This document shows positions 1 to 26,225 of a stretch of 26,225 nucleotides of DNA, piece by piece. The notes beneath the pieces were generated by a model. That model worked only from the letters and a program-made list of their open reading frames with translations. It had not been told where the DNA came from and made no database searches. The DNA comes from a virus (lineage: Duplodnaviria; Heunggongvirae; Uroviricota; Caudoviricetes): IMG/VR virus record IMGVR_UViG_638341087_000002. The stretch is one strand, 5' to 3'. Positions within the stretch are counted from its first letter, which is position 1. Each line of letters begins with the position of its first letter. Position numbers and translations under genes: made by a program.

Positions 1-347
1 TGACGCGCCACCTCTTCCACCATCTGTTCAAAACGGCGCAGTGCCTCCGGACGGGCATCATCCTCCGTCATGGCACCGAGAAAATCATTCAGCGTACCGG
101 GTTGAGAATCTTCATACACGGTGATGGTCCCGGCATGTGACGGCGGGAATCCTTCCACCAACAGAATAACGCTGTACTGCCCGTACTCAACGTCCATGCT
201 GTAACGCCCGGCTTCATCCGGATTTTCTGAGGCCAGCGTGTTCACCACCACCGTGGTGCTGTTACGTTTTGCTTTCAGCTGGATTGTGCAGTTCTGTACC
301 GGTTTTCCTGTGCCGTCTTTCAGTACACCTGAAATCTTTACTGCCAT
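1..347 (-). CDS. stf: Side tail fiber protein Stf, N-terminal part (3' end of the gene lies beyond the window start)
   Basis: Reverse-strand translation from the ATG at 345-347 gives MAVKISGVLKDGTGKPVQNCTIQLKAKRNSTTVVVNTLASENPDEAGRYSMDVEYGQYSV..., near-identical to the N-terminus of lambda Stf as I remember it; lies downstream of lom as in lambda. Confidence 0.85.
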   Translation of the reverse strand, partial: MAVKISGVLKDGTGKPVQNCTIQLKAKRNSTTVVVNTLASENPDEAGRYSMDVEYGQYSVILLVEGFPPSHAGTITVYEDSQPGTLNDFLGAMTEDDARPEALRRFEQMVEEVAR

Positions 348-357
348 ATTCACCCCA

Positions 358-384
358 CAAAAAAGCCCGCCTGAAACGGCGGGC
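358..384 (-). terminator. Rho-independent terminator downstream of lom
   Basis: Plus strand has an A-run then GCCCGCC-TGAAAC-GGCGGGC (365-384); on the minus strand this is a GC-rich hairpin followed by a U-run, about 30 nt after the lom stop. Confidence 0.65.
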
Positions 385-411
385 TGTCATAACACTGTGT
401 TACCTGGCTAA

Positions 412-1011
412 TCAGAACTTATAACCGACACCCACGATGAAACCGTCAGTGCGCCAGTCGCCACTGCCGGAGCCTTCATAAGCAATATCAATGGCCACGG
501 ATTCGGTCGGGTTAAACTGCACGCCAGCTCCCCACGCCAGAGACGTGTTGCTGTGGCGACCGTCATCACTTCCGGTCAGCACATCATGCGTTTTCCCCTT
601 GTTGTCAGTTACGCTGAGATAATCCCCGGAGAAAGTCGACACACGGCTGTAAGCCACACCCGCCATCGCATACGCGCTGAACCATTCATTCACGCGCACA
701 GACGGCCCCGCCATTAGGCTGAACCAGCGGTTACGAACGGAATCTTCATGCCAGCGGGTATCGCTGTAACGGGTAAGCTGGCGATTCCTGTCTCCTGCAT
801 AGCTGAATGACGTCACCAGCCCCAGCGTGTCCGTAAACTCATAACGGTATTTCACATTAATCCCGTTCAGATCATCGCTGCCGGGAACGTTCGTCGAGGC
901 ATGAAGATACCCCGCGCTCAGTGTGGACTGATGTTCAGACGCCCATGCAGGCGCACCGGATACGGCCAGACAGATGGCTGCGGACAAAATGGCTGCACAA
1001 ACTTTACGCAT
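412..1011 (-). CDS. lom: Lom outer-membrane protein (Ail/Lom family), signal peptide present
   Basis: 199-aa ORF with N-terminal signal peptide ([24 protein letters not shown]) and C-terminus ...[23 protein letters not shown] matching lambda Lom; sits between J and stf as in lambda. Confidence 0.9.
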
Positions 1012-1032
1012 AATTACCTCTCGCTTTTCTGC

Positions 1033-1059
1033 AATAAAAAAGGCGCCATTTCTGGCGCC
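1033..1059 (-). terminator. Rho-independent terminator downstream of J
   Basis: Plus strand AATAAAAAA then GGCGCC-ATTTCT-GGCGCC; on the minus strand a hairpin followed by a U-tract, 23 nt after the J stop. Confidence 0.6.
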
Positions 1060-1081
1060 CGTTATTAGGGTTATAAATATT

Positions 1082-4000
1082 TCAACGGATACTGATGCCG
1101 GAAGCCGCTTTTTTGGTCACAATCACCGTACAGTCGGTGATATTGCCTGCCCCCTGATTGCCTTTCTGGTAAATCTTAAACTCCAGAGTGACGCTACCTC
1201 GCCCACTCGGCATATCAATAACCGCACTGTAACTACCGGGAATGGCCCCTTTAGTTTCTCTGGATGCGATTAATACGCCGTTTTTGCGAACTTCAAATCC
1301 ATAACCCGTGTACCTTGTACCTCCCGGATTATTACCACTTCCCGGATCGGTATACGCTATACCGTTAAAAATAATGGGCGGAATAATAATCTGACGGTCA
1401 AAGTTATGATCATCGCTGATGGTGACGGTAACCGTCCCGTCTGGCGTTTCCGTGTTACCCCACGTACCGACTTTTTTCGGGAAGGCTTTTGATACAGCTT
1501 TAACGAAATCCCCTCTGACCTGGGTCGCCTCCAGCATGCCCTTAATCGTACAGTTCTCACTTATCGTGACATTGTTGAGCGTCCCGGAGTTCGCATTCAC
1601 GTTACCGCTGATATCAGCGTTTTTCGCCGTCAGCCGCCCGTCCGGTGTCAGGGAAAATGCCGGTGGATTTCCACCACTGGTAATGGTCGGGGCCGTCAGA
1701 CGCTTCAGGAACACGTCGTTCATAAATATCTGATTGCCCTGCGCCACAAACATCGGCGTTTCATTCCCGTTTGCCGGGTCAATAAACGCGATACGGTTAG
1801 CGGCAACCAGAAACTGGCTCAGCTTGCCTTCTTCCGTGTCCTCCATGCTGAGGCCAATACCCGCGACATAATGTTTGCCGTCTTTGGTCTGCTCAATTTT
1901 GACGCCCCACATGGCATTCCACTTATCACTGGCGTCCTGCCACTCTTTCGAAAACTCCTCCAGTCTGCTGGCGTTATCCTCCGTCAGCTCGACTTTTTCC
2001 AGCAGCTCCTTGCCGAGATGGGATTCGGTTATCTGGCCTTTGAAAAAATCCAGGTAACCTTCCGCATCATCGCTCGCCTGACCGACAGCCTCCACGAATG
2101 CCGATTTGCCAACGGTGTTCACGCTGCGGATATAAAAGTAATAATCATGGCCCGGTTTGATATTGATACTGGCGGCTATCCAGTACATCCCCGTGCCAAG
2201 ATAGCGGGCTGTGGTTTCAACCTGCCTGATATCGGTAATCCGCTTTTCCGAAAACCAGAACTCAAACTGTACCGTCGGATCATAAACCGCAAGATGCGGC
2301 GTGGCAGTTATCTGAAAATAGCCCGGCGTCAGCTCAATCTGTGACGGCGCTGCCGGTGCGGCAATCCGGAACGATACCGATGCCGGATCGCCCTGCTGTC
2401 CCCACGCATTTACCGCCCGGACTGTCAGCCTGTAGTTCCCCAGCGCCAGCTGCCTGAAGCGGTATGCGGTTTCCGCCGCCCGGGCCGTGCTGACCAGCCG
2501 CTCACTGCCGTCATCCGCTGCCACGGTCAGGCGAAGCAGGAAACTCACGCCCTTCACCACCTTCGGCGTGTCCCAGCGGGCCAGTACCTGATACTCCCCG
2601 CTGTCTGCGGTGACTTCGGCTGTCAGGTGCTGCACCGCTGGCGGCGTGACACCATTCACCGTGCCGCTCTGGTCGCCGTCAAAGTGCGCCCCGTTATCCA
2701 CGATGGCTTCTTTCTCCGGCACATGCTGCACTGCCGTGATGGCAAAGGTACCGTCCGTGTTTTCCCGGATGGAGACACAGCGGAACAGGCGACGACGCAG
2801 TGACGGCAGGGAGAGTCCCCATACACCGTATGTCTCCACACCATCAGGCAGGGTGCTGACCTGTATCCGGTCCGGCGCGGGGTGTGCAGTGATGGCCACG
2901 CTCACCGGCTTACCGCTGCCGTTAATCAGGTTCACCGTGGCGGCACCTGTCTCCGGCAGTGTCACCTCACGGTCCAGCGTCAGGGTGCGGCTGGCGGCAT
3001 CGATGGACAGGATACGTCCGCCGGTCATGGTCCCGGCATAGTCGTTATCACAGATTTCAATAATGTCACCGGGTGTGTGACGCAGCCCCTGTGACCCGAG
3101 CGTGAAATCCACCGTCTGCGTTTCCAGCAGTCCGGTCTTTATCACCCACAGCCCGGCACGGTGGGCCTGACCGCGACTGGTGCAGCCGAACGCATCCATC
3201 TTCAGCAGGTTGCGCCCGTAGCGCAGTATGGCTTCCGGGTCTTCCACCAGTTCCGTGGAGGTCTGCCAGCCGTTCTGCGGGTCGACGTAACTGACCTCCA
3301 CCGCAGTATGACGGTCCTTCAGGGCGCTGAAACTGTAGCGGAATCCCACACCTTCATTGTCAGCCACCACATCACTGTTTGTGTAGGGCCACACCACATC
3401 TGACGGACGGTCCTGCACAAACGTCAGCGTCTGCCCGTTCCATACCGGCATACAGCGCATCGCCGAGCAGAAATCACTGAGAACGTCCCACGCCTTACGC
3501 TGTTGTGACAGGTACGCATTAAAGGTCATCCGCGGCTCTGTGCCCCCGAAACCATCCGGGACCGTCTGGTCGCAGTACTGCCCGATGGCATACAGCGCCC
3601 ACTTGTCCACATCCGCCGCCCCCAGACGTTTTCCCATTCCGTAGCGCGGGTGGGTCAGCATGTCCCACAGGCACCAGGCAGGGTTGTTGCTGTATGCCGG
3701 TTTCAGGCTGCCGTCCCAGATGCCGCTGTACGTGCGTTTTTCCGGGTCATAGTTTGACGGTACCTGAATGATGCGACCGCGGATATGGTAGTTCACCGTC
3801 ATCTGCTGACCGCCAAACTGCTCCGCATCCACCTGCAGCCCCACAATCGCCGTGTTCGGGTAGCACTGTTTCACATCGATGATTTCGGTGTATGACGACC
3901 AGAGCGTCTTATTCTGCAGCTGGTCCGTGGTGCTGTCCGCCGTCTCCCTGACCATCCGGATGTTAAAGGGGCGGGGAGGCAGATTATCCAGAATCACCGA

Positions 4001-4495
4001 CGCCAGGTACTGTGAGGTGGTCTTGCCGTTAATGGTGACATCCTTTTCCGTCACCCAGTTACCGTTACGCTGCAACTGAATCAGCAGGCGGACGGATGTC
4101 GGGTTTCGGTCACCCTTTGACGTGGTCTGCACCAGTGACTGCACCCCGAAGGTGACCCGCAGGCGGTCAATGTTCGCGGATGTAATGGTGCGCGTCACCG
4201 GCTTTGCCTTCGTCACTTCCACGCCCAGTGCGGTTTCCGCCCCGGAGGACTCAAAGCCTTCAGGTGGTGTCTGCTCCTGCTCCCCGGCGCGCCAGACCGC
4301 TGTCACACCATGTATCACAGGATTACCGTCCGTGTCCGTCAGCGGGGTTTTGTTCACCAGGATACTCTGCAGCCCCTTCACCGGACCTTCCACCGGTCCC
4401 TCACCGATGGCATCAATCACGCTCATCATCTGCGTGGATTTGAGATTGTCCTTCGCCTCACGCGGTGTGTGCCCCTTGCCGCCACCTTTACCCAC
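1082..4495 (-). CDS. J: Tail tip / host specificity protein J (central tail fibre)
   Basis: Track ORF 1082-4546; high similarity along its length to lambda J as remembered ([17 protein letters not shown]..., ...[41 protein letters not shown]...). Start moved to the GTG at 4493-4495 ([15 protein letters not shown], matching lambda [15 protein letters not shown]) with a GGAG-rich SD upstream. Confidence 0.9.
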
Positions 4496-4530
4496 TCTGC
4501 TCCCCTCTCCTGTCTGATGTCTGAATCTGT

Positions 4531-4568
4531 TTATGCCAGAAAACAACAGGCACCCCGGAGGGTGCCTG
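4531..4568 (-). terminator. Candidate intrinsic terminator inside the I-J intergenic insertion
   Basis: Minus-strand hairpin CAGGCACCC-TCCG-GGGTGCCTG (9-bp GC-rich stem) followed by TTGTTTTCT; lies directly upstream of the J ribosome-binding site. Confidence 0.4.
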
Positions 4569-4570
4569 TG

Positions 4571-4690
4571 TCATGACGGAATAAAATTTCTGAAACTCTT
4601 CACATTTCCGGCAATTGCCTGTAGCCGCAATAATGACGCTGCGTTACTTTTTTGATGCCTGAAAAATAACTCCATAACGTTAATCTTCAT
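4571..4690 (-). CDS. Hypothetical 39-aa ORF in the I-J intergenic insertion
   Basis: ATG at 4688-4690 preceded by GGGAGAG SD; translation MKINVMELFFRHQKSNAASLLRLQAIAGNVKSFRNFIPS; flanked upstream by a hairpin and downstream by the candidate terminator. No recognisable similarity. Confidence 0.25.
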   Translation of the reverse strand: MKINVMELFFRHQKSNAASLLRLQAIAGNVKSFRNFIPS

Positions 4691-4735
4691 CGTTCTCTCC
4701 CGCAGCTCCGCTAACTCTGCGGGATTTTTTTATTT

Positions 4736-5416
4736 TCATCCCCGCCCGATAACCACCACTTTCCCGTCTCCGCCCTCATCACGGGTGCTGATGTCCTGGG
4801 ATATCCGTCGTGAACCAACCAGCATTTCACCATAAGGCACCGGCATAGGGTTACCCTGGGCAATCATATTGTCCAGCGACGAAAAATACGTGTTCTGTTT
4901 ACCGTTATCCGTTGCGCGGTAATCCGGTGTTTTTGCCTTCGGTGCCAGCATCTGGGCCACACCGCCCAGTATCATGCTGGCCCCCAGTGAGAACAGCATC
5001 GTGGTGGCAGTCAGCGCTCCGGCACTCAGGGCTGCGCCCCACAACGCCATCGTTGCGCCGGCGGTGAAGAAAGAGCCCACGATGGCTGCTGCCCCCAGCA
5101 CCACCTGAAAAACACCATTTCCCCCGGCCCCTGCCAGCCGCGGTACAATATGAATCACGGCCCTCCCGCTCAGTGGCTCATGAAGACGGGCATACACCGC
5201 CTCCGGCGCGGTATCCTCACCGGCAATACGTATCTGGTACCAGCCTTCGTTCATCTGACCGCGGAATCCCGGCATCTGCAGCGACAGGGCACGGATGGCC
5301 TCCGCTGCCGTGTTCACATACAGGCTGATGCGGCGACCAAATCGTTGTAAATCCCCGTGAAGGCAGATGCGGACCAGTGGCGGTGACGCCAGACAGAATG
5401 CGTTCGTCGTTGCCAT
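4736..5416 (-). CDS. I: Tail assembly protein I
   Basis: 226-aa ORF; strong similarity to lambda I as remembered (ARICLHGDLQRFGRRI..., ...KQNTYFSSLDNMIAQGN...GEM.VGSR...VVVIGR). Confidence 0.9.
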   Translation of the reverse strand: MATTNAFCLASPPLVRICLHGDLQRFGRRISLYVNTAAEAIRALSLQMPGFRGQMNEGWYQIRIAGEDTAPEAVYARLHEPLSGRAVIHIVPRLAGAGGNGVFQVVLGAAAIVGSFFTAGATMALWGAALSAGALTATTMLFSLGASMILGGVAQMLAPKAKTPDYRATDNGKQNTYFSSLDNMIAQGNPMPVPYGEMLVGSRRISQDISTRDEGGDGKVVVIGRG

Positions 5417-6057
5417 TTTTCGGAATACCTCTCCCGTTTACTCAGTTGTTCAGGCAGATGGTGAAGCAGTTCACCGTTGCCGCAGTAAATGGCAGCATGG
5501 TTGGGTACCGATGCGCCAAAGCAGCACAGCAGGATATCGCCTGCCTGTGCCGAGGACAGGGGCACCCGGTAAAAACCAGTGGCCTCCATATTGTCCAGGT
5601 AAAGGTTCTGACCGTTGCGCCACCAGTCATCCTCACGCTCAAAATCCGGCATATCAATTCCCGCCAGATGGTATGCATCCCGGAACAGCGTGTAACAGTC
5701 CGTCACCCCGTGCTCAAAGCGCCGTCCTGTCAGATGTGGCACACAGCGGAATTTATGAATGTCCCCCCGGCAGACCAGCCACCAGGNCAGTGCNCTTTTT
5801 ATCTGCAGCCGCCGGTCNGCCTCGCTCAGCCAGGGCAGNCCACCGGGATGACTGTGGACCAGTGCCACAATCTCCCCCTGCATCTCTGCCCGCAGCCAGT
5901 CTTCCGGTGCAATACGAAAATACGCCTCCGGCTCTGCAGAGATATTCACACANGGNANATACCGCTCCCCCTCCGGCGTTCTCACCACGAAGCCGCACGA
6001 CTCCGCAGGCACACACCGCCGGGTGTGTGCCAGAATCACTGATTCTGTCTGTGTCAT
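5314..6057 (-). CDS. K: Tail assembly protein K (NlpC/P60 plus JAB/MPN-type domains); contains ambiguous bases
   Basis: 247-aa ORF MTQTESVILAHTRRC...IVALVHSHPG...HGVTDCYTLFRDAYHLAGI... matching lambda K; overlaps the 5' end of I as in lambda. Seven N bases (5787-5958) give X residues. Confidence 0.85.
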   Translation of the reverse strand: MTQTESVILAHTRRCVPAESCGFVVRTPEGERYXXCVNISAEPEAYFRIAPEDWLRAEMQGEIVALVHSHPGXLPWLSEXDRRLQIKXALXWWLVCRGDIHKFRCVPHLTGRRFEHGVTDCYTLFRDAYHLAGIDMPDFEREDDWWRNGQNLYLDNMEATGFYRVPLSSAQAGDILLCCFGASVPNHAAIYCGNGELLHHLPEQLSKRERYSEKWQRRTHSVWRHRHWSASAFTGIYNDLVAASACM

Positions 6058-6062
6058 TGGAT

Positions 6063-6761
6063 TTACTGCGAAAGTTTGTTAATGGAAAGGAAACCGCCAA
6101 AATTAGCCACCATGCCGCGCATCTCACACCCGCGCATGCACTTGCTGCATCTGTCCTTACGGATATCGGTGGTGGGGTTGTCGAACTCATCCGCCACCGC
6201 AGGACCGTTATACCCGCATTCATCTCCCCGGTAATCCCACATACAGGTGTTCGCCAGCATGATGCGACCGGGAAACAGCGCCCCGTCCGTCTCCGTCGGT
6301 GTGGCCAGCACAAACGAGGCCGTCATGGCCGTCAGCGATGACATCTGCTCCACCACCCACCGGTCAGTCAGCTCCTGCTCCGGGTCGGCCTCCGGATTGC
6401 CTGCCACAAAGTTCACCGCATCCAGAAAACGCGCATACACCCGGCGGCGGACCACCGTGGCACCCACCAGGCTCTGCAAATCCTCCGCCATCCCGGTGAC
6501 CAGACCAAACAGATTGGACACCGTCAGCGACGGGCGGGCACTGCTGCCCTTTCCGTTCATCTCAAAGCCACTCCCCTCAATCGGGTATGCCTGATATTCA
6601 CGCCCCTGCCAGGTCACCGGCTCCCCTTTTTCATTCAGCTCATTGCAGAAAAAATACCGCTCACCGCCCTGCACCGTCAGGTCGATTTCCCAGAGCACCA
6701 CCCGCGGTGACTGCTCTGACTTAACCGACTCGTTAAGAGTTTCTTCGTGAATATCCTGCAT
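6063..6761 (-). CDS. L: Minor tail protein L
   Basis: 232-aa ORF MQDIHEETLNE...VVLWEIDLT..GGERYFFCNE.NEKGEPVTWQGR.YQ.YPI.GSGFE.NGKG... matching lambda L; ends ...NFGGFLSINKLSQ. Confidence 0.9.
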   Translation of the reverse strand: MQDIHEETLNESVKSEQSPRVVLWEIDLTVQGGERYFFCNELNEKGEPVTWQGREYQAYPIEGSGFEMNGKGSSARPSLTVSNLFGLVTGMAEDLQSLVGATVVRRRVYARFLDAVNFVAGNPEADPEQELTDRWVVEQMSSLTAMTASFVLATPTETDGALFPGRIMLANTCMWDYRGDECGYNGPAVADEFDNPTTDIRKDRCSKCMRGCEMRGMVANFGGFLSINKLSQ

Positions 6762-7090
6762 CAGTTCACCACCTGCTTAAACTCCGCGCTGAACTCAACG
6801 CGCAACATCCCGACCCGCGCAGACCACCCGGCACAGGTCACCTTTATCTGCCGGTATGCATAGGGTGGCTTCCACAAAAATGCCTTCCAGCCCCCGTGCT
6901 CTGCCAGAAACGCTTCCAGATGCCGGGCCTCCTCCCGGGTCACGGAAAGCGTCACCCGGTATGTTTTCAGGTCAGCATTCAGCCCTGCCGCCATACGCTG
7001 TGAGTACCCGTCACCAAAACGCACTTCACGCACCGATGGCTGCGAGTTCACCTCCATATCCGGCTTCACTTTCCAGCGAAATGTTTTCAT
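6761..7090 (-). CDS. M: Minor tail protein M
   Basis: 109-aa ORF between H and L, overlapping both by 1-4 nt (translational coupling), the position and size of lambda M. Confidence 0.85.
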   Translation of the reverse strand: MKTFRWKVKPDMEVNSQPSVREVRFGDGYSQRMAAGLNADLKTYRVTLSVTREEARHLEAFLAEHGGWKAFLWKPPYAYRQIKVTCAGWSARVGMLRVEFSAEFKQVVN

Positions 7091-9741
7091 CGCCCGCTCC
7101 CTGATAACATACCGCCATCACGCAACTGCAGCCGGAGCTCATCCTGCGCCCCCTTGCGGGCCATGTCATACACCGCCTTCATCAGCTGCGGCCCCGCCTG
7201 TCCGTTGATACCGTCGTTCTGAATCACCACGTGATTGTTCTGATTAAAATTAATACCTTCCGCCCGCCGCATCTGCGCCGGACTTCCGGCACCACCCACA
7301 TAACCACCTTCCGCATAGCCGCGCATCAGACGGTAAAGATTCCCCACACCTATCCGGCTGGTTGCCTCTTTCGTGAAAACAAACTCCCCGCGGTGAACTA
7401 TCCCCGCAGGCTCATATTTGCCGCCCGTCCCCGTAAATCCTCCGGTCGCGAAATGGAAGTTCGCCGCCGCAGCCTCAATGGCCGTCCCCGAGGAAGCAGA
7501 TGCACCACCACCGAAAGCACCGCCAATGGCGCTGCCGATACGCCCGACAATGCCCACCATGGCCTGTTTAAGCAGGATTTCTGTCATCATGGACAGCACC
7601 GAACGGGTGAATCCCCGCCAGTCTGCCTCTGCACCGGTCAGCATCGCCGCCATATTCTGTGCAATACCGTCAAAGGTCTGCGTGGCAGCACTTTTAACCT
7701 GCGAAAAACTGTCCGTCGCACTTTCCGCCCACTCGCCCCAGCCGGACTTCAGCCCGGCCATCCAGCTTCCACGAAGCTGCTCCTCCGCAGACCAGGTGTT
7801 CTTCAGTGCCGATGTGGCCTTCGCCAGCGCAGCCGGATTATCACCGTACACGTCCCGAAGACGCTGCGCTTCAGACTCCCGCTGCGCCTGACGGTCAGTG
7901 AGACCGCGGGCTTTTGCGCTGATGGCGGCCTGCTTCGCGCTCTGCTGCTCTTCAAACCGCACCGCCTGCTGTGCCAGCTCATTCAGGCGTTTCTGGTATT
8001 CAACCTTGTCGCCCAGCTCAGCCAGCTGGCGTTTGTACTCCAGCGTCTCGTCTTTATGCGCCAGCAGGGATTTTTCCTGCTCAGATAACTGTCGTTTCGT
8101 GGCAGCCTCTTTCAGGACCGCATACTGACTTTCCGCCTTCCATAAATCACGGCGCTGCCGGCTGATTTTCTCATTCGCACCGCTGTGTTTTTCCAGCGTC
8201 CTGAGCTCAGCTTCAAGGGCAAGCAGAGCCTCTCTTGCCTGCTCCTCTTCCCTCTCCCCGGCAGAGCGCGTTTTCGGTGATGTATGCTTTTTACCTGTCA
8301 GCTCTTCAGCCAGACGGCTGACGGCTTCCTGCTGCCCCGGACCTTTGCTGACGCCTGTTGCACGCGAACGGTTGATGTACCCCATTTCCCCCTGGCGTAT
8401 ACGCGCATCCCGTTCCGCAATGGATTTTCTCAGCGCCAGTTCATCACGTTTTGTTTTCTCAATAAATACGCGGTTCTCTTCTGCCAGTTCACCAAACAAC
8501 GCACCAACGCCGGGCACATTCTTTGTCGTTTCCCAGGCTGACTGAATAAATTCAGCCAGCGCCAGATCCCCCTGCACAAGCAGCAGCTTCACCTGTTCAA
8601 CGGTTCCGGCCACCACGTCAGTGATCAGACTGAGTGCCCCCAGTGTATGATCACCTATCCATGCCCATGCGTCAGAAGTCCAGGTTTTAACATCGTCCCA
8701 GATTTTTTCCACCGGCGTGGCCGCTTTATCAAGTTGCTCCAGACGTGCATTCATGACATCCGCAAACAGGGACATCGCCTCCGTCACCGCAGCCTGTTTA
8801 CCTTTCGTGCGCTCAAGCTCATCAATATGGCGTAACTGGGAAACGCTCAGGAAGTTATACTGCTGATTCAGGGAGGCCAGCGCCTTCACCGGATCTGCTG
8901 CAATCCCTTCAAAGGCTTTTTCCACCTTCCCGGCATCGTCCCCCACCGTCTGCAGCCATCTCTGAGAGGTTTCCCCCATGATCCGTAGCTGCCCGGCGGT
9001 ATATTTCCCGCTTTCTGCCAGACGGGCCAGATTTTCTGCCGCCTGTCTGATACCACCACCGGCTTCATCGCTGATCACCCCGGCCATTTTCCACAATTCT
9101 GCCGTTGTGGTGGCAGCCGCCCCTCCGGTCAGGGTCAGTGAACGCAATAAGGCCCGGTCAGCCTGCTCTGCCTGCCAGGCGGCGGCAGCAAGCGCGGCCA
9201 GTACGGCAACCCCGCCACCTGCCGCCACACGGGCCACCGACATAAATCGTCCCAGCTCACCGGCATTCCGGGCATTTTCAGCCAGTGCATTTGCCGTATC
9301 TGACAGCGACTCCTCTGATGATTCAGAGGCATCCCTGATCCCGAGAAGTTCCTCCTTCAGCAGGGTAAGCAGGCTGAGCGGTCCACCGAATGAATCGCTG
9401 ATCTGCCCCCCCTGCTGCAGCATGATAAGGAAGGGATTCTGACCACCGGCAAGCTGAGTGACAATATCCGTGAACTGTGCGGGCAGTGTGCGCATGGCAG
9501 CCTTATACTGTCCGACTGATATCCCGGCTTTTTGTGCAGCCAGCGCCTGTCGGCTCAGACTCTGCTCAGCAGCATCAGCCTGTTTTCTGAAAGACTGACT
9601 GACTTTCCCGGACATCAAATCAGCAAGCGCACTGGTTTCACCCAGCTCTTTTTTTACCCGCGCTGCCTCTTCAGAAAAACGGGCAGAATCCAGTGTCAGC
9701 ACGGCTGTCAGATCGGCAAAATTACCTGCCATCGTGGTCAC
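7087..9741 (-). CDS. H: Tail tape measure protein H
   Basis: 884-aa ORF; long blocks match lambda H as remembered (LSRQALAAQKAGISVGQYKAAMR.LPAQFTD, LLALEAELRTLEKHSGANEKISRQRRDLWKAESQYAVLKEAA, C-terminal GGKYEPAGIVHRGEFVFTKEATSRIGVGNLYRLMRGYA). Confidence 0.9.
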   Translation of the reverse strand: MTTMAGNFADLTAVLTLDSARFSEEAARVKKELGETSALADLMSGKVSQSFRKQADAAEQSLSRQALAAQKAGISVGQYKAAMRTLPAQFTDIVTQLAGGQNPFLIMLQQGGQISDSFGGPLSLLTLLKEELLGIRDASESSEESLSDTANALAENARNAGELGRFMSVARVAAGGGVAVLAALAAAAWQAEQADRALLRSLTLTGGAAATTTAELWKMAGVISDEAGGGIRQAAENLARLAESGKYTAGQLRIMGETSQRWLQTVGDDAGKVEKAFEGIAADPVKALASLNQQYNFLSVSQLRHIDELERTKGKQAAVTEAMSLFADVMNARLEQLDKAATPVEKIWDDVKTWTSDAWAWIGDHTLGALSLITDVVAGTVEQVKLLLVQGDLALAEFIQSAWETTKNVPGVGALFGELAEENRVFIEKTKRDELALRKSIAERDARIRQGEMGYINRSRATGVSKGPGQQEAVSRLAEELTGKKHTSPKTRSAGEREEEQAREALLALEAELRTLEKHSGANEKISRQRRDLWKAESQYAVLKEAATKRQLSEQEKSLLAHKDETLEYKRQLAELGDKVEYQKRLNELAQQAVRFEEQQSAKQAAISAKARGLTDRQAQRESEAQRLRDVYGDNPAALAKATSALKNTWSAEEQLRGSWMAGLKSGWGEWAESATDSFSQVKSAATQTFDGIAQNMAAMLTGAEADWRGFTRSVLSMMTEILLKQAMVGIVGRIGSAIGGAFGGGASASSGTAIEAAAANFHFATGGFTGTGGKYEPAGIVHRGEFVFTKEATSRIGVGNLYRLMRGYAEGGYVGGAGSPAQMRRAEGINFNQNNHVVIQNDGINGQAGPQLMKAVYDMARKGAQDELRLQLRDGGMLSGSGR

Positions 9742-9775
9742 CTCCTGAAATGTCCTCTGATACCATCAATAACTG

Positions 9776-10533
9776 TCACAACCTCCTTCCCTCCTCCCCG
9801 AAACGGACTCCACCGGCGAGGCCCGCCGCCTTCTGCATCAGTACATCATTTTCGTCCGGCGTCTCCGCCTGTCCTTCCTCTGCCTCCGGAGCGAACAGGC
9901 TGAAATCCGCCGGATGCATATCCGGATCGCCAAAAAACAGGCTGAGTACGGCGTACATCAGCCCGGAAAAATGCATATCCAGCTGGGTATCCTGAAAATA
10001 ATGCGTGCAGTAAAAACGTCGCCAGTCGGCATATTCGGTGGATGTCATCCCGGCAAGCATGGCGCGCCAGTCGGGTCTCCCCATCTCTCGCGCCAGTTTC
10101 AGGACAAAGTTCAGCTCGCCTTCGAATGCTTTTTTGATGTTACCGGCTCAGTCGCTTCTGCTTTCCCGGTTTGTTCAGGATCGGCATCGTGCCGGTTATC
10201 CAGCATACCTGAAAGATAAAGCACCCGGTTCGTTGCCTGATTCAGTGCATCAGCAGGCCATCCCAGCATCACTTCACGGCGGATCTGCTGCATCTCTGTC
10301 TCCGGAGAGGCCAGAGTGCCTTTGAGGGAATGGGAATGCCATAGCGACATCGCCACAAGCAGGGATGCCGTTTCCAGATATCGCTGGTTAATGTGCACGA
10401 CATCATGCTTCGTTGTCTCCTGTTGTTCTGCGTCTGAAACAAACTTTATATAATCAAACCGCTGCAGCGCAGACAATTCGGAAAGCGTGACGGACACACC
10501 GTTATATTCAAATTGTTCTGTTTTCAGAAACAT
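9776..10533 (-). CDS. Tail assembly chaperone G-T fusion made by programmed -1 ribosomal frameshift
   Basis: The T ORF (9776-10084) is in the -1 frame relative to G; the -1 frame is open from 10147 down to the T stop; slippery heptamer A AAA AAG at 10129-10135 (minus strand) lies in the G/T overlap. Confidence 0.75.
10111..10533 (-). CDS. G: Tail assembly chaperone G (zero-frame product)
   Basis: 140-aa ORF directly downstream of the major tail gene; ends ...EPVTSKKHSKAS; contains the slippery heptamer near its 3' end. Confidence 0.85.
   Translation of the reverse strand: MFLKTEQFEYNGVSVTLSELSALQRFDYIKFVSDAEQQETTKHDVVHINQRYLETASLLVAMSLWHSHSLKGTLASPETEMQQIRREVMLGWPADALNQATNRVLYLSGMLDNRHDADPEQTGKAEATEPVTSKKHSKAS
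10129..10135 (-). other. -1 frameshift slippery heptamer A_AAA_AAG (G-T)
   Basis: Zero-frame codons TCA AAA AAG read directly from the minus strand; after a -1 slip the reading continues AFEGELNFVLKLAREMGRPDW... into the T ORF. Confidence 0.75.
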
Positions 10534-10546
10534 GTATTACCTCCGT

Positions 10547-11299
10547 TTACCCTGCAGCGCCCGCTTCAGTAACGGTGACTTCAGCCACTGCGGCGAACTG
10601 ACCATTTCCGCTCACCACAGGGATCTGCACCTTACCTGTCGCCACGCCGTTTACCGTAATTGTCATATCTTTCACACTAATGGTGGCTTTCGACGGATCG
10701 GCGGAAACCGCTCTGAACGTCTTGTCGGTTGCACTTTCCGGCTCAAAAGAAACCGTCAGGGTGGTTGTTTTCCCTTTTGCCACCGTACCGGATGTCGGTG
10801 TCACCTTAATTGCAGTGGCCGGCGTAATTTCGCTGCGTTCTTCCGCCACGGAAGGTTTGCCCACGTTAGTGACTTTCACCGTGCGGGTGATCACTTCTTT
10901 CGCCGTCACGGCCTTACCGATACTGCTGACCCAGCCACGGAACACATCCACCGTGCCATTTGGGAAACGGATTTTATAGGCCCGCACATCCCCGCTTTCA
11001 AACCAGCCTATAAGCCCTTTCTGACCTTCTTCTCCCGGTTTCCAGGCCAGCGTAAAACTGGTATCTCCTGCAGACTTCTGCCCCTGCCCGGTCGCGGTCC
11101 AGTCCGCGTCTTCATCATCCAGGTAGTTATCATCGTAGGGTTCTGCCGTCATCTCGCCCGGCGTCAGATCCTTCACCTTAGCCAGTCGCTGCCAGTCATC
11201 GTCTGACAACGGGTTTGCATAAGCATCACCCTTGCCGTTGTAAACCCACAGAGTGGTACCGGCACCTTTCACCGGCTCAAGGGGATTTGGTGTTGCCAT
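10547..11299 (-). CDS. V: Major tail protein V with C-terminal Ig-like domain
   Basis: 250-aa [56 protein letters not shown]... lambda V-like; C-terminal Thr/Val-rich Ig-like region. Confidence 0.9.
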
Positions 11300-11306
11300 A
11301 TCGTCC

Positions 11307-11705
11307 TCACATCTCGTAGGTAATTTTCCACAGGAGATCTGCCGATCCCCACATCATAAACTCATCATCCCGGCGGTAGTCATACCCCTGAAGATTCATC
11401 TTCAGCAGTAATGCACTGAGCCCGGGAACTGCCTCCAGCGCAGGAAGAATTTTTTCTTCCATCCACATATCCAGTGCCGAGTCCGGTTCTTTTGCCCTGA
11501 GAAAAACCTCAATATGCAGTGTCGCCTCCCAGGTTCCCTCATCAACGAACTCGTCAGCAGCAGACGCATCTGTCAGGTAAACAGCAACAGCAGGCAGTTC
11601 CTGTTCATCAATAAAAACCGGGCGACCGTCAAACCAGCTCACCCTCTCAGAAATATTTTCTTTCAGGGCAGACAGAACTGCCGCCCGTATTTCACGGTGT
11701 TTCAT
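11307..11705 (-). CDS. U: Tail terminator protein U
   Basis: 132-aa ORF between Z and V; size, position and sequence character of lambda U. Confidence 0.8.
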
Positions 11706-11717
11706 ACACCCTCCCAG

Positions 11718-12347
11718 TCATTTTCTTTTCAGCACCAGGCGTAACTGATGCGTCATGGCTTTCATCATCTGCGCCGGTAATTTTTCCCGGTACATCCGGT
11801 CCCGTTCACGTTCAAAGGTTTCTGCCAGCGGTCCGGCAGTCGTAATCTTCACCACTTCGATCGGCAGACGGTGGCGTTTCGGCCTCCCTTTGCTGTCCGC
11901 GCCGGTGGATGATGATGCCCACGGCATACGCTGCATCACATGCCAGCGTCCGTTAGCCAGCCGGGTGATAAAGGCGTCCGGGATCCGTCTTTTCCCCACA
12001 ATCAGCACACTGCCGCCCCCTTTCAGGGCCGCACGCTGTCCTTTCTTTCTCCGTTTTCTGCGGGAAAGTCGAACGCGGGCCTCCCCCAGTTTGATGGCGG
12101 GCAGGTTGCCGGTATTGATGTAAACCTTTGCGTAAACCTTATCCGGTCGTGCCGGACTTAACCGGATGCGGGCACGGATAAGACGACGGGGAACGGCCAG
12201 CTCCCTGGCAACTGAAGAGGCCGTTTTCGCAATAATGGCCCCCGCCACGCGGTTCAGTGTCGTGGCAGAGGCCCGGGGAACGGCACGGCGATCAATTGCA
12301 TCCAGATTTTTCATGGCCTGCGCCAGACCTTTTATTGCCATACTCAT
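11718..12347 (-). CDS. Z: Tail completion protein Z
   Basis: 209-aa basic protein (MSMAIKGLAQAMKNLDAIDRRAVPRAS...) in the lambda Z position, overlapping the FII-like gene by 4 nt. Confidence 0.8.
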   Translation of the reverse strand: MSMAIKGLAQAMKNLDAIDRRAVPRASATTLNRVAGAIIAKTASSVARELAVPRRLIRARIRLSPARPDKVYAKVYINTGNLPAIKLGEARVRLSRRKRRKKGQRAALKGGGSVLIVGKRRIPDAFITRLANGRWHVMQRMPWASSSTGADSKGRPKRHRLPIEVVKITTAGPLAETFERERDRMYREKLPAQMMKAMTHQLRLVLKRK

Positions 12348-12625
12348 TCCTGTTCGACAAAAATCCGGGGTTTACCGTTGTACGTGTCATAACGGGTCAC
12401 CGTCAGTGTGCGCCCCGCAAACACAACAACATCATGACGGGCCGGACGGTACCGGGCTGAAAACACCACCAGTGACAACTGGCTGCCCGAAAGCGCCCCC
12501 ATCTCCGCGGACTCTTCCTCCGGCATCACGTCGTACACGACGCCGTTAATCTCCGCCTGTTTGCCCATCACCCGAACGGTCGCCACGTCCATCCGGCAAC
12601 ACATTCGCGTAAACAGATCAGACAT
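12344..12625 (-). CDS. Head-tail joining protein, FII-like
   Basis: 93-aa ORF immediately upstream of Z; small beta-rich protein in the position of lambda FII. Confidence 0.6.
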   Translation of the reverse strand: MSDLFTRMCCRMDVATVRVMGKQAEINGVVYDVMPEEESAEMGALSGSQLSLVVFSARYRPARHDVVVFAGRTLTVTRYDTYNGKPRIFVEQE

Positions 12626-12944
12626 TGATTTTTACCGCCACAGTGGCGCTGTTTGCAGGGGCATTTTCCCAGGCTACCCCCGCTGCCACCGCACCGTCTG
12701 CAGCCAGCTGCACAACCCCGTCCTTCAGATAAACCACCGCGCCGGACTGAATGTCGTCAGCAGACTGTTTGGGCAGCAGGAACACGCCTTCGGCAAAACC
12801 GTCACCGGCCTCACCGGCAGGAATATCGGTAATGGCCACGGCCACCATACTGCCGACCACCACCGCAGCACCGCTCAGGATGGTCTGATCTCCGGCATTC
12901 ACCAGTTCAATGGTGGTACCGTCCTGTACAAAATTTTTCGCCAT
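12618..12944 (-). CDS. DUF2190-family small protein (capsid-associated, decoration-like)
   Basis: 108-aa Ala/Gly/Val-rich ORF MAKNFVQDGTTIELVNAGDQ... immediately downstream of the major capsid gene; pattern typical of DUF2190 proteins in this position. Confidence 0.6.
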   Translation of the reverse strand: MAKNFVQDGTTIELVNAGDQTILSGAAVVVGSMVAVAITDIPAGEAGDGFAEGVFLLPKQSADDIQSGAVVYLKDGVVQLAADGAVAAGVAWENAPANSATVAVKINV

Positions 12945-12990
12945 AATGCTGTTTCTCCGGACAGCCCCTGTGGGGCTGTTTTTCAGGCAT

Positions 12991-13009
12991 AAAAAAAGCC
13001 CTTTCGGGC
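12991..13009 (-). terminator. Intrinsic terminator/attenuator downstream of the major capsid gene
   Basis: Minus strand GCCC-GAAA-GGGC followed by a U7 tract, about 25 nt after the capsid stop. Confidence 0.55.
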
Positions 13010-13031
13010 AGTGATTGTGATAACGCGGTTA

Positions 13032-15011
13032 TCAGGCCACCGACGAACGCACCAGCCCGCGCCAGTCAAGTGGTGCCACTCCGGCATCAATACGGATTTT
13101 TGTGGCAATGCCGTCAGTGGTGAAACCTTCCTGCTGATCAATGTATGGCGTGTCCACACCATCCAGCCAGGCCACTTCAATGGTGTCAGTGCCCTGTGCC
13201 GCCGCCAGATACCAGGTTTTCGGGTCTGCCGCATCAAGACGCGCTTCTGCAATCACCTCAGCAAAGTTCTGGATAGGGTTAATGACACCGGCGTTTGCAT
13301 CCGCCCCTTTCACACTGGCCGATTTGATGGTCTGGTTCGCCACCGTCTCCAGTGCCACCGGTACCAGCATAAAGGCCGGACGGATATTCAGGGCACGATC
13401 GCCTTCTTTCTGCAGGCGCATCATCTGACGGGCCGCATCCAGTCCGGAAACGGAGATCCCCCCGGTGGCAATATTTTTGTGATCGGCATGGAACAGCGCC
13501 TTACCGTCGGACAGTTTCGGGTTATCCGTCAGCACCTTGTAGACCAGGTCACCAATCGTTGCCTTCGCCGCACGCCCCATCTTCATCGGCACGTCCACCA
13601 GCATATTCAGATCATCATTGATAATGGCCTGGCGGGTGATGGAGAAAATCTCCCCGTAAGTGGCCAGTGCAATGGTCTCCTTGCGATCTGAGGTGGTGAT
13701 GTATTTATACTCCGCCCCCTCACGAACCTGGCGCAGAGAACCAAAACCGCCCATCCCCACGCGATACGCTGTTTTGAAGTCTGACAGGCGTCCCTTACGG
13801 GTCCACTTCTGGAAGGTTTCTTCTGATTCCTCCCAGCCCTGGATCAGCCCCTTGTTCGACACATCCAGCAGAATATTGCCAAAATCAGAGGTGCTGTGCG
13901 TCAGCGCCAGCCCGACCATCTGCATGGGGTTATAACTGGCCACCCCAATACCGCGCTCCGTCAGTGACATGCGAGCCCATTCACGCAGGGTCATCCCGTT
14001 ATAGGCGTTATCCTTCTCGACATTTTCAAATCCGGCACGGGCCAGCATCGCCTGGCGGATCCCGTCCCCCACAAAATTGCCGTTTCCGGCATAAATATGG
14101 GCCGGTGTATTTTTGTTGGTCGGCGAGGACTCCTTGCCCATTTCATTCAGCAGTCGTTCACGGGCCATTTCCAGCGAACAGTCAGGATCAGCCACGCACT
14201 GTGCCTGAAGCGTCTGATAGCGACCGCCGAACATGGCAAACAGATCGTTAATGCCTGACATGCGGGCTTTCTGTTCTGCCATAACGCGGGCGCGAATGGT
14301 CGCCTCATCAGACACTGCCGGTACCGGTGATGGTTCTGTTACCGCCGGTGCAGGGATTGTCACTGTGGTATCACGCGGGGCACTGTTGCGTGGCGGAGTA
14401 ATCATGTTTCGGATGGATTCCGGCATCTTTTTAAATTCCTCTGTACGTTTTGACTGAATACATGCCATTGCCTCAACAGCGGGTGTCACCTGGTCAGCAA
14501 ATCCGTGTGCCAGACATTCGGCACCGGACATCCAGGTTTCATCCGCCAGCATGGCGGCAATTTCATCGGTGGTTTTTCCGGTTTTCTGCGCATAGGCTGG
14601 CAACAGTACCGATTCGACTTTATCCAGCAAATCGGCATAACTGCGCATATCCTCAGCATCCCCGCCACTGAATCCCCATGGCTTATGGATCATCATGAAG
14701 GCATTTTCCGGCATAATGACCGTATCACCGGCCATCGCAATCACAGATGCCATCGAGGCGGCAACGCCATCCACATACACGGTAATGGTCGCCCCCTGAT
14801 TTTTCAGGGCATTAAAAATGGCGATGCCTTCAAAGACATCGCCACCCGGTGAATTGATATGGAGATTAATGTGGGTGATATCACCCAGGGCATTCATATC
14901 GCTGACAAACTGCTTCGCGGTAACTCCCCAGAAACCAATCTCGTCATAAATATAAATATCTGCCTCACCCTGACTACCCGCCAGCATCCTGAACCAGGAT
15001 TTATTCTTCAT
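13032..15011 (-). CDS. Fused prohead protease (ClpP/S49-like) - scaffold - major capsid protein
   Basis: Track ORF 13032-15203; start moved to Met65 (MKNKSWFRMLAGSQ..., first base 15011) to avoid a 200-nt overlap with the portal gene. N-terminal ClpP-like protease region (IYIYDEIGFWGV...INSPGGDVFEG..IFNAL...ASMASVIAMAGD), Ala/Pro-rich linker, C-terminal HK97-fold-type capsid region. Confidence 0.8.
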   Translation of the reverse strand: MKNKSWFRMLAGSQGEADIYIYDEIGFWGVTAKQFVSDMNALGDITHINLHINSPGGDVFEGIAIFNALKNQGATITVYVDGVAASMASVIAMAGDTVIMPENAFMMIHKPWGFSGGDAEDMRSYADLLDKVESVLLPAYAQKTGKTTDEIAAMLADETWMSGAECLAHGFADQVTPAVEAMACIQSKRTEEFKKMPESIRNMITPPRNSAPRDTTVTIPAPAVTEPSPVPAVSDEATIRARVMAEQKARMSGINDLFAMFGGRYQTLQAQCVADPDCSLEMARERLLNEMGKESSPTNKNTPAHIYAGNGNFVGDGIRQAMLARAGFENVEKDNAYNGMTLREWARMSLTERGIGVASYNPMQMVGLALTHSTSDFGNILLDVSNKGLIQGWEESEETFQKWTRKGRLSDFKTAYRVGMGGFGSLRQVREGAEYKYITTSDRKETIALATYGEIFSITRQAIINDDLNMLVDVPMKMGRAAKATIGDLVYKVLTDNPKLSDGKALFHADHKNIATGGISVSGLDAARQMMRLQKEGDRALNIRPAFMLVPVALETVANQTIKSASVKGADANAGVINPIQNFAEVIAEARLDAADPKTWYLAAAQGTDTIEVAWLDGVDTPYIDQQEGFTTDGIATKIRIDAGVAPLDWRGLVRSSVA

Positions 15012-16503
15012 GCTGGCTGTCGGTGGCCTGCTGACGCTGTTGTTCAGTTCCGGCACTGTTGCCTCCTTTGTCGTTGACGGGGTCAGTATCAAAGACCAGC
15101 CCCAGTCTGCTGTTTTCATCAATTTCAGCCTTGCGGCGACGTTTGACCTCATCCGGATTGCGCCCACCGGCACGCACCCAGTCAGATTCTGTCGCTGCAC
15201 CACCCCGGATCTGAATTCTCCAGGCTTCAGCTTCCTTAACCGGGTCGATCCACGGCATCACCGGACCGGAATACGTCGCGTTATATAGCGTTTTCATCTC
15301 CACATCCGCCGGAATTTTCAGCAGACCTGCCGCAACCACCATATTCAGCCATGTCCGGTACACCGGGCGGGTTACCGCGCCAATAAAACAGTCCTGCAGG
15401 ATCAGGTAACCATCCGTGGACTCGACCAGCTCCTGCCGCTGGGCGCTGTAGGTGCCGTTATAGTTACGCGCCGCACTGGAAAAACTCAGACGACTGCCTG
15501 CTGCCACTGCACGCAACTGGCCGTTGCGGAAAGTTTCAAGGTTGGGATTGGGACGGTCAGATTTGACCATGCCGATATCCTCGCCCTTGCGCAAATCGTC
15601 ATAAATAATACCCGGGGTGATATGGACTTCCCGCTCGGTCTCTTTGCTCCCCGGATCTTCATAGTCCTGTCCGTCACCTTTACGGATATACAGTCCCAGC
15701 GCCGCAGCAATACGCGCCGCTGTCAGTTCCGCATCCTCATACTCCTTAAGGGCACTGATCCGCATCAGCACCCCCGATAACATGGATGAGCCTCGCGTCT
15801 GATGCAGACGACGAGTGAACTTCAGGTGGATCATTTTTCCGGCAGCGATTTCTTTCGTATCACTCTGCCGGCCGCTGACCGGATAATTTTTATAAACCAG
15901 ATATTTTTTCGGTCTTCCCCACTCATCAAGAAAAACCCCCTGATTCAGTCCGGCGGATTCATCAGTGCGCATGGGAACAAAATCCGGCTCCATCGCCTCA
16001 AGCCAGAATGGCACTCCCGCCGTCCGTTCCAGACCGTTTCCCGCACCACTGACCATCTGCGCAAACACTTCACCATCCCGCAGCCAGGTCCGCAGCAGTA
16101 AACGTTCAAGCACAGGACGGGTATACTGCCCTGTCACATCCGGACTCACGGACCATTCAGCCCACAAACGGCGGATATCCGCAGCCAGCTCAGCCGCCAT
16201 TTCCCCGTTTTTTCGTAATGGCTGAGGCTCCACAATAATTCCCCTGGCACCAATCACCCGCTCTTCCAGCTTGTCAAACACACCAATCACCAGGTCATGA
16301 TTGATATCCAGAAAACGGGCCTGCTCCCGCAGGGAAACCGCACCGTATTTACTGAGCTGATCAGCAGAGCGATTTTCCCGCCGGGCTTTATGTGTCCGGG
16401 TCGGTTTCACCGCCTCATAGGCCATGATTAACGCCCTTGAACGCAGTCTGGCTGCTTTCCACCCGGGGGAAAACACGCCGATCACATCATCAATAATTGC
16501 CAT
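15001..16503 (-). CDS. Portal protein (lambda B family)
   Basis: 500-aa ORF between the gpW-like gene and the protease-capsid gene; size and sequence character of lambda-family portal proteins; acidic, Gln-rich C-terminus. Confidence 0.85.
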   Translation of the reverse strand: MAIIDDVIGVFSPGWKAARLRSRALIMAYEAVKPTRTHKARRENRSADQLSKYGAVSLREQARFLDINHDLVIGVFDKLEERVIGARGIIVEPQPLRKNGEMAAELAADIRRLWAEWSVSPDVTGQYTRPVLERLLLRTWLRDGEVFAQMVSGAGNGLERTAGVPFWLEAMEPDFVPMRTDESAGLNQGVFLDEWGRPKKYLVYKNYPVSGRQSDTKEIAAGKMIHLKFTRRLHQTRGSSMLSGVLMRISALKEYEDAELTAARIAAALGLYIRKGDGQDYEDPGSKETEREVHITPGIIYDDLRKGEDIGMVKSDRPNPNLETFRNGQLRAVAAGSRLSFSSAARNYNGTYSAQRQELVESTDGYLILQDCFIGAVTRPVYRTWLNMVVAAGLLKIPADVEMKTLYNATYSGPVMPWIDPVKEAEAWRIQIRGGAATESDWVRAGGRNPDEVKRRRKAEIDENSRLGLVFDTDPVNDKGGNSAGTEQQRQQATDSQHEE

Positions 16504-16739
16504 TAAAACCTCGCCAGTTTAAATCCCGGTTTTCCCCGCCTGCGGCTCACCATCGCGGCAAGCCTGCGTTCCCACTCCTGACGTCCGGCGCGGATCTGAG
16601 AAAGGCTTTCCAGCGTCAGTTGCTGCCCGTTGAAGGTGACAGACTTTCCCTCCAGTACGGCCATTTCCGCTTCACGGTACCGCTGTATCATTTCTCTGGC
16701 TTCTTCTGTGCTCACAACCAGCCTCCTGATGTTATCCAT
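16503..16739 (-). CDS. Head-tail joining protein, gpW-like
   Basis: 78-aa ORF between terminase large subunit and portal, the position of lambda W; C-terminus RRRGKPGFKLARF resembles lambda gpW RRRGPAGFYV. Confidence 0.7.
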   Translation of the reverse strand: MDNIRRLVVSTEEAREMIQRYREAEMAVLEGKSVTFNGQQLTLESLSQIRAGRQEWERRLAAMVSRRRGKPGFKLARF

Positions 16740-18835
16740 GGATTATCTTCCGCACGCTCCGTCCGCAGTTTTTTCTTCCGGCGACGGCGTTTTTCTGCCC
16801 CGGCCGTCAGTTCCGGGGATACCGTTTCACCAGAACGCTCCTGCGGGAAGACGAGCCACGTTTCCCGCTGTGCCCAGTCCGGTGCGGAGGGCCAGCGGAT
16901 CTTTTCGTAACCATGCAGAACGGCAAGCGCATCCGCATAAACCAGCAGGTCAAACGCTTCGTTAGCGCCCCTGCCCGGTTTTCGCCATTTTCCGTCACTG
17001 CCGCGCTCTTCATAGGTCAGCTCATCGTAAAACCACCGCCCCAGCCAGTCGGGAAAGTGGATATAGTTCGGCCCTGGTGTGTCACGCCACAGGGCATTAT
17101 TTACACGGTCCTTAAACGCATCCGTCTGAACCAGCCACAGCGCGACATCGCCACTGGCTCTGGCACGGCGGGCACTTCTGCCGGTATTATCCGGGAAGGT
17201 TCGGTTAATCAGCCTGTCACGGCGAAGTCCATCCCCCTTGAACAGAAACACCCTGTTGCCCAGTCCGTCACTCCGGCAACGACGCCAGAAACGATAGGCG
17301 TTATCTGTCACCCCGGCTTCCCCTCCCGTATCCACCGCCATGGCCATCAGACGCATGCGCACATCCGGATCAGAAGCCAGCGGCCATGTTTTATGGAACA
17401 CATCCGTCAGCAACAAATCCCAGTCCTCCGGATATGCCGCCGGATCAACCGGCAGACTTTCACCGTTGGGACTGCATCGCAGTGAATGCCGGATGTTGTA
17501 GCGATCAACAATCCAGCGTTCCCCCTGCTCTCCGTATCCGGTGATCTGCACAACAAAACGGCGATTTTTACCGCCCTGTACGTCAACCGTTGCCTCAATA
17601 AAACGCACACCATCCGGCACAGATCGCCGGGGAAACGGCTCGGCACGCTGTTCAAGCAGTTCACTTTTACGCTGTTCCGTGGCTGAACGGGGCAGATAGG
17701 GTCGTCCGATATCGGTGTTCACCACCGCTTTCAGGGTCTCTTCACTGCCGGTTCGCTCATACTCTTCTTCTGCCGCCAGCAGTTTAAAAATCAGTTGTTC
17801 CCAGGTCTGAAACGCCGCAGCCGGCCCCTCCATCCAAAATGACGCAATCCGGGAGTTTCGTGGCGTTCCGGTGATACTGCCGTCCGCCGCCGCCCGTTCA
17901 CCTTCACGAAGCCAGATCCCCTGGTTATTCAGTTCGCGTTTCTGCTCAGGGGCAATCAGCCCGCGACAATGCGGACACATCAGACGGGCAGCCTGACCGG
18001 CAGCCACAAAATCCGGGTTATTCCGGTATCCGGTCATGTTATCCATCACCGGCTGAAAATATTCCCCGCAGTGCGGACACGGCCAGTACCACCGGCGGCG
18101 GTCTCCCCGGTTATACAGTGACAGGATACCCGTTGTTGGCGGTGCCTCATGTGCGCCACCACAACGCCATTTGGTATCGGTGATATCCCGCCCCGGTGAA
18201 CTCTCGACCAGGGTCATCCCCGAGGACATAAAGGTGGTGGTACGCTTTGAGGCCAGCGTGAAGGCATCCCCTTCCCCGTCCACGTTTTCAGGGAAACGGT
18301 CATAATCCGTCAGCGCCACACGACGGTAATCCGAAGAGGAAAAGACGGTGATCGACGGCCAGCCAATCTTCAGGAAGGAGCCGTCAAGAAACATTTTATC
18401 GTGGACGTTGTTGTCATTACGGGAAGGACTGAGGCGCTTGCTGACCTCCGGACTGTGGCGAAACGTCCTGGAAAGACGCGTTCTGGAATGCTCACGCGCC
18501 TTCGTCTCAGTCATCTGCACCACCAGCATATCCGCCGGATCACAGATGATGCCGTACACAATCCAGCCATCAATCAGCCCTTCGGTTTTCCCGGTTCGCG
18601 CAGGTCCCACAAACACCACCGCGTCATATTCACGGGCTGATAATGTATTAATGGGGTCAATCATATAGGGCGTCAGCGATGACTCCCACGGACCGGAAGT
18701 ATTGGCTCCCCGTGGAACCCGCATATAACGCCTGATGGCTTCCGCTACTGGTAACCGGCTGGGTGGGCGAAACAGCGAGGCCACTTCGCGCCAGATATCG
18801 GATGCGCGGCTATGGCTCTCGTTCACCTGATTCAC
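16712..18835 (-). CDS. Terminase large subunit (lambda gpA family)
   Basis: 707-aa ORF with Walker A-like VFVGPARTGKT and Cys motif CPHCGEYFQP resembling lambda A CPHCGEEQYL; overlaps the small subunit gene by 4 nt. Confidence 0.9.
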   Translation of the reverse strand: MNQVNESHSRASDIWREVASLFRPPSRLPVAEAIRRYMRVPRGANTSGPWESSLTPYMIDPINTLSAREYDAVVFVGPARTGKTEGLIDGWIVYGIICDPADMLVVQMTETKAREHSRTRLSRTFRHSPEVSKRLSPSRNDNNVHDKMFLDGSFLKIGWPSITVFSSSDYRRVALTDYDRFPENVDGEGDAFTLASKRTTTFMSSGMTLVESSPGRDITDTKWRCGGAHEAPPTTGILSLYNRGDRRRWYWPCPHCGEYFQPVMDNMTGYRNNPDFVAAGQAARLMCPHCRGLIAPEQKRELNNQGIWLREGERAAADGSITGTPRNSRIASFWMEGPAAAFQTWEQLIFKLLAAEEEYERTGSEETLKAVVNTDIGRPYLPRSATEQRKSELLEQRAEPFPRRSVPDGVRFIEATVDVQGGKNRRFVVQITGYGEQGERWIVDRYNIRHSLRCSPNGESLPVDPAAYPEDWDLLLTDVFHKTWPLASDPDVRMRLMAMAVDTGGEAGVTDNAYRFWRRCRSDGLGNRVFLFKGDGLRRDRLINRTFPDNTGRSARRARASGDVALWLVQTDAFKDRVNNALWRDTPGPNYIHFPDWLGRWFYDELTYEERGSDGKWRKPGRGANEAFDLLVYADALAVLHGYEKIRWPSAPDWAQRETWLVFPQERSGETVSPELTAGAEKRRRRKKKLRTERAEDNPWITSGGWL

Positions 18836-19308
18836 ATATCGGCCTCATCACAACAGTCAATGACTGCCTTTTCCAGTGTGTCGCGGATCTCATCAACCAC
18901 AATCTGTACTTCATTCAGTTGTGATGCGGTCCACCCCCTGTCCCTTTCCAGCCGGTCAGGCCAGGTTTCCAGTACCTGAACTATCGCTTTCACCACGACA
19001 GAAAAGGACCGCCTGACATCACTGACTGGCACAAGCTGACCAGTTTCCTGCTCAAATTTCAGTCGGTCACGTTCTGACTGGTACCATGCTTTACGCGCAT
19101 GAGGATCCATTTCCTTGTTATCTACAGGCAGAGGAGCTTTCATCAGCTCGGCAAGGATATCTGTCAGTCGGTACAGTTTGAGATTGCTCTCATGACCACC
19201 GGCTGGGCTTATGTTTTTTACCCGAGCCGCAACAGTCTGTCGATGAGCACCGGATAATGCGGCCAGTTGGGAAATATTCAGATGCAGATTTTTTAATTCA
19301 CGATCCAT
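18832..19308 (-). CDS. Terminase small subunit (DNA-binding, N-terminal HTH)
   Basis: 158-aa ORF immediately upstream of and overlapping terL; N-terminal HTH-like segment (LNISQLAALSGAHRQTVAARV); adjacent to an AT-rich region and a GC-rich cosN-like element. Confidence 0.8.
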   Translation of the reverse strand: MDRELKNLHLNISQLAALSGAHRQTVAARVKNISPAGGHESNLKLYRLTDILAELMKAPLPVDNKEMDPHARKAWYQSERDRLKFEQETGQLVPVSDVRRSFSVVVKAIVQVLETWPDRLERDRGWTASQLNEVQIVVDEIRDTLEKAVIDCCDEADM

Positions 19309-19475
19309 AACTTCCCCTGAAAATTATGTAAATACACGCCAGTGATGAACAAAAAACAATCAACTTCGACACTAAAAAATTTTATTATGATATATATCAA
19401 TGATTTACACTGGTGGTGATGGTGCCATAAAAATCAAAAAATGCGCCTTTTTCCGCGCCGCCCGCCCCGTGTTCA
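19309..19475. other. Candidate cos region (cosB AT-rich segment plus cosN-like GC-rich core)
   Basis: AT-rich 130 bp with A-tracts next to the terS start, then GC-rich CGCGCCGCCCGCCCC (about 19451-19468), which shares the core CGCCGCCC with the lambda cohesive-end sequence GGGCGGCGACCT (complement). Positional analogy to lambda cos-Nu1. Confidence 0.4.
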
Positions 19476-19726
19476 GGCCCACCACACCAGGAGGACCCGA
19501 AAAATGATAATGGTTATCATTTGTAATGTAGTCCGGTTTCTTCCACCATCGCACCGGACCAGCGACTATGAGGGGACAACGCCGCGCTCCGTTAACGCGG
19601 TAAACCCCGGTGTGTATCGTTTTTGATTATCCCCGCACACTCGCGCAGAGGAGTCTCCCTGTCGGGCTGCGGTCTCTGTTAATACGGGAATACGGCGACA
19701 ATACCGCGCATGGATAATAAGGTCGC

Positions 19727-19951
19727 TCAACACACTGGCTGTAATGCAGCGGATACCATGCGGCATTTAGCGGCATTCATCGTACACTCCACGGTTAGCT
19801 CTTCATTCGTGGCATTCACCCGAAAGGTCCGGGAGTGTAATTGCGTACATTTACCACTGAACGAACCTTCAACAAGAACACGACCACGCTGCAAAATACG
19901 GAACGGAATTGTTCCCTGAAAAGGCTTTACGGTTACCAGTAATTTCTTCAT
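19727..19951 (-). CDS. Hypothetical 74-aa protein between Rz and cos
   Basis: ATG at 19949-19951 preceded by GGAG SD; MKKLLVTVKPFQGTIPFRILQRGRVLVEGSFSGKCTQLHSRTFRVNATNEELTVECTMNAAKCRMVSAALQPVC; not recognisable as bor or any family I know. Confidence 0.45.
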   Translation of the reverse strand: MKKLLVTVKPFQGTIPFRILQRGRVLVEGSFSGKCTQLHSRTFRVNATNEELTVECTMNAAKCRMVSAALQPVC

Positions 19952-19974
19952 GCATTCTCCGGATAACAAAAATA

Positions 19975-20442
19975 CTAGTTAATACACTGAGTGCGGATAT
20001 ATTCCTGCGCCCCTTCCAGCTGCTTCTGCATCATCATCAACCGTTCTCTGAGGATGAAATAATCCCGTTCAGCGGTGTCTGCCAGTCGGGGGCCGGTTGC
20101 ATTATCCACGCCGGAGGTGCCGGTGGCTTCACGCACGGTACCGTGGCAGGTGGCGTTGATCCGCAGGCGCTTACGACCAGCGGCAACATCAGCACGCAGA
20201 GTTTCATTTTCAGCTCTCGCATCGGCTAATTCCTTCGAGTATTTTGCATCGAGCGCAGCAACATCACGCTGACGCACCTGCATGTCAGTAATGGTGGCAT
20301 TCGCCTGTTCCAGCTCTCTGGCTTTTTTATCGCGCTGCGCTTTGTAGGTGATGGCGTTATCGCGGTAATGATTAACAGCCCATAACAGACAGACGATGAT
20401 GCAGATAACCAGAGCGTAAATAATCGCGGTTACTCTTCTCAC
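19975..20442 (-). CDS. Rz: Spanin, inner-membrane subunit Rz (i-spanin)
   Basis: Strong similarity to lambda Rz ([38 protein letters not shown]...[15 protein letters not shown]). Start set at the GTG at 20440-20442, which overlaps the endolysin stop codon (GTGA); the track's TTG at 20460 is an alternative. Confidence 0.85.
20037..20222 (-). CDS. Rz1: Spanin, outer-membrane lipoprotein subunit Rz1 (o-spanin), embedded in Rz in the +1 frame
   Basis: 61-aa [64 protein letters not shown] with lipobox LVVSAC and a proline-rich mature part; close match to lambda Rz1. Confidence 0.85.
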
Positions 20443-20972
20443 TGATCTATCCCCCAACAAGCTAATGCGCTTTCCTGGTCACGACGAATAACCTGTCCGT
20501 AGCAGTTATTTGAACGTGTGCGGCAATCACGCCCACCGTCCTTAATCCACCAGCGAATCGCCTCACACGCCCCCCTGCGATCGCCTGCATTAATTCGTTT
20601 ATAAAACGTCGACGGGAAACACTTACCTGGGCCAATGTTGTAAGGACAGAATGACGCAATACCCGCTTTCTGGGGTTCAGTCAGTGGCACTTTGATGTTT
20701 TTCTCCACCCATGCCAGCGCCTTATCACGCTCAATGGCGTTAACCTGGTCGCATTTCCCCTTCGACAGCTTCATGCCAGGAATAACAGGCTTACCATCCA
20801 CCCGGGTGGCTCCACGGCAGATGGTCCAGATACCCGCACCATCACGGTATGCCGTGGTGTGGTTGCCTTCCTTTTCATCCAGAAACTGGTCGAGGATTTC
20901 AGGCGCAGAAGCACCTGCGGCAATCAGCGCCAGAACGGCAGCCGATAAACCATAGCGGAGTTTCCTGCTCAT
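20439..20972 (-). CDS. R: SAR endolysin (T4-lysozyme family, glycoside hydrolase family 24) with N-terminal signal-anchor-release domain
   Basis: 177 aa; weakly hydrophobic Gly/Ala-rich N-terminus ([17 protein letters not shown]) followed by an E-x8-D-x5-T catalytic triad ([16 protein letters not shown]), as in the phage 21 and 933W endolysins. Confidence 0.85.
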
Positions 20973-20976
20973 CAGC

Positions 20977-21192
20977 TTACTCTCCCCGTGCCGCCTTACG
21001 CCTGTCCTCTCTGATTTTGAAATACAGGTTCGTCAGGTACGTCAGCAGACCAAACAGCAGACTCCCCAGCACGCCTATTGCCGCCCACTGAGACGGGGAA
21101 ACCCTGTCCAGCAACTGCAGGAACCAGTAGCCCGTTCCCACCGCTGACGTGGTGTATGACACACCTGTTGTGATTTTTTCCATCTGGTACAT
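20977..21192 (-). CDS. S: Class II holin (pinholin, S21-like) with dual start motif
   Basis: 71 aa [71 protein letters not shown]; essentially the S21/933W holin as I remember it; Met1 and Met4 suggest antiholin/holin dual starts; GGGAG SD upstream. Confidence 0.9.
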
Positions 21193-21268
21193 ACCCCGTC
21201 TCCCGCAATCCGGAAGCTCACAACATGAAAAAGGCCAGCAGCTGTTTACTGATGGCCCTGACTCCCCG

Positions 21269-21541
21269 TTACAGCATCATGACCGATTCGGGTTGAGGTT
21301 CAGTCGCATCGGCGACCGGTGATTCAGGCTGAACTTCACCGCTCTCTGCGGTGGTATCTCCCGCTTCAGTCGGTGGCTCTGCCTGTACACCAAGCAGCTC
21401 ATCCAGAATGGCATCAACCTCTGCATCAAGACGCGCTTCCAGGTTATGGCGAAGTTTTTGTTTCAGTGCACTCAGGACTTCTTCAGAGCGCAGGACTTCC
21501 TTCACTGCCTCAGCAGTGACCAGGGATGTAATTTCTGACAT
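21269..21541 (-). CDS. Hypothetical acidic 90-aa protein
   Basis: Internal ATG at 21539-21541 of the 148-aa track ORF chosen because the upstream part overlaps another plausible ORF; [51 protein letters not shown]... helical N-terminus, Glu/Pro-rich acidic tail. Weak SD. Confidence 0.45.
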
Positions 21542-21581
21542 GGGATTTTCTCGTCGAAAGGTGTGATTAAGAAAGTTGCCG

Positions 21582-21761
21582 CTAAATGAGCGGCTCTTCG
21601 GGTTTGCTTCCGGCTGACTGACTGGCGCTGATTTTCTCAGCGGCCCTTTTGTCAATCTGTCTGCGCCAGACGTCACGCATGGCCCTGTACCCACCCGAAA
21701 GGAGATACAGCACACAGACCACCGTACAGAAGTACAGCATTAACTGGTTCAGAAATGTCAT
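21582..21761 (-). CDS. Hypothetical 59-aa single-TM membrane protein
   Basis: ATG at 21759-21761 preceded by GGAAAG; MTFLNQLMLYFCTVVCVLYLLSGGYRAMRDVWRRQIDKRAAEKISASQSAGSKPEEPLI (hydrophobic N-terminal segment then basic region). Below the 60-aa cut-off of the supplied track. Confidence 0.4.
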   Translation of the reverse strand: MTFLNQLMLYFCTVVCVLYLLSGGYRAMRDVWRRQIDKRAAEKISASQSAGSKPEEPLI

Positions 21762-21896
21762 AATTTCTTTCCGTTATTGTTGACAATAAGAACTGTTTTC
21801 ATTAAAAAACCAGAGTACGAAAGTATCGTTCCTTTATTTTTTCTCCATAGGTATCACCACCGCCAGCGTCCATTCCTGTCGATGGCGGTTTTTTTA

Positions 21897-23843
21897 TCAT
21901 GCCGCAGTGTCTGTGCTGTTCACTTCCACCGCAATGCTGTCTATCAGTACCGGGTAAGTCGCACCTCTGGTAATGTCTGTCACATGCAGTTTATCCGCCG
22001 CAAAGGCACTGACCGGTGACTGCGTCAGCGTGAACGGTGTGCCATCCTGACCATCAATAACCGGCGTCACCTGCAGGCTGTTATTCCCGGCAAAGCGGAA
22101 AGCCAGCGTATGCCATTCGTTATCAAATGCGCCAAAGGTTCCCAGTTTCAGGTTGTTTGTCGCCACTTTCGCATTGTGGTACATCACATTCAGGTCTTTT
22201 GCATCTGTCTGGATGTAGAACGCTGCCAGCAGGTTATTCCCCCCGTCTCCGGTCAGGGCAACGCCCTGTGGCAGTGAAGATACCGGCCAGTAAAACGCCA
22301 TAACATACTGGTTCGCAGCCAGCNCTCCCGAAACCTTAAAGCGGCAGCGAATCTGCCCCCCTTTCTGTAACAGAGCCGCACCGTTGCCCGCGGCGTACTC
22401 CAGCACCCAGCTGCTTTTACCGGCTTCCTTGGTCAGCTTCACTGCCTTACCTCCGGTTCCCTCCGCATCGCTGACCACTTCTGCCCTGCCGCCACTGGCT
22501 GACCATCCCTGTACTTTCAGGCTTCCCTCTGACTCGCTGGCAAGGTAAGAGAGCAGTGTTGTGACGCCTGTGGCTTCTGCACCGGAAGGCGATGACGGGC
22601 GCACCTCTGATACTGTCGATGATGCCCCCGCGTTTAGCGCCACTCTTCCCGCATGGCGCAAAATCGCCGTTGCCAGACGGTCGGAAATAATCCCGCGGCG
22701 AGCCCATGAACTGAAATGGCTCGCCCTGTCCTGTGACGTCCAGGTGGCTGAGCTGTCACGCCATTTCGAACCGTAATATCCGATACCCGGAATGTCCGGG
22801 TCTTCTTCCGGTTTGTTCGTCGGCACATTCACCCCGTTCTCATCCGTCATGAACGGTACGAAATGGATATTCTTTTCCGTTTTGTTTTTGTAGCTGCCGT
22901 ACACCGTCTGGTACGTGGATTCGTTCTTCTGCTTCCAGAAATACGTCGTATCTCCACATATCCAGGGAACACCGCCAGCAGAGCCNCCGACGCACTGACC
23001 TGCCATATCCGCCAGGTCTGCACGGAATTTATCAACCAGCGCACCAAACTGTGCTGCGTGATTTACCGGCGTACCGCCAAAATCAAATTCCCCCTGCATC
23101 CACNCCACGGCAAACAGCACATTTTTCGGGTTCTTCTTCAGTGCTGCTTTTGTTCGACCGATAAGGTCCTTATACAGCGGCTTGTCCACACCCCAGCGGG
23201 TTGAATTCTCCGAGGCACCACTCGCGTCACTGTATGTGCCATCAGCTCCGGTGGTGAACGCTGAACCACCACGACAGCACGGAACCAGCAGAATGCCCGC
23301 ATTCGCCGGTATAAACGGCAGCAGTTTTTTGGCGATATGCAGCCCCTGCCCCACGGTTCCGTACTGCCCCTTTGACAGGTCCGCTTTCGGATGGTTAAGG
23401 CGGCTCATGTCCTGCACATCATGCAGACAATGGTCCGCCGGAATGATGTCGTTATATTTACAGGCGACACCGCCCGGTGTCACCGTACTGCGACGCGCCA
23501 GCTGCTTAATGCGCAGGTCCGGACGGTCATATGTCTCCGGCAGCGGAAGGCCTTCACCATATGCCATGCTGTTTGACTGCCCCGCCAGAACCACAACAAA
23601 GTAATACTCCGGGTCTCTGGTGGCGCTGATTACTGTGCCTTCTCCATCCGACGGCTTCACCACAACAGGTGTGCTCACATCACCTTCTGCGACAATCGCC
23701 TGAATAAGTGCTGCGCCATCATCCGTATACGAAGAAAACGGCCCGCCGTATGGTTGCCATCCTTCACGAATTTTTTGAGCAAGTGCATCAGCAAGGTCTG
23801 ACGGCGACACCGCCCTGACCACATCATAATGTTTAATCGACAT
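21897..23843 (-). CDS. nanS-p: Prophage sialate O-acetylesterase NanS-p-like (SGNH/SASA hydrolase core with N- and C-terminal accessory domains); contains ambiguous bases
   Basis: 648-aa ORF; GQSN-type motif (VLAGQSNSMAYGEG) characteristic of sialate O-acetylesterases; size and location (between the tRNA/toxin locus and the holin) match the yjhS/nanS homologue of Stx phages. Three N bases (22325, 22986, 23104). Confidence 0.8.
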   Translation of the reverse strand: MSIKHYDVVRAVSPSDLADALAQKIREGWQPYGGPFSSYTDDGAALIQAIVAEGDVSTPVVVKPSDGEGTVISATRDPEYYFVVVLAGQSNSMAYGEGLPLPETYDRPDLRIKQLARRSTVTPGGVACKYNDIIPADHCLHDVQDMSRLNHPKADLSKGQYGTVGQGLHIAKKLLPFIPANAGILLVPCCRGGSAFTTGADGTYSDASGASENSTRWGVDKPLYKDLIGRTKAALKKNPKNVLFAVXWMQGEFDFGGTPVNHAAQFGALVDKFRADLADMAGQCVXGSAGGVPWICGDTTYFWKQKNESTYQTVYGSYKNKTEKNIHFVPFMTDENGVNVPTNKPEEDPDIPGIGYYGSKWRDSSATWTSQDRASHFSSWARRGIISDRLATAILRHAGRVALNAGASSTVSEVRPSSPSGAEATGVTTLLSYLASESEGSLKVQGWSASGGRAEVVSDAEGTGGKAVKLTKEAGKSSWVLEYAAGNGAALLQKGGQIRCRFKVSGXLAANQYVMAFYWPVSSLPQGVALTGDGGNNLLAAFYIQTDAKDLNVMYHNAKVATNNLKLGTFGAFDNEWHTLAFRFAGNNSLQVTPVIDGQDGTPFTLTQSPVSAFAADKLHVTDITRGATYPVLIDSIAVEVNSTDTAA

Positions 23844-23919
23844 CGAATTTCTCCCGTGTAGAGGAACAGAGTTAAAAAGCCGGAAGCGGAATCAAATCAC
23901 AGGATGACCATCTGCCAGT

Positions 23920-23948
23920 GGCTGGTCGTAAAAAAAAGGCCGCGCCAT
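23920..23948 (-). terminator. Candidate intrinsic terminator upstream of nanS-p
   Basis: Minus strand GGCUGCGC-AUG-GCGCGGCC (one G-U wobble) followed by a U8 tract; about 80 nt upstream of the nanS-p start. Confidence 0.5.
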
Positions 23949-24157
23949 GCGCAGCCGAAAATAAAGGGATAACGATGATAGTTTGAGAAAAACAGAAATA
24001 ACACTTTTGTGGCAAAGCATGGTGCCGGGTGCCTCCCGGTGAATTCAGTATCAGCACCTGAATCCGCGATTACCCCATATTCCTTCTTGCTGATTGCCCC
24101 ACCGCACAGGGGGATTCACCATGCAGAAGTGTTTTTAATAAACAGCAAACAAAAAAA

Positions 24158-24325
24158 TCAAGCATTATGCAGGCTGTTTCTTTTTATCACCGGCCACAGC
24201 AATACCATAATGCCGCAGACCAGCACCCCATCCGCCAGCACCGACATGATTCTGCTGGTGAAATCCACCATCACCACCAGAAACAGCAGGAGTGCAGCCA
24301 CAGCCAGGCGCAGTTTTACCGTCAC
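24158..24325 (-). CDS. Hypothetical 55-aa two-TM small membrane protein, start codon overlapping the TerB-like stop
   Basis: GTG at 24323-24325 overlaps the TerB-like stop (GTGA) with GGAG 8 nt upstream; VTVKLRLAVAALLLFLVVMVDFTSRIMSVLADGVLVCGIMVLLWPVIKRNSLHNA has two hydrophobic segments. Not in the supplied track in this frame. Confidence 0.3.
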   Translation of the reverse strand: MTVKLRLAVAALLLFLVVMVDFTSRIMSVLADGVLVCGIMVLLWPVIKRNSLHNA

Positions 24326-24753
24326 AGGTGATTCTCCAGACGAAGACCCAGAACACCGGCAATCTCTTCCAGCACCTTGCGCTCTTCCGGCTCAATTTCG
24401 CCGTCTGCCTCCGCAATGGCCACCGCCACATCCAGCACATCTTCCGCTTCACGCGTATCGTGTTTCACATCCTCAATCTCGCGTAACGCGGCACGACGAC
24501 CAATTTTAAAATTGGTATCCAGCTGACCGATAATAGTTGCGCTAATCGCATTAATTTCCGAGGTAAACGCAGACAACGCAGGCTGATTACGTAAGACCTG
24601 TTCGATCTTCGCTTTCTCGGATGCCTCGCATTCACCATCTGCATAGGCCACCAGGTATGCAGCGTTAATCACCGCCTGTGCCAGATCGCGTTTCTCAAAC
24701 TTTTTAATTTCCGCTGCCGCTCTGCGGGTTTTCTTTTTGAAGATTCCAAACAT
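24322..24753 (-). CDS. TerB-like domain protein (tellurite-resistance TerB family fold), 143 aa
   Basis: ATG at 24751-24753 with AGGAA SD (track ORF starts at an upstream GTG). Two repeats of the TerB-type motif: AYADGECEASEKAKIEQVL and AEADGEIEPEERKVLEEIAGVLGL. Confidence 0.55.
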   Translation of the reverse strand: MFGIFKKKTRRAAAEIKKFEKRDLAQAVINAAYLVAYADGECEASEKAKIEQVLRNQPALSAFTSEINAISATIIGQLDTNFKIGRRAALREIEDVKHDTREAEDVLDVAVAIAEADGEIEPEERKVLEEIAGVLGLRLENHL

Positions 24754-24884
24754 CGTGACGTTCCTTTGGGTGGGTGAGCCAACGCCCGGGAGCGATCTGC
24801 CCACAGAGAAAGTCACACTGACCACTCCGTAAGCTCACCCCCGAAAGGCTCTGTGGTTGATATGCGCCGGGCGTGGCGCAGATA

Positions 24885-24909
24885 CAAAAAAGGCCCGCCG
24901 AAGCGAGCC
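24885..24909 (-). terminator. Intrinsic terminator downstream of the tRNA cluster
   Basis: Minus strand GGCUCGC-UUCG-GCGGGCC (UUCG tetraloop, one G-U pair) followed by UUUUUUG, about 14 nt after the last tRNA. Confidence 0.6.
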
Positions 24910-24922
24910 TGGAAAATAAGTG

Positions 24923-24999
24923 TGGCGCGTTGTAGTGGAGTCGAACCACTGACCGATTGCTTAGAAGGCAATTGCTCTGTCCGACTGAGCTAACAACGC
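24923..24999 (-). tRNA. argN: tRNA-Arg (anticodon UCU, reads AGA/AGG)
   Basis: Hand-folded cloverleaf: acceptor GCGTTGT/ACAACGC, D-arm GCTC..GAGC, anticodon stem ATTGC/GCAAT with loop CTTCTAA, T-arm AGTGG-TTCGACT-CCACT, discriminator G, encoded CCA. Confidence 0.8.
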
Positions 25000-25012
25000 A
25001 TGATGCTGATAA

Positions 25013-25089
25013 TGGACCGCCATCGGGGACTTGAACCCCGCGCAGCCAGCTTCGAAGGCTGGCGCTCTGTCCCGATGAGCTAATGGCGG
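25013..25089 (-). tRNA. argO: tRNA-Arg (anticodon UCG, reads CGA/CGG); atypical C1:G72 and U73
   Basis: Hand-folded cloverleaf: acceptor CCGCCAT/ATGGCGG, D-arm GCTC..GAGC, anticodon stem CCAGC/GCTGG with loop CTTCGAA, T-arm CGGGG-TTCAAGT-CCCCG, encoded CCA. Gene symbol assigned by position only. Confidence 0.65.
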
Positions 25090-25098
25090 TATGTGATA

Positions 25099-25174
25099 TG
25101 GTGGCCCTTGCTGGATTTGAACCAGCGACCTGGCGATTATGAGTCGCTCGCTCTCACCACTGAGCTAAAGGGCC
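25099..25174 (-). tRNA. ileZ: tRNA-Ile2 (anticodon CAU, lysidine-type, reads AUA)
   Basis: 76 nt GGCCCTTTAGCTCAGTGGTGAGAGCGAGCGACTCATAATCGCCAGGTCGCTGGTTCAAATCCAGCAAGGGCCACCA; near-identical to E. coli ileX/ileY as remembered; anticodon loop CTCATAA. Confidence 0.85.
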
Positions 25175-25202
25175 GAGCCAAAAAATAATAATCAGATGAA
25201 AA

Positions 25203-25916
25203 TCAATAATCAAGCCCTTGCCTGGATACATATCTGTCTGGCGGGAAGCCATAATAGCGGTGAAATACAGAAATAAAGTAGGACCTGCTTGAATAACCGC
25301 ATTTTTCTGCTATAGCCTGTCCATATCCATGCCGGGAACATAACATATTTACAGCAACACGCATCCGCTCTTCCAGCAACAAGCGACTGAACATGCCCCC
25401 TTCATTTTTCAGTTTTGTCTTTAACAAACTCTCACTCATATGCAACTGTAGAGCAATCGCACCAAGCGTCCAGCTTGCTGATATATCTGTCTGAATTATC
25501 GCCCTGACTTTGGCACTTATGCTGGATAAACATCCACTTAAAAACAATGACATCCGTTCATCTGTTTCAAACAGAGACAGGCAGGCCATCATAAGAAACA
25601 TATCCGTGGCCTCTCCGGAAAATCCCTGGCTGGTAATTAAAGCCGCAGCCAACGCAGGATTGTTGGGTTCCAGCAACAGGTAAAGCGGAATGTCAGTCAG
25701 ACGAGTCCTCGTCAGCTTATGCTGACTTTCCAGATATTGACTTACGACGGATTCGCTTATATCGACAATTTTAACTTTGCCATAATGCATAAGGAAAAGC
25801 TCCCTGATGCATTTGGTGGCCAGAACGACTGAGCCTGGCTTAAGTGACAACGTATCCTTTTCAAGAAAAATATTAATTGGGGAGCAAACCATGATAACTG
25901 AACAGACAACAGCCAT
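25203..25916 (-). CDS. AraC/XylS-family transcriptional regulator (prophage cargo gene)
   Basis: 237-aa ORF with C-terminal AraC-type double HTH (WTLGAIALQLHMSESLLKTKLKNEGGMFSRLL.EERMRVAVNMLCSRHGYGQAIAEKCGYSSRSYFISVFHRYYGFPPDRY). Start uncertain (Met1 at 25916 or Met9 at 25892; neither has a strong SD). Confidence 0.8.
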   Translation of the reverse strand: MAVVCSVIMVCSPINIFLEKDTLSLKPGSVVLATKCIRELFLMHYGKVKIVDISESVVSQYLESQHKLTRTRLTDIPLYLLLEPNNPALAAALITSQGFSGEATDMFLMMACLSLFETDERMSLFLSGCLSSISAKVRAIIQTDISASWTLGAIALQLHMSESLLKTKLKNEGGMFSRLLLEERMRVAVNMLCSRHGYGQAIAEKCGYSSRSYFISVFHRYYGFPPDRYVSRQGLDY

Positions 25917-25945
25917 TATAATTTTACTTTCATTAGCAATTGGTT

Positions 25946-25990
25946 AGCTCAATTATAGCCCCAAAAGGTAAATTATCATCAACACATAAG
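25946..25990 (-). promoter_or_regulatory. Candidate sigma70 promoter upstream of the AraC-like gene (possible late-promoter equivalent)
   Basis: Perfect -10 TATAAT on the minus strand (plus 25952-25957) 36 nt upstream of the AraC-like ATG; weak -35 candidates (TTGATG/TGATGA) 17-19 nt upstream. Confidence 0.35.
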
Positions 25991-26035
25991 CAAAGGACTG
26001 ACAGGTGTCGCCCCCCCCACCAGCCGCCCATTCAC

Positions 26036-26065
26036 CACAAATAAAAAGCCTTCAGGACTGAAGGC
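26036..26065 (-). terminator. Hairpin plus U-tract overlapping the stop codon of the Q-like ORF
   Basis: Minus strand GCCUUCAG-UC-CUGAAGGC (stop codon inside) followed by UUUUUAUUU. Confidence 0.45.
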
Positions 26066-26225
26066 GTCTGTAACAACCGCACTGATAGTCTGCCAGACCC
26101 GCCATAACAAGCTGGGTCAGTATTAACTGGCAGCGTTCGCGTGAAAGGTAAGTATTCTGCGCAACCTCCCCGACTGTCGCCGGTTCGGTAACGCTTAATT
26201 CATTAAACACCACTCTGGCGGTTTC
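26052..26225 (-). CDS. Probable late-gene antiterminator Q, C-terminal 57 codons (5' part outside the window)
   Basis: Open frame to the window edge ending ...SVTEPATVGEVAQNTYLSRERCQLILTQLVMAGLADYQCGCYRRLQS; assignment rests mainly on position (upstream of the tRNA cluster and lysis genes) and Cys-rich C-terminus; I do not recognise the sequence confidently. Confidence 0.35.
   Translation of the reverse strand, partial: ETARVVFNELSVTEPATVGEVAQNTYLSRERCQLILTQLVMAGLADYQCGCYRRLQS

Follow-up and report, generated by a model that had tools for sequence, protein, structure and literature searches.

The locus examined here is a stretch of 26,225 nucleotides of Caudoviricetes DNA (IMG/VR record IMGVR_UViG_638341087_000002), called the window below in its full length. 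It raises the question of what kind of phage joins a late and lysis region of the Shiga toxin (Stx) phage type to a lambda-like tail and a non-lambda head without carrying stx. A mosaic lambdoid prophage of this kind had been proposed in a preliminary description made from the letters alone, and the core of that reading is supported by our analysis. With a probability of roughly 93%, the window is the late-gene half of an stx-negative, long-tailed mosaic lambdoid prophage, of a type found abundantly, and in several copies per genome, in EHEC and EPEC.

Results

Overall organization

Every gene lies on the minus strand, and together they form a single late region. In the order of transcription, three tRNAs are followed by a cargo block, nanS-p, a phage-21-type holin, an exported lysozyme and Rz/Rz1, and then by a head module with terminase, portal and ClpP-capsid fusion, a lambda-like tail from Z to J, lom and the start of stf. 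Each part was identified with Pfam, PHROGs, Rfam and ARAGORN, and the earlier protein identifications, apart from that of Q, were reproduced with Pfam/PHROGs and with tblastn against lambda and 933W. Only the late half is covered; the early region, Q, PR', the integrase and the attachment sites are all beyond the window.

Right edge, tRNAs and the stx position

The following features occupy the right end of the window.

26052-26225, minus strand: conserved 65-aa hypothetical ORF (orf65), 3' part, cut by the right edge; phrog_331, 5.3e-30
25203-25916, minus strand: AraC-family regulator, PsrA/PsrB type, 237 aa; Pfam HTH_AraC (2.4e-13) and HTH_18
25099-25174, minus strand: tRNA(CAT), ileZ type; ARAGORN, Rfam
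25013-25089, minus strand: tRNA-Arg(TCG); ARAGORN, Rfam
24923-24999, minus strand: tRNA-Arg(TCT); ARAGORN, Rfam
24891-24910, minus strand: terminator-like hairpin directly downstream of the tRNA cluster; terminator scan, 933W annotation
24322-24753, minus strand: TerB/TciA-like protein, 143 aa; Pfam TerB 2.9e-16, phrog_632
24158-24325, minus strand: DUF3927/TciB-like small membrane protein; Pfam DUF3927 2.2e-16, phrog_1470
23938-24153, minus strand: STnc100-family sRNA (23981-24153), then an intrinsic terminator (23956-23938); Rfam RF02076, terminator scan

The gene next to the tRNAs had been taken for the antiterminator gene Q. This assignment is rejected, as the product of this gene is a PsrA/PsrB-type regulator from the AraC family, and six Q/antiterminator proteins (those of lambda and 933W and four prophage types) gave no match when searched against the window. 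In the relatives, Q lies about 200 nt past the equivalent of the right window edge. The regulator gene is situated in a lower-GC region, and its product is 90.7% identical in amino acids to ECs_1087 of Sakai Sp4, 98.7% identical to a second O157:H7 copy, and identical to WP_000301785.1. PsrA and PsrB are prophage-encoded AraC-like regulators of EHEC O157:H7 with a published mutual identity of 90% (PMC10877973, PMC13502914), and ECs_1087 is the gene named psrA (PMC13502914). Its position also matches, being upstream of ileZ1, between Q and the ileZ tRNA cluster; the window's gene is likewise immediately upstream of ileZ-argN-argO and is within the same range of identity (about 90% or more). We therefore regard it as a putative PsrB-type regulator, the allele being assigned from the two O157:H7 copies and the published PsrA/PsrB identity. 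The truncated orf65 has a weak TrmB-like match, and in related prophages it is found between Q and the cargo cassette.

The three tRNAs (Ile/Arg/Arg) noticed earlier were recovered as an ileZ-argN-argO-type cluster (24923-25174), with 94.7% DNA identity to that of 933W and an identical first tRNA. In the alignment of 24875-25178 to 933W, the hairpin at 24891-24910 is placed like the terminator upstream of stx2. The toxin genes themselves are missing, as the preliminary description had said. When Stx2A and Stx2B were searched against the window by tblastn, only chance matches in unrelated places were obtained (best E 0.08 and 2.6), and no stx remnant was detected. The late-region context of a Shiga-toxin-converting phage is present but stxA and stxB are not. 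The stx position is filled by TerB/TciA, DUF3927/TciB and the sRNA STnc100, all overlooked before; STnc100 scores 100.8 bits (gathering score 47) over model positions 1-206 (E 3.6e-21).

Lysis genes and nanS-p

Downstream of the stx position come the esterase and lysis genes.

21897-23843, minus strand: nanS-p, prophage sialate O-acetylesterase; Pfam DUF1737, SASA and DUF6645, 91.5% aa to 933W p42
21582-21761, minus strand: DUF1378 protein; Pfam 1.3e-39
21269-21541, minus strand: DUF826 protein; Pfam 1.8e-28
20977-21192, minus strand: S, phage-21-type (class II) holin, 71 aa; Pfam Phage_holin_2_1 "Bacteriophage P21 holin S" 9e-33
20439-20972, minus strand: R, GH24 lysozyme; Pfam Phage_lysozyme 3e-24, 96% aa to 933W R
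20037-20222, minus strand: Rz1 (o-spanin lipoprotein); Pfam Rz1 6.4e-22, 97% aa to 933W
19975-20460, minus strand: Rz (i-spanin); Pfam Phage_lysis 1.4e-50, 82% aa to 933W
19727-19951, minus strand: orf74, hypothetical protein; matches only positions 100-172 of 291 of phrog_2571

The Stx-phage-type order proposed for this region was confirmed. The ileZ-argN-argO cluster, nanS-p, DUF1378/DUF826, S, R and Rz/Rz1 follow one another as in 933W (NC_000924), with amino acid identities of 82-99% by tblastn, the highest being that of S (98.6%). The window differs from 933W in that the latter carries stx2AB and two further genes, ant separating R from Rz and bor following Rz. The NanS-p product has an N-terminal DUF1737 domain, a SASA esterase domain and a C-terminal DUF6645 domain, all above the Pfam cut-offs, and on this basis belongs to the NanS-p prophage sialate O-acetylesterases, with that activity predicted.

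The claim of an S21-type holin agrees with the P21 holin family match, which spans profile positions 1-63 of 64, and with the length of 71 aa, members of the S21 family having about 71 aa and two transmembrane segments. In R, the alignment to 3HDE, the lysozyme of phage 21, extends over residues 12-174 (E 6.7e-17) and so takes in the N-terminal segment; the sequence also has a motif E-x8-D-x5-T, as expected for a Glu-8aa-Asp-5aa-Thr catalytic triad. The N-terminal segment (16 residues) is weakly hydrophobic and Gly/Ala-rich, and comes after basic residues. R is accordingly a candidate SAR endolysin by its sequence features; the segment ends in Ala-Ser-Ala, which could alternatively be a signal-peptidase site. 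Rz1 is embedded within Rz in the +1 frame and has a lipobox-like VVSAC, as in a two-component spanin. When compared with lambda, Rz and Rz1 are 78% and 72% identical, whereas S and R of the window belong to the phage 21 type of holin and endolysin, unlike lambda S and R. In the lower-GC spacer of 666 nt between Rz and TerS lies orf74, which is annotated as hypothetical in O55:H7 and is probably a remnant.

Head and packaging module

18832-19308, minus strand: terminase small subunit (TerS), DUF1441; Pfam DUF1441 3.8e-49, phrog_141 terminase small subunit
16712-18835, minus strand: terminase large subunit (TerL); Pfam GpA_ATPase and GpA_nuclease, 24% aa to lambda A
16503-16739, minus strand: W-like head-tail adaptor; phrog_118 head-tail adaptor 4.5e-33
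15001-16503, minus strand: portal protein; Pfam Phage_portal_2 (lambda family) 1.6e-80, 21% aa to lambda B
13032-15203, minus strand: ClpP-like prohead protease fused to the major capsid protein; CLP_protease 2.7e-36, Phage_capsid_4 9.9e-56, phrog_133
12618-12944, minus strand: DUF2190 head decoration (cement) protein; Pfam Phage_cement_2 6.6e-19, phrog_122 head decoration
12344-12625, minus strand: Gifsy-2-family head-tail joining protein, in place of lambda FII; Pfam Gifsy-2 6.7e-14, phrog_153

The head had been described as not lambda-like, and this holds with one qualification. The gene set of a lambda-type head (Nu1, A, W, B, the C/Nu3 S49 protease/scaffold, D, E, FI, FII) was not found, with Nu1, C, Nu3, D, E, FI and FII having no homologues in the window; in tblastn against lambda, no matches were obtained for TerS, the adaptor, the protease-capsid fusion, the decoration protein or the head-tail protein. 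Only TerL and the portal match lambda, but both are members of the lambda GpA and lambda portal Pfam families, and so the head is a distant cousin of the lambda head, not an unrelated one. RefSeq relatives of the protease-capsid fusion begin at the equivalent of 15011. The head module of 933W, like its short tail, is unrelated to that of the window.

Tail module

11718-12347, minus strand: Z, tail completion protein; Pfam Minor_tail_Z 2.4e-54, 52% aa to lambda Z
11307-11705, minus strand: U, tail terminator; Pfam Phage_tail_U 2.6e-52, 55% aa to lambda U
10547-11299, minus strand: V, major tail tube protein with C-terminal Big_2 domain; Pfam Phage_TTP_12 1e-68 and Big_2, 80% aa to lambda V
10111-10533, minus strand: G, tail assembly chaperone; Pfam Phage_TAC_2 6.5e-35, 43% aa to lambda G
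9776-10135, minus strand: T reading frame; Pfam Phage_tail_T, 72% aa to lambda T
7087-9741, minus strand: H, tape measure protein; Pfam TMP_2 and Tape_meas_lam_C, 50% aa to lambda H
6761-7090, minus strand: M, minor tail protein; Pfam Phage_min_tail, 80% aa to lambda M
6063-6761, minus strand: L, minor tail protein; Pfam Phage_tail_L 1.4e-92, 77% aa to lambda L
5314-6057, minus strand: K, tail tip C40 peptidase; 87% aa to lambda K
4736-5416, minus strand: I, tail assembly protein; Pfam Lambda_tail_I, 67% aa to lambda I
4496-4735, minus strand: I-J intergenic insert, 240 nt, identified from the sequence
1082-4495, minus strand: J, tail tip/host specificity protein; six GpJ Pfam domains, 77% aa to lambda J overall
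412-1011, minus strand: lom, Ail/Lom outer-membrane protein; Pfam Ail_Lom 2.2e-121, 44% aa to lambda Lom
1-347, minus strand: stf side tail fibre, first 115 codons; 92% aa to the lambda Stf N-terminus (orf-401), 93% to ASU11 Stf

All 11 genes from Z to J (Z, U, V, G, T, H, M, L, K, I, J) belong to lambda-named Pfam families and stand in lambda order, and the module through lom and stf is homologous throughout to that of lambda (NC_001416), with 74-89% DNA identity over most of it. The closeness to lambda noted earlier therefore stands, at 43-87% amino acid identity by tblastn for the syntenic Z-to-J homologues and 43-92% with lom and stf included. The stf gene reported earlier is present, but truncated at the left window edge. 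As in lambda, lom is a cargo gene between J and stf.

At 10135-10129, in the zero frame and six codons ahead of the G stop, there is a slippery heptamer A AAA AAG, and from there the -1 frame stays open up to the stop codon of T, so that a fused G-T product would have about 253 aa. By its sequence this is a lambda-type programmed site, at which T is predicted to be reached from G by a -1 frameshift; lambda shifts at the equal position with G GGA AAG as its heptamer. J has 1137 aa, its GTG start being aligned with the lambda J start, and differs from lambda J in its C-terminus (residues 1001-1137, merely 35-37% identical). The I-J insert, which lambda lacks, consists of a GC-rich hairpin and then a U tract, with a folding z-score of -2.9; it exists in about 800 E. 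coli genomes and is unannotated there.

Relatives and mosaicism

In 447 complete E. coli records, a single place holds 80% or more of the window's first 25 kb. The best matches reach about 97% identity over 1-23856 and include several Stx2 prophages; over the whole window, no complete genome exceeds 98% identity. A lysis-head-tail block of 23.8 kb is common to phage ASU11, Stx2_112808, VT1-Sakai and the O55:H7 yecE prophage at about 96-97%, and so the joining of Stx-type lysis genes to this head and tail is old and widespread, not specific to the window. The best comparators are long-tailed Stx2/Stx1 phages, rather than 933W plus lambda.

ASU11 (ON416862), a mitomycin C-induced isolate, is colinear with the window at 97.5% over 4578-23856. 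From stf/lom to nanS-p (1-23856), ASU11, Stx2_112808 (LC567830) and the yecE Stx2 prophage of O55:H7 USDA5905 are all colinear at 96-97% DNA identity, with J, lom and stf more diverged (about 90-92%), and they also have the tRNA cluster and orf65 in common with the window. Against ASU11, two cassettes differ, with boundaries at 23856/24875 and 25178/26016. In the former, the window has TerB-DUF3927-STnc100 (1.0 kb) where these closest relatives have stx2AB (1.8 kb), and in the latter it has the AraC regulator (0.8 kb) where they have a DNA methylase (1.2 kb). In 933W, Q is directly upstream of the tRNAs, with neither an AraC nor a methylase cassette. For the right end (23844-26225, 2.4 kb), prophages from O103:H2 and O145:H28 strains reach 99.7% identity, and this block was found at 80% coverage or more in 490 genomes.

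The same gene order, from Q, orf65 and AraC over the three tRNAs, TerB, DUF3927, the esterase, DUF1378, DUF826, holin, lysozyme, Rz, the DUF1441 TerS, TerL, portal and the ClpP/capsid fusion to the lambda-like tail, occurs in an stx-negative prophage of OkiPb01713 (AP042682) near ydeP/malX, which covers 99% of window positions 17500-26225 at 96.8% and encodes the identical AraC protein. Its sequence is not identical to the window: about 1.3 kb, including a YdfR-family fragment, is extra between holin and lysozyme, and IS elements interrupt the tail region after I. Comparable examples are VT1-Sakai, the Stx2 phages of the yecE type and the Sp prophages of Sakai, and the element is already known. 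The window is real but ordinary, since it is a common prophage type with well-known cargo where its closest relatives carry Shiga toxin 2.

Discussion

By analogy with lambda and 933W, after induction the Q protein encoded just past the right edge would allow RNA polymerase from PR' to read leftward through terminators, so that the tRNAs, the TerB-DUF3927 cassette, nanS-p and the lysis cassette would be transcribed in turn. The last would supply a pinholin of the phage 21 type together with an exported endolysin of the GH24 family and the spanin encoded by Rz/Rz1. Next would come the genes for terminase and portal, for the fusion of ClpP protease and capsid protein, for the decoration protein and for the lambda-type tail, which has the G/T frameshift chaperone, the tape measure, the tip complex M-L-K-I-J and a side fibre among its parts. 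The PsrB-type AraC gene, the three rare-codon tRNAs, TerB/DUF3927, STnc100, nanS-p and lom are morons at the module boundaries, predicted to act in the lysogen. The two cassette swaps between conserved flanks are most likely ordinary lambdoid mosaicism by homologous recombination.

An alternative for the mosaic itself is that the window is partly an assembly chimera, in which paralogous lambdoid prophages were collapsed or mis-joined in a short-read draft. There are ten single N bases, seven of them in K (within 172 nt) and three in nanS-p, which suggests a draft assembly or consensus as the source. The N bases are isolated but clustered in these two genes, several at sites that vary among paralogous prophage copies; up to 22 window-like places exist per EHEC genome, and the left 23.8 kb and right 2.4 kb are best matched by different prophages of the same genomes. 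Nevertheless, we consider a chimera improbable. The lysis-head-tail block is contiguous in ASU11, nanS-p and TerB are contiguous in O111:H8 2009C-3675, as are TerB, tRNAs, AraC and orf65 in 2000-3039, and the complete gene order occurs in the finished genome of OkiPb01713. Moreover, all ORFs are intact, and no N-containing codon can be a stop. This intactness also bears on whether the prophage is cryptic, being no longer able to make particles and retained only for its cargo genes. EHEC lambdoid prophages are mostly defective somewhere, and in finished genomes this region of the relatives is affected by IS elements, frameshifts and internal stop codons. The late genes of the window are all full length and colinear with the inducible ASU11, and no IS element or frameshift lesion was seen within it, and so we hold a defective prophage to be possible but the less likely state.

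Taking the window as an stx-negative mosaic prophage, we can also ask how its stx position came to be filled. The phage may once have converted its host to Stx2 production, stx2AB then giving way to a TerB-DUF3927-STnc100 cassette from a co-resident prophage, by homologous recombination at stretches common to both (the tRNA cluster and the 5' end of nanS-p), an event of the kind "EHEC that lost Shiga toxin". Over 23.8 kb, the window is closest to Stx2 prophages and phages (96-97%), the replaced interval (23857-24874) is exactly the stx2AB interval of ASU11 with both flanks conserved, and both cassette types are found in separate prophages of genomes such as 2013C-4991. On the other hand, a single sequence gives no direction of exchange, and a gain of stx by Stx2 phages on this backbone fits equally. 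The stx-less cassette is far commoner, as the distribution of the right-end block indicates, no stx fragment is left, and a second independent swap (AraC for methylase) is needed too. A former Stx2-converting phage is thus rather doubtful. Equally tentative is our description of the prophage as a sibling, without stx, of the long-tailed Stx2 phages, its toxin and methylase cassettes having each been exchanged between conserved flanks, for TerB/TciB/STnc100 and the PsrB-type regulator. If the direction was that of stx loss, the window would be a clean example of an EHEC prophage shedding its toxin, and, if the sibling relationship is true, this backbone could regain stx if it underwent a single double crossover with an Stx phage resident in the same host.

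Gene organization

All the long ORFs of the window lie on the minus strand and the GC skew is uniformly negative along it, which fits one long leftward transcription unit. Genes were identified with Pfam and PHROGs, tRNAs with ARAGORN and other RNAs with Rfam.

Features of the window in transcription order (all on the minus strand)
26052-26225: conserved hypothetical ORF of 65 aa, 3' part only (truncated at the window edge)
25203-25916: AraC-family regulator, 237 aa (Pfam)
25174-24923: three tRNAs (ARAGORN and Rfam)
24322-24753: TerB-family protein, TerB/TciA (Pfam/PHROGs)
24158-24325: DUF3927 protein, DUF3927/TciB (Pfam/PHROGs)
24153-23938: STnc100-family sRNA and its terminator (Rfam)
21897-23843: nanS-p esterase gene, followed by DUF1378 and DUF826
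after DUF826: lysis genes (71-aa holin, 177-aa lysozyme, Rz with Rz1 embedded)
19309-19975: lower-GC spacer of 666 nt with a 74-aa hypothetical ORF, between Rz and the small terminase
then packaging and head: DUF1441 small terminase, GpA-type large terminase, W-like adaptor, portal, ClpP-protease/major-capsid fusion, DUF2190 decoration protein, Gifsy-2-family head-tail protein
then tail: Z, U, V, G, T, H, M, L, K, I, J, followed by lom and the first 115 codons of stf

Comparison with long-tailed Stx phages

A 23.8-kb block consisting of stf, tail, head, terminase, lysis cassette and nanS-p is colinear at about 96-97% identity with long-tailed Stx phages and prophages: ASU11 (ON416862, a mitomycin C-induced Stx2 phage), Stx2_112808 (LC567830), VT1-Sakai and the yecE-region Stx2 prophage of O55:H7 USDA5905. 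The window does not represent a recent fusion of a 933W-like with a lambda-like module. At least 80% of its first 25 kb is held in one place by 447 complete E. coli records.

Similarity to ASU11 ends at 23856 and restarts at 24875, then ends again at 25178 and restarts at 26016, and these breaks define two swapped cassettes. The 1.0-kb TerB-DUF3927-STnc100 cassette of the window stands exactly where ASU11 has 1.8 kb with stx2A and stx2B, while the 0.8-kb AraC cassette is at the place of a 1.2-kb DNA methylase, which fills the regulator's slot in the closest Stx2 phages. Around the cassettes, conservation extends to the 5' end of nanS-p, to the tRNA cluster and the terminator that follows it, and to the small ORF adjoining Q. 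Tree et al. (PMC4104026) have described this site, which lies downstream of PR', as one where "morons" insert.

The toxin position is occupied by TerB/TciA, DUF3927/TciB and STnc100. In tblastn, Stx2A and Stx2B gave chance matches only; neither a Shiga toxin gene nor a fragment is present in the window, and the preliminary description had likewise found no toxin ORF. Between DUF3927 and nanS-p, where Stx2 phages have their stx2B-proximal sRNAs, the window has the STnc100-family sRNA (100.8 bits in Rfam), with a strong intrinsic terminator after it. The anti-sRNAs AgvB and AsxR are known from this insertion site (PMC4104026). A permissive Rfam search of the window gave no match to either, and STnc100 and the tRNAs were the sole RNAs found. 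At the DNA level, the tRNA cluster has 94.7% identity to 933W ileZ-argN-argO. ARAGORN called the first tRNA as tRNA-Met (CAT), which was rejected as the gene is identical to 933W ileZ, labelled tRNA-Ile in RefSeq.

The right-hand 2.4 kb, found in 490 genomes, is 99.7% identical to O103:H2 and O145:H28 prophages. The complete gene order of the window is found in the finished genome OkiPb01713 (AP042682), and so the architecture is already public. From these comparisons, the window may be regarded as a sister of the long-tailed Stx2 phages that has no toxin and whose cassettes are cleanly bounded, one sequence giving no direction of exchange.

The AraC regulator and the position of Q

The ORF adjoining the tRNAs had been read as the antiterminator gene Q. 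It was found instead to belong to the AraC family in Pfam, and six antiterminators (from lambda, 933W and four prophage types) had no tblastn match in the window; this ORF should not be labelled Q. Related prophages have Q about 200 nt past the small ORF that is truncated at the right edge. By analogy with lambda, phage 21 and 933W, a Q protein encoded just past that edge would modify RNA polymerase at PR', and the modified polymerase would be expected to read through the terminator-like hairpins found at 26065-26048, 24910-24891 and 23956-23938 (minus strand) into the late genes.

The AraC protein is 90.7% identical to ECs_1087 of Sakai Sp4, which is encoded directly upstream of ileZ1-argN1-argO1 and has been named psrA (PMC13502914). 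O157:H7 genomes have two copies of the regulator gene, the second of which (TW14359) encodes a protein with 98.7% identity to that of the window. Since O157:H7 has two copies, and PsrA and PsrB are reported to share 90% identity (PMC10877973, PMC8565820), we infer that the window gene is a PsrB-type allele. PsrA and PsrB are both reported to increase the expression of GadE/YhiF, through which they repress type III secretion, and PsrB to activate acid resistance genes as well (PMC10877973, PMC8565820). More than 1000 contigs record the identical AraC protein sequence. The gene lies in a lower-GC stretch (about 45%) with a promoter-like site of its own at 25979-25952 (minus strand).

Lysis, tail and head modules

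The Stx-phage-like character of the lysis region was confirmed, with the lysis genes and nanS-p having 82-99% protein identity to 933W in conserved order, in addition to the tRNA similarity. The holin belongs to the Pfam P21 holin S family (9e-33). The lysozyme has the Glu-x8-Asp-x5-Thr motif, and the Gly/Ala-rich stretch at its N terminus can be aligned to the signal-anchor-release segment of 3HDE, the lysozyme of phage 21. By analogy, lysis would proceed by a phage-21-type pinholin together with an exported GH24 lysozyme, which may either leave the membrane by signal-anchor release or be cut by signal peptidase, and the Rz/Rz1 spanin would then act at the outer membrane.

The description of the tail as lambda-like also stood. 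All the tail proteins are homologous to their lambda counterparts in equal gene order, with amino acid identities from 43 to 92% (stf N-terminus 92%, K 87%, V 80%, M 80%, L 77%, J 77%, T 72%, I 67%, U 55%, Z 52%, H 50%, lom 44%, G 43%), and DNA identity is 74-89% over most of the block. A dnaX-type G/T frameshift heptamer, A AAA AAG, is located at 10129-10135 (minus strand), six codons upstream of the stop of G, where lambda has G GGA AAG; tail assembly is thus predicted to use a G/T frameshift at the lambda-equivalent place. The last 137 residues of J (1001-1137; 1082-1492, minus strand) are 35-37% identical to lambda J, compared with 65-96% for the remainder. This diverged receptor-binding C-terminus implies a different outer-membrane receptor, and J probably recognizes one other than LamB.

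Between I and J there is a 240-nt insert (4496-4735, minus strand) that is absent from lambda but occurs, without annotation, in about 800 complete E. coli genomes. It folds better than its shuffles (z = -2.9) and has a GC-rich hairpin with a U tract at its end, within the late operon. It may represent an sRNA not yet characterised, or an attenuator inside the operon.

For the head, which had been described as non-lambda, the claim holds only in part. Five head genes have no lambda match, but the large terminase (24% identity) and the portal (21%) are members of the Pfam families of lambda GpA and of the lambda portal, so that the head is a distant relative of that of lambda rather than unrelated. 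A PDB sequence search for a solved capsid relative of the ClpP/capsid fusion returned cellular ClpP proteins only.

In the Rz-terminase spacer, the 74-aa ORF is probably a gene remnant, because its match to a PHROG profile of 291 positions is confined to the middle of that profile. The spacer lacks both the bor and ant genes of 933W. It is also where cos would be expected; since 19309-19975 has no DNA similarity to lambda, no lambda-like cos was located there. Next to the matching AraC-tRNA-TerB-nanS-p-lysis region, O111:H8 2009C-3675 has a true lambda-type head (S49 protease), and OkiPb01713 a ClpP/capsid-fusion head. One late-control and lysis region thus occurs on two head types, which makes the spacer another exchange point between modules.

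Integrity of the assembly

Such a mosaic could also be produced by a chimeric assembly. Ten single N bases occur in the window: seven fall in a 172-nt stretch of K (5787, 5794, 5818, 5839, 5953, 5956, 5958) and three in nanS-p (22324, 22986, 23104). Several are at sites that vary among paralogous prophage copies, a pattern that suggests a draft consensus from a poly-lysogenic strain with several similar prophages. Nevertheless, a chimera is unlikely: no N-containing codon can be a stop, all the late ORFs are full length when compared with the inducible phage ASU11, and uninterrupted counterparts of the main junctions are known from a finished genome or a phage genome, and of the whole gene order from finished genomes.

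Biological meaning

The window is one more of the lambdoid prophages that abound in EHEC and EPEC genomes. All its genes are in described families, their order is in finished genomes and the cargo is documented (PsrB type, TerB/TciA-TciB, STnc100, NanS-p, Lom and the ileZ-argN-argO tRNAs). Beyond correct annotation its significance is little. The region bears known fitness and regulatory cargo: the putative PsrB-type regulator, which would act on acid resistance and type III secretion, together with NanS-p, rare-codon tRNAs, STnc100 and Lom. A prophage can resemble an Stx2 phage over 24 kb without carrying the toxin, which is relevant to sequence-based STEC typing.

Follow-up and report, generated by a model that had tools for sequence, protein, structure and literature searches.

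The window analysed here is a stretch of 26,225 nucleotides from a Caudoviricetes virus (IMG/VR record IMGVR_UViG_638341087_000002), and its minus strand carries 2 neighbouring lambda-type tail genes. The tail assembly gene I (4736-5416) was taken from the list of open reading frames (ORFs), matches Pfam Lambda_tail_I (E 1.2e-14) and is labelled I in VT1-Sakai, and the tail tip gene J (1082-4495) encodes a protein with six GpJ Pfam domains. Gene I ends with the TGA at 4738-4736 and J begins with the GTG at 4495-4493, upstream of which an SD-like sequence, GGAGAGGGGAG, occupies positions 4510-4500 of the same strand. Between the 2 genes lies a spacer of 240 bp (4496-4735), as the original prediction had recognised. 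Its premise that I and J abut or overlap in lambda was wrong, since the lambda spacer measures 60 bp and includes a terminator-like hairpin before J. The possibility that J starts further upstream, and that the spacer belongs to J, was considered and rejected: a longer J from TTG 4546 would start within the hairpin that precedes J (hairpin 2), while the product from GTG 4495 aligns colinearly with lambda J starting at residue 1, and the identical start is annotated in VT1-Sakai and in Sakai Sp15.

Two hairpins and a 39-codon ORF with an ATG start had been predicted in the spacer, and all 3 are found where they had been placed. The hairpins exceed what is expected from shuffled sequence, with 2 terminator-like sites detected by a terminator scan against 0.4 in shuffles, and the spacer folds with a z-score of -2.9. 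Taken together, the results reported below indicate that the spacer very probably consists of 2 juxtaposed parts, an inserted small RNA (sRNA) gene beside I and an ancestral junction of the lambda type beside J.

Hairpin 1, the one next to gene I, has the features of a Rho-independent terminator when it is read on the plus strand, where its form is CCCGCAG-N11-CTGCGGG-A-T7. Both a terminator scan and a pattern search identified this terminator at 4699-4731, with a GC-rich stem of 7-8 bp (4699-4705 paired with 4717-4723), a loop at 4706-4716, an A at 4724 and a T7 run (4725-4731) that is separated by four bases from the I stop codon. The pattern of hairpin plus T-run appears once in the 26-kb window and in 0 of 100 shuffles. 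On the tail-gene strand (4723-4699), the same hairpin follows an A-run and lacks a downstream U-run. Hairpin 1 is therefore a terminator on the plus strand only, which implies that some transcript opposes the tail operon.

To characterise this transcript, we used a covariance model (R1) built from 16 other variants of the sRNA, none of them of the window type. The model has a single match in the window, at 4648-4731 on the plus strand, which covers its full length with 83.5 bits and an E value of 1.5e-13. In the terminator stem all 7 pairs are kept in 16/16 sequences, with a loop that varies in sequence and length; the stem is invariant across the variants and shows no covariation. The GC-rich stem followed by an A and U7 (4725-4731) also fits the long-U terminator of the family, that is, an Hfq-binding 3' end. 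By its sequence the window copy belongs to the PasB / EcOnc22-24 family of prophage sRNAs, and from the covariance model and homology we place its gene, with a predicted 5' end, at 4657-4731 on the plus strand, opposite to the tail operon. Its homology and position are established, as are its orientation and its terminator. An Rfam scan had been suggested as a check, and no family of Rfam 15 matches 4496-4735 either at the gathering score or at E <= 1, the scan giving only a chance snoRNA match inside J; PasB itself is without an Rfam model. The locus is an already described sRNA gene and in that sense ordinary, though unannotated and absent from Rfam, and what we add are modest details, namely a candidate CRP box, arrays of sRNA modules and a link with sodC.

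The first described relative, PasB of EPEC strain E2348/69, is an RNA of 83 nt encoded on the minus strand of NC_011601.1 at 1466343-1466261, in prophage PP6 (PMC8550237 Table S6). The plus strand of that genome carries both tail genes, with the end of I at 1466255 and the start of gpJ at 1466496; PasB is thus encoded opposite to them in an I-J spacer of 240 bp, and hairpin 1 and U7 form its 3' end. The probe used to detect it on Northern blots, AATCCCGCAGTGATCGCGGAGCT (PMC8550237 Table S6), corresponds to the tail-sense strand of hairpin 1. PasB depends on Hfq for its stability, has 37 trans interactions in RIL-seq with core and island transcripts, and is present at a higher level in the non-activating than in the activating condition (PMC8550237). 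Besides that study of 2021, the papers found on PasB comprise a preprint from 2026 that deals with its distribution (bioRxiv 10.64898/2026.05.13.724894), and no function is assigned to the RNA in this literature.

PasB and the window sRNA have in common the I-J slot of a lambdoid prophage, a 240-bp spacer and the antisense orientation, and also the terminator stem CCCGCAG/CUGCGGG with U7, the blocks AACUCC and UUAAUCUUC and the layout of the promoter region. The 2 RNAs are 75% identical (64/85 aligned positions), and the window copy differs from PasB by a 6-nt deletion near the 5' end and by CUCCAU instead of CUCCUU in the block complementary to the Shine-Dalgarno sequence. The window copy thus represents a distinct sequence variant, the targets of which may differ from those of PasB.

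A closer match is found in enterohaemorrhagic E. coli Sakai. EcOnc22, EcOnc23 and EcOnc24 were reported as orphan Hfq CRAC peaks on the plus strand of prophages Sp15, Sp14 and Sp11, respectively (Tree et al. 2014, PMC4104026 Table S2), and EcOnc22 was seen on Northern blots as an RNA of ~85 nt that is destabilised in a delta-hfq strain (PMC4104026). Their location between I and J is not described in the 2014 paper (PMC4104026), and a 2021 review lists their targets as unknown. In NC_002695.2 each of the 3 peaks maps to the I-J spacer of its prophage (Sp15, Sp14 or Sp11), with the tail genes on the minus strand. The coordinates of PMC4104026 refer to an older Sakai version, for which we calibrated a shift of ~+136 to +143 with AsxR and AgvB1; at 2.2-2.9 Mb, the peaks lie inside the spacers at any shift from 0 to +142. 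After a shift of ~+140 they correspond approximately to window positions 4647-4721. The Sp11, Sp14 and Sp15 spacers are identical to the window over 4644-4731 and differ from it at only 3 positions, 4500 and 4501 in the ribosome-binding region of J, and 4643, which is G in the window and A in Sakai and lies at -14 of the predicted promoter. Expression and Hfq dependence have thus been shown in the literature for copies identical or related to that of the window.

Other sRNAs of EHEC prophages, AgvB/AsxR and HnrS, are likewise short Hfq-binding cargo sRNAs located in late lambdoid regions and often present in multiple copies. We rejected AgvB/AsxR as the identity of the window sRNA on the basis of their different locus, beside PR'/stx rather than between I and J, the lack of sequence similarity and the absence of an Rfam AgvB/AsxR match. 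HnrS (EcOnc10-12) was promising for its multicopy spread, but it maps ~5 kb from the PR' site and not at the I-J junction, and it too lacks sequence similarity to the window sRNA. The sRNA svsR of prophage NC-SV, which is located at the 3' end of cI, is unrelated.

Of 5426 complete E. coli genomes, 1842 contain DNA similar to the spacer, some of them at as many as 10 places (up to 10 copies in O157:H7), and the corresponding spacers of VT1-Sakai and further Stx phages show 97-99% identity to it. Among the matches listed, no annotated feature lies under the spacer match in RefSeq E. coli genomes annotated with PGAP. The practical interest lies in annotation: a spacer present in roughly one complete E. 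coli genome out of three is blank in PGAP, or filled with spurious hypothetical proteins in some phage records, and has no Rfam entry, although the sRNA that it encodes has been detected experimentally and depends on Hfq. To compare junctions, we recovered 120 of them by a search with protein I and measured their spacers, which fall into length classes of 60 bp (the lambda type), ~235-260, ~343, ~424, ~715 and 851 bp; the 34 unique spacers of the 235-260-bp class, to which the window belongs, were aligned.

Relative to the 60-bp spacer of lambda, the window has ~180 bp of extra DNA, and this cassette has 41% G+C, compared with 57-60% in I and J. Longer spacers hold further cargo. Those of 421-425 bp contain two sRNA modules and the 715-bp spacer contains three, each module with its own CRP-like box, whereas the 851-bp spacers and a 714-bp spacer from Citrobacter contain a Cu,Zn superoxide dismutase gene (sodC) that is antisense to the tail operon. 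In the 851-bp class sodC replaces the box and the upstream (P1-type) hexamer, and the sRNA body and terminator remain. As judged from its sequence, the inserted sRNA cassette has the anatomy of a moron, with extra DNA, deviant composition, its own terminator and a predicted promoter, and the description of the insert as a small inserted cassette is thereby upheld. The cassette shares with morons of the lambda type (Juhala et al. 2000, cited in PMC4104026), and with examples such as the prophage sodC at the I-J junction, the location of extra DNA between neighbours known from lambda, the deviant composition and the terminator of its own, and its homologues are, like morons, expressed from the prophage. 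It differs from a typical moron in that its cargo is a non-coding RNA and not a protein gene, and in that it points against the late operon.

We then compared the promoter regions of 39 unique modules aligned on the sRNA strand. These have a conserved order of elements: TCTGA-N6-TCACA with A/T-rich flanks, 24 nt that vary in sequence but are constant in length, xATxAT, and GCGTTAnnnT, a motif kept in the 39 unique modules. A scan with the sigma-70 consensus found no promoter on either strand, and the promoter proposals made here therefore rest on conservation and not on consensus strength. Two hexamers are candidates for the -10 element on the plus strand. P2, TACTTT (4645-4650; of the form TANNNT, with G4643 at -14), is predicted from conservation, and the alternative P1, AATAAT (4629-4634), is conserved as xATxAT and reads TATAAT (perfect in some variants), TATCAT or GATAAT elsewhere. 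P1 is conserved in PasB-type modules and is absent from a paralogous module (junctions L041 and L043), which has a different promoter sequence with TAGATT located exactly 48.5 nt from its box and nothing resembling a -10 element at the P1 position. A P2-type start is one base off the RNA-seq 5' end of EPEC PasB. Since the PasB 5' end and the spacing in the L041/L043 module agree, P2 is most likely the -10 element and G4657 the predicted start. Transcription from ~4657 to the terminator at 4699-4731 would produce an RNA of ~75 nt, or of 91 nt if it began at P1 (~4641), and neither value fits exactly the ~85 nt seen on Northern blots for the identical Sakai RNA.

The CRP-like box, TGTGA-N6-TCAGA, is located at 4589-4604 (22-mer 4586-4607, centre 4596.5). 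Its core matches the consensus at 9 of 10 positions; no variation is seen in its half-sites among the 34 unique spacers of the class, whereas two of the six bases between them vary. The centre of the box lies 48.5 nt from P2 in every one of the 39 modules except 1-2, once three mis-hits of the regular expression are allowed for, and the same box-to-hexamer spacing is observed in the paralogous modules. This places the centre of the box at -60.5/-61.5 from the predicted start, and the classic position of a class I CRP site is near -61.5. Cores of this kind occur twice in the 26-kb window, compared with 0.9 expected. On these sequence features, activation of the sRNA by cAMP-CRP through the candidate box has, in our estimation, an even chance of being real; the conservation of the box could also reflect recent common descent or the binding of another factor. 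In the experiments with PasB, the non-activating condition was presumably LB and the activating one a DMEM containing glucose, in which case the lower PasB level in the activating condition would fit catabolite control.

On the other side of the cassette, hairpin 2 (4536-4569, minus strand) is a terminator-like structure situated before J, with a stem-loop at 4569-4546 and a T-rich tail at 4545-4536. It consists of a GC-rich stem of 9-10 bp, ACAGGCACC-CTCCGG-GGTGCCTGT, followed by TGTTTTC. The hairpin had been predicted as a component of the insert; it is present with its T-rich tail, and it is not part of the insert, as lambda has a counterpart. The 60-bp spacer of lambda contains AAACCGCC-TGCG-GGCGGTTT, then TGTCATTT and then the J ribosome-binding site, and hairpin 2 has the same position and architecture as the hairpins of the lambda and Citrobacter spacers. 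Within the 240-bp class one pair of its stem is C-G in some variants and U-A in others; intermediates with U.G and a single C.A recombinant also occur. Where a spacer holds two or three sRNA modules, hairpin 2 is found once, beside J. The lambda counterpart and this single copy beside J indicate that hairpin 2 belongs to the ancestral junction and not to the insert. Late lambda transcription is carried out by a Q-modified polymerase that ignores intrinsic terminators. We infer a role for hairpin 2 as an intrinsic terminator that would stop RNA polymerase unmodified by Q and would be read through in lytic growth.

The remaining predicted element, the 39-codon ATG ORF (4571-4690, minus strand), had been proposed as a gene preceded by a Shine-Dalgarno sequence, and the whole region as an attenuator controlling J. 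Short hypothetical proteins are annotated at this place in two phage records, and that of PhiR12_1 is the 39-codon ORF. In the attenuator reading, translation of the 39-aa leader would decide whether transcription terminates at hairpin 2 before J, and the arrangement looks suggestive: the SD-like GGGAGAG lies 7 nt upstream of the ATG, the stop codon (4573-4571) lies 1 nt from the hairpin-2 stem, and the ORF ends at an identical TGA in four lineages. Alignment of the junction across phages, which had been recommended as a check, does not bear out a conserved ORF. Of the 34 unique spacers, all of which keep the stem of hairpin 1 unchanged, 11 have lost the ATG, and in the other 23 the ORFs measure 17-54 aa, most of them frameshifted, with unrelated C-terminal halves and no frame maintained; the 39-codon ORF has no Pfam match. 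The frame shifts likely come from a mid-ORF homopolymer run that differs in length between variants and reads T5-T9 at the promoter discriminator of the sRNA strand. What conservation there is finds its explanation in the sRNA of the opposite strand. The apparent conservation of the first ten codons reflects only their complementarity to the most conserved single-stranded block of the sRNA, GUUAAUCUUCAU, and GGGAGAG forms the 3' arm of the terminator stem, which is invariant, so that of the proposed hairpin with a 3' arm overlapping a Shine-Dalgarno sequence the hairpin stands and the Shine-Dalgarno sequence does not. We judge the ORF, which runs opposite the sRNA and its promoter, to be non-coding, and the ORF and its 'SD' to be by-products of the sRNA's complement. 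On the structural side, hairpin 1 has no U-run on the tail-gene strand. Hairpin 2 stands by itself, free of alternative pairing, in both the minimum-energy and the centroid structure, although in the window variant the ORF stop does abut its stem. Hairpin 2 exists in lambda without any ORF, and the Q-modified polymerase that makes the late transcripts is blind to intrinsic terminators according to established lambda biology. We consider an attenuator extremely improbable. Hardly more credible is an sRNA of the tail-gene strand itself, formed by the conserved block and hairpin 2, which would end at ~4540 and derive from I as a 3'UTR-type product or from a promoter of its own. The succession of AAAUUUUAUUCCGUCAUGAC, a GC hairpin and a U-rich tail does resemble an Hfq-binding module, and the AAAUUUUAUUCCGUCAUGAC stretch is the best conserved part of the spacer; but the Hfq CRAC table has peaks in these spacers on the plus strand only (PMC4104026), the promoter scan found none on the minus strand, the block is repeated with each antisense module while hairpin 2 occurs once beside J, and lambda has the hairpin without the block.

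A third alternative accepts the antisense sRNA and gives it its main job in cis, where on induction it would pair with the late I-J mRNA and lead to RNase III cleavage or to altered expression of J (and of the downstream lom and fibre genes), its trans targets being secondary. In many prophages the sRNA gene indeed occupies this one place inside the late operon, on the opposite strand, and over ~75 nt its RNA is perfectly complementary to the late mRNA. Nevertheless, the RNA is abundant in uninduced cultures and the RIL-seq interactions of PasB are in trans, the presence of sodC or of 2-3 sRNA modules at the same junction points to a cargo slot rather than to a control region of J, and lambda has no such sRNA. 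We therefore regard a main role in cis as improbable.

We favour the reading in which the ~180-bp AT-rich insert beside I, transcribed on the plus strand and antisense to the tail operon, would supply a trans-acting cargo sRNA. Its homologues are made in uninduced lysogens, bind Hfq and pair with many host and island mRNAs (PMC8550237, PMC4104026), and it is from their presence without induction, their Hfq dependence and the 37 interactions of PasB that the trans-acting character follows. For phage tail gene control, current understanding is left unchanged. The sRNA has 2 conserved single-stranded blocks, GUUAAUCUUC and AACUCC(U/A)UAA, the latter matching the complement of a strong Shine-Dalgarno sequence, and both are likely pairing regions. 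Pairing at ribosome-binding sites would then be the most likely mode of action. A search of the window itself for targets of the block ATGAAGATTAAC gave 4 matches to its complement with <=2 mismatches, compared with 1.3 expected, none of them convincing.

A second, undescribed type of module found at these junctions carries ACCUCCUUA, which we take to be the sequence at the 3' end of 16S rRNA. A more general proposal can be formulated from here: every sRNA module of the I-J junction, whether of the PasB type or of the ACCUCCUUA type, would be driven by CRP as a class I promoter, the junction would constitute a catabolite-controlled slot occupied by 1-3 modules or by sodC, and the RNAs would mimic the anti-Shine-Dalgarno sequence against host mRNAs and tune J on induction. 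We advance this as a speculation that is unlikely to hold in full. The CRP box at fixed spacing, the blocks complementary to the Shine-Dalgarno sequence and the occurrence of sRNA arrays or sodC at the junction provide handles on the function and timing of PasB. In the EcOnc22-type variant, the blocks named for target pairing are AACUCCAUAA and GUUAAUCUUC.

The spacer between tail genes I and J differs in content among the junction loci recovered by search with protein I (given here by L-number), and some carry more than one antisense sRNA. Tandem antisense sRNA modules, two or three per spacer, were found at L041, L043 and L046 (spacers of 421-425 bp) and at L047 (715 bp), and every module of these arrays has its own CRP-like box. 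The array modules include a second sRNA type, characterized by the terminator CTCCCG...CGGGAG-T6 and by the motif AACUCCUUAAGG or ACCUCCUUAAGG, which is similar to the 3' end of 16S rRNA; this second type is apparently undescribed so far.

At other loci the junction contains a Cu,Zn superoxide dismutase gene, sodC, placed between I and J and antisense to the tail operon (Pfam Sod_Cu, E 3.9e-32), in spacers of 851 bp (L059, L078-L084, L089 and L039) or, in Citrobacter meridianamericanus (L028), of 714 bp. In the 851-bp class, sodC stands in place of the CRP-like box and of the upstream promoter hexamer of the sRNA. The TANNNT hexamer is still present in this class, as are the sRNA body and its terminator, so that the sRNA of these spacers may be a 3' product of sodC.

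The spacers of 336-343 bp (L005, L058, L060, L066, L067, L092, L096, L108, L109, L112, L114, L116, L119 and L120) share the PasB module, the antisense sRNA gene, and its box with the window, and their J-proximal part is unrelated to that of the window: the terminator-like hairpin found there on the tail-gene strand, AAAACCCCGGTATC...GATACCGGGGTTTCT, is another one, and the start codon of J is ATG. In the 260-bp spacer of L057, the CAGACAT motif is expanded in a short tandem, TCAGACATCAGACATCAGACATCAGACA, immediately ahead of the J ribosome-binding site, which makes the pre-J segment about 14 bp longer.

A single-base difference was observed within the predicted sRNA promoter, where position -14 (window 4643, + strand) is G in the window and A in 3 of 3 copies from the Sakai prophages. 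Since G at -14 is the extended -10 base, the copies could differ in how strongly they are expressed. Compared with NC_002695.2, the current Sakai RefSeq record, the sRNA coordinates of the 2014 list (PMC4104026 Table S2) are offset by about +136 to +143 bp, as established for 1.27 and 1.94 Mb at least, and direct look-ups in that record therefore reach the wrong place.

The protein I search also returned lambda's 60-bp spacer at L007-L020, L022, L030, L032, L034 and others, with an identical spacer sequence at 18 lambda-type loci. These loci lie on low-coverage contigs, some of about 48.4-48.5 kb, and most likely represent lambda DNA contamination or spike-in; the assemblies concerned come from unrelated taxa (Neobacillus, Pseudomonas, Shewanella, Bradyrhizobium and Enterococcus, among others).

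Elsewhere in the window, an Rfam match to STnc100 (23981-24153, - strand, 100.8 bits), which the 2026 preprint (bioRxiv 10.64898/2026.05.13.724894) links by structure to PasD, has three tRNA genes (24926-25174, - strand) upstream of it and falls within the Q/late-promoter cargo region, where no stx genes were seen. An Ail/Lom outer-membrane protein gene (412-1011, - strand; Pfam Ail_Lom, E 2e-121) follows J directly, an arrangement also found in lambda.

Follow-up and report, generated by a model that had tools for sequence, protein, structure and literature searches.

Does a single gene of this Caudoviricetes virus encode the head protease, a scaffold and the major capsid protein together, and if so, where does its translation begin and how many products does it give? 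We considered this question for IMG/VR virus record IMGVR_UViG_638341087_000002. The whole stretch of DNA that was analysed, 26,225 nucleotides long, is called the window below, and all coordinates refer to it.

The fusion gene and its neighbourhood

An open frame of 723 codons occupies positions 13032..15203 of the minus strand, from GTG 15203 to TGA 13032-13034. An earlier note, made from the sequence alone, had described it as one frame that combines a ClpP-like prohead protease, a linker/scaffold region and the major capsid protein. This description agrees with the curated family NF045540 and with the capsid protein of Gifsy-2. The NCBIfam model NF045540 scores 1002.8 bits against the open frame (cut-off 475), with profile positions 2-651 of 652 covered, and PHROG 133 spans residues 63-722 of the frame, the profile being matched end to end. 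The protease and capsid domains share one uninterrupted frame and are separated by a middle region of about 130 residues that includes a linker and a helical scaffold-like segment. The gene and its two neighbours are as follows.

13032..15056, minus strand: tripartite capsid gene, best-supported coding sequence, from GTG 15056-15054 to TGA 13034-13032; 674 amino acids, 73.2 kDa; its start is based on Shine-Dalgarno (SD) energy, 26 related loci and equivalence to the Gifsy-2 start
15001..16503, minus strand: lambda-family portal gene (Pfam PF05136, E 1.6e-80; TIGR01539, 444 bits)
12618..12944, minus strand: head decoration (cement) protein gene (Pfam PF09956, Phage_cement_2, E 6.6e-19; PHROG 122, 'head decoration')

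We consider it very probable that the locus belongs to a lambdoid prophage of E. coli and is a tripartite capsid gene of the Gifsy-2 type, in which protease, scaffold segment and shell protein are fused. The DNA is 100% identical in E. coli O157:H7, where the RefSeq label of the product is 'ClpP-like prohead protease/major capsid protein fusion protein', and a match to the fusion gene is present in 2070 of 5426 complete E. coli genomes. The gene has already been described, is common in E. coli and is not new; what is added here to the known family is stronger support for one start codon and a putative ribosome-binding site conserved inside the gene.

The gene order in the window is terminase, W-like gene, portal, fusion gene, decoration gene and then tail genes. 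The ORF list, Pfam and PHROG revealed no separate protease, scaffold or major capsid gene in the window, as expected from the earlier proposal that the fusion stands in place of the separate lambda genes C, Nu3 and E. The 3' end of the portal gene overlaps the 723-codon frame by 203 nt in a different frame, close to the 200 nt given before. Counted from GTG 15056, the last 56 nt of the portal gene overlap the fusion gene, which lies in the +1 frame, and an overlap is conserved in relatives. The product of the decoration gene is the functional partner of the capsid domain.

Domain structure of the fusion protein

Residue numbers below refer to the 674-residue product unless the 723-codon frame is named. 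The following parts were distinguished, from the N-terminus to the C-terminus.

14484..14963, minus strand: ClpP-type (peptidase S14) prohead protease domain, residues 32-191 of 674 (Pfam PF00574, NF045542, ClpP structures in PDB)
14754..14756, minus strand: codon of Ser101, aligned to the ClpP catalytic serine (GVAASMAS) in the alignment to ClpP 6hwm; invariant in relatives
14685..14687, minus strand: codon of His124, aligned to the ClpP catalytic histidine (MMIHKPWG) in the 6hwm alignment; invariant in relatives
14538..14543, minus strand: codons of Asp172 and Glu173; Glu173 is at the position of the ClpP catalytic aspartate and Asp172 is adjacent, both being invariant
14310..14393, minus strand: hypervariable Pro/Ala/Thr/Val-rich linker, residues 222-249 (composition; alignment of relatives)
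14130..14309, minus strand: helical scaffold-like (delta-domain-like) segment, residues 250-309 (AF2 model), conserved in relatives and in the sister fusion family
14082..14129, minus strand: predicted disordered loop, residues 310-325, ESSPTNKNTPAHIYAGN (AF2 pLDDT), candidate region of maturation cleavage
13035..14081, minus strand: major capsid protein domain of HK97 fold, Mu gpT-like, residues 326-674, 38.0 kDa (Pfam, profile comparison, AF2, Foldseek)

Both enzymatic and structural folds were found by the Pfam search that the earlier note had suggested. The CLP_protease family PF00574 matches residues 81-240 of the 723-codon frame with E 2.7e-36, the model NF045542 ('head maturation protease, ClpP-related') scores 222.8 bits with a cut-off of 120, and ClpP chains in PDB are matched with E as low as 1e-18. 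The domain had been called ClpP/S49-like. ClpP/S14 is the best protease family, and the S49 model SppA (TIGR00706) reaches only 26 bits with a cut-off of 155.

The Ala/Pro/Thr-rich middle that had been noticed is present as a stretch of 28 residues, PRNSAPRDTTVTIPAPAVTEPSPVPAVS, which contains seven prolines, four alanines, four threonines and four valines. It is the sole indel-rich, poorly conserved stretch in the alignment of relatives. In the AF2 model of residues 245-674, the scaffold-like segment that follows forms helices at residues 251-274, 281-289 and 295-309, with pLDDT of about 89-93. The pLDDT falls below 50 only at residues 311-325 (model residues 67-81), and, as a structural guess, maturation cleavage would take place in or near the 310-325 loop.

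The capsid domain is matched by Phage_capsid_4 (PF25209, E 9.9e-56, residues 430-720 of the 723-codon frame) and also by PF10124. Profile comparison links it to the capsid proteins of JBD30 (8rkc/8rkx, E 2e-9) and Mu (9jod). A structural check for the HK97 fold, as had been proposed for this C-terminal region, gave the expected result: residues 245-674 were modelled by AF2 with a pLDDT of 85.9, and Foldseek assigns the model probability 1.00 against the capsids of HK97, D3, SaPI1, JBD30 and Mu and against encapsulins.

A putative internal start at the protease/linker junction

Potential initiation signals are also located inside the gene.

14437..14441, minus strand: SD-like GAGGA within the Glu-Glu codons GAG GAA, 10 nt upstream of ATG 14426
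14424..14426, minus strand: ATG of Met211 at the protease/linker junction, candidate internal start of a 464-residue, 50.5-kDa linker-scaffold-capsid product without the protease

Methionine is found at the Met211 position in 101 of 102 unique family proteins. The SD energy is -5.5 kcal/mol or stronger in all 42 unique DNA contexts of Met211, compared with 5.6% of other internal ATGs. The first glutamate codon is GAG in each of these 42 contexts, giving GAGGA, AGGAG or GGAG, whereas GAG makes up 37% of the glutamate codons in these genes. In addition, gene callers often start proteins at this position although the frame is open upstream. The conservation of a ribosome-binding site together with an ATG at the junction suggests a second, nested product, and a protease-free scaffold-capsid protein of 464 residues may be synthesized from Met211. 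The 'single polypeptide' of the earlier note holds as far as the frame is concerned, but may be incomplete as a description of what is translated. The Met211 SD (-6.0 kcal/mol) is much weaker than the SD upstream of GTG 15056 (-11.6 kcal/mol), and therefore the ratio of the two products is not predictable.

Alternatively, the SD-like motif and Met211 could be left over from an ancestral state in which a protease gene ended and a scaffold-capsid gene began here, or could simply reflect a conserved Glu-Glu...Met peptide, only the full-length polyprotein being made. The peptide SKR(I/T)EEF(E/K)KMP around Met211 is indeed conserved at the protein level, and since conserved Glu-Glu codons form the internal SD, part of its conservation stems from constraint on the protein. 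In the NF045540-type family, 9-10 nt separate the SD from the ATG, which is at the long end of the usual range; an unbiased scan of synonymous sites gave z = 3.3 at the Met211 region, much like three other scan windows; and the accessible papers contain no mention of a nested product. Opposed to these points, the SD motif is retained in the NF045540-type family despite differing amino acids (EE, ED, QE and ME), and the first glutamate codon is invariably GAG. It is also retained in a sister family that has an unrelated protease, where it lies over QEE, RKE, TKG, QGA, SGA or NGS. There, the G at position -9 is 96% conserved among 56 unique contexts, with a canonical spacing of 6 nt, and -6 kcal/mol is reached at 62% of sites, compared with 7.8% of other internal ATGs and 4-11% at shifted control windows. 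We regard the relic or conserved-peptide explanation as somewhat doubtful, but as a serious competitor of internal initiation.

Start codon of the full-length protein

The full-length protein has two candidate starts 45 nt apart, with the following signals.

15062..15068, minus strand: Shine-Dalgarno sequence AAGGAGG, 5 nt upstream of GTG 15056; it lies within the portal gene and codes for part of its ..DKGG.. tail
15009..15011, minus strand: ATG of residue 16 of the 674-residue product (Met65 of the 723-codon frame); RefSeq start of WP_001365078.1, 659 amino acids

On comparative grounds, translation most likely starts at GTG 15056 and yields 674 amino acids. Among the 65 in-frame start codons, this one has the strongest anti-SD duplex. 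Of 26 related loci that belong to other genera, 22 combine a start codon and an SD at this position. The motif that precedes the homologous start is AAGGAG or AAGGAGG in 18 of the 26 and the weaker AAGG or AAGGA in four more. The position is also that of the annotated ATG start of the Gifsy-2 protein. These observations displace Met65 (ATG 15011), which the earlier note had taken for the likely start.

It is unlikely that translation begins at ATG 15011 and gives a protein of 659 residues, the upstream GTG and SD being incidental to the portal coding sequence. This codon is the choice of PGAP for WP_001365078.1, ATG is a stronger start codon than GTG, and the PHROG 133 profile starts close to this residue. 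Moreover, AAGGAGG falls within the codons of a portal motif that is itself conserved, ..DPANDKG.., so that the portal protein could explain part of its conservation. On the other hand, no SD at or below -5 kcal/mol was found for ATG 15011, and in the 26 related loci just mentioned the equivalent residue is A, P, L or V, never methionine. The annotated start of Gifsy-2 is likewise at the upstream position, and a database cluster of 674-residue proteins (99% identical, 3481 member sequences) uses the upstream start. ATG 15011 is probably not the main start.

An initiation site further upstream (GTG 15203 or ATG 15152) or a frameshift from the portal gene, which would give a longer product or a portal-capsid fusion and had also been envisaged before, is very hard to credit: the 49 codons upstream of GTG 15056 are open in the window and database entries annotated as 707-722-residue forms exist (P0065, P0107), but in relatives L010 and L016-L019 stop codons interrupt the upstream frame 48-51 codons ahead of the IYDEIG motif, the SD is weak at the candidate starts lying upstream (-5.6 to -6.4 kcal/mol), a shift from the portal frame would be in the rare +1 direction and is unsupported, and the length of the portal/fusion overlap varies among relatives from 11 to 86 nt.

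As a side observation, the additional ATG that this allele has in frame, 15 codons after the start, tends to be the one picked by annotation pipelines.

Proposed assembly and present function

From the work on Gifsy-2 and from HK97 and lambda assembly, we infer the following scheme for the 674-residue protein. The capsid domains would co-assemble round the portal into a T=7 procapsid, with the scaffold and protease parts facing its interior. The tethered protease would then sever the capsid domain from all that precedes it, the probable site of the cut being the 310-325 loop or its vicinity. The shell would expand while DNA is being packaged, and the 12618..12944 product would bind to it as a cementing decoration protein, comparable to gpD in lambda. 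If internal initiation at Met211 also supplies the 464-residue linker-scaffold-capsid protein, the protease would be carried by only a fraction of the subunits, an arrangement comparable to Nu3 within C in lambda.

Many O157-type lambdoid prophages are defective, and the homologous gene of VT1-Sakai is broken by IS629, so the gene could be a silent remnant in a defective prophage, devoid of present function. We find this improbable. The ORF is intact here, the catalytic residues and all domains are conserved, the fusion gene is part of a complete head-tail gene set, and inducible Stx2-converting phages hold identical or near-identical copies.

Comparison with known systems

The closest characterized relative of the tripartite gene is that of Gifsy-2, whose capsid protein was reportedly studied by Effantin et al. 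in 2010 (Virology 402:355). The 674-residue protein and the Gifsy-2 protein (STM1034.3n, 696 amino acids) are collinear over residues 1-673 and 1-696, respectively, with 419 of 696 positions identical (60%). Both have the order ClpP protease, linker, scaffold-like segment and Mu gpT-like HK97-fold capsid domain. Upstream of both genes are a lambda-type terminase, a W-like gene and an overlapping portal gene, and downstream are a decoration gene and then the tail genes Z, U and V. The start position is equivalent, and the junction methionine of Gifsy-2 has AGGAG 9 nt upstream. The two proteins differ in 40% of the sequence, in the length and sequence of the linker, and in an insertion of eight residues in the Gifsy-2 loop before the capsid domain; the start codon is ATG in Gifsy-2 and GTG here, and the hosts are Salmonella and E. 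coli, respectively. Gifsy-2 has a T=7 capsid (PMC8814770) with a trimeric cement protein on the 3-fold axes (PMC8538268). According to the literature on Gifsy-2, proteolysis sets free a mature capsid protein of about 35-38 kDa.

Other members of NF045540 are the E. coli lambdoid phages mEp460, mEp213, mEp043, cdtI and LLS, Stx-converting phages, F10/MD8-like phages of Pseudomonas, and Paracoccus prophages. The same fusion architecture has been described in MD8-like Pseudomonas phages (PMC8508860) and in Paracoccus prophages (PMC6536676). The protein studied here matches the family over its full length, far over the curated cut-off, and shows no essential difference from it. Copies in Stx2a and Stx2d phages and in O157:H7 prophages are 97-100% identical, while identity is 76% to mEp460 and cdtI and 58% to F10.

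The sister family NF045541 ('prohead protease/major capsid protein fusion protein') occurs in Ralstonia, Pseudomonas and many metagenomic phages. Its members are also encoded by a single ORF of about 650 residues and have a homologous linker, scaffold-like helices and gpT-like capsid domain, about 30-35% identical, and the ribosome-binding site plus ATG is conserved at the protease/linker junction. In contrast to the ClpP domain found here, their protease is of the unrelated HK97 type (PF04586; S78, formerly U35). We rejected assignment of the gene to NF045541, as the score of 418 bits is below the cut-off of 525, the match is limited to residues 262-720 of the 723-residue ORF, and the N-terminal domain is ClpP and not PF04586.

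In lambda (C, Nu3, E) and Mu (I, Z, T), the corresponding genes have the same position in the head operon, between the portal and the decoration or capsid genes. The passage of PMC8508860 that cites Shaw and Murialdo 1980 places the lambda protease and scaffold in one frame, with Nu3 made from an internal start within C. Further similarities are the gpD-like cement protein shared with lambda and the capsid domain, which is a sequence homologue of gpT of Mu. Lambda gpC is commonly classed as an S49 (SppA-type) protease, not as ClpP/S14. Unlike the fusion described here, lambda and Mu make the capsid protein from a separate gene. The C/Nu3/E arrangement was rejected for this locus, the protease being ClpP/S14 and no separate capsid ORF being present between the portal and tail genes.

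In HK97, gp5 is an HK97-fold capsid protein with a scaffold-like N-terminal extension, the delta domain, that the prohead protease cuts off. The only feature that the gp4/gp5 system shares with the gene studied here is a helical extension joined to the capsid domain. The HK97 protease is separate and of S78 type, whereas here it is fused and ClpP-type; and HK97 relies on covalent chainmail cross-links to stabilize its shell and has no decoration protein, whereas a decoration gene is present here. These differences in protease and decoration led us to reject a gp4/gp5-type system. By analogy, the delta-domain capsid protein of HK97 is the closest counterpart of the putative internal product.

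The tripartite capsid gene and its neighbours

The gene lies in a single open frame on the minus strand, and the first 203 nt of this frame overlap the end of the portal gene. The features of this region are as follows.

13032..15203, minus strand: open frame, GTG 15203 to TGA 13032-13034, 723 codons
15001..16503, minus strand: lambda-family portal ORF, 500 codons (PF05136, E 1.6e-80; TIGR01539, 444 bits)
ORF residues 81-240: CLP_protease domain (Pfam, E 2.7e-36)
ORF residues 430-720: Phage_capsid_4 domain (Pfam, E 9.9e-56)
12618..12944: decoration protein, 108 aa (PF09956 / PHROG 122)

The fusion of a ClpP-like protease, a linker/scaffold region and a capsid protein in one frame, as proposed in the earlier note, is borne out by the Pfam domains, by PHROG 133, which covers the ORF nearly end to end, and by the NCBIfam model NF045540, 'ClpP-like prohead protease/major capsid protein fusion protein' (1002.8 bits, cut-off 475). 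The NCBIfam search also matched NF045542, 'head maturation protease, ClpP-related' (222.8 bits, cut-off 120), and a Pfam match to Mu-like_gpT is weaker than that to Phage_capsid_4. The region between the protease and capsid domains contains a 28-residue segment, PRNSAPRDTTVTIPAPAVTEPSPVPAVS, composed mainly of P, A, T and V; in the alignment of relatives it is the sole indel-rich, poorly conserved part of the protein.

The upstream gene order is lambda-like: a DUF1441 small terminase-like gene, the gpA-type large terminase, a W-like gene, the portal and then the fusion gene. Downstream are the decoration protein, an FII-like gene, Z, U, V, G/T, the tape measure, M, L, K, I, J and Lom. The annotation of the window has no separate protease, scaffold or capsid gene among the surrounding genes, and a consensus scan for promoters and terminators inside the fusion gene gave nothing beyond shuffled expectation.

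The 87-nt gap between the fusion stop and the decoration gene start contains two small hairpins on the minus strand, within 12962..13009. The first, GCCC-GAAA-GGGC followed by T7 (13009..12991), is terminator-like, with a 4-bp stem under the scan threshold. The second, CAGCCCC-ACA-GGGGCTG (12978..12962), immediately precedes the GGAG ribosome-binding site of the decoration gene. In records of phage mEp460, a 'terminator' is annotated in the region matching a query that spanned the fusion gene.

Protease and capsid domains

Residues are numbered here on the 674-aa product of the start GTG 15056. Searched against PDB with phmmer, the whole protein matched ClpP chains down to E 1e-18. Only ClpP chains appeared among the 60 matches listed, and the capsid domain was therefore searched alone and as a profile. 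Alignment to the ClpP structure 6hwm places Ser101 (GVAASMAS) and His124 (MMIHKPWG) at the catalytic Ser and His positions, and Glu173, adjoined by Asp172, at the catalytic Asp position; none of these four residues varies among 14 relatives. Searched by itself, the C-terminal part of 375 residues matched capsid proteins of Mu (9jod, E 2.3e-5) and JBD30 (8rkc/8rkx), the latter improving to E 2.2e-9 with a 23-sequence profile.

An AlphaFold2 model of the full 674 residues, built from a shallow alignment of 14 close homologues, was unusable (pLDDT 34.6). Residues 245-674, modelled from a 73-sequence alignment that included the 30%-identical relatives of the sister family NF045541, reached pLDDT 85.9 and pTM 0.72. 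This model has predicted helices at residues 251-274, 281-289 and 295-309, a disordered stretch at 311-325 and a mixed alpha/beta domain that runs from 327 to the C-terminus. Compared with PDB by Foldseek, it retrieved HK97-fold shells only, with probability 1.00 throughout, including those of phiXacJX1, SaPI1, the JBD30 procapsid, D3, HK97 Head II, T5, Mu and encapsulins. The domain searches and the structure prediction for an HK97 fold suggested in the earlier note thus both gave positive results.

Two short 'capsid-only' database proteins were considered as unfused relatives and proved uninformative. One comes from a 2x-coverage contig with the protease and capsid frames out of register just past the junction, probably through misassembly; the other is at a contig end.

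Probable main translation start

The earlier note favoured Met65 of the 723-codon frame (ATG 15011), which is also the start in RefSeq. A different codon is best supported.

15056, minus strand: GTG start of the 674-aa product, 15 codons upstream of ATG 15011
15062..15068, minus strand: Shine-Dalgarno (SD) sequence AAGGAGG, 5-nt spacer to GTG 15056

Pairing of the GTG 15056 site with the 16S 3' end has a duplex energy of -11.6 kcal/mol, stronger than at any other of the 65 in-frame ATG, GTG and TTG codons; ATG 15011 does not reach -5 kcal/mol. This was the only strong-SD start retained in the scan. GTG 14780, inside the ClpP domain (-9.4 kcal/mol), is a G-rich site and was set aside as compositional.

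We compared the start region in 26 related loci from other genera, including Klebsiella, Yokenella, Buttiauxella, Phytobacter, Atlantibacter, Ewingella, Citrobacter, Pantoea, Sodalis, Morganella, Providencia, Psychromonas and Spongiibacter. At the position homologous to GTG 15056, 22 of the 26 loci have GTG, ATG or TTG with an upstream SD sequence, which is AAGGAG or AAGGAGG in 18 of the 26; the equivalent of Met65 is A, P, L or V in every one. In several relatives, stop codons close the far-upstream portion of the frame, and the Gifsy-2 genome record has an annotated ATG start exactly at the GTG 15056 position (MPEV... versus MPEL...). Because of the SD strength, the conserved starts, the upstream stops and the Gifsy-2 start position, translation probably begins at GTG 15056 rather than at ATG 15011, a correction that matters to anyone expressing the protein.

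The SD sequence is itself encoded by the conserved C-terminal portal motif ..DPANDKGG.., and the constraint on the portal therefore adds to its conservation. The portal tail past this motif varies strongly. Its coding sequence overlaps the fusion gene over roughly the first 18 codons of the latter, and the N-terminal peptide of the fusion protein is variable as well.

The earlier note had also left room for an upstream start or a frameshift from the portal frame. Both fail on the relatives' stops, and the frameshift is further rejected because the fusion frame is +1 relative to the portal frame, so that a +1 shift would be needed, and because relatives differ in overlap length (11 to 86 nt). 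Examination of the frame, the overlap and these stops yielded nothing in support of a portal-capsid frameshift product.

A conserved putative start signal at the protease-linker junction

A putative second initiation signal was found within the gene, between the protease domain and the linker.

14426, minus strand: junction ATG, invariant Met211

The sequence GAGGA, from the Glu-Glu codons GAG GAA, lies 10 nt upstream of this ATG. In the NF045540-type family, the junction column is Met in 101 of 102 unique proteins. The SD energy is -5.5 kcal/mol or better in all 42 unique ATG contexts, versus 5.6% of 1019 other internal ATGs. The purine motif is retained despite amino-acid changes, the preceding residues being ED in several genera, QE (CAG GAG) in Pseudomonas F10 and ME (ATG GAG) in Psychromonas. 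At the relevant position Glu is encoded by GAG without exception, although GAG supplies only 37% of all Glu codons in the genes of this set. An unbiased scan of synonymous-site conservation gave a borderline peak at the junction (z = 3.3), comparable to three other windows; the targeted junction tests were more informative.

Since a scan of IMG/VR with the family alignment (A3) gave close relatives only, a second scan used the sister family NF045541. Its members are fusions of ~650 aa that join an unrelated PF04586/HK97-type (S78-type) protease to a homologous linker-scaffold-capsid part; the loci studied are L128-L207 from IMG/VR and L046 from Ralstonia phage YO135_4 (ORF 1844..3937). An ATG is present at the junction in 63 of 68 sister-family ORFs from IMG/VR. 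The residues ahead of the junction Met vary (QEE, RKE, TKG, QGA, SGA, NGS and others), and the DNA has the consensus rAGGAa at -12 to -7 (rAGGAa-N6-ATG), with G at -9 in 96% of 56 unique contexts. An SD energy of -6 kcal/mol or better is reached by 62% of the junctions, versus 7.8% of other internal ATGs and 4-11% of control windows shifted 30-60 nt from the junction. In database gene calls, the junction Met is often taken as the first residue, despite the frame being open upstream.

The same signal in the ClpP-type and S78-type fusion families speaks for selection acting on the start itself. The motif and its Met could alternatively be a relic of an ancestral gene boundary or reflect a constraint on the protein; both readings are weakened because the signal is conserved at the nucleotide level in the two families. 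The simplest reading of these sequence patterns is an in-frame internal start that would yield a 464-aa, 50.5-kDa linker-scaffold-capsid protein devoid of the protease. We consider it somewhat better than an even bet that the fusion gene encodes a nested pair, the 674-aa polyprotein and the 464-aa scaffold-capsid protein from Met211, with procapsids built from both, the enzyme brought in as a covalent part of some of the shell subunits, and its dose governed by the ratio between the starts. The accessible literature contained no mention of such a product; the original Gifsy-2 study was beyond reach and may already record it.

If real, the internal start would explain why tripartite capsid genes need not pack a protease with each shell subunit; for a T=7 shell that has one portal vertex, this would mean 415 copies. 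The nesting seen in lambda C/Nu3 would then also apply to capsid proteins, and the two start sites would offer a simple, testable handle on protease dosing in head assembly.

Proposed assembly of the head

By homology, we infer the following pathway for the gene product. The Gifsy-2 shell has T=7 symmetry (PMC8814770). Capsid domains would assemble on the portal into a procapsid with the scaffold and protease inside, and the tethered ClpP-like protease would then cut off the N-terminal part. A candidate cleavage site in the model is the disordered loop ESSPTNKNTPAHIYAGN (310-325), directly ahead of the invariant GNGN motif; Gifsy-2 has an 8-residue insertion in the corresponding loop. Shell expansion and binding of the 108-aa decoration protein would follow.

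Other features of the prophage

The 93-aa gene that follows the decoration gene (12344..12625, minus strand) carries conflicting names: 'DNA breaking-rejoining protein' in RefSeq, 'minor tail protein' in PHROG, and the Pfam family PF13856 'Gifsy-2', described as 'ATP-binding sugar transporter'. From its position and a weak match to Phage_attach (lambda FII), the product may be a head-tail joining protein.

Two minus-strand ORFs, one gpG-like (10111..10533) and one T-like (9776..10084), have the layout of the lambda G/GT pair, in which a programmed -1 frameshift is used. RefSeq marks the T part of the identical prophage as an incomplete pseudogene, probably because its annotation does not model the frameshift.

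In closely related Stx2a phages, stx2AB is located downstream of three late-region tRNAs. The window has tRNAs Arg-tct, Arg-tcg and one with a CAT anticodon (24923..25174), an AraC-family regulator ORF upstream of them (25203..25916), and a TerB-domain ORF (24322..24825; PF05099) at the position matching stx2AB. It thus appears that the prophage is related to Stx-converting phages but lacks Stx.

Distribution and comparison with known systems

Escherichia coli O157:H7 chromosomes contain 100% identical DNA over 2.4 kb, and the RefSeq product of the identical gene (WP_001365078.1) bears exactly the NF045540 name. Matches were found in 2070 of 5426 complete E. coli genomes. Copies with 97-100% identity occur in Stx2a- and Stx2d-converting phages, ASU11, 1720a-02 and CP-1639. 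More distant full-length relatives occur in mEp460, mEp213, mEp043, cdtI and LLS (~76% identical), Fels-1 (63%), Gifsy-2 (60%) and Pseudomonas F10-like phages (58%). In the Stx1 phage VT1-Sakai (AP000400.1; phage-record matches H4 and H107), the homologous gene is cut in two by IS629, and this copy is therefore presumably inactive.

The same three-in-one architecture was described and modelled in MD8-like Pseudomonas phages (PMC8508860) and noted in 17 Paracoccus prophages (PMC6536676). As a member of a named and studied Gifsy-2-type family, the fusion is already known, very common and ordinary as a finding. Its value is for annotation: it marks the capsid gene of very common lambdoid prophages of E. 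coli, Shigella and Salmonella, a class that includes Stx-converting phages, and its database names are inconsistent ('Clp protease', 'scaffold protein', 'head maturation protease', 'Nu3', 'major capsid protein'). The modest additions of the present analysis are the probable start at GTG 15056 and the conserved internal ribosome-binding site with its ATG.

Among known systems, the gene is a member of the Gifsy-2 tripartite capsid gene family and probably works alike. The Gifsy-2 protein (696 aa) is collinear with the fusion protein from residue 1 to the C-terminus in pairwise alignment, every testable defining feature of the Gifsy-2 gene is present, and Gifsy-2 has AGGAG 9 nt upstream of its own junction ATG. 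The gene is excluded from NF045541 by a score under the cut-off and a different protease, and it is no member of the HK97 gp4/gp5 system. It is likewise distinct from lambda C/Nu3/E, where the protease belongs to another family and the capsid gene is separate, but the putative 464-aa internal product is comparable to lambda Nu3 within C.

What the first reader, a model, noticed from the sequence alone, without database searches (positions are those of the whole stretch)
19727..19951. Unrecognised 74-aa gene in the slot where lambda carries bor
Directly after Rz/Rz1 and before cos, lambda has the lipoprotein gene bor on the opposite strand. Here a same-strand 74-aa ORF with a good SD (GGAG) and four cysteines (MKKLLVTVKPF...) occupies the position. 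It has no lipobox and no similarity I can recognise, so it is a candidate cargo gene of unknown function.
Basis: seen in the sequence. Interest (0 to 1): 0.4.

Follow-up and report, generated by a model that had tools for sequence, protein, structure and literature searches.

The report
Small conserved phage gene after Rz
The 74-codon reading frame after the phage lysis genes is a real, widely conserved prophage gene for a small beta-sheet protein of unknown function; databases already list it as "hypothetical protein", so it is an ordinary accessory phage gene rather than a surprise.

The parts
19727..19951 (-). 74-aa CDS (including the TGA stop). It is a stand-alone member of PHROG 2571 and is predicted to be a small soluble beta-sandwich protein.
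   Evidence: Translation. phrog_2571 E 7.6e-28. 66 homologues at 56-99% identity. dN/dS 0.23-0.57. AF2 pLDDT 90.9.
19957..19960 (-). Shine-Dalgarno GGAG, 5 nt upstream of the ATG.
   Evidence: Read from the sequence. The GGAG/GGGG is conserved in homologous loci (alignment A5).
19712..19974 (-). Approximate extent of the optional single-gene cassette (spacer, SD, ORF and about 15 bp). It is absent from otherwise collinear phages Stx2_499 and 1720a-02.
   Evidence: Alignment A6. In those phages the Rz stop is followed directly by sequence homologous to window positions from about 19711 downward.
19975..20460 (-). Rz (i-spanin), the upstream cistron. The RefSeq equivalent starts at about 20442. 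An embedded Rz1-type ORF lies at 20037-20222.
   Evidence: Pfam Phage_lysis E 1.4e-50 and phrog_13. ORF list. The RefSeq annotation of the near-identical locus is 'lysis protein'. The Rz1 lipobox was read by eye only.
19405..19711 (.). Conserved non-coding stretch downstream of the gene, before the terminase small subunit. It forms the distal boundary of the cassette and is also present in phages that lack the gene.
   Evidence: megablast and alignments. No Rfam hit and no unusual RNA fold, z -0.24.

Best explanation
This is a genuine but uncharacterised accessory phage gene. It encodes an 8-kDa soluble cytoplasmic protein that folds as a compact six-stranded beta-sandwich and is a stand-alone copy of the PHROG 2571 domain. 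The gene is an optional cassette of about 260 bp, inserted between the Rz stop codon and a conserved non-coding stretch ahead of the terminase genes. I found no promoter of its own, so I infer that it is transcribed as the last cistron of the lysis cassette on the Q-antiterminated late transcript. It is translated from its own GGAG here, and by ATGA stop/start coupling to Rz in other alleles. On this reading the protein is made late in lytic growth, not in the lysogen, and it is dispensable for the basic lytic cycle. Its most likely mode of action is as a small binding module for a protein or glycan that modulates a late-stage phage-host interaction. Shown here: the gene is real, is under purifying selection, has this fold class, is optional, and lacks detectable own signals. 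Inferred: the timing of expression. Speculative: what it binds.
For: Coding status: this is the only frame open in all nine homologues, dN/dS is 0.23-0.57, synonymous changes are in excess (p 3e-4 to 0.05), and the control frames show nothing. Length and start are conserved down to about 60% identity. Fold: AF2 mean pLDDT 90.9 and pTM 0.77, with six strands and one short helix. Solubility: no hydrophobic segment. Optional cassette: there is a clean presence/absence difference against Stx2_499 and 1720a-02, and GC is 47% against 53-55% in the lysis genes. Operon membership: the gene is on the same strand as Rz, 23 nt after it, and no sigma-70-like promoter or terminator-like site lies between Rz and the ORF on that strand. 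In L002, L012, L013 and L014 the annotated Rz CDS ends 4 nt inside the ORF. Adjacency to Rz holds in all 29 full-length sampled rows drawn from 1181 E. coli genomes. It also holds with different terminase types: DUF1441, Nu1, and HNH plus TerS. Family: 47 representatives in a 1.8-billion-protein library, mostly stand-alone proteins of 70-80 aa.
Confidence: 0.55

Rival explanations
1. It is a lysogenic-conversion moron like bor: a cargo gene expressed from the prophage to benefit the host.
For: It is optional between close relatives. Its GC is slightly lower than that of the neighbouring lysis genes. It occupies a slot known to tolerate extra genes. Family members move between several accessory slots: after Rz, between Q and the holin, and after tail genes.
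Against: No promoter-like or terminator-like site flanks it on its strand. It is co-oriented with the late operon, and in several alleles it overlaps the Rz stop codon. It has no export signal, whereas known conversion factors of this slot such as Bor are envelope lipoproteins (own knowledge).
Confidence: 0.15
2. It is a dedicated lysis accessory factor that works with the spanin or holin, for example by tuning lysis timing or envelope disruption.
Against: Phages with about 88-98% identical Rz lack it. It accompanies very different Rz alleles, down to 32% identity in L008. It has no membrane or periplasmic targeting, while spanins act in the periplasm. In L021 and L022 it follows the tail tube gene and DUF6246, far from lysis genes.
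Confidence: 0.15
3. It is a decaying remnant (pseudogene fragment) of a larger PHROG 2571 gene such as the 198-280-aa proteins of N15-like phages.
For: It matches only positions 100-172 of the 291-position PHROG profile. The Ravinvirus YDC107_1 homologue has 198 aa, with a coiled-coil N-terminal half.
Against: Most family representatives are themselves stand-alone proteins of 70-80 aa that start at the same MK..L.V motif. The start codon and SD are conserved. The gene is under purifying selection. The 74 residues form a complete, confidently predicted domain.
Confidence: 0.05
4. It is a free-standing copy of a tail-tip (TipJ FNIII-A-like) domain that associates with the virion as a decoration or adhesion module.
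Confidence: 0.07

Closest known systems
PHROG 2571 (phage protein family of unknown function), including the 198-280-aa proteins of N15-like Ravinvirus prophages such as YDC107_1 AUO37497.1
   Same: There is a significant profile match (E 7.6e-28) across the whole 74 aa. The motifs are shared: MK.L.V..., F.V.Q.G..L.E, SGK, Y.V.A. The Ravinvirus gene also lies between Rz and the terminase genes, after an intervening DUF4406 gene.
   Different: The window protein is only the central beta-sandwich domain. It lacks the coiled-coil N-terminal half and the C-terminal extension of the long forms. No member has a known function.
Lambda bor (serum-resistance lipoprotein gene in the Rz-cos slot)
   Same: Both are optional extra genes in the same genomic slot, between Rz and the packaging genes.
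   Different: Bor is on the opposite strand, has its own promoter, is expressed in lysogens, and is an outer-membrane lipoprotein with a signal peptide and lipobox (own knowledge). This gene is on the late-operon strand, shows no promoter, signal peptide or lipobox, and has no sequence similarity.
Morons of lambdoid phages (Juhala et al. 2000, as cited in PMC4104026)
   Same: It is present in some close relatives and absent in others with clean boundaries, has slightly deviant GC, and occupies known insertion-tolerant slots.
   Different: Classic morons carry their own promoter and terminator. Neither was found here, and some alleles overlap the Rz stop.
XepA / YomS, soluble beta-sandwich proteins of the Bacillus PBSX and SPbeta lytic cassettes (PMC6834076)
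   Different: There is no detectable sequence relationship. XepA and YomS are pentamers from Gram-positive phages. The oligomeric state here is unknown, and the similarity is no better than to many unrelated beta-sandwiches.
Carbohydrate-binding modules and lectins (CBM6/35/36, LecB, PNGase F domains) and the TipJ FNIII-A domain
   Different: Foldseek finds nothing below E 0.09 in PDB or BFVD. There is no sequence signal above a reversed-sequence control. No sugar- or calcium-binding motif could be assessed.

Membership tests
PHROG 2571 | Significant match to the family profile HMM | tested here: met
   E 7.6e-28, residues 1-73 on profile positions 100-172 of 291. Distant stand-alone and fused relatives hit the same profile segment.
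Bor (lambda Bor lipoprotein) | Signal peptide with lipobox cysteine | tested here: not met
   No hydrophobic N-terminal segment (maximum KD over 15 residues is 0.8). In the AF2 model the N-terminus is a beta-strand of the fold.
Bor (lambda Bor lipoprotein) | Sequence match to the Bor family, and orientation opposite to the late operon | tested here: not met
   No Pfam family matches the ORF or any other ORF of the gap on either strand at E up to 1, apart from one irrelevant weak hit. The gene is on the late-operon strand.
Moron (Juhala-type) | Present in one phage and absent in close relatives, with clean boundaries | tested here: met
   Alignment against Stx2_499 and 1720a-02.
Moron (Juhala-type) | Own promoter upstream and own terminator downstream | tested here: not met
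   The consensus scan of 19200-20600 finds no promoter-like site on the minus strand. The only terminator-like hairpin lies inside the ORF, within chance expectation. This is a weak test, being consensus only.
Moron (Juhala-type) | Base composition different from the neighbours | tested here: inconclusive
   GC is 47.1% against 52.7-54.6% for Rz, R and S. However, the adjacent non-coding stretch (47.8%) and TerS (49.5%) are similar.
Spanin (Rz/Rz1) | N-terminal membrane anchor (Rz) or lipobox (Rz1), and a match to the Phage_lysis family | tested here: not met
   No Pfam hit and no hydrophobic segment. The genuine Rz and Rz1 lie upstream at 19975-20460.
TipJ FNIII-A domain (PF24801) | Profile match above the gathering threshold, or profile-profile homology | tested here: inconclusive
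Known anti-phage defence proteins (PADLOC) | Match to any PADLOC model | tested here: not met
   No hits for the ORF or four relatives. One irrelevant weak hit (E 0.006) falls in a fused C-terminal tail.
XepA/YomS | Pentameric assembly and cytotoxic/lytic activity | not testable with these tools

The most novel reading that the evidence does not exclude
The PHROG 2571 beta-sandwich may be the recognition subunit of a new small mobile phage effector cassette that hops between late-region accessory slots of temperate enterobacterial phages. It would act alone, as here, or with its frequent ~70-aa partner (PHROG 4280). Possible roles are a counter-defence or decoy protein that binds a host sensor of late phage proteins, or a lectin-like factor released at lysis.
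Probability: 0.1. Interest if true: 0.6.

Novelty: already known. Interest (0 to 1): 0.2.

Why it matters
The gene family occurs in about a fifth of complete E. coli genomes, often in several copies, and in Stx-converting phages. Even so, it has no Pfam family, no solved structure and no assigned role. Its main value is as a well-defined target for a knockout or interaction study: it has clean cassette boundaries, natural plus and minus phage pairs, a confident fold model and a recurrent partner gene. Nothing found here points to new biology. It does show that the slot where lambda carries bor is filled in these phages by a different, late-operon accessory gene.

Tried and rejected
- Pfam, NCBIfam and PADLOC scans of the ORF and relatives gave nothing.
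- A PDB sequence profile search gave only noise, E at least 0.28.
- The large multi-repeat proteins among the distant profile hits (cystatin, HYR_4C and TQ repeats) are other known repeat domains. I take these matches to be spurious beta-strand similarity.
- Homology to the TipJ FNIII-A domain was rejected as unproven, because a reversed-sequence control scores the same.
- A structured RNA or sRNA in or after the ORF was not supported. There is no Rfam hit and the fold z-score is -0.24. The prophage anti-sRNAs known from EHEC lie at the PR' moron site, not here (PMC4104026).
- The terminator-like hairpin inside the ORF (19915-19900) is within chance expectation and does not covary.
- A full-text search for the sequence, accessions and PHROG id found no paper.
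- Degenerate-pattern locus searches failed with the wide alignments, and two single-protein scans found nothing.
- No phage record ends at the putative cos site, so cos could not be confirmed.
- The nucleic-acid-binding idea, prompted by pI 9.9, was dropped because distant family members are acidic (by eye).

Full report
**Observation**

The window's late region runs on the minus strand. In order it carries:
- a P21-type holin (20977-21192);
- a lysozyme (20439-20972);
- Rz (19975-20460), with an embedded Rz1-type ORF (20037-20222);
- the 74-codon ORF (19951→19727);
- a 418-bp gap;
- a DUF1441-type small terminase subunit (18832-19308) and the large subunit (16712-18835).

It starts at an ATG preceded by GGAG with 5-nt spacing, and it begins 23 nt after the Rz stop. 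No bor-like product is encoded on either strand of the gap. 'Same strand' means the strand of the lysis genes, which is the window's minus strand.

**Is it a gene?**

ORFs of this size are common by chance here, so the case rests on comparison.
- A search of 5.8 billion proteins returned 66 relatives at 56-99% identity. Most full-length ones have 74 aa (some 68-79), from E. coli and Salmonella, and all are labelled hypothetical.
- In nine homologous loci this is the only one of six frames that stays open.
- Pairwise Nei-Gojobori dN/dS for diverged pairs is 0.23-0.57. Synonymous changes make up 33-48% of differences against 23-24% expected (binomial p 3e-4 to 0.05). The two shifted frames show no excess.
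- Both halves of the gene have pN below pS. The first 35 codons are more conserved at both kinds of site.
- AlphaFold2 on a 22-sequence alignment gives a compact all-beta domain: six strands and one short helix, mean pLDDT 90.9, pTM 0.77.

It is a real protein-coding gene under moderate purifying selection.

**Is it unrecognised?**

No. The exact sequence is in NCBI as 'hypothetical protein', for example EDV80566.1. RefSeq annotates a protein that differs at 1 of 74 residues, WP_000735655.1, in a near-identical late region. A 291-bp probe finds the locus in 1187 of 5426 complete E. coli genomes, at 1-6 places per genome. Every one of the 29 full-length sampled rows shows 'hypothetical protein | lysis protein' under the match. 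It belongs to PHROG 2571, function unknown (E 7.6e-28). There is no Pfam, NCBIfam or PADLOC match. No paper in the searchable library mentions the sequence, its accessions or the PHROG.

**Anatomy of the family**

The ORF matches only positions 100-172 of the 291-position PHROG profile. The long form occurs in N15-like Ravinvirus prophages: 198 aa in YDC107_1 and 280 aa in P0076. It has a coiled-coil N-terminal half, and its gene also lies between Rz and the terminase genes, after an intervening DUF4406 gene.

A profile search of 1.84 billion representatives found 47 proteins. Most are stand-alone proteins of 70-80 aa that begin with the same MK.L.V motif and share F.V.Q.G..L.E, SGK and Y.V.A motifs. 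A few carry C-terminal tails or other fusions. The multi-repeat giants among the weak hits carry cystatin, HYR_4C or TQ repeats. I take these to be spurious beta-strand matches.

C35 and C56 are conserved only among close relatives, and none is conserved across the wider family.

**Fold comparison**

Three of 27 family members also gave weak Pfam hits to the gpJ FNIII-A domain (best E 0.02), so I tested that link. hhalign of the family against a 58-sequence FNIII-A profile, built from the window's own J protein and its relatives, gave score 18.7, P 0.011 and probability 3.9%. This is above all 200 column-shuffled controls, but the reversed alignment scores 19.0. The signal is therefore generic strand periodicity, and homology to TipJ is not established.

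**Genomic behaviour**

Stx2_499 and 1720a-02 have a collinear S-R-Rz-DUF1441 terminase arrangement (1720a-02 also carries an inserted cat marker) but lack the gene. In both, the Rz stop is followed directly by DNA homologous to window positions from about 19711 downward. The gene is thus a clean optional cassette of about 260 bp. Its GC (47%) is a little below that of the lysis genes (53-55%) but close to the adjacent non-coding DNA.

A consensus scan finds no promoter-like site on its strand between 19200 and 20600. The only terminator-like hairpin lies inside the ORF, within chance expectation. In alleles with the 495-nt Rz (L002, L012, L013, L014) the annotated Rz CDS ends 4 nt inside the ORF, the classic ATGA coupling arrangement.

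The gene follows Rz whatever the terminase type (DUF1441, Nu1, or HNH plus TerS) and whatever the Rz allele, down to 32% identity. More distant members occupy several slots:
- after Rz (L015, L016, L024) or after an Rz remnant (L017);
- between the Q-like antiterminator and the holin (L018, L023);
- after a tail tube gene and DUF6246 (L021, L022).

In L005-L009 and L021-L023 the gene is followed by a ~70-aa PHROG 4280 gene, also of unknown function. The window has no trace of this partner. In L018 the next gene is YdfR/DUF1327-like. P0068 fuses the domain to the C-terminal part of PHROG 2091.

**Interpretation**

The best-supported reading is a late-operon accessory gene. It would be transcribed by read-through from the lysis cassette on the Q-antiterminated late transcript and translated from its own SD, or coupled to Rz in other alleles. 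It yields a small soluble beta-sandwich that is dispensable for the core lytic cycle.
- Shown: the gene is real, optional, of this fold class, and lacks detectable signals of its own.
- Inferred: late timing.
- Speculative: that it acts as a protein- or glycan-binding module.

The rivals are less well supported:
- A bor-like lysogen-expressed moron is weakened by the missing promoter, the orientation and the overlap with Rz.
- A dedicated spanin or holin accessory is weakened by the gene's absence from phages with nearly the same Rz, by the lack of envelope targeting, and by its occurrence far from lysis genes in some phages.
- A pseudogene fragment is contradicted by selection, by the conserved start, and by the predominance of stand-alone forms.
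- A TipJ-derived virion module rests only on signals that fail the reversed control.

**Comparison with known systems and verdict**

This is a member of a catalogued but uncharacterised phage family (PHROG 2571), sitting in the slot that lambda uses for bor but unrelated to bor in sequence, orientation, targeting and probable timing. It resembles a moron in being optional and mobile between slots, but lacks the moron's own promoter and terminator. The XepA/YomS proteins of Bacillus lysis cassettes (PMC6834076) are an analogy of context and fold class only.

Interest is low. It would rise only if experiments reveal a defined partner or phenotype.

Noticed in passing
window 23850-26225: The window has no stx genes, although its late region is nearly identical to that of Stx2 prophages. 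The slot between three tRNA genes and the nanS-p-like esterase (21897-23843) holds a 167-aa ORF (24322-24825, minus strand) that looks TerB-like by eye. The tRNAs are Arg-tct 24923-24999, Arg-tcg 25013-25089 and a CAT-anticodon tRNA 25099-25174. Upstream lies a 237-aa ORF (25203-25916, minus strand) with an AraC-type C-terminus by eye. In strain 2013C-4991 the same slot carries stx2 A and B.
   Followed up: partly
window 19405-19711: A non-coding stretch of about 300 bp is conserved at 90-95% in several Stx phages, whether or not they carry the 74-aa gene. Its sub-part 19532-19711 also occurs in phages with a different (HNH plus TerS) packaging module. There it is more conserved than the adjacent ORF, as a module-boundary or recombination linker sequence would be. 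There is no Rfam hit and no unusual RNA fold.
   Followed up: partly
window ~19457-19475 (minus strand): A G/C-rich motif, CACGGGGCGGGCGGCGCGG, followed by an A/T-rich run resembles the lambda cosN region from memory. The lambda pattern was not found with up to 3 mismatches, and no phage record ends here, so cos is unconfirmed.
   Followed up: partly
window 19566-19766 (minus strand): A 66-aa ORF overlaps the 3' end of the 74-aa gene and hits PHROG 6954, labelled 'Rz-like spanin' (E 6.8e-14). It lies in the conserved non-coding stretch, and its start is missing in phages that lack the 74-aa gene. This is probably a family of miscalled ORFs with a misleading label.
   Followed up: no
L005-L009, L021-L023 (for example L008 4265-4471): A ~70-aa gene of PHROG 4280 recurs immediately downstream of the PHROG 2571 gene. 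Its consensus is MFVE.GLKADPDN.GWVLGW.VVR..PWHL.GVYAT...YGSHR.GSDDF. The pairing occurs in E. coli, Salmonella and IMG/VR viral contigs and in three different genomic slots, which suggests a two-gene cassette. The partner is absent from this window.
   Followed up: partly
window 5787-5958 and 22324, 22986, 23104: There are ten ambiguous bases (N) in the window. Three fall in the esterase gene and produce X residues in its translation.
   Followed up: no
window 19727-19951, codons 1-35 versus 36-74: The 5' half of the gene is more conserved than the 3' half at synonymous as well as non-synonymous sites (pS 0.21-0.34 against 0.37-0.68). This may reflect a recombination breakpoint inside the gene or an extra constraint on the 5' half.
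   Followed up: no

Follow-up and report, generated by a model that had tools for sequence, protein, structure and literature searches.

The holin gene of the lysis cassette analysed here retains the whole dual-start module of the S21 family, with only the charged residue missing. This absence of a basic residue from the long form is real and clade-wide among Stx-type genes; it refines a system that is already well understood and comes as no surprise. The accepted explanation of dual-start antiholins rests on the extra basic residue, and among S21-family pinholins it is the clade of greatest medical relevance that has replaced this residue and kept the rest of the control module.

The pinholin of phage 21 accumulates in the inner membrane with both transmembrane domains (TMDs) inserted. 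Oligomerisation of TMD2 into small pinholes is possible only after the weakly hydrophobic TMD1 has left the bilayer; the ensuing depolarisation frees and activates the Sec-exported, membrane-tethered SAR endolysin R, after which Rz-Rz1 disrupts the outer membrane. According to secondary sources, the extra basic residue of the long form, S21-71, impedes the exit of TMD1, and S21-71 keeps the short form, S21-68, in inactive dimers until triggering (both in PMC9636201; PMC13056207; bioRxiv 10.1101/2024.01.23.576932).

Composition and relatives of the cassette

The lysis gene set consists of a pinholin gene S, a SAR-type endolysin gene R, Rz and Rz1, four adjacent or overlapping genes at positions 19975-21192 of the window (the whole stretch of viral DNA that was analysed, 26,225 nucleotides). 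The features referred to below are as follows.

21216..21200, minus strand: leader hairpin CUUCCG-GAUUG-CGGGAG, predicted from the centroid fold and family comparison
21203..21200, minus strand: first SD element GGAG, in the 3' arm of the hairpin, from sequence and fold
21197..21194, minus strand: second, SD-like element GGGG, outside the hairpin, from sequence and a crude RBS model
21192..20977, minus strand: holin S, long frame of 71 codons plus stop, beginning MYQMEK; Pfam PF04971
21183..21181, minus strand: second start Met4, opening the 68-aa form MEKITTG..., from the sequence and from the invariance of Met4 in the family alignment
20972..20439, minus strand: endolysin R, 177 aa, GH24 'true lysozyme'; Pfam PF00959
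20951..20895, minus strand: predicted SAR domain of R, approximately residues 8-26, from hydropathy and composition
20442..19975, minus strand: Rz (i-spanin), 155 aa, GTG start; Pfam PF03245
20222..20037, minus strand: Rz1 (o-spanin), 61 aa, inside Rz; Pfam PF06085

The strand was the only item omitted from the initial annotation of this DNA.

Judged by their Pfam E-values, chance matches can be ruled out for the cassette genes: the holin matches PF04971 ('Bacteriophage P21 holin S') with E=9e-33 over profile positions 1-63 of 64, R matches PF00959 with E=3e-24, Rz matches PF03245 with E=1.3e-50 over positions 1-125 of 126, and Rz1 matches PF06085 with E=6.4e-22. The 1.4-kb cassette has 99.7% DNA identity with a Stx2a-converting phage, 463 phage records being matched in all, and O121, O55:H7 and O157:H7 chromosomes carry the S region with 100% identity; the RefSeq name of the product there is 'class II holin family protein', with its start placed at ATG1. 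The upstream genes form the same set as in 933W (three tRNAs, nanS-p, DUF1378, DUF826), whereas a TerB-family gene sits at the stx position, where 933W carries stx2AB. The window belongs to a lambdoid prophage of Stx-phage type, of which it is the late region, and the cassette is the 933W/Stx-phage-type lysis cassette of the late operon.

The resemblance to 933W (VT2-Sakai / H-19B type) extends to the individual products. The holin is identical at 70 of 71 positions (the difference being K61R) and shares the MYQMEK start, and the 45-nt S leader is identical. R is identical at 171 of 177 positions, with residues 1-71, and hence the entire SAR domain, unchanged; Rz1 is identical at 60 of 61. The cassettes differ at the junction between R and Rz, which overlap directly in the window but are separated by an ant gene in 933W and in the O121 genome, and Rz of the window has a lambda-like N-terminus. 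The cassette is a known one, and its holin N-terminus has been public in exactly this form since the 933W genome. Stx-phage cassettes have been described earlier as a pinholin, a SAR endolysin and Rz/Rz1 (PMC8136144; PMC10462455), and a spanin census covers the embedded Rz/Rz1 of such cassettes (PMC6139136). The cassette serves to release phage from STEC, along with toxin in the case of Stx phages, and in itself brings nothing new.

The holin falls in PHROG holin families and is 75-97% identical to 17 members of the family alignment. A very short cytoplasmic tail precedes TMD1, which has a mean Kyte-Doolittle (KD) value of 0.71 and consists of Gly, Ala, Ser and Thr by 50%. TMD2 (mean KD 1.55) presents a small-residue face, in which G40, G43 and S44 are invariant and G48 nearly invariant across the family alignment. 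With S21, to which it is approximately 80% identical, the holin shares the Pfam family, the two TMDs, the conserved G40/S44/G48 and the weakly hydrophobic TMD1, the mean KD of the latter being slightly lower in P21 (0.52). The initial annotation had called S an S21-type pinholin; the family model PF04971 and the near-identity to 933W S support the prediction of an S21-type (class II) pinholin. Pinholins of this class form small holes of about 2 nm, which depolarise the membrane without letting an endolysin through, and the same is predicted of this holin.

The catalytic triad of R, E35-8-D44-5-T50, aligns with that of R21 (PDB 3HDE), and the matches of R in PDB are 7M5I, 3HDE (R21) and 4ZPU (RrrD). 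The N-terminus MSRKLRY contains basic residues R3, K4 and R6 and is followed by a weakly hydrophobic segment, whose best 19-aa window has a mean KD of 1.78 and 53% Gly/Ala/Ser/Thr. This agrees with the SAR domain as described in PMC9239132, where the Young laboratory employed R of 933W as a SAR endolysin in its experiments and where a SAR domain becomes locked in the bilayer once basic residues are attached to its cytoplasmic end. With its basic n-region, its h-region of 13 residues and the AxA motifs AGA|S and ASA|P, the N-terminus of R could also be taken for an ordinary cleavable Sec signal peptide, in which case R would be secreted. This reading is opposed by the high content of small residues in the segment, by the constant pairing of the gene with a pinholin, by the handling of the near-identical 933W R as a SAR endolysin, and by the N-terminal motif itself, which is conserved across genera beside S21-family holins and includes Pro after ASA. 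Pro at +1 blocks signal peptidase I. Overall, a cleavable signal peptide on R seems highly unlikely. The analysis supports R as a SAR endolysin, in accordance with the initial annotation, its export, tethering and release being predicted from its likeness to 933W R and from the Pro after ASA.

The pinholin and the SAR endolysin had also been proposed to be a matched pair, and the wider family agrees with this, as such holins keep SAR-type endolysin partners across genera. In genome-contig loci with a readable downstream ORF, this ORF usually encodes a SAR-type endolysin (of the R21, RrrQ/933W or P1-Lyz type) and mostly overlaps the holin gene by 1 or 4 nt; in the window, R starts four bases past the TAA stop of the holin. 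The partner resembles that of phage 21 in being a SAR endolysin with an E-D-T triad, but is of the RrrQ/933W type (177 aa, 8 Cys) rather than the R21/RrrD type (165 aa).

At the junction ...GATCAGTGAGAAGA the GTG start of Rz and the TGA stop of R share 4 nt (GTGA), the reading frames being ...GAT CAG TGA for R and GTG AGA AGA... for Rz, and the annotation of phage ASU11 has the same 4-nt overlap. Rz1 lies wholly within Rz at a frame offset of +1; it is Pro-rich and has the lipobox VSAC followed by Gly. Both the overlapping GTG start and the embedding of Rz1 in the +1 frame had been noted initially, and the junction sequence, the coordinates and the computed frame offset confirm them. The pair fits the description of a lambda-type embedded two-component spanin and belongs to the lambda family of embedded spanins (PMC6139136).

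Start codons and leader of the holin gene

The holin gene opens with ATG TAC CAG ATG, which places in-frame ATGs at codon 1 (21192-21190) and codon 4 (21183-21181), as in phage 21; M1 and M4 are both invariant in the family alignment. These two starts, and the fact that the long form adds only Tyr-Gln, had been reported in the initial annotation and stand as described. A dual-start antiholin is expected to have two in-frame starts one or two codons apart and an extension that adds Lys or Arg: the window holin has the starts, while its extension contains no basic residue, in place of the Lys-Ser of S21-71.

The centroid fold of the S leader is a hairpin of -8.4 kcal/mol, in which the first SD element, GGAG, is sequestered in the 3' arm, 7 nt from ATG1; phage 21 likewise has an SD-sequestering leader hairpin. 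As the single-sequence score is not significant (z = -0.59), the case for the hairpin rests on comparative evidence. In per-sequence folds, nearly every family member forms an equivalent hairpin with the SD as its 3' arm; for 25 unique leaders RNAalifold gave six pairs, and at four of these both partners have changed in a compensatory way; and Stx-type copies that are otherwise nearly identical differ in the loop (GAUUG, GAUAA, AGUA, UUGCG) but preserve the stem.

Each ATG appears to have its own ribosome-binding element. The aligned spacing of GGAG to ATG1 is 5, which is ideal in the crude RBS model, and GGGG is situated 10 nt upstream of Met4, the site in the model being CGGGGUA with an aligned spacing of 8. 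According to this simplified model both ATGs are usable and the short form is favoured approximately 5:1 (long:short ~0.18). Since the ratios range from 0.09 to 11 among close relatives and are erratic across clades, we use the model qualitatively, as an indication that each ATG has a usable SD-like element. The RNA structure at the ribosome-binding region thus accompanies the two starts, as expected of a dual-start gene, and is predicted to set the ratio of the products.

A similar organisation is known from lambda, where S107 and S105 arise from two starts in one gene and an upstream stem-loop controls their ratio, although lambda S is unrelated, being a canonical holin of class I that has three TMDs and makes large holes.

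A terminator-like hairpin followed by a T-run was seen by eye upstream of S (approximately 21233-21257, minus strand), and was not called by the consensus scan. An Rfam scan of positions 19900-21400 at E<=1 gave no match.

The N-terminal extension in the holin family

The family was surveyed at 65 loci, taken from genome contigs with one genome per species, with the alignment as the query. The search of viral contigs with the holin protein retrieved only copies with 97-100% identity, useless for covariation, and a second scan of viral contigs, anchored only downstream of Met4, yielded 137 Stx-type sites.

A basic residue (Lys or Arg) is present in the extension at 59 of the 65 family loci (MKSM, n = 20, one of them assigned by eye; MYRM/MHRM, n = 25; MLRM, n = 6; MRM, n = 7; MKM, n = 1), which justifies calling this residue usual, as the initial annotation did. 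Arg3 is encoded in the family by both CGA and CGC, which suggests purifying selection on the residue. The loci with a non-basic extension are the Stx-type ones (MYQM, MDQM), one locus of E. albertii, where ATG1 is replaced by ATA, and one of Symbiopectobacterium (MQLDK).

Within the Stx-type clade, the cluster representatives carry MYQ, MDQ, MNQ, MHQ or MFQ. The 137 sites in viral contigs comprise MYQ (n = 99), MDQ (n = 14), MNQ (n = 9), and genes that begin with ATA CAT CAG ATG (n = 15). In the 122 sampled Stx-type genes with the standard leader, ATG1 and its 9-nt spacing are invariant and Gln3 is always kept. The genes with ATA in place of ATG1, approximately 11% of those sampled, have a different leader; they are natural 68-only alleles, able to make the short form alone. 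At the E. albertii ATA locus, the only one for which the downstream gene was inspected, an intact R21-type SAR endolysin follows.

Divergent genes of Cronobacter, Franconibacter and Citrobacter also begin with M-[Y/F]-Q-M, the Gln being encoded by CAA or CAG. These M-x-Q-M lineages are only 76-89% identical, and one of them has GTG as the first start. Hence the non-basic extension, as sampled here, marks the whole Stx-type clade and recurs elsewhere. Given the close relation to MYRM-type genes, the simplest reading of the change is a replacement of Arg3 (CGA/CGG) by Gln (CAA/CAG), which probably happened more than once.

The first position of codon 2 shows all four bases, and for this reason diversifying selection at residue 2 was considered; it was rejected as unsupported, since variation at this residue (Y/L/H) is seen in the MxRM clade as well. 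The literature searched, beyond whose reach the primary S21 papers lay, contained no discussion of the missing basic residue or of an antiholin or dual start in Stx phages.

Possible roles of the long form

Since the complete dual-start module is kept, the 71-aa and 68-aa products are probably both made, the short form likely being the predominant one. As the basic residue of phage 21 is what slows the exit of TMD1, we infer that the MYQ form would be at most a weak antiholin, possibly a null one. In this clade the moment of lysis would then depend chiefly on how strongly TMD1 is intrinsically retained in each S molecule, and on the expression level. We lean towards this explanation with moderate confidence.

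The persistence of ATG1 and of M-x-Q-M in lineages only 76-89% identical hints at selection on the long form, which may have retained a function. The main competing explanation is that the 71-aa MYQ form remains effective as an antiholin in spite of lacking the basic side chain, either because a longer polar tail (six residues rather than three) has to cross the bilayer, or because its N-terminus is processed differently. It is favoured by the maintenance of ATG1, the 9-nt spacing and Gln3 in the Stx-type genes with the standard leader and in the divergent Cronobacter, Franconibacter and Citrobacter genes, and also by the maintenance of a hairpin limiting initiation at ATG1, which is sensible only if the amount of the long form matters. 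The tail route is in line with phage 21, in which the three-residue tail of S21-68 is described as critical for TMD1 exit; lengthening this short cytoplasmic tail may alone slow the exit (PMC13056207). The processing route has a parallel in lambda, where the extra charge stops TMD1 from inserting, not from leaving, and where S107 owes one of its two extra charges to the deformylated amino group at the N-terminus and not to Lys2 (PMC6116005); however, the N-terminus of either pinholin form is cytoplasmic at first, and the two would therefore not be expected to differ in deformylation. On the other hand, residue 2 varies freely (Y/D/N/H/F), an acidic allele included, single-start ATA alleles exist beside an intact cassette, and the rest of the family keeps the basic residue through synonymous codon changes, which indicates that charge is what selection normally keeps. 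An effective MYQ antiholin is thus a possibility that we take seriously but find rather unlikely.

Alternatively, appreciable use could be made of only one of the starts, in all likelihood Met4, ATG1 being a relic that is kept since the sequences are young or since the bases are constrained within the ribosome-binding region. In favour of this, the first SD is sequestered in the hairpin, the second one is open, and the crude model gives a low long:short ratio; the natural ATA alleles show that Met4 alone suffices, and, as most Stx-type copies are 97-100% identical, the conservation of ATG1 among them weighs little. Yet GGAG is ideally spaced from ATG1, the same architecture in phage 21 gives both products (according to the secondary sources PMC9636201 and bioRxiv 10.1101/2024.01.23.576932), and the first start is retained in the divergent M-x-Q-M lineages, once as GTG. 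We regard exclusive use of Met4 as improbable. A relocation of the antiholin role to a separate gene, of the kind found in T4, P1 and P2 (PMC6116005), would make the small single-TMD DUF1378 protein (21582..21761, minus strand) a candidate: its gene is always located between nanS-p and S in this module, and DUF1378/DUF826 lie directly upstream of S in the window, in 933W-like genomes and at the Citrobacter non-basic loci. The non-basic loci of Cronobacter and Franconibacter, however, have neither DUF1378 nor DUF826, and no link connects DUF1378 with lysis, so that we give this candidate very little credence.

The preferred explanation, with both forms made and little or no inhibition by the long one, and the effective MYQ antiholin have different consequences. 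If the long form still inhibits, charge would not be the whole story in the retention of SAR-like TMDs. If it does not, antiholin buffering of the pinholin clock would be slight or absent in Stx phages, and the natural alleles at the N-terminus could alter when lysis and toxin release take place. It is conceivable, though we consider it doubtful, that the dual start of the Stx clade has stopped making a charge-based inhibitor and that the start-region alleles (Y2, D2, N2, H2 and the loss of ATG1) act as lysis-timing alleles. The long isoform would then be neutral or, in the MDQ allele, would even promote the exit of TMD1, and the alleles would tune the timing of the burst, and hence of Shiga toxin release, among STEC lineages.

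Late region of the prophage and the position of stx

In phage 933W stx2AB is situated between the tRNA cluster and nanS-p, whereas in the window the same position is occupied by a TerB-family gene, hence the window is a non-Stx prophage carrying a late region of the Stx-phage type. An AraC-type HTH gene was also observed upstream of the tRNAs. The first tRNA was called by ARAGORN as Met (CAT), while the same tRNA is tRNA-Ile (ileZ) in 933W and in the RefSeq annotation.

Features of the window around the lysis cassette and in the tRNA region
24322-24825, 24923-25174, 25203-25916, minus strand: TerB-family, AraC-type HTH and tRNA region
21582-21761, minus strand: DUF1378 gene (59-aa protein, one hydrophobic segment), with DUF826 directly upstream of the holin gene
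21269-21541, minus strand: DUF826 gene, directly upstream of the holin gene
21233-21257, minus strand: GC-rich hairpin (one mismatch), GGCCAUCAG...CUGCUGGCC, past the stop codon of DUF826 and ahead of the leader of the holin gene S; followed by a T-run (UUUUU) at 21228-21232
19727-19951, minus strand: 74-aa ORF, MKKLLVTVKPFQG..., directly downstream of Rz and on the same strand

Surroundings and internal order of the lysis cassette

The position of DUF1378 and DUF826 beside the lysis genes is fixed: the window, 933W-like genomes and the Citrobacter loci L298 and L302 have them immediately on the upstream side of the holin gene. The hairpin that follows DUF826, together with its T-run, resembles an intrinsic terminator located inside the Q-antiterminated late operon; a consensus terminator scan made no call for it, and at the equivalent place in related loci the stem sequences differ.

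The endolysin gene R and the spanin gene Rz overlap by 4 nt in the window (20439-20442), similarly to lambda. In contrast, the two genes are separated in 933W and in the O121 genome by an insert made up of an antirepressor gene (ant) and a small ORF (L295 2462-3463, L296 5584-6578), and the N-terminus of Rz differs from that in the window. In other relatives (L302, L303), a YdfR/DUF1327 gene is situated between S and R. Downstream of Rz, the place of the 74-aa ORF, for which no Pfam match was found, is taken in 933W by bor on the opposite strand.

Holin alleles and host labels among the relatives

In one subtype of the Stx-type holin genes (L085 1501-1512; L270 and 14 other viral contigs) the start reads ATA CAT CAG ATG, the first ATG being absent. 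This is a natural single-start allele, able to yield the 68-aa form only. The leader of these genes differs from the standard one, yet it still folds into an SD-containing hairpin, and in E. albertii an R21-type SAR endolysin is encoded downstream. The MDQM-type holin gene of E. coli ECMA0423 (L129 1501-1683) is a disrupted copy: it diverges past residue 54, ends prematurely and is followed by no endolysin ORF.

Several S21-family loci (L084, L086, L089, L093, L106, L111, L131, L145) come from contigs labelled Xanthomonas, Bacillota, Nanosynbacter, Veillonella, Segatella, Geobacteraceae and Alkalicoccobacillus in genome_contigs. At the sequence level these loci match E. coli prophage DNA exactly or almost exactly, so the contigs most likely represent contamination or mis-binning rather than true hosts.

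Follow-up and report, generated by a model that had tools for sequence, protein, structure and literature searches.

The prophage gene nanS-p of Escherichia coli E22, which encodes a sialate O-acetylesterase, is with high confidence an intact allele of a gene regularly found in the late region of lambdoid prophages, and its occurrence without stx requires no special explanation. The window, that is the whole stretch of 26,225 nucleotides analysed here, is the entire contig AAJV02000052.1 of this rabbit EPEC strain (O103:H2); it contains nanS-p at 21897..23843 on the minus strand, and the contig end falls inside the prophage. A sequence-only reading had taken the gene as a hallmark of Stx phages whose retention without toxin genes called for an explanation, a view contradicted by how widely the gene is distributed. 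Among 5426 complete E. coli genomes, nanS-p-like DNA was found at 2878 places in 1027 genomes (median of 3 places per carrying genome, up to 8), the classical lambdoid phage 434 has a homologue without stx, and nanS-p has been reported to occur in non-Stx prophages (PMC10462455). EDL933 holds at least seven active prophage nanS-p alleles (PMC8065619). A scan of GTDB species representatives returned 7 loci, located in E. albertii, an Escherichia species, Proteus faecis and two metagenome-assembled genomes. The best matches to the window include strains annotated O55:H7, a serotype of EPEC that is not known to carry stx. Occurrence of nanS-p without stx is the usual, already known and already published situation, not an anomaly. 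By itself the finding matters little, the gene family being characterised and the configuration both published and frequent among sequenced genomes; it is useful chiefly as a corrective, in that nanS-p should be taken neither as a marker of Stx phages nor as evidence of past toxin carriage.

In Stx phages nanS-p lies just downstream of stxAB, as the sequence-only reading had stated, and the toxin genes occupy a slot between the tRNA cluster ileZ-argN-argO and nanS-p. In the window, where all of the features described are encoded on the minus strand, this slot holds an intact cassette with clean boundaries: a TerB-family gene at the stxA/stxB position (24322..24753; Pfam TerB, slot boundaries relative to 933W) and a gene for a small DUF3927 membrane protein (24158..24325; Pfam, annotation in locus L001 and phage 434). 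Taking the L001 start annotation, the TerB product is 143 aa long and is a 100% match to WP_000466957-type TerB. Upstream of the cassette lie a terminator-like hairpin (24891..24910; pattern scan, 933W homology), whose 933W homologue carries the annotation 'possible terminator upstream of the stx genes', the tRNA cluster (24923..25174; anticodons CAT, TCG and TCT, ARAGORN), which is 95% identical to the cluster lying upstream of stx in 933W, and a gene for an AraC-type helix-turn-helix protein (25203..25916; Pfam). An intrinsic-terminator-like hairpin with a T-run, detected by pattern scan only, is located just upstream of nanS-p (23938..23956), and the lysis cassette lies downstream of it (19975..21761; Pfam), with the holin S being of P21 type and R a lysozyme. 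The complete order, running from the tRNAs through terminator, TerB, DUF3927, terminator and nanS-p to DUF1378, DUF826, S, R, Rz and terminase, is that of 933W, phi24B and ASU11 apart from the content of the slot, and the junction tRNA-TerB-DUF3927-nanS-p recurs in 637 of the 5426 complete E. coli genomes. The gene nanS-p looks like part of the phage backbone, and stxAB like one of several alternative cassettes for the slot.

The window lacks toxin genes, as had been claimed: by tblastn the best match to Stx2A had E=0.08 and Stx2B gave no match, and the arrangement of a Stx-converting phage, in which the tRNA cluster and nanS-p flank stxA and stxB, is absent. Neither tblastn nor blastn with the 933W stx region revealed an stx remnant in the slot; the blastn matches were confined to the tRNA cluster, nanS-p and, downstream of stxB, two short patches that correspond to window DNA downstream of DUF3927. 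E22 has been described as an EPEC strain lacking stx, and an stx2-expressing derivative had to be made by lysogeny with 933W. It is unlikely that the prophage descends from a Stx phage whose toxin genes were lost while nanS-p stayed behind. The same head module and DUF1737 type do occur with stx2 directly upstream of nanS-p (ASU11, Stx2_KH16-043 and loci L043 and L082), the anchor-loop region (nt 76-320 of nanS-p) is 100% identical in DNA to ASU11, and identity to 933W is 95% for the tRNA cluster and its terminator; however, the slot is occupied by two intact genes without a scar, in an arrangement common to those 637 genomes, and the patches downstream of stxB fit cassette replacement either way and do not favour loss, a history that the description of E22 as lacking stx and the absence of any detectable remnant also fail to support. 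Because two intact genes, TerB and DUF3927, fill the slot between clean boundaries, with no remnant of stx, a lineage that never acquired stx, or carries another cassette, fits better than one that lost it; loss and non-acquisition were both among the alternatives offered by the sequence-only reading.

The integrity and identity of the gene were assessed from its open reading frame, Pfam and PDB matches and identity to homologues. The frame starts with ATG and encodes the expected 648 aa, with the GQSN motif at residues 88-91 (within 'VVVLAGQSNSMAYG'), and exactly three ambiguous bases fall inside the gene, as had been noted, at 22324, 22986 and 23104. These affect codons 247 (GNG; V/E/G/A), 286 (GGN; always Gly) and 507 (GNG; V/E/G/A), none of which could be a stop or specifies a catalytic residue; codon 247 adjoins the conserved WMQGE block. 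Pfam identified DUF1737 (PF08410; residues 4-53, 41.3 bits), SASA (residues 84-279, 40.2 bits) and DUF6645 (residues 492-610, 246.9 bits), all above the curated cut-offs, and an NCBIfam search matched nothing meaningful. The N-terminal DUF1737 domain (residues 1-55; 23679..23843) contains a variable loop at approximately residues 33-47. The SGNH-type esterase core (residues 74-396; 22656..23624) aligns to NanS/YjhS (PDB 3PT5, E=2.5e-115), such that Gln89-Ser90 of GQSN and His376 of RASH align with the NanS catalytic residues Gln18, Ser19 and His301 (PMC9063846); these SGNH block motifs, GQSN and RASH/RSSH, have been described (PMC10462455). The C-terminal lectin-like jelly-roll domain (residues 426-643; 21915..22568), which includes DUF6645, is identical to PDB 6YP6 ('NanS-p') at every determined residue, one codon being ambiguous, and the aromatic residues Y513, Y518, Y543 and F614 are conserved when checked against the published list (PMC10462455). 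Together with 91-92% identity to the 933W and phi24B proteins, the Pfam architecture and PDB matches uphold the original assignment as a NanS-p-type sialate O-acetylesterase.

According to this alignment, Ser90 would act as the nucleophile, Gln89 as the oxyanion residue and His376 as the base, and by homology the core is expected to remove O-acetyl groups from 5-N-acetyl-9-O-acetylneuraminic acid and mucin sialoglycans. We infer that the window allele is active on Neu5,9Ac2 and mucin O-acetyl groups because its catalytic core is near-identical to those of alleles with published activity: esterase activity and support of growth on Neu5,9Ac2 are known for nanS-p alleles from EDL933 and O104:H4 prophages, and hydrolysis of both Neu5,9Ac2 and mucin O-acetyl groups has been reported for the 933W enzyme and further EDL933 alleles (PMC8065619). 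The gene would be carried on the late transcript, downstream of ileZ-argN-argO and behind the two terminator-like hairpins, and would most likely be expressed after induction through Q antitermination; this late-operon control is predicted from synteny alone, because the contig includes neither the Q gene nor the late promoter. No obvious signal peptide was detected by eye, so NanS-p most likely exits when the cell lyses, in free form and probably also bound to virions. Lysogens that survive could then use the de-O-acetylated sialic acids, and the phage may bind or cross mucus more easily.

Comparison of related loci revealed that the DUF1737 loop co-varies with the head genes. The head module of the window, H1 (13032..19308; Pfam, comparison with phi24B), comprises a DUF1441 small terminase-like gene, large terminase, head-tail joining, portal and a ClpP-protease/major-capsid fusion, and by BLAST its head proteins have no similarity to those of phi24B. 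The loop occurs as three allele types (A, B and C), the window having type A. Across 48 related loci (45 lineages) among the matches listed, nt 76-165 of nanS-p predicted the type of head module approximately 5 kb downstream with an AUC of 0.89, a value reached by 0 of 500 label permutations. In the same 48 loci among the matches listed, AUC values were 0.53-0.57 for the upstream flank, for the body of the esterase and for the DNA lying 2-5 kb downstream (lysis genes), leaving the loop region as the only one that co-varies with the head module; in a 37-locus set, values for individual lysis proteins were 0.47-0.53. The loop/head pairs observed among these 48 listed matches were A/H1 (12), B/H2 (12), C/H3 (14) and C/H4 (7), with C/H1 (2) and B/H4 (1) as exceptions, and type A was seen only with H1 among the matches listed. 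A strict one-to-one rule was rejected, type C being found with three head types and loci L001, L054 and L097 being exceptions. The neighbouring non-homologous stx/TerB cassette had no one-to-one pairing with head type among the 48 loci listed: stx1, stx2, TerB or neither precedes nanS-p in every DUF1737 type, and three of these four do so in each head type. Additional IMG/VR scans using phi24B and type-C queries largely recovered loci already found and contributed approximately 25 new ones among the matches listed. The window gene itself follows this pattern, with a loop region 100% identical to that of a phage with the same head and a 3′ half (nt 1001-1947, the last 947 nt) whose DNA is 100.0% identical to 933W and phi24B, 933W having a phi24B-type esterase and late region. 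The O103:H2 EHEC strain 12009 had been expected to carry the E22 prophage; this was discarded, as nanS-p is frameshifted at the matching locus, and the 12009 large terminase is approximately 642 aa, the size of the H3 type, versus 707 aa in the window.

In phi24B, the esterase gp84 is a processed capsid-decorating protein that DUF1737 anchors to the capsid hexons (preprint 10.64898/2026.04.10.717836). Because the loop co-varies with the head module and DUF1737 anchors the phi24B esterase, we tentatively propose, at a little short of an even chance, that the loop is co-adapted to the head and that NanS-p is a capsid-bound virion enzyme in long-tailed lambda-like, HK97-like and ClpP-fusion-head prophages, beyond the short-tailed phages of phi24B type; the window esterase, too, may be such a virion protein. 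The window NanS-p has the N-terminal DUF1737 of the capsid-decorating type (Pfam, residues 4-53), and of the two phi24B SSP motifs the second (RPSSPSG) is conserved while the first is STP in the window. However, phi24B, the only phage from which capsid anchoring is known, is short-tailed with a T=9 capsid and a Phage_capsid_3 major capsid protein, whereas the window prophage is long-tailed and its capsid protein is a ClpP-protease/Phage_capsid_4 fusion without BLAST similarity to that of phi24B. Moreover, the phi24B 'tooth' residue Tyr42 aligns with Asp42 in the window, which has a Tyr at position 39 in a differently composed loop. If the proposal is correct, it could matter more than the finding itself: nanS-p would be a structural late gene for the phage's own benefit in mucus, its persistence with or without stx would be explained, and virions of E. 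coli temperate phages would widely be decorated with the esterase. The gene would then be seen less as a conversion gene that benefits the host and more as a tool that serves the phage in mucus, and a loop matched to the capsid would make a simple prediction, open to test across several head types.

A review has raised the possibility that the natural substrate is an O-acetylated bacterial surface polysaccharide (O-antigen or capsule) instead of host sialic acid (PMC8065619), in which case the esterase would aid the virion in reaching its receptor; both the virion location of the phi24B homologue and the co-variation of the loop with the head module fit such a virion-borne function. We nevertheless consider this substrate quite improbable, given that the window core and lectin domain are virtually identical to those of the 933W and phi24B proteins, that 933W and other EDL933 alleles have the reported sialic acid and mucin activities described above, and that the core is closely homologous to chromosomal NanS, although the two kinds of substrate are not mutually exclusive. 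It is scarcely credible that nanS-p has become inactive in a cryptic prophage undergoing decay, with its defects masked by ambiguous bases, for while frameshifted (strain 12009) and truncated (L069, L107) copies are known and the contig contains 10 ambiguous bases, the frame is open across all 648 codons, the same length as NanS-p of the Stx2d phage ASU11, none of its three ambiguous codons can be a stop, its catalytic and sugar-binding residues are intact, and the lysis, head and tail genes of the window are likewise open and of normal length.

The reading of nanS-p as a regular late-region gene can be set against four known systems. The closest characterised proteins are L0105/Z1466 of 933W (91% identity) and vb_24B_21 (gp84) of phi24B (92%), which share the three-domain architecture and the place upstream of the lysis cassette and are essentially identical to the window protein from residue ~107 to 648. 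The window differs from both in its DUF1737 loop and linker allele (57% DNA identity over nt 76-165, with 3 extra residues distinguishing the linkers), in belonging to a long-tailed lambda-like phage, and in carrying TerB and DUF3927 where they carry stxAB. ASU11 (Stx2d) and Stx2_KH16-043 (Stx2a) have the type A DUF1737, the 648-aa length of NanS-p and the same head genes as the window, the large terminase being 100% identical where visible, but they hold stx2 in the slot; upstream of the tRNAs, ASU11 has a DNA methylase gene in place of the AraC-type gene.

NanS (YjhS) of E. coli has a homologous SGNH type II core in which Gln-Ser and His are conserved, but is chromosomally encoded, whereas the window NanS-p is prophage-borne. 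The solved NanS chain (337 residues) aligns only to window residues 74-396, the esterase core, indicating that NanS has neither DUF1737 nor the C-terminal lectin-like domain. Finally, the SASA-family esterase of phage 434 is only 53% identical to the window NanS-p, with a DUF1737 region similar to type C and a shorter, divergent body, but its gene lies in the corresponding position, between Q and the holin gene, and likewise follows a DUF3927 ('TciB') gene.

The nanS-p open reading frame (21897..23843, minus strand) has an ATG start and 648 codons, its translation carries GQSN at residues 88-91, and exactly three of its bases are ambiguous (22324, 22986 and 23104). The description in the sequence-only reading (a 648-aa ORF, GQSN, three ambiguous bases) was accurate. 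The affected codons are 247 (GNG), 286 (GGN, Gly in every case) and 507 (GNG); a codon check showed that a stop is impossible at all three and that none encodes a catalytic residue. Pfam placed DUF1737 at residues 4-53, the SASA sialic-acid-specific acetylesterase domain at residues 84-279 and DUF6645 at residues 492-610, each above the curated threshold. When compared with solved structures, residues 426-643 equal 6yp6_A, deposited under the name 'NanS-p', at each determined residue (one codon is ambiguous), and NanS/YjhS (3pt5) aligns to residues 74-396 (E=2.5e-115). Aligned to NanS, whose catalysis relies on Ser19 and His301 with Gln18 as the oxyanion residue (PMC9063846), the protein has Ser90, His376 and Gln89 at these positions, and the four aromatic residues of the C-terminal domain proposed to bind sugar (PMC10462455) are found as Y513, Y518, Y543 and F614. 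Identity is 92% to vb_24B_21 (gp84) of the Stx2 phage phi24B and 91% to L0105 of phage 933W. Judged by its sequence, the protein is a NanS-p on each testable feature, with a predicted esterase activity; its earlier identification as a NanS-p-type sialate O-acetylesterase proved correct on the SASA domain, the 6yp6 and 3pt5 matches and the catalytic residues.

At the DNA level the gene is a domain mosaic. Its last 947 nt (nt 1001-1947; window 21897-22843) are 100.0% identical to both 933W and phi24B, whereas nt 76-165 (window 23679-23768) are only 56.7% identical to either. Conversely, nt 76-320 (window 23524-23768) are 100% identical to DNA of ASU11, an Stx2d phage with the head genes of the window, and only 57-61% identical to 933W.

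Comparison of IMG/VR prophage loci, phage genomes and the window gave three types of DUF1737 loop: type A occurs in the window, type B in phi24B and 933W, and type C is three residues shorter. Four head modules were distinguished, mainly by terminase, portal and prohead protease since the capsid gene often lies outside the 10-kb flank: H1 (window type), H2 (phi24B, Pfam Phage_capsid_3), H3 (canonical lambda, with gpA, gpB and S49 protease) and H4 (HK97-like). The pairings were A/H1 12, B/H2 12, C/H3 14, C/H4 7, C/H1 2 and B/H4 1 in a small, partly clonal sample of 48 loci (45 lineages once dereplicated); type C combines with several head types, and another three loci depart from the rule. Using the pairwise similarity of each segment as a predictor of a shared head module, nanS-p nt 76-165 gave an AUC of 0.89, a value reached by 0/500 label permutations. 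Values of 0.53-0.57 came from the flank upstream, the body of the esterase and the lysis-gene DNA 2-5 kb downstream, which leaves the loop region as the sole segment within about 10 kb that predicts the downstream head module. In an earlier set of 37 loci, the values for the proteins DUF1378, DUF826, holin, lysozyme and Rz were 0.47-0.53, and all four head types occurred with one esterase-body cluster (identity at least 97%). Short-patch gene conversion homogenising only the conserved segments could mimic part of the loop/head signal. Simple linkage is a poor explanation of the pairing, because the loop is encoded at the end of nanS-p that is farther from the head genes, the DNA in between is shuffled, and the adjoining stx/TerB cassette, also a non-homologous island, is not paired one-to-one with head type.

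The variable segment corresponds to a known capsid-binding element. By cryo-EM, the DUF1737 domain of phi24B gp84, which is proteolytically processed, binds the capsid hexon centre through a Tyr42-bearing loop (10.64898/2026.04.10.717836), and this is the loop that varies here. The natural reading, which we consider possible but no more likely than not, is that each loop allele fits its capsid and that NanS-p would be virion-associated in further head types, including that of the window prophage. Directly after the ClpP-protease/capsid fusion gene lies a Phage_cement_2 gene (PF09956, 12618-12944), and the window head type therefore seems to be equipped with a cement protein of its own, independently of anything that NanS-p may add.

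The window (1-26225) is the entire contig AAJV02000052.1 (GCA_000167855.1) from the E. coli E22 draft assembly; E22 is an O103:H2 EPEC (AAJV00000000; PMC2974192). Both ends lie inside the prophage, whose Q gene, early region and tail-fibre and cargo end belong to other contigs. In minus-strand order, the late-promoter region is followed by an AraC-type helix-turn-helix gene (25203-25916), where ASU11 and the O103:H2 12009 prophage instead have a DNA methylase gene, and by a tRNA cluster (24923-25174; anticodons CAT, TCG, TCT), a terminator-like hairpin (24910-24891), a TerB-family gene (24322-24753), a DUF3927 small membrane-protein gene (24158-24325) and a second terminator-like hairpin upstream of nanS-p (23956-23938). 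After nanS-p come DUF1378, DUF826, P21-type holin, lysozyme and Rz, then the head module (gpA-like terminase, portal, ClpP-protease/capsid fusion) and a lambda-like tail (tape measure, J, Lom), all on the same strand. Adjoining ORFs at 9776-10533 match Phage_TAC_2 (140 aa) and Phage_tail_T (94 aa), a pair that we take to be like the lambda G/GT tail chaperones with their programmed frameshift. Seven further ambiguous bases are grouped at 5787-5958 within an ORF (5314-6057, 247 aa) whose called product has no Pfam match and which, from its place among the tail genes, is a candidate lambda K-like tail protein.

Since nanS-p sits in the late transcript behind two terminator-like hairpins, its expression would be Q-dependent and follow induction; by eye no obvious signal peptide was seen, so the protein would be released by lysis. 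NanS-p would then, by homology, de-O-acetylate Neu5,9Ac2 and mucin sialoglycans. All of these steps are proposed from synteny and by analogy with 933W-type phages as described in the literature.

In 933W, ileZ-argN-argO and the 'terminator upstream of the stx genes' share 95% identity with the tRNA cluster and the hairpin that follows it here. Two blocks of the window (25178-24875 and 23856-21805) are homologous to 933W, and between them lie stxA2B2 in 933W and TerB plus DUF3927 in the window: one cassette stands in place of another at one slot (window 23857-24874). On the left, after the tRNA terminator, the slot begins where it does in 933W, and the DNA downstream of DUF3927 matches two short patches downstream of 933W stxB, a shared spacer. 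As the sequence-only reading had stated, no stx was found anywhere in the 26,225-nt window. E22 serves as a rabbit EPEC, and a stx2-expressing derivative required lysogenising with 933W (PMC8727911).

The tRNA-TerB-DUF3927-nanS-p junction (coverage at least 80%) was present in 637 of 5426 complete E. coli genomes, among which nanS-p-like DNA occupied 2878 places in 1027 genomes (median 3 per genome, maximum 8); O55:H7 strains were among the best matches (99.2%). At the 48 loci, where flanks were readable, each DUF1737 type was preceded by stx1, stx2, TerB or neither, and each head type had three of these four states. EDL933 and O104:H4 carry several prophage alleles, all coding for active esterases (PMC8065619), and nanS-p is known from non-Stx prophages (PMC10462455). 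The classical lambdoid phage 434, which carries no stx, likewise has a DUF3927 gene followed by a SASA esterase gene at the corresponding position. The absence of stx next to nanS-p is thus the majority situation and already published; the earlier view of an esterase retained without toxin stands as to the absence of stx, not as an anomaly.

In EHEC O103:H2 str. 12009, of the same serotype as E22, a TerB-DUF3927 slot precedes a frameshifted nanS-p (locus L123, 7258-9107). With this frameshift and a large terminase of H3-type size (~642 aa, against 707 aa in the window), the 12009 prophage was rejected as being the E22 prophage. The phage 434 esterase (locus L110, 12001-13851; 616 aa) has a type-C-like DUF1737 domain and is encoded between Q and the holin gene, within a region annotated as non-homologous with 434B.

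Follow-up and report, generated by a model that had tools for sequence, protein, structure and literature searches.

tciAB, a TerB-DUF3927 gene pair, as interchangeable cargo in the stxAB slot of a lambdoid prophage late operon

Introduction

Stx phages carry their toxin operon between a cluster of tRNA genes and nanS-p, and it may be asked what lambdoid phages place in this position when Stx is absent, and to what end. The window considered here, a stretch of 26,225 nucleotides from a tailed phage (Caudoviricetes; IMG/VR record IMGVR_UViG_638341087_000002), holds at this place two overlapping genes encoding a TerB-family protein and a small protein with two predicted transmembrane (TM) segments. 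A sequence-only reading of the same DNA had taken them for an uncharacterised module, a claim superseded by annotations that already exist in RefSeq, in PHROG and in the records of phages P1 and JLK-2012. The pair is thus known: it is named, tciA and tciB being the designations used in the JLK-2012 and P1 records, its products belong to Pfam and PHROG families, and it is widely annotated in phages.

RefSeq labels the two products 'tellurite resistance TerB family protein' and 'DUF3927 family protein', and annotates the pair in 800 of 5426 complete E. coli genomes, with at most eight copies in each. EHEC and STEC genomes are enriched in it, and a single EHEC genome can hold up to eight copies, one per chromosomal match site. 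The P1 naming reportedly comes from the annotation of Lobocka et al. 2004, and the name 'tci' was derived from homology only. A literature search on the function of tciA and tciB likewise returned homology-based naming and no experiment on the function of either gene. According to published accounts, the P1 tci genes are classed as non-essential by CRISPRi, the role of the pair is given as unknown by the authors describing phage Pollock, and tciABC is lost from about half of one subgroup of P1-like plasmids, which implies that any benefit is conditional.

The gene pair and its neighbours

The features of the locus are as follows:

25099..25174, minus strand: tRNA with anticodon CAT (ileZ-type tRNA-Ile2, called Met(CAT) by ARAGORN), first member of the ileZ-argN-argO cluster; from ARAGORN, Rfam tRNA (72.5 bits) and the block shared with 933W
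25013..25089, minus strand: tRNA-Arg (TCG), argN-type; from ARAGORN and Rfam
24923..24999, minus strand: tRNA-Arg (TCT), argO-type; from ARAGORN and Rfam
24883..24910, minus strand: intrinsic-terminator-like hairpin 3' of argO (stem 24910-24891 plus T-run); from the terminator scan and the 933W annotation
24322..24753, minus strand: tciA, 143-aa TerB-family protein; from Pfam, PHROG, a PDB match, the AF2 fold, homology to P1 TciA and pN/pS
24158..24325, minus strand: tciB, 55-aa predicted two-TM hairpin protein (DUF3927); from Pfam, PHROG, hydropathy and conservation of the junction
23981..24153, minus strand: STnc100-family (PasD-related) sRNA gene; from Rfam RF02076
23930..23956, minus strand: intrinsic-terminator-like hairpin of 8 pairs and T8 (stem 23956-23938 plus T-run); from the terminator scan
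21897..23843, minus strand: nanS-p homologue (DUF1737, SASA esterase and DUF6645); from Pfam and the 933W ST933Wp42 region (92% identity)

The nanS-p homologue is the downstream neighbour of the cassette and is followed by the lysis cassette, in which the window's own holin is an S21-type ORF at 21192-20977. The surroundings of the pair in the window are accordingly tRNA genes, an AraC-like regulator, nanS-p, lysis genes and structural genes.

The tciA gene begins with ATG behind the Shine-Dalgarno sequence AAGGA (24766-24762), and its product is a TerB-family protein with a TerB-like fold. Among Pfam families the protein falls in TerB (PF05099; E=2.9e-16, with 60.2 bits where the gathering cut-off is 24.4) and among PHROGs in 632 ('tellurite resistance'; E=1.7e-69), and phmmer aligns its residues 14-137 with residues 20-144 of Klebsiella TerB (PDB 2JXU; E=4.4e-8). 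The two TerB-type ADG motifs that the sequence-only reading had picked out in this 143-aa frame are genuine: they have the form [A]DG-x5-E, lie at A38-D39-G40..E46 and A116-D117-G118..E124, correspond to those of TerB in the alignment, and across 24 homologues show either no variation or conservation of at least 90%. The AF2 model built from an alignment, which was used in place of a single-sequence model of pLDDT 57, is all-alpha and TerB-like (pLDDT 88.3, pTM 0.82). Its top Foldseek matches in the PDB are 2H5N (probability 1.0, TM-score 0.55-0.62) and 2OU3, 'tellurite resistance protein of COG3793', at modest E-values of 0.015-0.65. The 23 N-terminal residues of TciA are basic (net +6) and the remainder of the protein is acidic.

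The GTG start of tciB overlaps the tciA stop codon as GTGA, with the Shine-Dalgarno sequence GGAG at 24337-24334, and to judge from this junction the two genes are translationally coupled. The overlapping 55-codon frame, which had been proposed with the same junction, spans 24325-24158 and matches Pfam DUF3927 (PF13064; E=2.2e-16, 60.0 bits, gathering score 25) as well as PHROG 1470 ('TciB-like'; E=1.3e-29). Hydropathy gives two hydrophobic segments, residues 1-31 and 32-49, in keeping with the earlier description of a two-TM peptide. The signature D-F-T-S...L-A-D-G...W-P..K is common to the homologues from P1, Pollock, Klebsiella and Nican01. Identification of TciB as a holin was considered and rejected, its matches being to DUF3927 and to no holin family of Pfam.

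The two families occur together well beyond this window. Of 18 species-level loci of Enterobacterales, 15 have an intact TerB as the gene immediately preceding DUF3927, in a DUF3927 locus scan that used a five-sequence alignment (one of nine sequences was too divergent); tblastn with TciB aligned residues 21-55 only, the first TM segment probably having been lost to low-complexity filtering, and co-occurrence of TerB and TciB was therefore judged by inspection of the ORFs. Abutting TerB-DUF3927 pairs are found in P1, the N4-like phage Pollock, the Erwinia jumbo phage ChrisDB, a Klebsiella lambdoid phage, and Pseudomonas phage Nican01. In other Enterobacterales the pair lies between Q and holin genes drawn from non-homologous families (two of Q, three of holin), and in the Klebsiella phage between Q and an endolysin gene. 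DUF3927 without TerB is seen in phages 434 and 2B8 and in two of the 18 species loci, and TerB without a small membrane ORF in Vibrio K481, PMBT3 and phiM5; in Pseudomonas phages AF and Zuri TerB is abutted by an unrelated one-TM small protein, and Vibrio phage BUCT194 has the order TerB-TerC-TerB. Overall, gene order suggests an obligate-looking pairing of TciA with TciB. Two apparent TerB+DUF3927 fusions, P0124 and P0186, were dismissed as Rosetta-stone evidence of interaction because frameshifts at the overlap scramble their junctions.

A slot shared with stxAB

Alignment with 933W bears out the position that had been assigned to the pair, namely that of stxAB, as cargo between the tRNA cluster and nanS-p. 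Window positions 25178-24875 correspond to the 933W ileZ-argN-argO genes and terminator with 94.7% identity, positions 23856-21897 to its nanS-p homologue with 92% identity, and positions 24874-24143 stand in place of stx2A/B. The argO hairpin (8 pairs, a UUCG loop and a T-run in the terminator scan) corresponds in 933W to the annotated terminator that precedes stx2A. Breakpoints relative to 933W and to four empty sites delimit a tciAB cassette of about 740 bp between the argO terminator and the STnc100/nanS-p region, with its left boundary just past the terminator, at about 24887-24875, and its right boundary at about 24143, marked by the STnc100-family sRNA.

The window and the Stx phages therefore share the slot and its flanks, in the order ileZ-argN-argO, terminator, cargo, STnc100-type sRNA remnant and nanS-p, whereas their cargoes are unrelated: the AB5 toxin Stx is secreted and acts on eukaryotic cells, while the predicted site of action of TciA and TciB is the inner membrane of the bacterium. 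Phages 434 and 2B8 use the same slot for a DUF3927/TciB gene followed by an STnc100-type region and a terminator, upstream of a SASA esterase gene, but they carry no TerB, and the gene upstream of TciB encodes instead a 247-aa protein that crosses the membrane several times and matches no Pfam family.

A synteny survey of the slot, which the sequence-only reading had recommended, covered 80 loci and found about 24 empty sites, 19 with stx, 12 with tciAB and one of the phage-434 type; these figures, like the selection statistics below, describe close relatives (97-100% identity in TciA and 77-99% in a nanS-p fragment) rather than deep diversity. It is thus shown that tciAB is interchangeable cargo in the late operon of a lambdoid prophage, in the slot where Stx phages have stxAB.

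The sRNA gene begins 5 nt past the tciB stop codon and scores 100.8 bits against Rfam RF02076 (STnc100; gathering 47, E=3.6e-21) over model positions 1-206, with a poor match to the model's 3' terminal stem and a local terminator at 23956-23938. Most loci in which the stretch upstream of nanS-p survives have the sRNA there, whether they are empty, stx1, stx2 or tciAB sites. The hairpin at 23930..23956 recurs in phages 434 and 2B8, whose annotation lists it as a terminator; transcription of the STnc100-type sRNA probably ends there, together with any that reads through from tciAB.

Both genes are real and under purifying selection. For tciA, pN/pS is 0.023 (37 distinct variants), a stronger constraint than on the holin (0.086) or lysozyme (0.116) genes of the same loci. 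Conservation of the small ORF, on which its earlier proposal depended, is also found: tciB is intact, with the GGAG and GTGA junction kept, in about 85 of 88 related loci, and its codons 2-36 have a pN/pS of about 0.1. These low values for both genes led to rejection of the reading in which the pair is a decaying remnant.

Transcription

The sequence-only reading had regarded the module as bracketed by intrinsic terminators and hence as a possible transcription unit of its own. Both terminators are present, the second with its hairpin at 23956-23938, about 8 nt from the 23920-23948 first given for it, but the conclusion drawn from them is not supported. A simple promoter scan, whose reach does not extend to weak or non-sigma-70 types, found no sigma-70-like promoter between the argO terminator and tciA, and the downstream terminator follows the STnc100 sRNA, a constant element of the slot that the first reading had missed; consequently these features do not point to an autonomous unit. 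It is simpler, and probably correct, to assume late transcription under Q, as with stx2, the timing being derived from position and the promoter scan. In P1, tciABC is placed by the GenBank annotation in the C1-repressed ban operon, and among virulent phages the N4-like and jumbo types carry the pair too. This occurrence in virulent phages and in lytic-cycle operons argues against an abortive-infection toxin expressed by the lysogen.

Relation to P1, ter clusters and TerB-containing defence systems

In phage P1 (NC_005856) members of both families are encoded, again in this order, by ORFs that abut or overlap. Its TciA is 42% identical to that of the window over 143 aa and its TciB 55% identical over 31 aa, P1 TciB itself matching Pfam DUF3927 at E=7e-31. 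The P1 pair also adjoins a tRNA-Ile2(CAT) gene and is non-essential accessory cargo. P1 differs in having a third gene, tciC (35 aa, one TM), with no evident equivalent in the window, where the STnc100 sRNA follows tciB instead, and in placing the tci pair inside the C1-repressed operon, whereas the window's pair belongs to the late, probably Q-dependent part of a lambdoid prophage.

TerB of the terZABCDEF cluster (2JXU) resembles TciA in full-length homology, similar size, two ADG-type acidic motifs and an all-alpha fold, and is described in the literature as membrane-associated. The ter cluster, on a plasmid or genomic island rather than a phage, has the multi-pass TerC as membrane partner where tciAB has a 55-aa hairpin, and among the window's genes no TerC, TerD, TerA, TerE or TerZ was found near tciAB with Pfam. 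Plasmid ter clusters are reported, among other phenotypes, to make cells resistant to pore-forming colicins and infecting phages.

TerB domains are also reported from the defence systems Bunzi, Shango and Dionysus, and in Dionysus the TerB-like DinB is described as working with the pore-forming DinC. The likeness to tciAB lies in a TerB-domain protein combined with membrane-embedded components. The differences are the helicase/ATPase or MAEBL partners of these systems, which are absent from the window, the membrane partner, a four-TM pore former as against a two-TM peptide of 55 aa, and the phage-encoded nature of tciAB, virulent phages included. PADLOC-DB v2 gave no meaningful match, the best being PDC-S48 for TciA (E=0.0035, 14.5 bits) and none for TciB; Dionysus is later than the PADLOC copy used and was compared by architecture only.

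Proposed function and alternatives

A tentative reading is preferred here, in which tciAB is an inner-membrane guard of the infected cell during lytic growth, consisting of a late-expressed TerB protein and TciB. Q-antiterminated polymerase would read through the argO terminator and transcribe tciAB with the late genes, so that the two proteins would be made in lytic development just before and together with holin and endolysin. TciB would lie in the inner membrane with both of its short, positively charged ends in the cytoplasm and would probably dock or regulate TciA, and the latter's basic N-terminus and acidic TerB body, a probable binder of cations, would be held at the cytoplasmic face. 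The complex might stabilise or monitor the membrane of the infected cell and, by analogy with the plasmid ter phenotypes, shield a productive infection from premature depolarisation, keeping holin timing and burst size safe from colicins, superinfecting phages and pore-forming abortive-infection effectors of the host. The direction of the effect may be protective rather than killing, a choice taken from the analogy with the ter operon and from nothing in the sequence.

In a different reading, the pair would serve superinfection exclusion or anti-phage defence, with TciA as a membrane-surveillance sensor and TciB as a small membrane effector, which together would keep competing phages out or abort their infections, to the advantage of the lysogen or the phage already infecting the cell. 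The validated TerB-containing systems described above, above all Dionysus with its pore-forming membrane protein, speak for this, as do the phage inhibition conferred by the plasmid ter cluster, the cargo or moron position between terminators, and the presence of up to eight copies in EHEC genomes. Exclusion genes are carried by virulent phages as well, for example imm and sp of T4, so that occurrence of the pair in lytic phages is compatible with exclusion. Against it, PADLOC gave no meaningful match, the search of the window for Bunzi, Shango and Dionysus partners came back empty, the promoter scan found no promoter belonging to the pair, which sits inside the late transcript, and several near-identical copies in one genome would be redundant. 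Since a repressor controls the lytic operon that holds the pair in P1, production of TciAB by a lysogen is not to be expected. The defence reading is weakened by these points and is less likely than the membrane guard, with superinfection exclusion a serious rival all the same.

Quite unlikely is counter-defence, whereby TciA and TciB would neutralise host immunity that depolarises the membrane, that is, pore-forming abortive-infection effectors or the TerB-dependent Bunzi, Shango and Dionysus systems, either by mimicking or jamming a host TerB sensor or by stabilising the inner membrane. It would explain why a constrained pair is kept across temperate lambdoid, P1-like, virulent N4-like and jumbo phages, as well as its expression from lytic operons and the small membrane partner beside TerB.

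A role in lysis timing, with TciB as a class II holin-like protein (N-in/C-in) that together with TciA tunes holin triggering in an antiholin-like or pro-holin manner, would account for the place of the pair immediately upstream of the lysis cassette. The order Q, TerB-DUF3927, holin recurs with three holin and two Q families and has a parallel in the Q/endolysin interval of the Klebsiella phage, and TciB resembles small holins in size and predicted topology. Yet TciB has no holin match in Pfam, an S21-type holin is already present in the window, and the P1, N4-like and jumbo pairs lie far from lysis genes, in early or tRNA regions. Moreover, the Q-holin interval is a general cargo slot and also the home of stx, so the adjacency of tciAB to the holin gene may carry no functional meaning, and this role is very improbable. 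Highly doubtful as well is a lysogenic-conversion stress gene, conferring tellurite, metal or colicin resistance on the host or inhibiting cell division (to which 'tci' points), which the homology of TciA to TerB of tellurite-resistance operons, the P1 annotation and published reviews and the EHEC/STEC enrichment would favour, but which is opposed by the absence from the window of the TerC and TerD families needed for ter phenotypes, the presence of the pair in strictly lytic phages, a promoter scan that found no lysogen promoter, and a P1 name given from homology alone.

Concluding remarks

As a discovery the pair counts for little, being named and annotated in hundreds of genomes. What remains of value is a pointer to a gene pair that is multi-copy in EHEC, more constrained, in the case of tciA, than the adjacent lysis genes, and common to virulent and jumbo phages, with a TerB family that has only recently been tied to conflict between phages and bacteria. 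Knowing the function of tciAB would tell what lambdoid phages put in the toxin slot in the absence of Stx, and might reveal how TerB domains act at membranes.

Position and structure of the cassette

Between an ileZ-argN-argO tRNA cluster and a nanS-p homologue, the window carries a cassette of two genes, tciA, which encodes a TerB-family protein (TciA), and tciB, which encodes a DUF3927 protein (TciB). The GTG start of tciB overlaps the stop of tciA as GTGA. The remaining window is a lambdoid late region (DUF826, S21-type holin, lysozyme, large terminase, portal, ClpP-capsid fusion, tail tube, tape measure and J). The features around the cassette are listed below.

Features around the cassette
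25916-25203, minus: AraC/YdeO-like regulator gene (237 aa), upstream of the tRNAs
25213-25185, minus: sigma-70-like site TTGATT-17-TATTAT, just upstream of the ileZ-type tRNA
25174-25099, minus: tRNA Met(CAT) (ARAGORN)
25089-25013, minus: tRNA Arg(TCG) (ARAGORN)
24999-24923, minus: tRNA Arg(TCT) (ARAGORN)
24910-24891, minus: terminator-like hairpin with T-run, after the tRNAs
24753-24322, minus: tciA, 143 codons, ATG start, AAGGA Shine-Dalgarno 8 nt upstream
24325-24158, minus: tciB, 55 codons, GTG start, GGAG at 24337-24334
24153-23981, minus: STnc100-family sRNA (Rfam, 100.8 bits against a gathering score of 47)
23956-23938, minus: second terminator-like hairpin
21897-23843, minus: nanS-p homologue, beginning at 23843 (Pfam DUF1737 + SASA + DUF6645)

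Alignment with the Stx phage 933W places the cassette exactly where such phages carry stxAB, as a sequence-only reading had proposed. Positions 25178-24875 correspond, at 94.7% identity, to the ileZ-argN-argO genes and terminator annotated upstream of stx2A; 24874-24143 is without a 933W counterpart and stands in place of about 90 nt together with stx2A and stx2B; after this stretch the two are again homologous in part, and 23856-21897 matches the esterase gene of 933W at 92%. Compared with four 'empty' sites, the cassette spans about 24885-24144, in place of just 48-80 nt. The occupants of this slot were surveyed by synteny in 80 IMG/VR loci, a non-random sample because the loci were picked by similarity to the N-terminus of the window's nanS-p product.

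Occupants of the stx slot in the 80 loci
Empty: about 24
stx2: 12
stx1-like: 7
tciA-tciB: 12, one truncated
Phage-434-type membrane protein with TciB: 1
AraC-paralogue cargo: 4
Uninterpretable: 20

In two IMG/VR loci (L118 and L140) some 2.5-2.7 kb of extra DNA, probably an insertion sequence, separates the argO terminator from tciA, and the distance from tRNAs to nanS-p is 3.6-4.2 kb, versus the usual 1.08-1.66 kb. The AraC-family regulator is most similar to YdeO and GadX in NCBIfam, without reaching the cut-offs, and resembles the acid-resistance and T3SS regulators encoded by EHEC prophages (Psr/PatE class). A 59% identical paralogue itself fills the cargo slot in L147, L149 and L162, and in a near-identical E. 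coli O103:H2 locus (L001) the regulator lies between a putative antiterminator (DUF1133) gene and the tRNAs. The nanS-p ORF of the window contains ambiguous bases (N, for example base 23104), giving X at three translated positions; E. coli O103:H2 12009 has an almost identical copy, which its annotation treats as a pseudogene with a frameshift.

Identity of the two proteins

TciA is a TerB protein, matching Pfam TerB well over threshold (E=2.9e-16) and PHROG 632 'tellurite resistance' (E=1.7e-69), and residues 14-137 of 143 align with TerB of Klebsiella, whose structure is solved (2JXU, E=4.4e-8). Its AF2 model is confident (pLDDT 88) and all-alpha, and the best PDB matches of this model are the TerB-like structures 2H5N and 2OU3. 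The two acidic ADG motifs pointed out earlier, in the form ADG-x5-E, are invariant or nearly invariant across 24 homologues. Residues 1-23 are basic, with a net charge of +6, and are followed by an acidic remainder. TciB matches Pfam DUF3927 (E=2.2e-16) and PHROG 1470 'TciB-like' (E=1.3e-29), and has two predicted hydrophobic helices; since basic residues stand at each end (K4, R6; K48, R49), it fits an N-in/C-in hairpin under the positive-inside rule. The overlapping two-TM mini-gene of the sequence-only reading was thus borne out, as was the TerB assignment.

A known but uncharacterised pair

A 99.8%-identical segment of O145:H28 and O103:H2 genomes is annotated in RefSeq as 'tellurite resistance TerB family protein' followed by 'DUF3927 family protein', and the annotation of phage JLK-2012 calls the genes tciA and tciB. 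Counted at at least 80% coverage of the coding pair, it occurs in 800 of 5426 complete E. coli genomes (median 3 copies, maximum 8), and many EHEC/STEC serotypes are among the genomes sampled from the match table. Phage P1 has tciA (42% identity) and tciB together with another small gene, tciC; in P1 these genes are non-essential by CRISPRi and lie within a variable region, lost by about half of one P1-like plasmid subgroup. The authors of the study on the N4-like phage Pollock write that TciA has no known role in a lytic phage, and a literature search found no functional study of tciA or tciB. The pair is therefore uncharacterised in function, as had been suggested, but it is already known, named and annotated.

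The STnc100 sRNA and transcription

The sequence-only reading overlooked an STnc100-family (PasD-related) sRNA that starts 5 nt past the tciB stop. In most loci where the region can be examined, this element lies upstream of nanS-p whatever the cargo. Published work reports STnc100 copies expressed in EHEC lysogens and located 75 nt downstream of stx2B, and a 2026 preprint relates STnc100 to PasD sRNAs and names TerB among the genes often found near PasA and PasC. The downstream terminator (23956-23938) thus most simply belongs to the sRNA. The cassette had been seen as bracketed by terminators and able to act as an independent transcription unit; both hairpins are present, but one is most simply the sRNA's, and a scan between the upstream terminator and tciA found no sigma-70-like promoter. 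The promoter-like site ahead of ileZ (25213-25185) matches the position of the putative tRNA promoter pT annotated in 933W. A CATAAT hexamer within the end of tciB (24169-24164) could be a candidate -10 of the sRNA.

Selection and gene linkage

Both genes are under selection. Among close relatives, tciA reaches a pS of 0.45 with pN no higher than 0.014, and its pooled pN/pS is only 0.023, against 0.086 for the holin of these loci and 0.116 for their lysozyme. tciB keeps an uninterrupted frame and the same GGAG and GTGA junction in about 85 of 88 loci; its pN/pS is about 0.1 over codons 2-36 and about 0.8, nearly neutral, over codons 37-48, with a variable tail. The C-terminal third (codons 37-55, 24158-24215) comes in three tail versions, against 97-100% identity in TciA, and falls at the cassette's 3' recombination boundary.

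The TerB gene is also coupled with a gene for a membrane partner. A species-level scan using a DUF3927 alignment yielded 18 Enterobacterales loci; in 15 of them the DUF3927 start directly meets the end of an intact TerB gene (in the others TerB is truncated once and absent twice), and DUF3927 abuts TerB in half of 12 diverse phages (the window, P1, Pollock, ChrisDB, Klebsiella 5 LV-2017 and Pseudomonas Nican01). In the Pseudomonas phages AF (L086, 2433-2654) and Zuri (L171, 1643-1846) an unlike, one-TM small protein abuts TerB, which suggests that TerB can swap small membrane partners; in this protein the TM helix is N-terminal and the motif YGWQTERET(K/R)YA..FVGCMV is conserved. Vibrio phage BUCT194 (L173) has the order TerB-TerC-TerB, and in three others of the same 12, Vibrio K481, PMBT3 and phiM5, TerB has no small membrane ORF after it. 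TciB occurs without TerB in phages 434 and 2B8, where the gene ahead of it encodes a multi-pass membrane protein of 247 aa that matches no Pfam family; in 434 (L003, 1671-2903) and L163 it is followed by a 62-aa ORF overlapping a terminator. Two database proteins considered as natural TerB-DUF3927 fusions (P0124 and P0186) were rejected, since they arise from frameshifts at the GTGA overlap and their junction residues are scrambled.

Genomic context and possible roles

The pair occupies the interval between the Q antiterminator and holin genes in Pseudescherichia, Pantoea stewartii and an unclassified Enterobacterales genome, the Q proteins belonging to two and the holins to three non-homologous families. 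A Klebsiella phage has it between Q and endolysin, P1 in the C1-repressed ban operon between trnT and trnI(CAT), Pollock in its early or middle region, the Erwinia jumbo phage ChrisDB within a tRNA cluster, and Rosenbergiella near recT. All of these are operons used in lytic growth. The pair stands repeatedly beside tRNA genes on unrelated backbones (L002, L085, L176, L179, L180, L189-L191 and the window), following ileZ-argN-argO in lambdoid prophages, and a tRNA lies within 3 kb in 6 of 18 species loci; this adjacency could reflect mere shared cargo hot-spots.

The literature reports membrane association of TerB and resistance to colicins and phages conferred by ter clusters, and on these grounds the pair may act at the membrane. 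It would be produced during lytic development, in the window by Q-dependent read-through; TciB would form an inner-membrane hairpin that docks or regulates an amphitropic TerB protein on the cytoplasmic face, and the complex would protect or monitor the inner membrane of the infected cell. Taken as a whole, this proposal is tentative, its probability somewhat short of even. The defence or exclusion module first envisaged is kept because TerB domains occur in the Bunzi, Shango and Dionysus systems; it is nevertheless rather unlikely, given that PADLOC returned no match, the partner genes of those systems are missing and the expression context indicates the lytic cycle. Roles in lysis timing or in stress during lysogenic conversion are weaker alternatives. 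The original observation is confirmed and its interpretation supported in part.

That a phage-borne TerB module serves as a membrane guard or in counter-defence is speculative and quite improbable. The cassette is of modest interest, which only this membrane-guard or counter-defence reading, if true, would raise.

Follow-up and report, generated by a model that had tools for sequence, protein, structure and literature searches.

An ordinary ileZ-argN-argO tRNA operon of the Stx-phage type, with a middle arginine tRNA from an unusually unstable lineage

The locus described here raises two related questions, namely what three closely spaced tRNA genes contribute to a lambdoid prophage, and whether the middle one, whose acceptor end sets it apart from the arginine tRNAs of Escherichia coli, still is a working arginine tRNA. 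The window, by which we mean the entire 26,225-nucleotide stretch of viral DNA that was analysed, contains exactly three tRNA genes according to ARAGORN, all on the minus strand and with the anticodons CAT, TCG and TCT. They are, in gene order, ileZ, encoding a tRNA-Ile2 with the anticodon CAU (25099-25174, minus strand, 76 nt), argN, the middle gene, encoding a tRNA-Arg(UCG) (25013-25089, minus strand, 77 nt), and argO, encoding a tRNA-Arg(UCU) (24923-24999, minus strand, 77 nt); the spacers between these co-oriented genes measure 9 and 13 nt, and each gene ends in an encoded CCA. The same three genes are recovered by the Rfam tRNA model RF00005, the gathering score of which is 29, with 72.5 bits for ileZ, 58.2 for argN and 68.9 for argO (E-values of 2.6e-14, 2.3e-10 and 2.6e-13, respectively), and in each case model positions 1-71 are fully matched. 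With such scores and E-values the three calls lie far beyond chance. The nucleotides that build the tertiary core (U8, A14, G18-G19, A21, U33, G53-U54-U55-C56, A58 and C61) are present in all three genes, and the purine15:pyrimidine48 pair, read off the sequence, is kept in ileZ and argO, whereas argN has U15 and G48. The original prediction of a cluster with the anticodons CAU, UCG and UCU, encoded CCA ends, a spacing of 9-13 nt and a terminator was thus borne out by ARAGORN, Rfam, the sequence itself and a terminator scan.

To judge from its sequence, the cluster is the known ileZ-argN-argO operon of Stx-type lambdoid phages, intact but ordinary. These three genes have been annotated under these names in the Stx2 phage 933W since 1999, and it is the annotation in GenBank and RefSeq that we mean when we call the operon known; a literature search on ileZ, argN and argO, on phage tRNAs in connection with Shiga toxin and rare codons, and on the tRNA genes of 933W returned nothing relevant among the papers covered. 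That this is a named operon of Stx phages had gone unrecognised in the original prediction. When a 501-nt query around the cluster was used, 290 phage records matched, mostly those of Stx2-converting phages, and some match was found in 3067 of 5426 complete E. coli genomes, with at most 13 copies per genome. The cluster region is 100% identical to that of prophages from several STEC strains, O26 and O103 among them, and RefSeq labels the exact copies in E. coli genomes tRNA-Ile, tRNA-Arg and tRNA-Arg with no pseudogene flag. Annotated for so long and present in more than half of the complete E. coli genomes, the operon as such is of little discovery value.

The three genes are flanked, as this type of operon predicts, by a promoter-like site and a terminator, both recognised as sequence features only. 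The former, a predicted sigma-70 site found by a consensus scan (25185-25213, minus strand; TTGATT, a 17-nt spacer and TATTAT), has its 3' edge 11 nt upstream of ileZ, and its -35 hexamer and the stop codon of the preceding AraC-family gene overlap. Its position is the same as that of the putative tRNA promoter pT annotated in 933W (21082-21110, about 10 nt before ileZ), and the TATTAT hexamer is the first block that is conserved with 933W in the alignment. At the other end, a terminator scan combined with folding predicts an intrinsic terminator of the tRNA operon (24881-24910, minus strand), the hairpin of which (24910-24891) has 8 bp, is rich in G+C, carries a UUCG loop, is followed by a run of T and begins 12 nt past the last CCA; it folds with -14.6 kcal/mol (z = -4.26 with respect to shuffled sequences) and has as its 933W homologue the annotated terminator that separates argO from stxA.

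As to the neighbourhood, an AraC-family (AraC/YdeO-like) regulator (25203-25916, minus strand) lies directly upstream of the tRNAs. In E2865, the locus of which is identical, the order is RusA, DUF1133 (at most a candidate for the Q-type antiterminator), a small ORF, the AraC-like gene and the tRNAs; the first three of these, as well as the position of the antiterminator module, fall beyond the window. Downstream follow a TerB-family gene, a DUF3927 gene, a hit to the STnc100 sRNA, a SASA esterase, holin, lysozyme and Rz, and past Rz the terminase, head and tail genes. Judged by the genes downstream, the tRNAs probably occupy the cargo site within the late-region leader, where 933W has stx. 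The operon can thus serve to mark this leader and its cargo site in lambdoid prophages, be the cargo stx, as in 933W, or a TerB-family gene, as here.

Are these tRNAs matched to the codons that the prophage uses? To find out, 25 ORFs from the window, with 7663 codons in total, were set against 41 annotated core genes from the genome of the same host, with 14639 codons. ATA rises from 2.5 per 1000 codons in the core genes to 5.2 in the window (2.1-fold, p = 0.0016), AGA from 0.8 to 5.1 (6.2-fold, p = 1.4e-9), AGG from 0.75 to 6.3 (8.3-fold, p = 1.5e-13) and CGG from 3.1 to 14.5 (4.6-fold, p = 2e-20), whereas the increase of CGA from 2.9 to 4.6 (1.55-fold, p = 0.056) is not significant. The proposal that the prophage carries tRNAs for codons that are rare in its host (AUA, CGN and AGR) is supported, and of the enrichment predicted for AUA, AGA and CGA the first two are found, together with that of AGG and CGG, while that of CGA is not significant. 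In other words, the idea of a supply of rare-codon decoders holds for AUA, AGR and CGG and is weak for CGA. At the level of single genes, the AraC-like gene upstream of the tRNAs and several late genes are rich in rare codons of the AUA/AGR/CGR type; the TerB-family cargo gene directly downstream has almost none of them, and stxA2 of 933W contains 88 such codons per 1000, 15 ATA among them. GGA is also enriched 2.3-fold in the window, for which no matching tRNA is present, and the enrichment of rare codons may be a matter of base composition in phage DNA and not of adaptation.

The best explanation of the locus, which we consider to be probably correct, is that it represents a copy of ileZ-argN-argO, located within the late-region leader of a prophage from a non-O157 STEC-type E. 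coli, where it supplies decoders of rare codons. The three genes would be transcribed into one short precursor, probably from their own promoter-like site as well as by read-through from upstream, and the transcript would stop at the terminator hairpin. Processing by RNase P and by 3' exonucleases would afterwards yield the three tRNAs, each ending in CCA. The ileZ product would presumably be converted to its lysidine form by the host TilS, charged with isoleucine and thereby enabled to read AUA; the argO product would receive arginine from ArgRS and decode AGA and probably also AGG; and argN would supply the anticodon UCG, which the host lacks, and read CGA by Watson-Crick pairing and CGG by wobble. 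Together, they would make more decoders available for codons 2- to 8-fold commoner in prophage genes than in host core genes, from which the translation of late genes or of the cargo may benefit.

Within this scheme, argN calls for a closer look. K-12 has tRNA-Arg species with the anticodons ACG (argQVYZ), CCG (argX), UCU (argU) and CCU (argW) only, UCG being absent, and all four types begin with G1:C72 and have A or G at position 73. The middle tRNA had been flagged as atypical on account of its C1:G72 pair and the discriminator U73, and it does differ from all four K-12 types in these two features as well as in the anticodon UCG and in U15/G48, with an identity to any host tRNA-Arg of 42-53 out of 77 positions. 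The C1:G72 pair and U73 are a conserved trait of the lineage to which argN belongs. The base at position -1 is A here and in 87 of 90 clusters, and might lengthen the acceptor stem to 8 bp. In other respects argN is regular: all 21 of its stem pairs are Watson-Crick, with no non-canonical pair in the Rfam alignment, its minimum-free-energy fold is the exact cloverleaf, and its 7-nt anticodon loop, CUUCGAA, has U33 and A37, even though its Rfam score is the lowest of the three genes. The prospect that it might turn out to be a pseudogene or to carry another anticodon did not materialise, since NCBI annotates it as tRNA-Arg with no pseudogene flag and both ARAGORN and Rfam read UCG; for the copy in the window, a pseudogene annotation finds no support from Rfam, RefSeq, the fold or the 21 pairs.

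Whether argN can be charged with arginine is best judged from the identity elements of E. coli tRNA-Arg, which are A20, the main one, C35, U or G at position 36, and A or G at position 73 (PMC9976931). With the anticodon U34 C35 G36 and with A at position 20, argN possesses three of these four and lacks only the purine at 73. Its D-loop, AUCGGGACA, has the same 9-nt geometry as that of K-12 argQ, AGCUGGAUA, from which the assignment of A to position 20 follows, and both argN and argO resemble the host tRNA-Arg species in A20, in C35, in U36 or G36, in this D-loop geometry and in a 5-nt variable loop. C1:G72 is otherwise a determinant of tRNA-Pro, and U73 belongs to the identity sets of Gly and Cys (PMC9976931); the anticodon of argN fits none of the three. 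We also considered charging by GlyRS, given that U73, C2:G71, G3:C70 and C35 make up four of the six bacterial Gly elements (PMC9976931), and judge it unlikely because argN is without G1:C72 and C36. Since the dominant determinants A20, C35 and G36 are kept, argN most likely still is a substrate of ArgRS. It is probably also the least efficient and the most dispensable of the three tRNAs, because it is devoid of a purine at 73 and its first pair is inverted, and this would fit with its frequent decay elsewhere.

The third gene, argO, has G1:C72, G73, A20 and A37, with 21 of 21 standard pairs and no non-canonical pair in Rfam, and on the strength of these four features it is a conventional tRNA-Arg(UCU). 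G73 provides the purine discriminator of arginine identity, G1:C72 and G73 are shared with the host tRNA-Arg species, and the gene resembles the tRNA-Arg(UCU) genes of many unrelated phages. The original prediction went further and derived the two arginine tRNAs from a duplication followed by anticodon divergence, on the grounds of an identical D-arm. The D-stems, GCUC/GAGC, are indeed identical in argN and argO, but that of ileZ is identical too, and the 9-nt D-loops, AUCGGGACA in argN and AGUCGGACA in argO, differ at three of nine positions. The pairwise identity of argN and argO (50/77) is that of the background among unrelated tRNAs, as illustrated by argN and ileZ (47/77), argN and metT (48/77), and argO and proM (52/77). 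With the identity at background and the D-arms not identical, there is no evidence for a duplication, and neither claim is upheld.

How the middle gene fares in other prophages was examined by scanning viral contigs with a pattern made from the ileZ core, which gave 120 loci, and by running ARAGORN on these loci. The architecture Ile2-Arg(UCG)-Arg(UCU) accounts for 52 loci; in 22 loci Ile2 and Arg(UCU) are separated by a gap of 80-101 nt, 7 loci read Ile2-Lys(UUU)-Thr-Gly and 4 read Ile2-Lys(UUU)-Arg(UCU). Rarer architectures are also present among the 120 loci. Both the “Lys(UUU)” genes and the material in the gap are built on the scaffold of argN, that is, on its acceptor stem, U73, D arm and T arm. 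One and the same C1:G72/U73 scaffold carries UCG, UCU or CCU (Arg) or UUU (Lys) in different prophages. The remnants of about 80 nt in the middle slot of the two-gene clusters were at one point taken for randomly decayed argN, a view we abandoned as a scan of species-representative genomes assigns them to a distinct long subfamily that includes an element adjacent to yahN.

These comparisons bear directly on the alternative that argN is, in spite of its intact look, a marginal or dead passenger, which U73, the inverted first pair and the odd combination at positions 15 and 48 would leave poorly processed or charged, and which would be kept only because it sits between two selected genes, ileZ and argO. 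A perfect cloverleaf is found at slot 2 in 35 of 80 clusters and at slot 3 (argO) in 64 of 80 (p = 4e-6), and of 54 distinct haplotypes 20 have damage confined to slot 2 and 2 have damage confined to slot 3 (sign test, p = 1e-4), counts that are not phylogenetically independent. The lesions in slot 2 are of several independent kinds and comprise stem mismatches, loss of CCA, 1-nt deletions, and deletion or replacement of the anticodon arm; in one case slot 2 holds a chimera of an argN 5' part and an argO 3' part fused in the anticodon loop. Sequence diversity points in the same direction, with 30 distinct sequences among 54 UCG copies as opposed to 27 among 83 argO copies, and so do the one absent arginine identity element out of four and the lowest Rfam score. 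On the other hand, the argN copy in the window retains all its stem pairs, the tertiary nucleotides other than the 15:48 pair, the U33/A37 loop and a cloverleaf as its most stable fold. Full-length argN occurs in 253 phage records of a curated collection, nearly all of them Stx phages and 216 of them at 95-99% identity, and in the alignment of the argN family A20 is invariant, as likewise is U35, the middle base of the anticodon. Moreover, at three stem pairs the Arg and Lys versions of the scaffold differ by compensatory double changes, and the scaffold has therefore been under structural selection in the past. All in all, we take the data to mean that purifying selection is weaker on argN than on the adjacent genes, and not as proof that argN is dead, and we regard a mere passenger as unlikely. 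That the middle slot is preferentially damaged or anticodon-swapped across prophages is new with respect to the original prediction, and so are the odd relatives of its scaffold across Enterobacterales.

Somewhat less likely still, and at best doubtful, is a second alternative, in which a hitherto undescribed tRNA-like chassis would occur across the Enterobacterales and serve something other than decoding, with argN as its canonical-looking representative. The chassis would be marked by C1:G72, U73 and, in most cases, A at position -1. It derives from a scan of species-representative genomes with an acceptor-anchored pattern, which returned about 50 tRNA-like genes, the constancy of their acceptor stems being partly built in by the search pattern. 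All of them come from Enterobacterales except for one in a Chryseobacterium assembly, with a sequence identical to enterobacterial copies. Their D and T arms are conserved and their anticodon arms vary in both sequence and length, the genes measuring 65-81 nt; many have anticodon loops of 5, 6 or 8 nt, loops of 6, 7 and 8 nt form a series graded by the length of a T-run, and many score below the Rfam tRNA threshold. The anticodons that ARAGORN reads on this scaffold include UCG, UCU, CCU, UUU and many others. An 81-nt member adjoins yahN and overlaps yahM at its annotated start; it has this position in 5169 of 5426 (95%) complete E. coli genomes and is also found in other Escherichia species. 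The stand-alone relatives in other genera proved to be neither syntenic with yahM/yahN nor prophage-borne, their neighbours being ordinary chromosomal genes. If the alternative were true, the pattern of the chassis would point either to the top half of the molecule as the carrier of the function or to diversifying selection on the anticodon arm, for example in a decoy or replacement that counters tRNA-targeting toxins, or in a processing or integration signal, and argN would then not simply be a fourth arginine decoder.

A related proposal, which we hold to be very improbable, would make counter-defence the main purpose of the cluster and especially of slot 2, with spare, nuclease-resistant or decoy tRNAs directed against tRNA-targeting toxins. 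An arms race of this sort, equally improbable in our estimate, would be reflected in the unusual acceptor end and in the variable anticodon arm. Anticodon nucleases that act on tRNA-Arg or tRNA-Lys do occur in E. coli, as exemplified by colicin D, PrrC and PARIS. It speaks for the proposal that arginine and lysine anticodons alternate on the C1:G72/U73 scaffold across prophages, and that the relatives retain the acceptor, D and T arms but have a hypervariable anticodon arm. Arg and Lys are also the identities that depend most on the anticodon (PMC9976931), so that swapping the anticodon on a single chassis would be feasible. However, we identified no tRNA nuclease and no toxin either within the window or in association with it, the many relatives with loops of 5, 6 or 8 nt and sub-threshold Rfam scores rather suggest decay, their constant acceptor stem is in part a product of the search pattern, and codon usage already offers a sufficient rationale for the cluster.

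As for the first gene, the original prediction of a tRNA-Ile2(CAU) was confirmed. By its sequence, the CAU gene is an Ile2-type tRNA and not an elongator tRNA-Met: it is identical to K-12 ileX at 68 of 76 positions, as opposed to 54 of 77 for metT/metU, and it has C4:G69 and C5:G68 like ileX, pairs which we take to be the TilS determinants, where tRNA-Met has U4:A69 and A5:U68. It shares with ileX and ileY the anticodon CAU, the length of 76 nt, the D arm, the anticodon loop, the two acceptor pairs and A73, and differs from them in eight substitutions and in being phage-borne, in an operon with two arginine tRNAs. One of the substitutions creates the A27/C43 mismatch that Rfam reports at the top of its anticodon stem, its only non-canonical pair, which is kept in 85 of 125 copies. 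Its first pair is G1:C72, and RefSeq annotates it as tRNA-Ile. That the gene should nevertheless encode an elongator tRNA-Met, and the cluster hence not serve AUA, is barely credible, as the tRNA-Met label given by ARAGORN, which also appears in several GenBank phage records, reflects the CAU anticodon alone, by which ARAGORN cannot separate Ile2 from Met, whereas the ileX-like sequence and acceptor pairs, the tRNA-Ile annotation in RefSeq and in 933W (the latter specifying AUA) and the 2.1-fold enrichment of ATA in the window speak against it.

Taken together, we argue that the operon is real and already known, and that its odd middle tRNA is a member of an unusually unstable lineage. If argN is functional, E. 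coli gains through it a Watson-Crick reader of CGA that is otherwise absent from the species. What interest remains lies in whether E. coli charges and uses an arginine tRNA whose discriminator is a pyrimidine and whose first pair is inverted, and in why prophages preferentially have slot 2 damaged, anticodon-swapped or rebuilt while a relative of its scaffold is fixed beside yahN.

Among known systems, the closest counterpart is the operon of phage 933W (GenBank AF125520, 21120-21371), which is also found in VT2-Sakai, Min27, phage 86 and other Stx phages. The window and 933W have in common the three genes, their order and orientation, the spacers of 9 and 13 nt and the encoded CCA ends, and the genes of the window are identical to those of 933W at 76/76 (ileZ, 100%), 75/77 (argN, 97.4%) and 72/77 (argO, 93.5%) positions. 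The argN of 933W likewise has C1:G72 and U73, and one pair in its T stem is G:U where the window has C:G. In argO, a pair of the T stem has undergone a compensatory swap from G:C to C:G, and position 37 is A in the window and G in 933W. The 933W record assigns AUA to ileZ, “CGH; CGG?” to argN and AGA, “AGG?” to argO, and it also annotates pT, upstream terminators and a terminator before stxA2. The homology with the Stx phages is limited to the tRNA block and the terminator, and the flanks are non-homologous: in 933W, the block is preceded by Q, pR', qut and terminators and followed by stxA2B2, whereas in the window it is preceded by the AraC/YdeO-like regulator and followed by the TerB-family and DUF3927 genes.

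The larger tRNA sets of T4 and T5 have been read either as compensation for codon usage or as replacements for tRNAs destroyed by host defence. Like them, the cluster described here consists of phage-encoded, clustered and presumably co-transcribed tRNAs, the anticodons of which match codons that are over-represented in phage genes. Unlike them, it belongs to a temperate lambdoid prophage, comprises only three tRNAs, has no demonstrated link to a defence system and resides in the leader of the late operon.

Recombined and anticodon-changed copies of argN (tRNA-Arg, UCG) occur in several viral loci. In L030 and two other such loci, the 5' half of argN is joined to the 3' half of argO (tRNA-Arg, UCU), with the junction falling within the anticodon-loop sequence GCCUUCU that is common to both genes; this chimeric gene shows that the two Arg genes have recombined with each other. 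In L042, argN carries a change of G36 to U, giving a second UCU tRNA. Further lambdoid prophage clusters take the form Ile2(CAU)-Lys(UUU)-Thr(UGU)-Gly(UCC) or Ile2-Lys(UUU)-Arg(UCU) (L009, L055, L058 and others; L003 and L004, which are PPompW phages, phage Evi), and the scaffold of argN also underlies the Lys(UUU) gene in them. This Lys(UUU) gene has U73, although A73 is required for Lys identity in bacteria. As for argO, position 37 is G in the Stx2 phage 933W (L002:3180-3256) and A in the window (24923-24999) and most other copies, with G37 being found in only 4 of 83 copies of the viral set. A37, which lies beside the anticodon, is the usual t6A site for codons beginning with A.

The scaffold also has chromosomal counterparts. 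Between yahL and yahN of the E. coli E2865 chromosome there is an 81-nt tRNA-like element (L231:3501-3581) that has the acceptor stem, U73-CCA end, D arm and T arm in common with argN but, unlike argN, has its anticodon arm replaced by a stem of 7 bp capped by a 6-nt loop. Of the 5426 complete E. coli genomes, 5169 carry it, each as one copy. It overlaps the yahM start as annotated, and adjoins yahN also in other Escherichia species, including those without yahL and yahM. The element carries no RNA annotation and scores under the Rfam tRNA threshold. In other genera, among them Scandinavium, Enterobacter and Citrobacter (L187, L145, L161, L190, L203 and others, all from the species-representative genomes), the anticodon loop is the sole difference among relatives of the scaffold, reading ATTTAT, ATTTTAT, ATTTGAT, AGTTTAT or ATTTTTAT, with lengths of 6, 7 and 8 nt. 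These differences look like T-run slippage, and it is owing to this variation in loop sequence and length that ARAGORN labels the relatives Ile(tat), Lys(ttt), Gln(ttg) or a 4-base anticodon. Where checked, the genes beside them were ordinary chromosomal ones, none of them phage.

On the upstream side, the tRNAs of the window adjoin a gene for an AraC-family regulator (25203-25916, minus strand), whose top NCBIfam matches, YdeO (108 bits) and GadX (87 bits), both fall well under the cut-offs. Rare codons abound in it (ATA 5, AGG 5), and its stop codon shares bases with the -35 element of the promoter-like site of the tRNAs. Given a promoter-like site of its own and a terminator-like hairpin upstream (signals at 25952-25979 and 26048-26065), the gene looks like an inserted moron. 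An HTH gene followed by tRNAs is likewise the layout in an inducible Stx2k phage (OQ243220).

On the other side of the cluster, an STnc100 sRNA match (23981-24153, minus strand; 100.8 bits against an Rfam gathering score of 47) lies directly upstream of a SASA-family esterase ORF (21897-23843). The tRNA cluster is likewise followed by STnc100 in both Lelliottia (L207:4745-4907) and Salmonella diarizonae (L134:5749-5933). A 2026 preprint (10.64898/2026.05.13.724894) linked STnc100 with esterase genes and with PasD, a prophage sRNA, and interpreted nearby tRNA matches as integration hot spots; the tRNAs of the window, in contrast, form a phage-borne operon. Directly 3' of the tRNA terminator, where 933W carries stxA2B2, the window instead has a TerB-family ORF (24322-24753, minus strand), nearly devoid of rare codons (1/142), and a small DUF3927 ORF (~24158-24325, minus strand; coordinates from the E2865 annotation).
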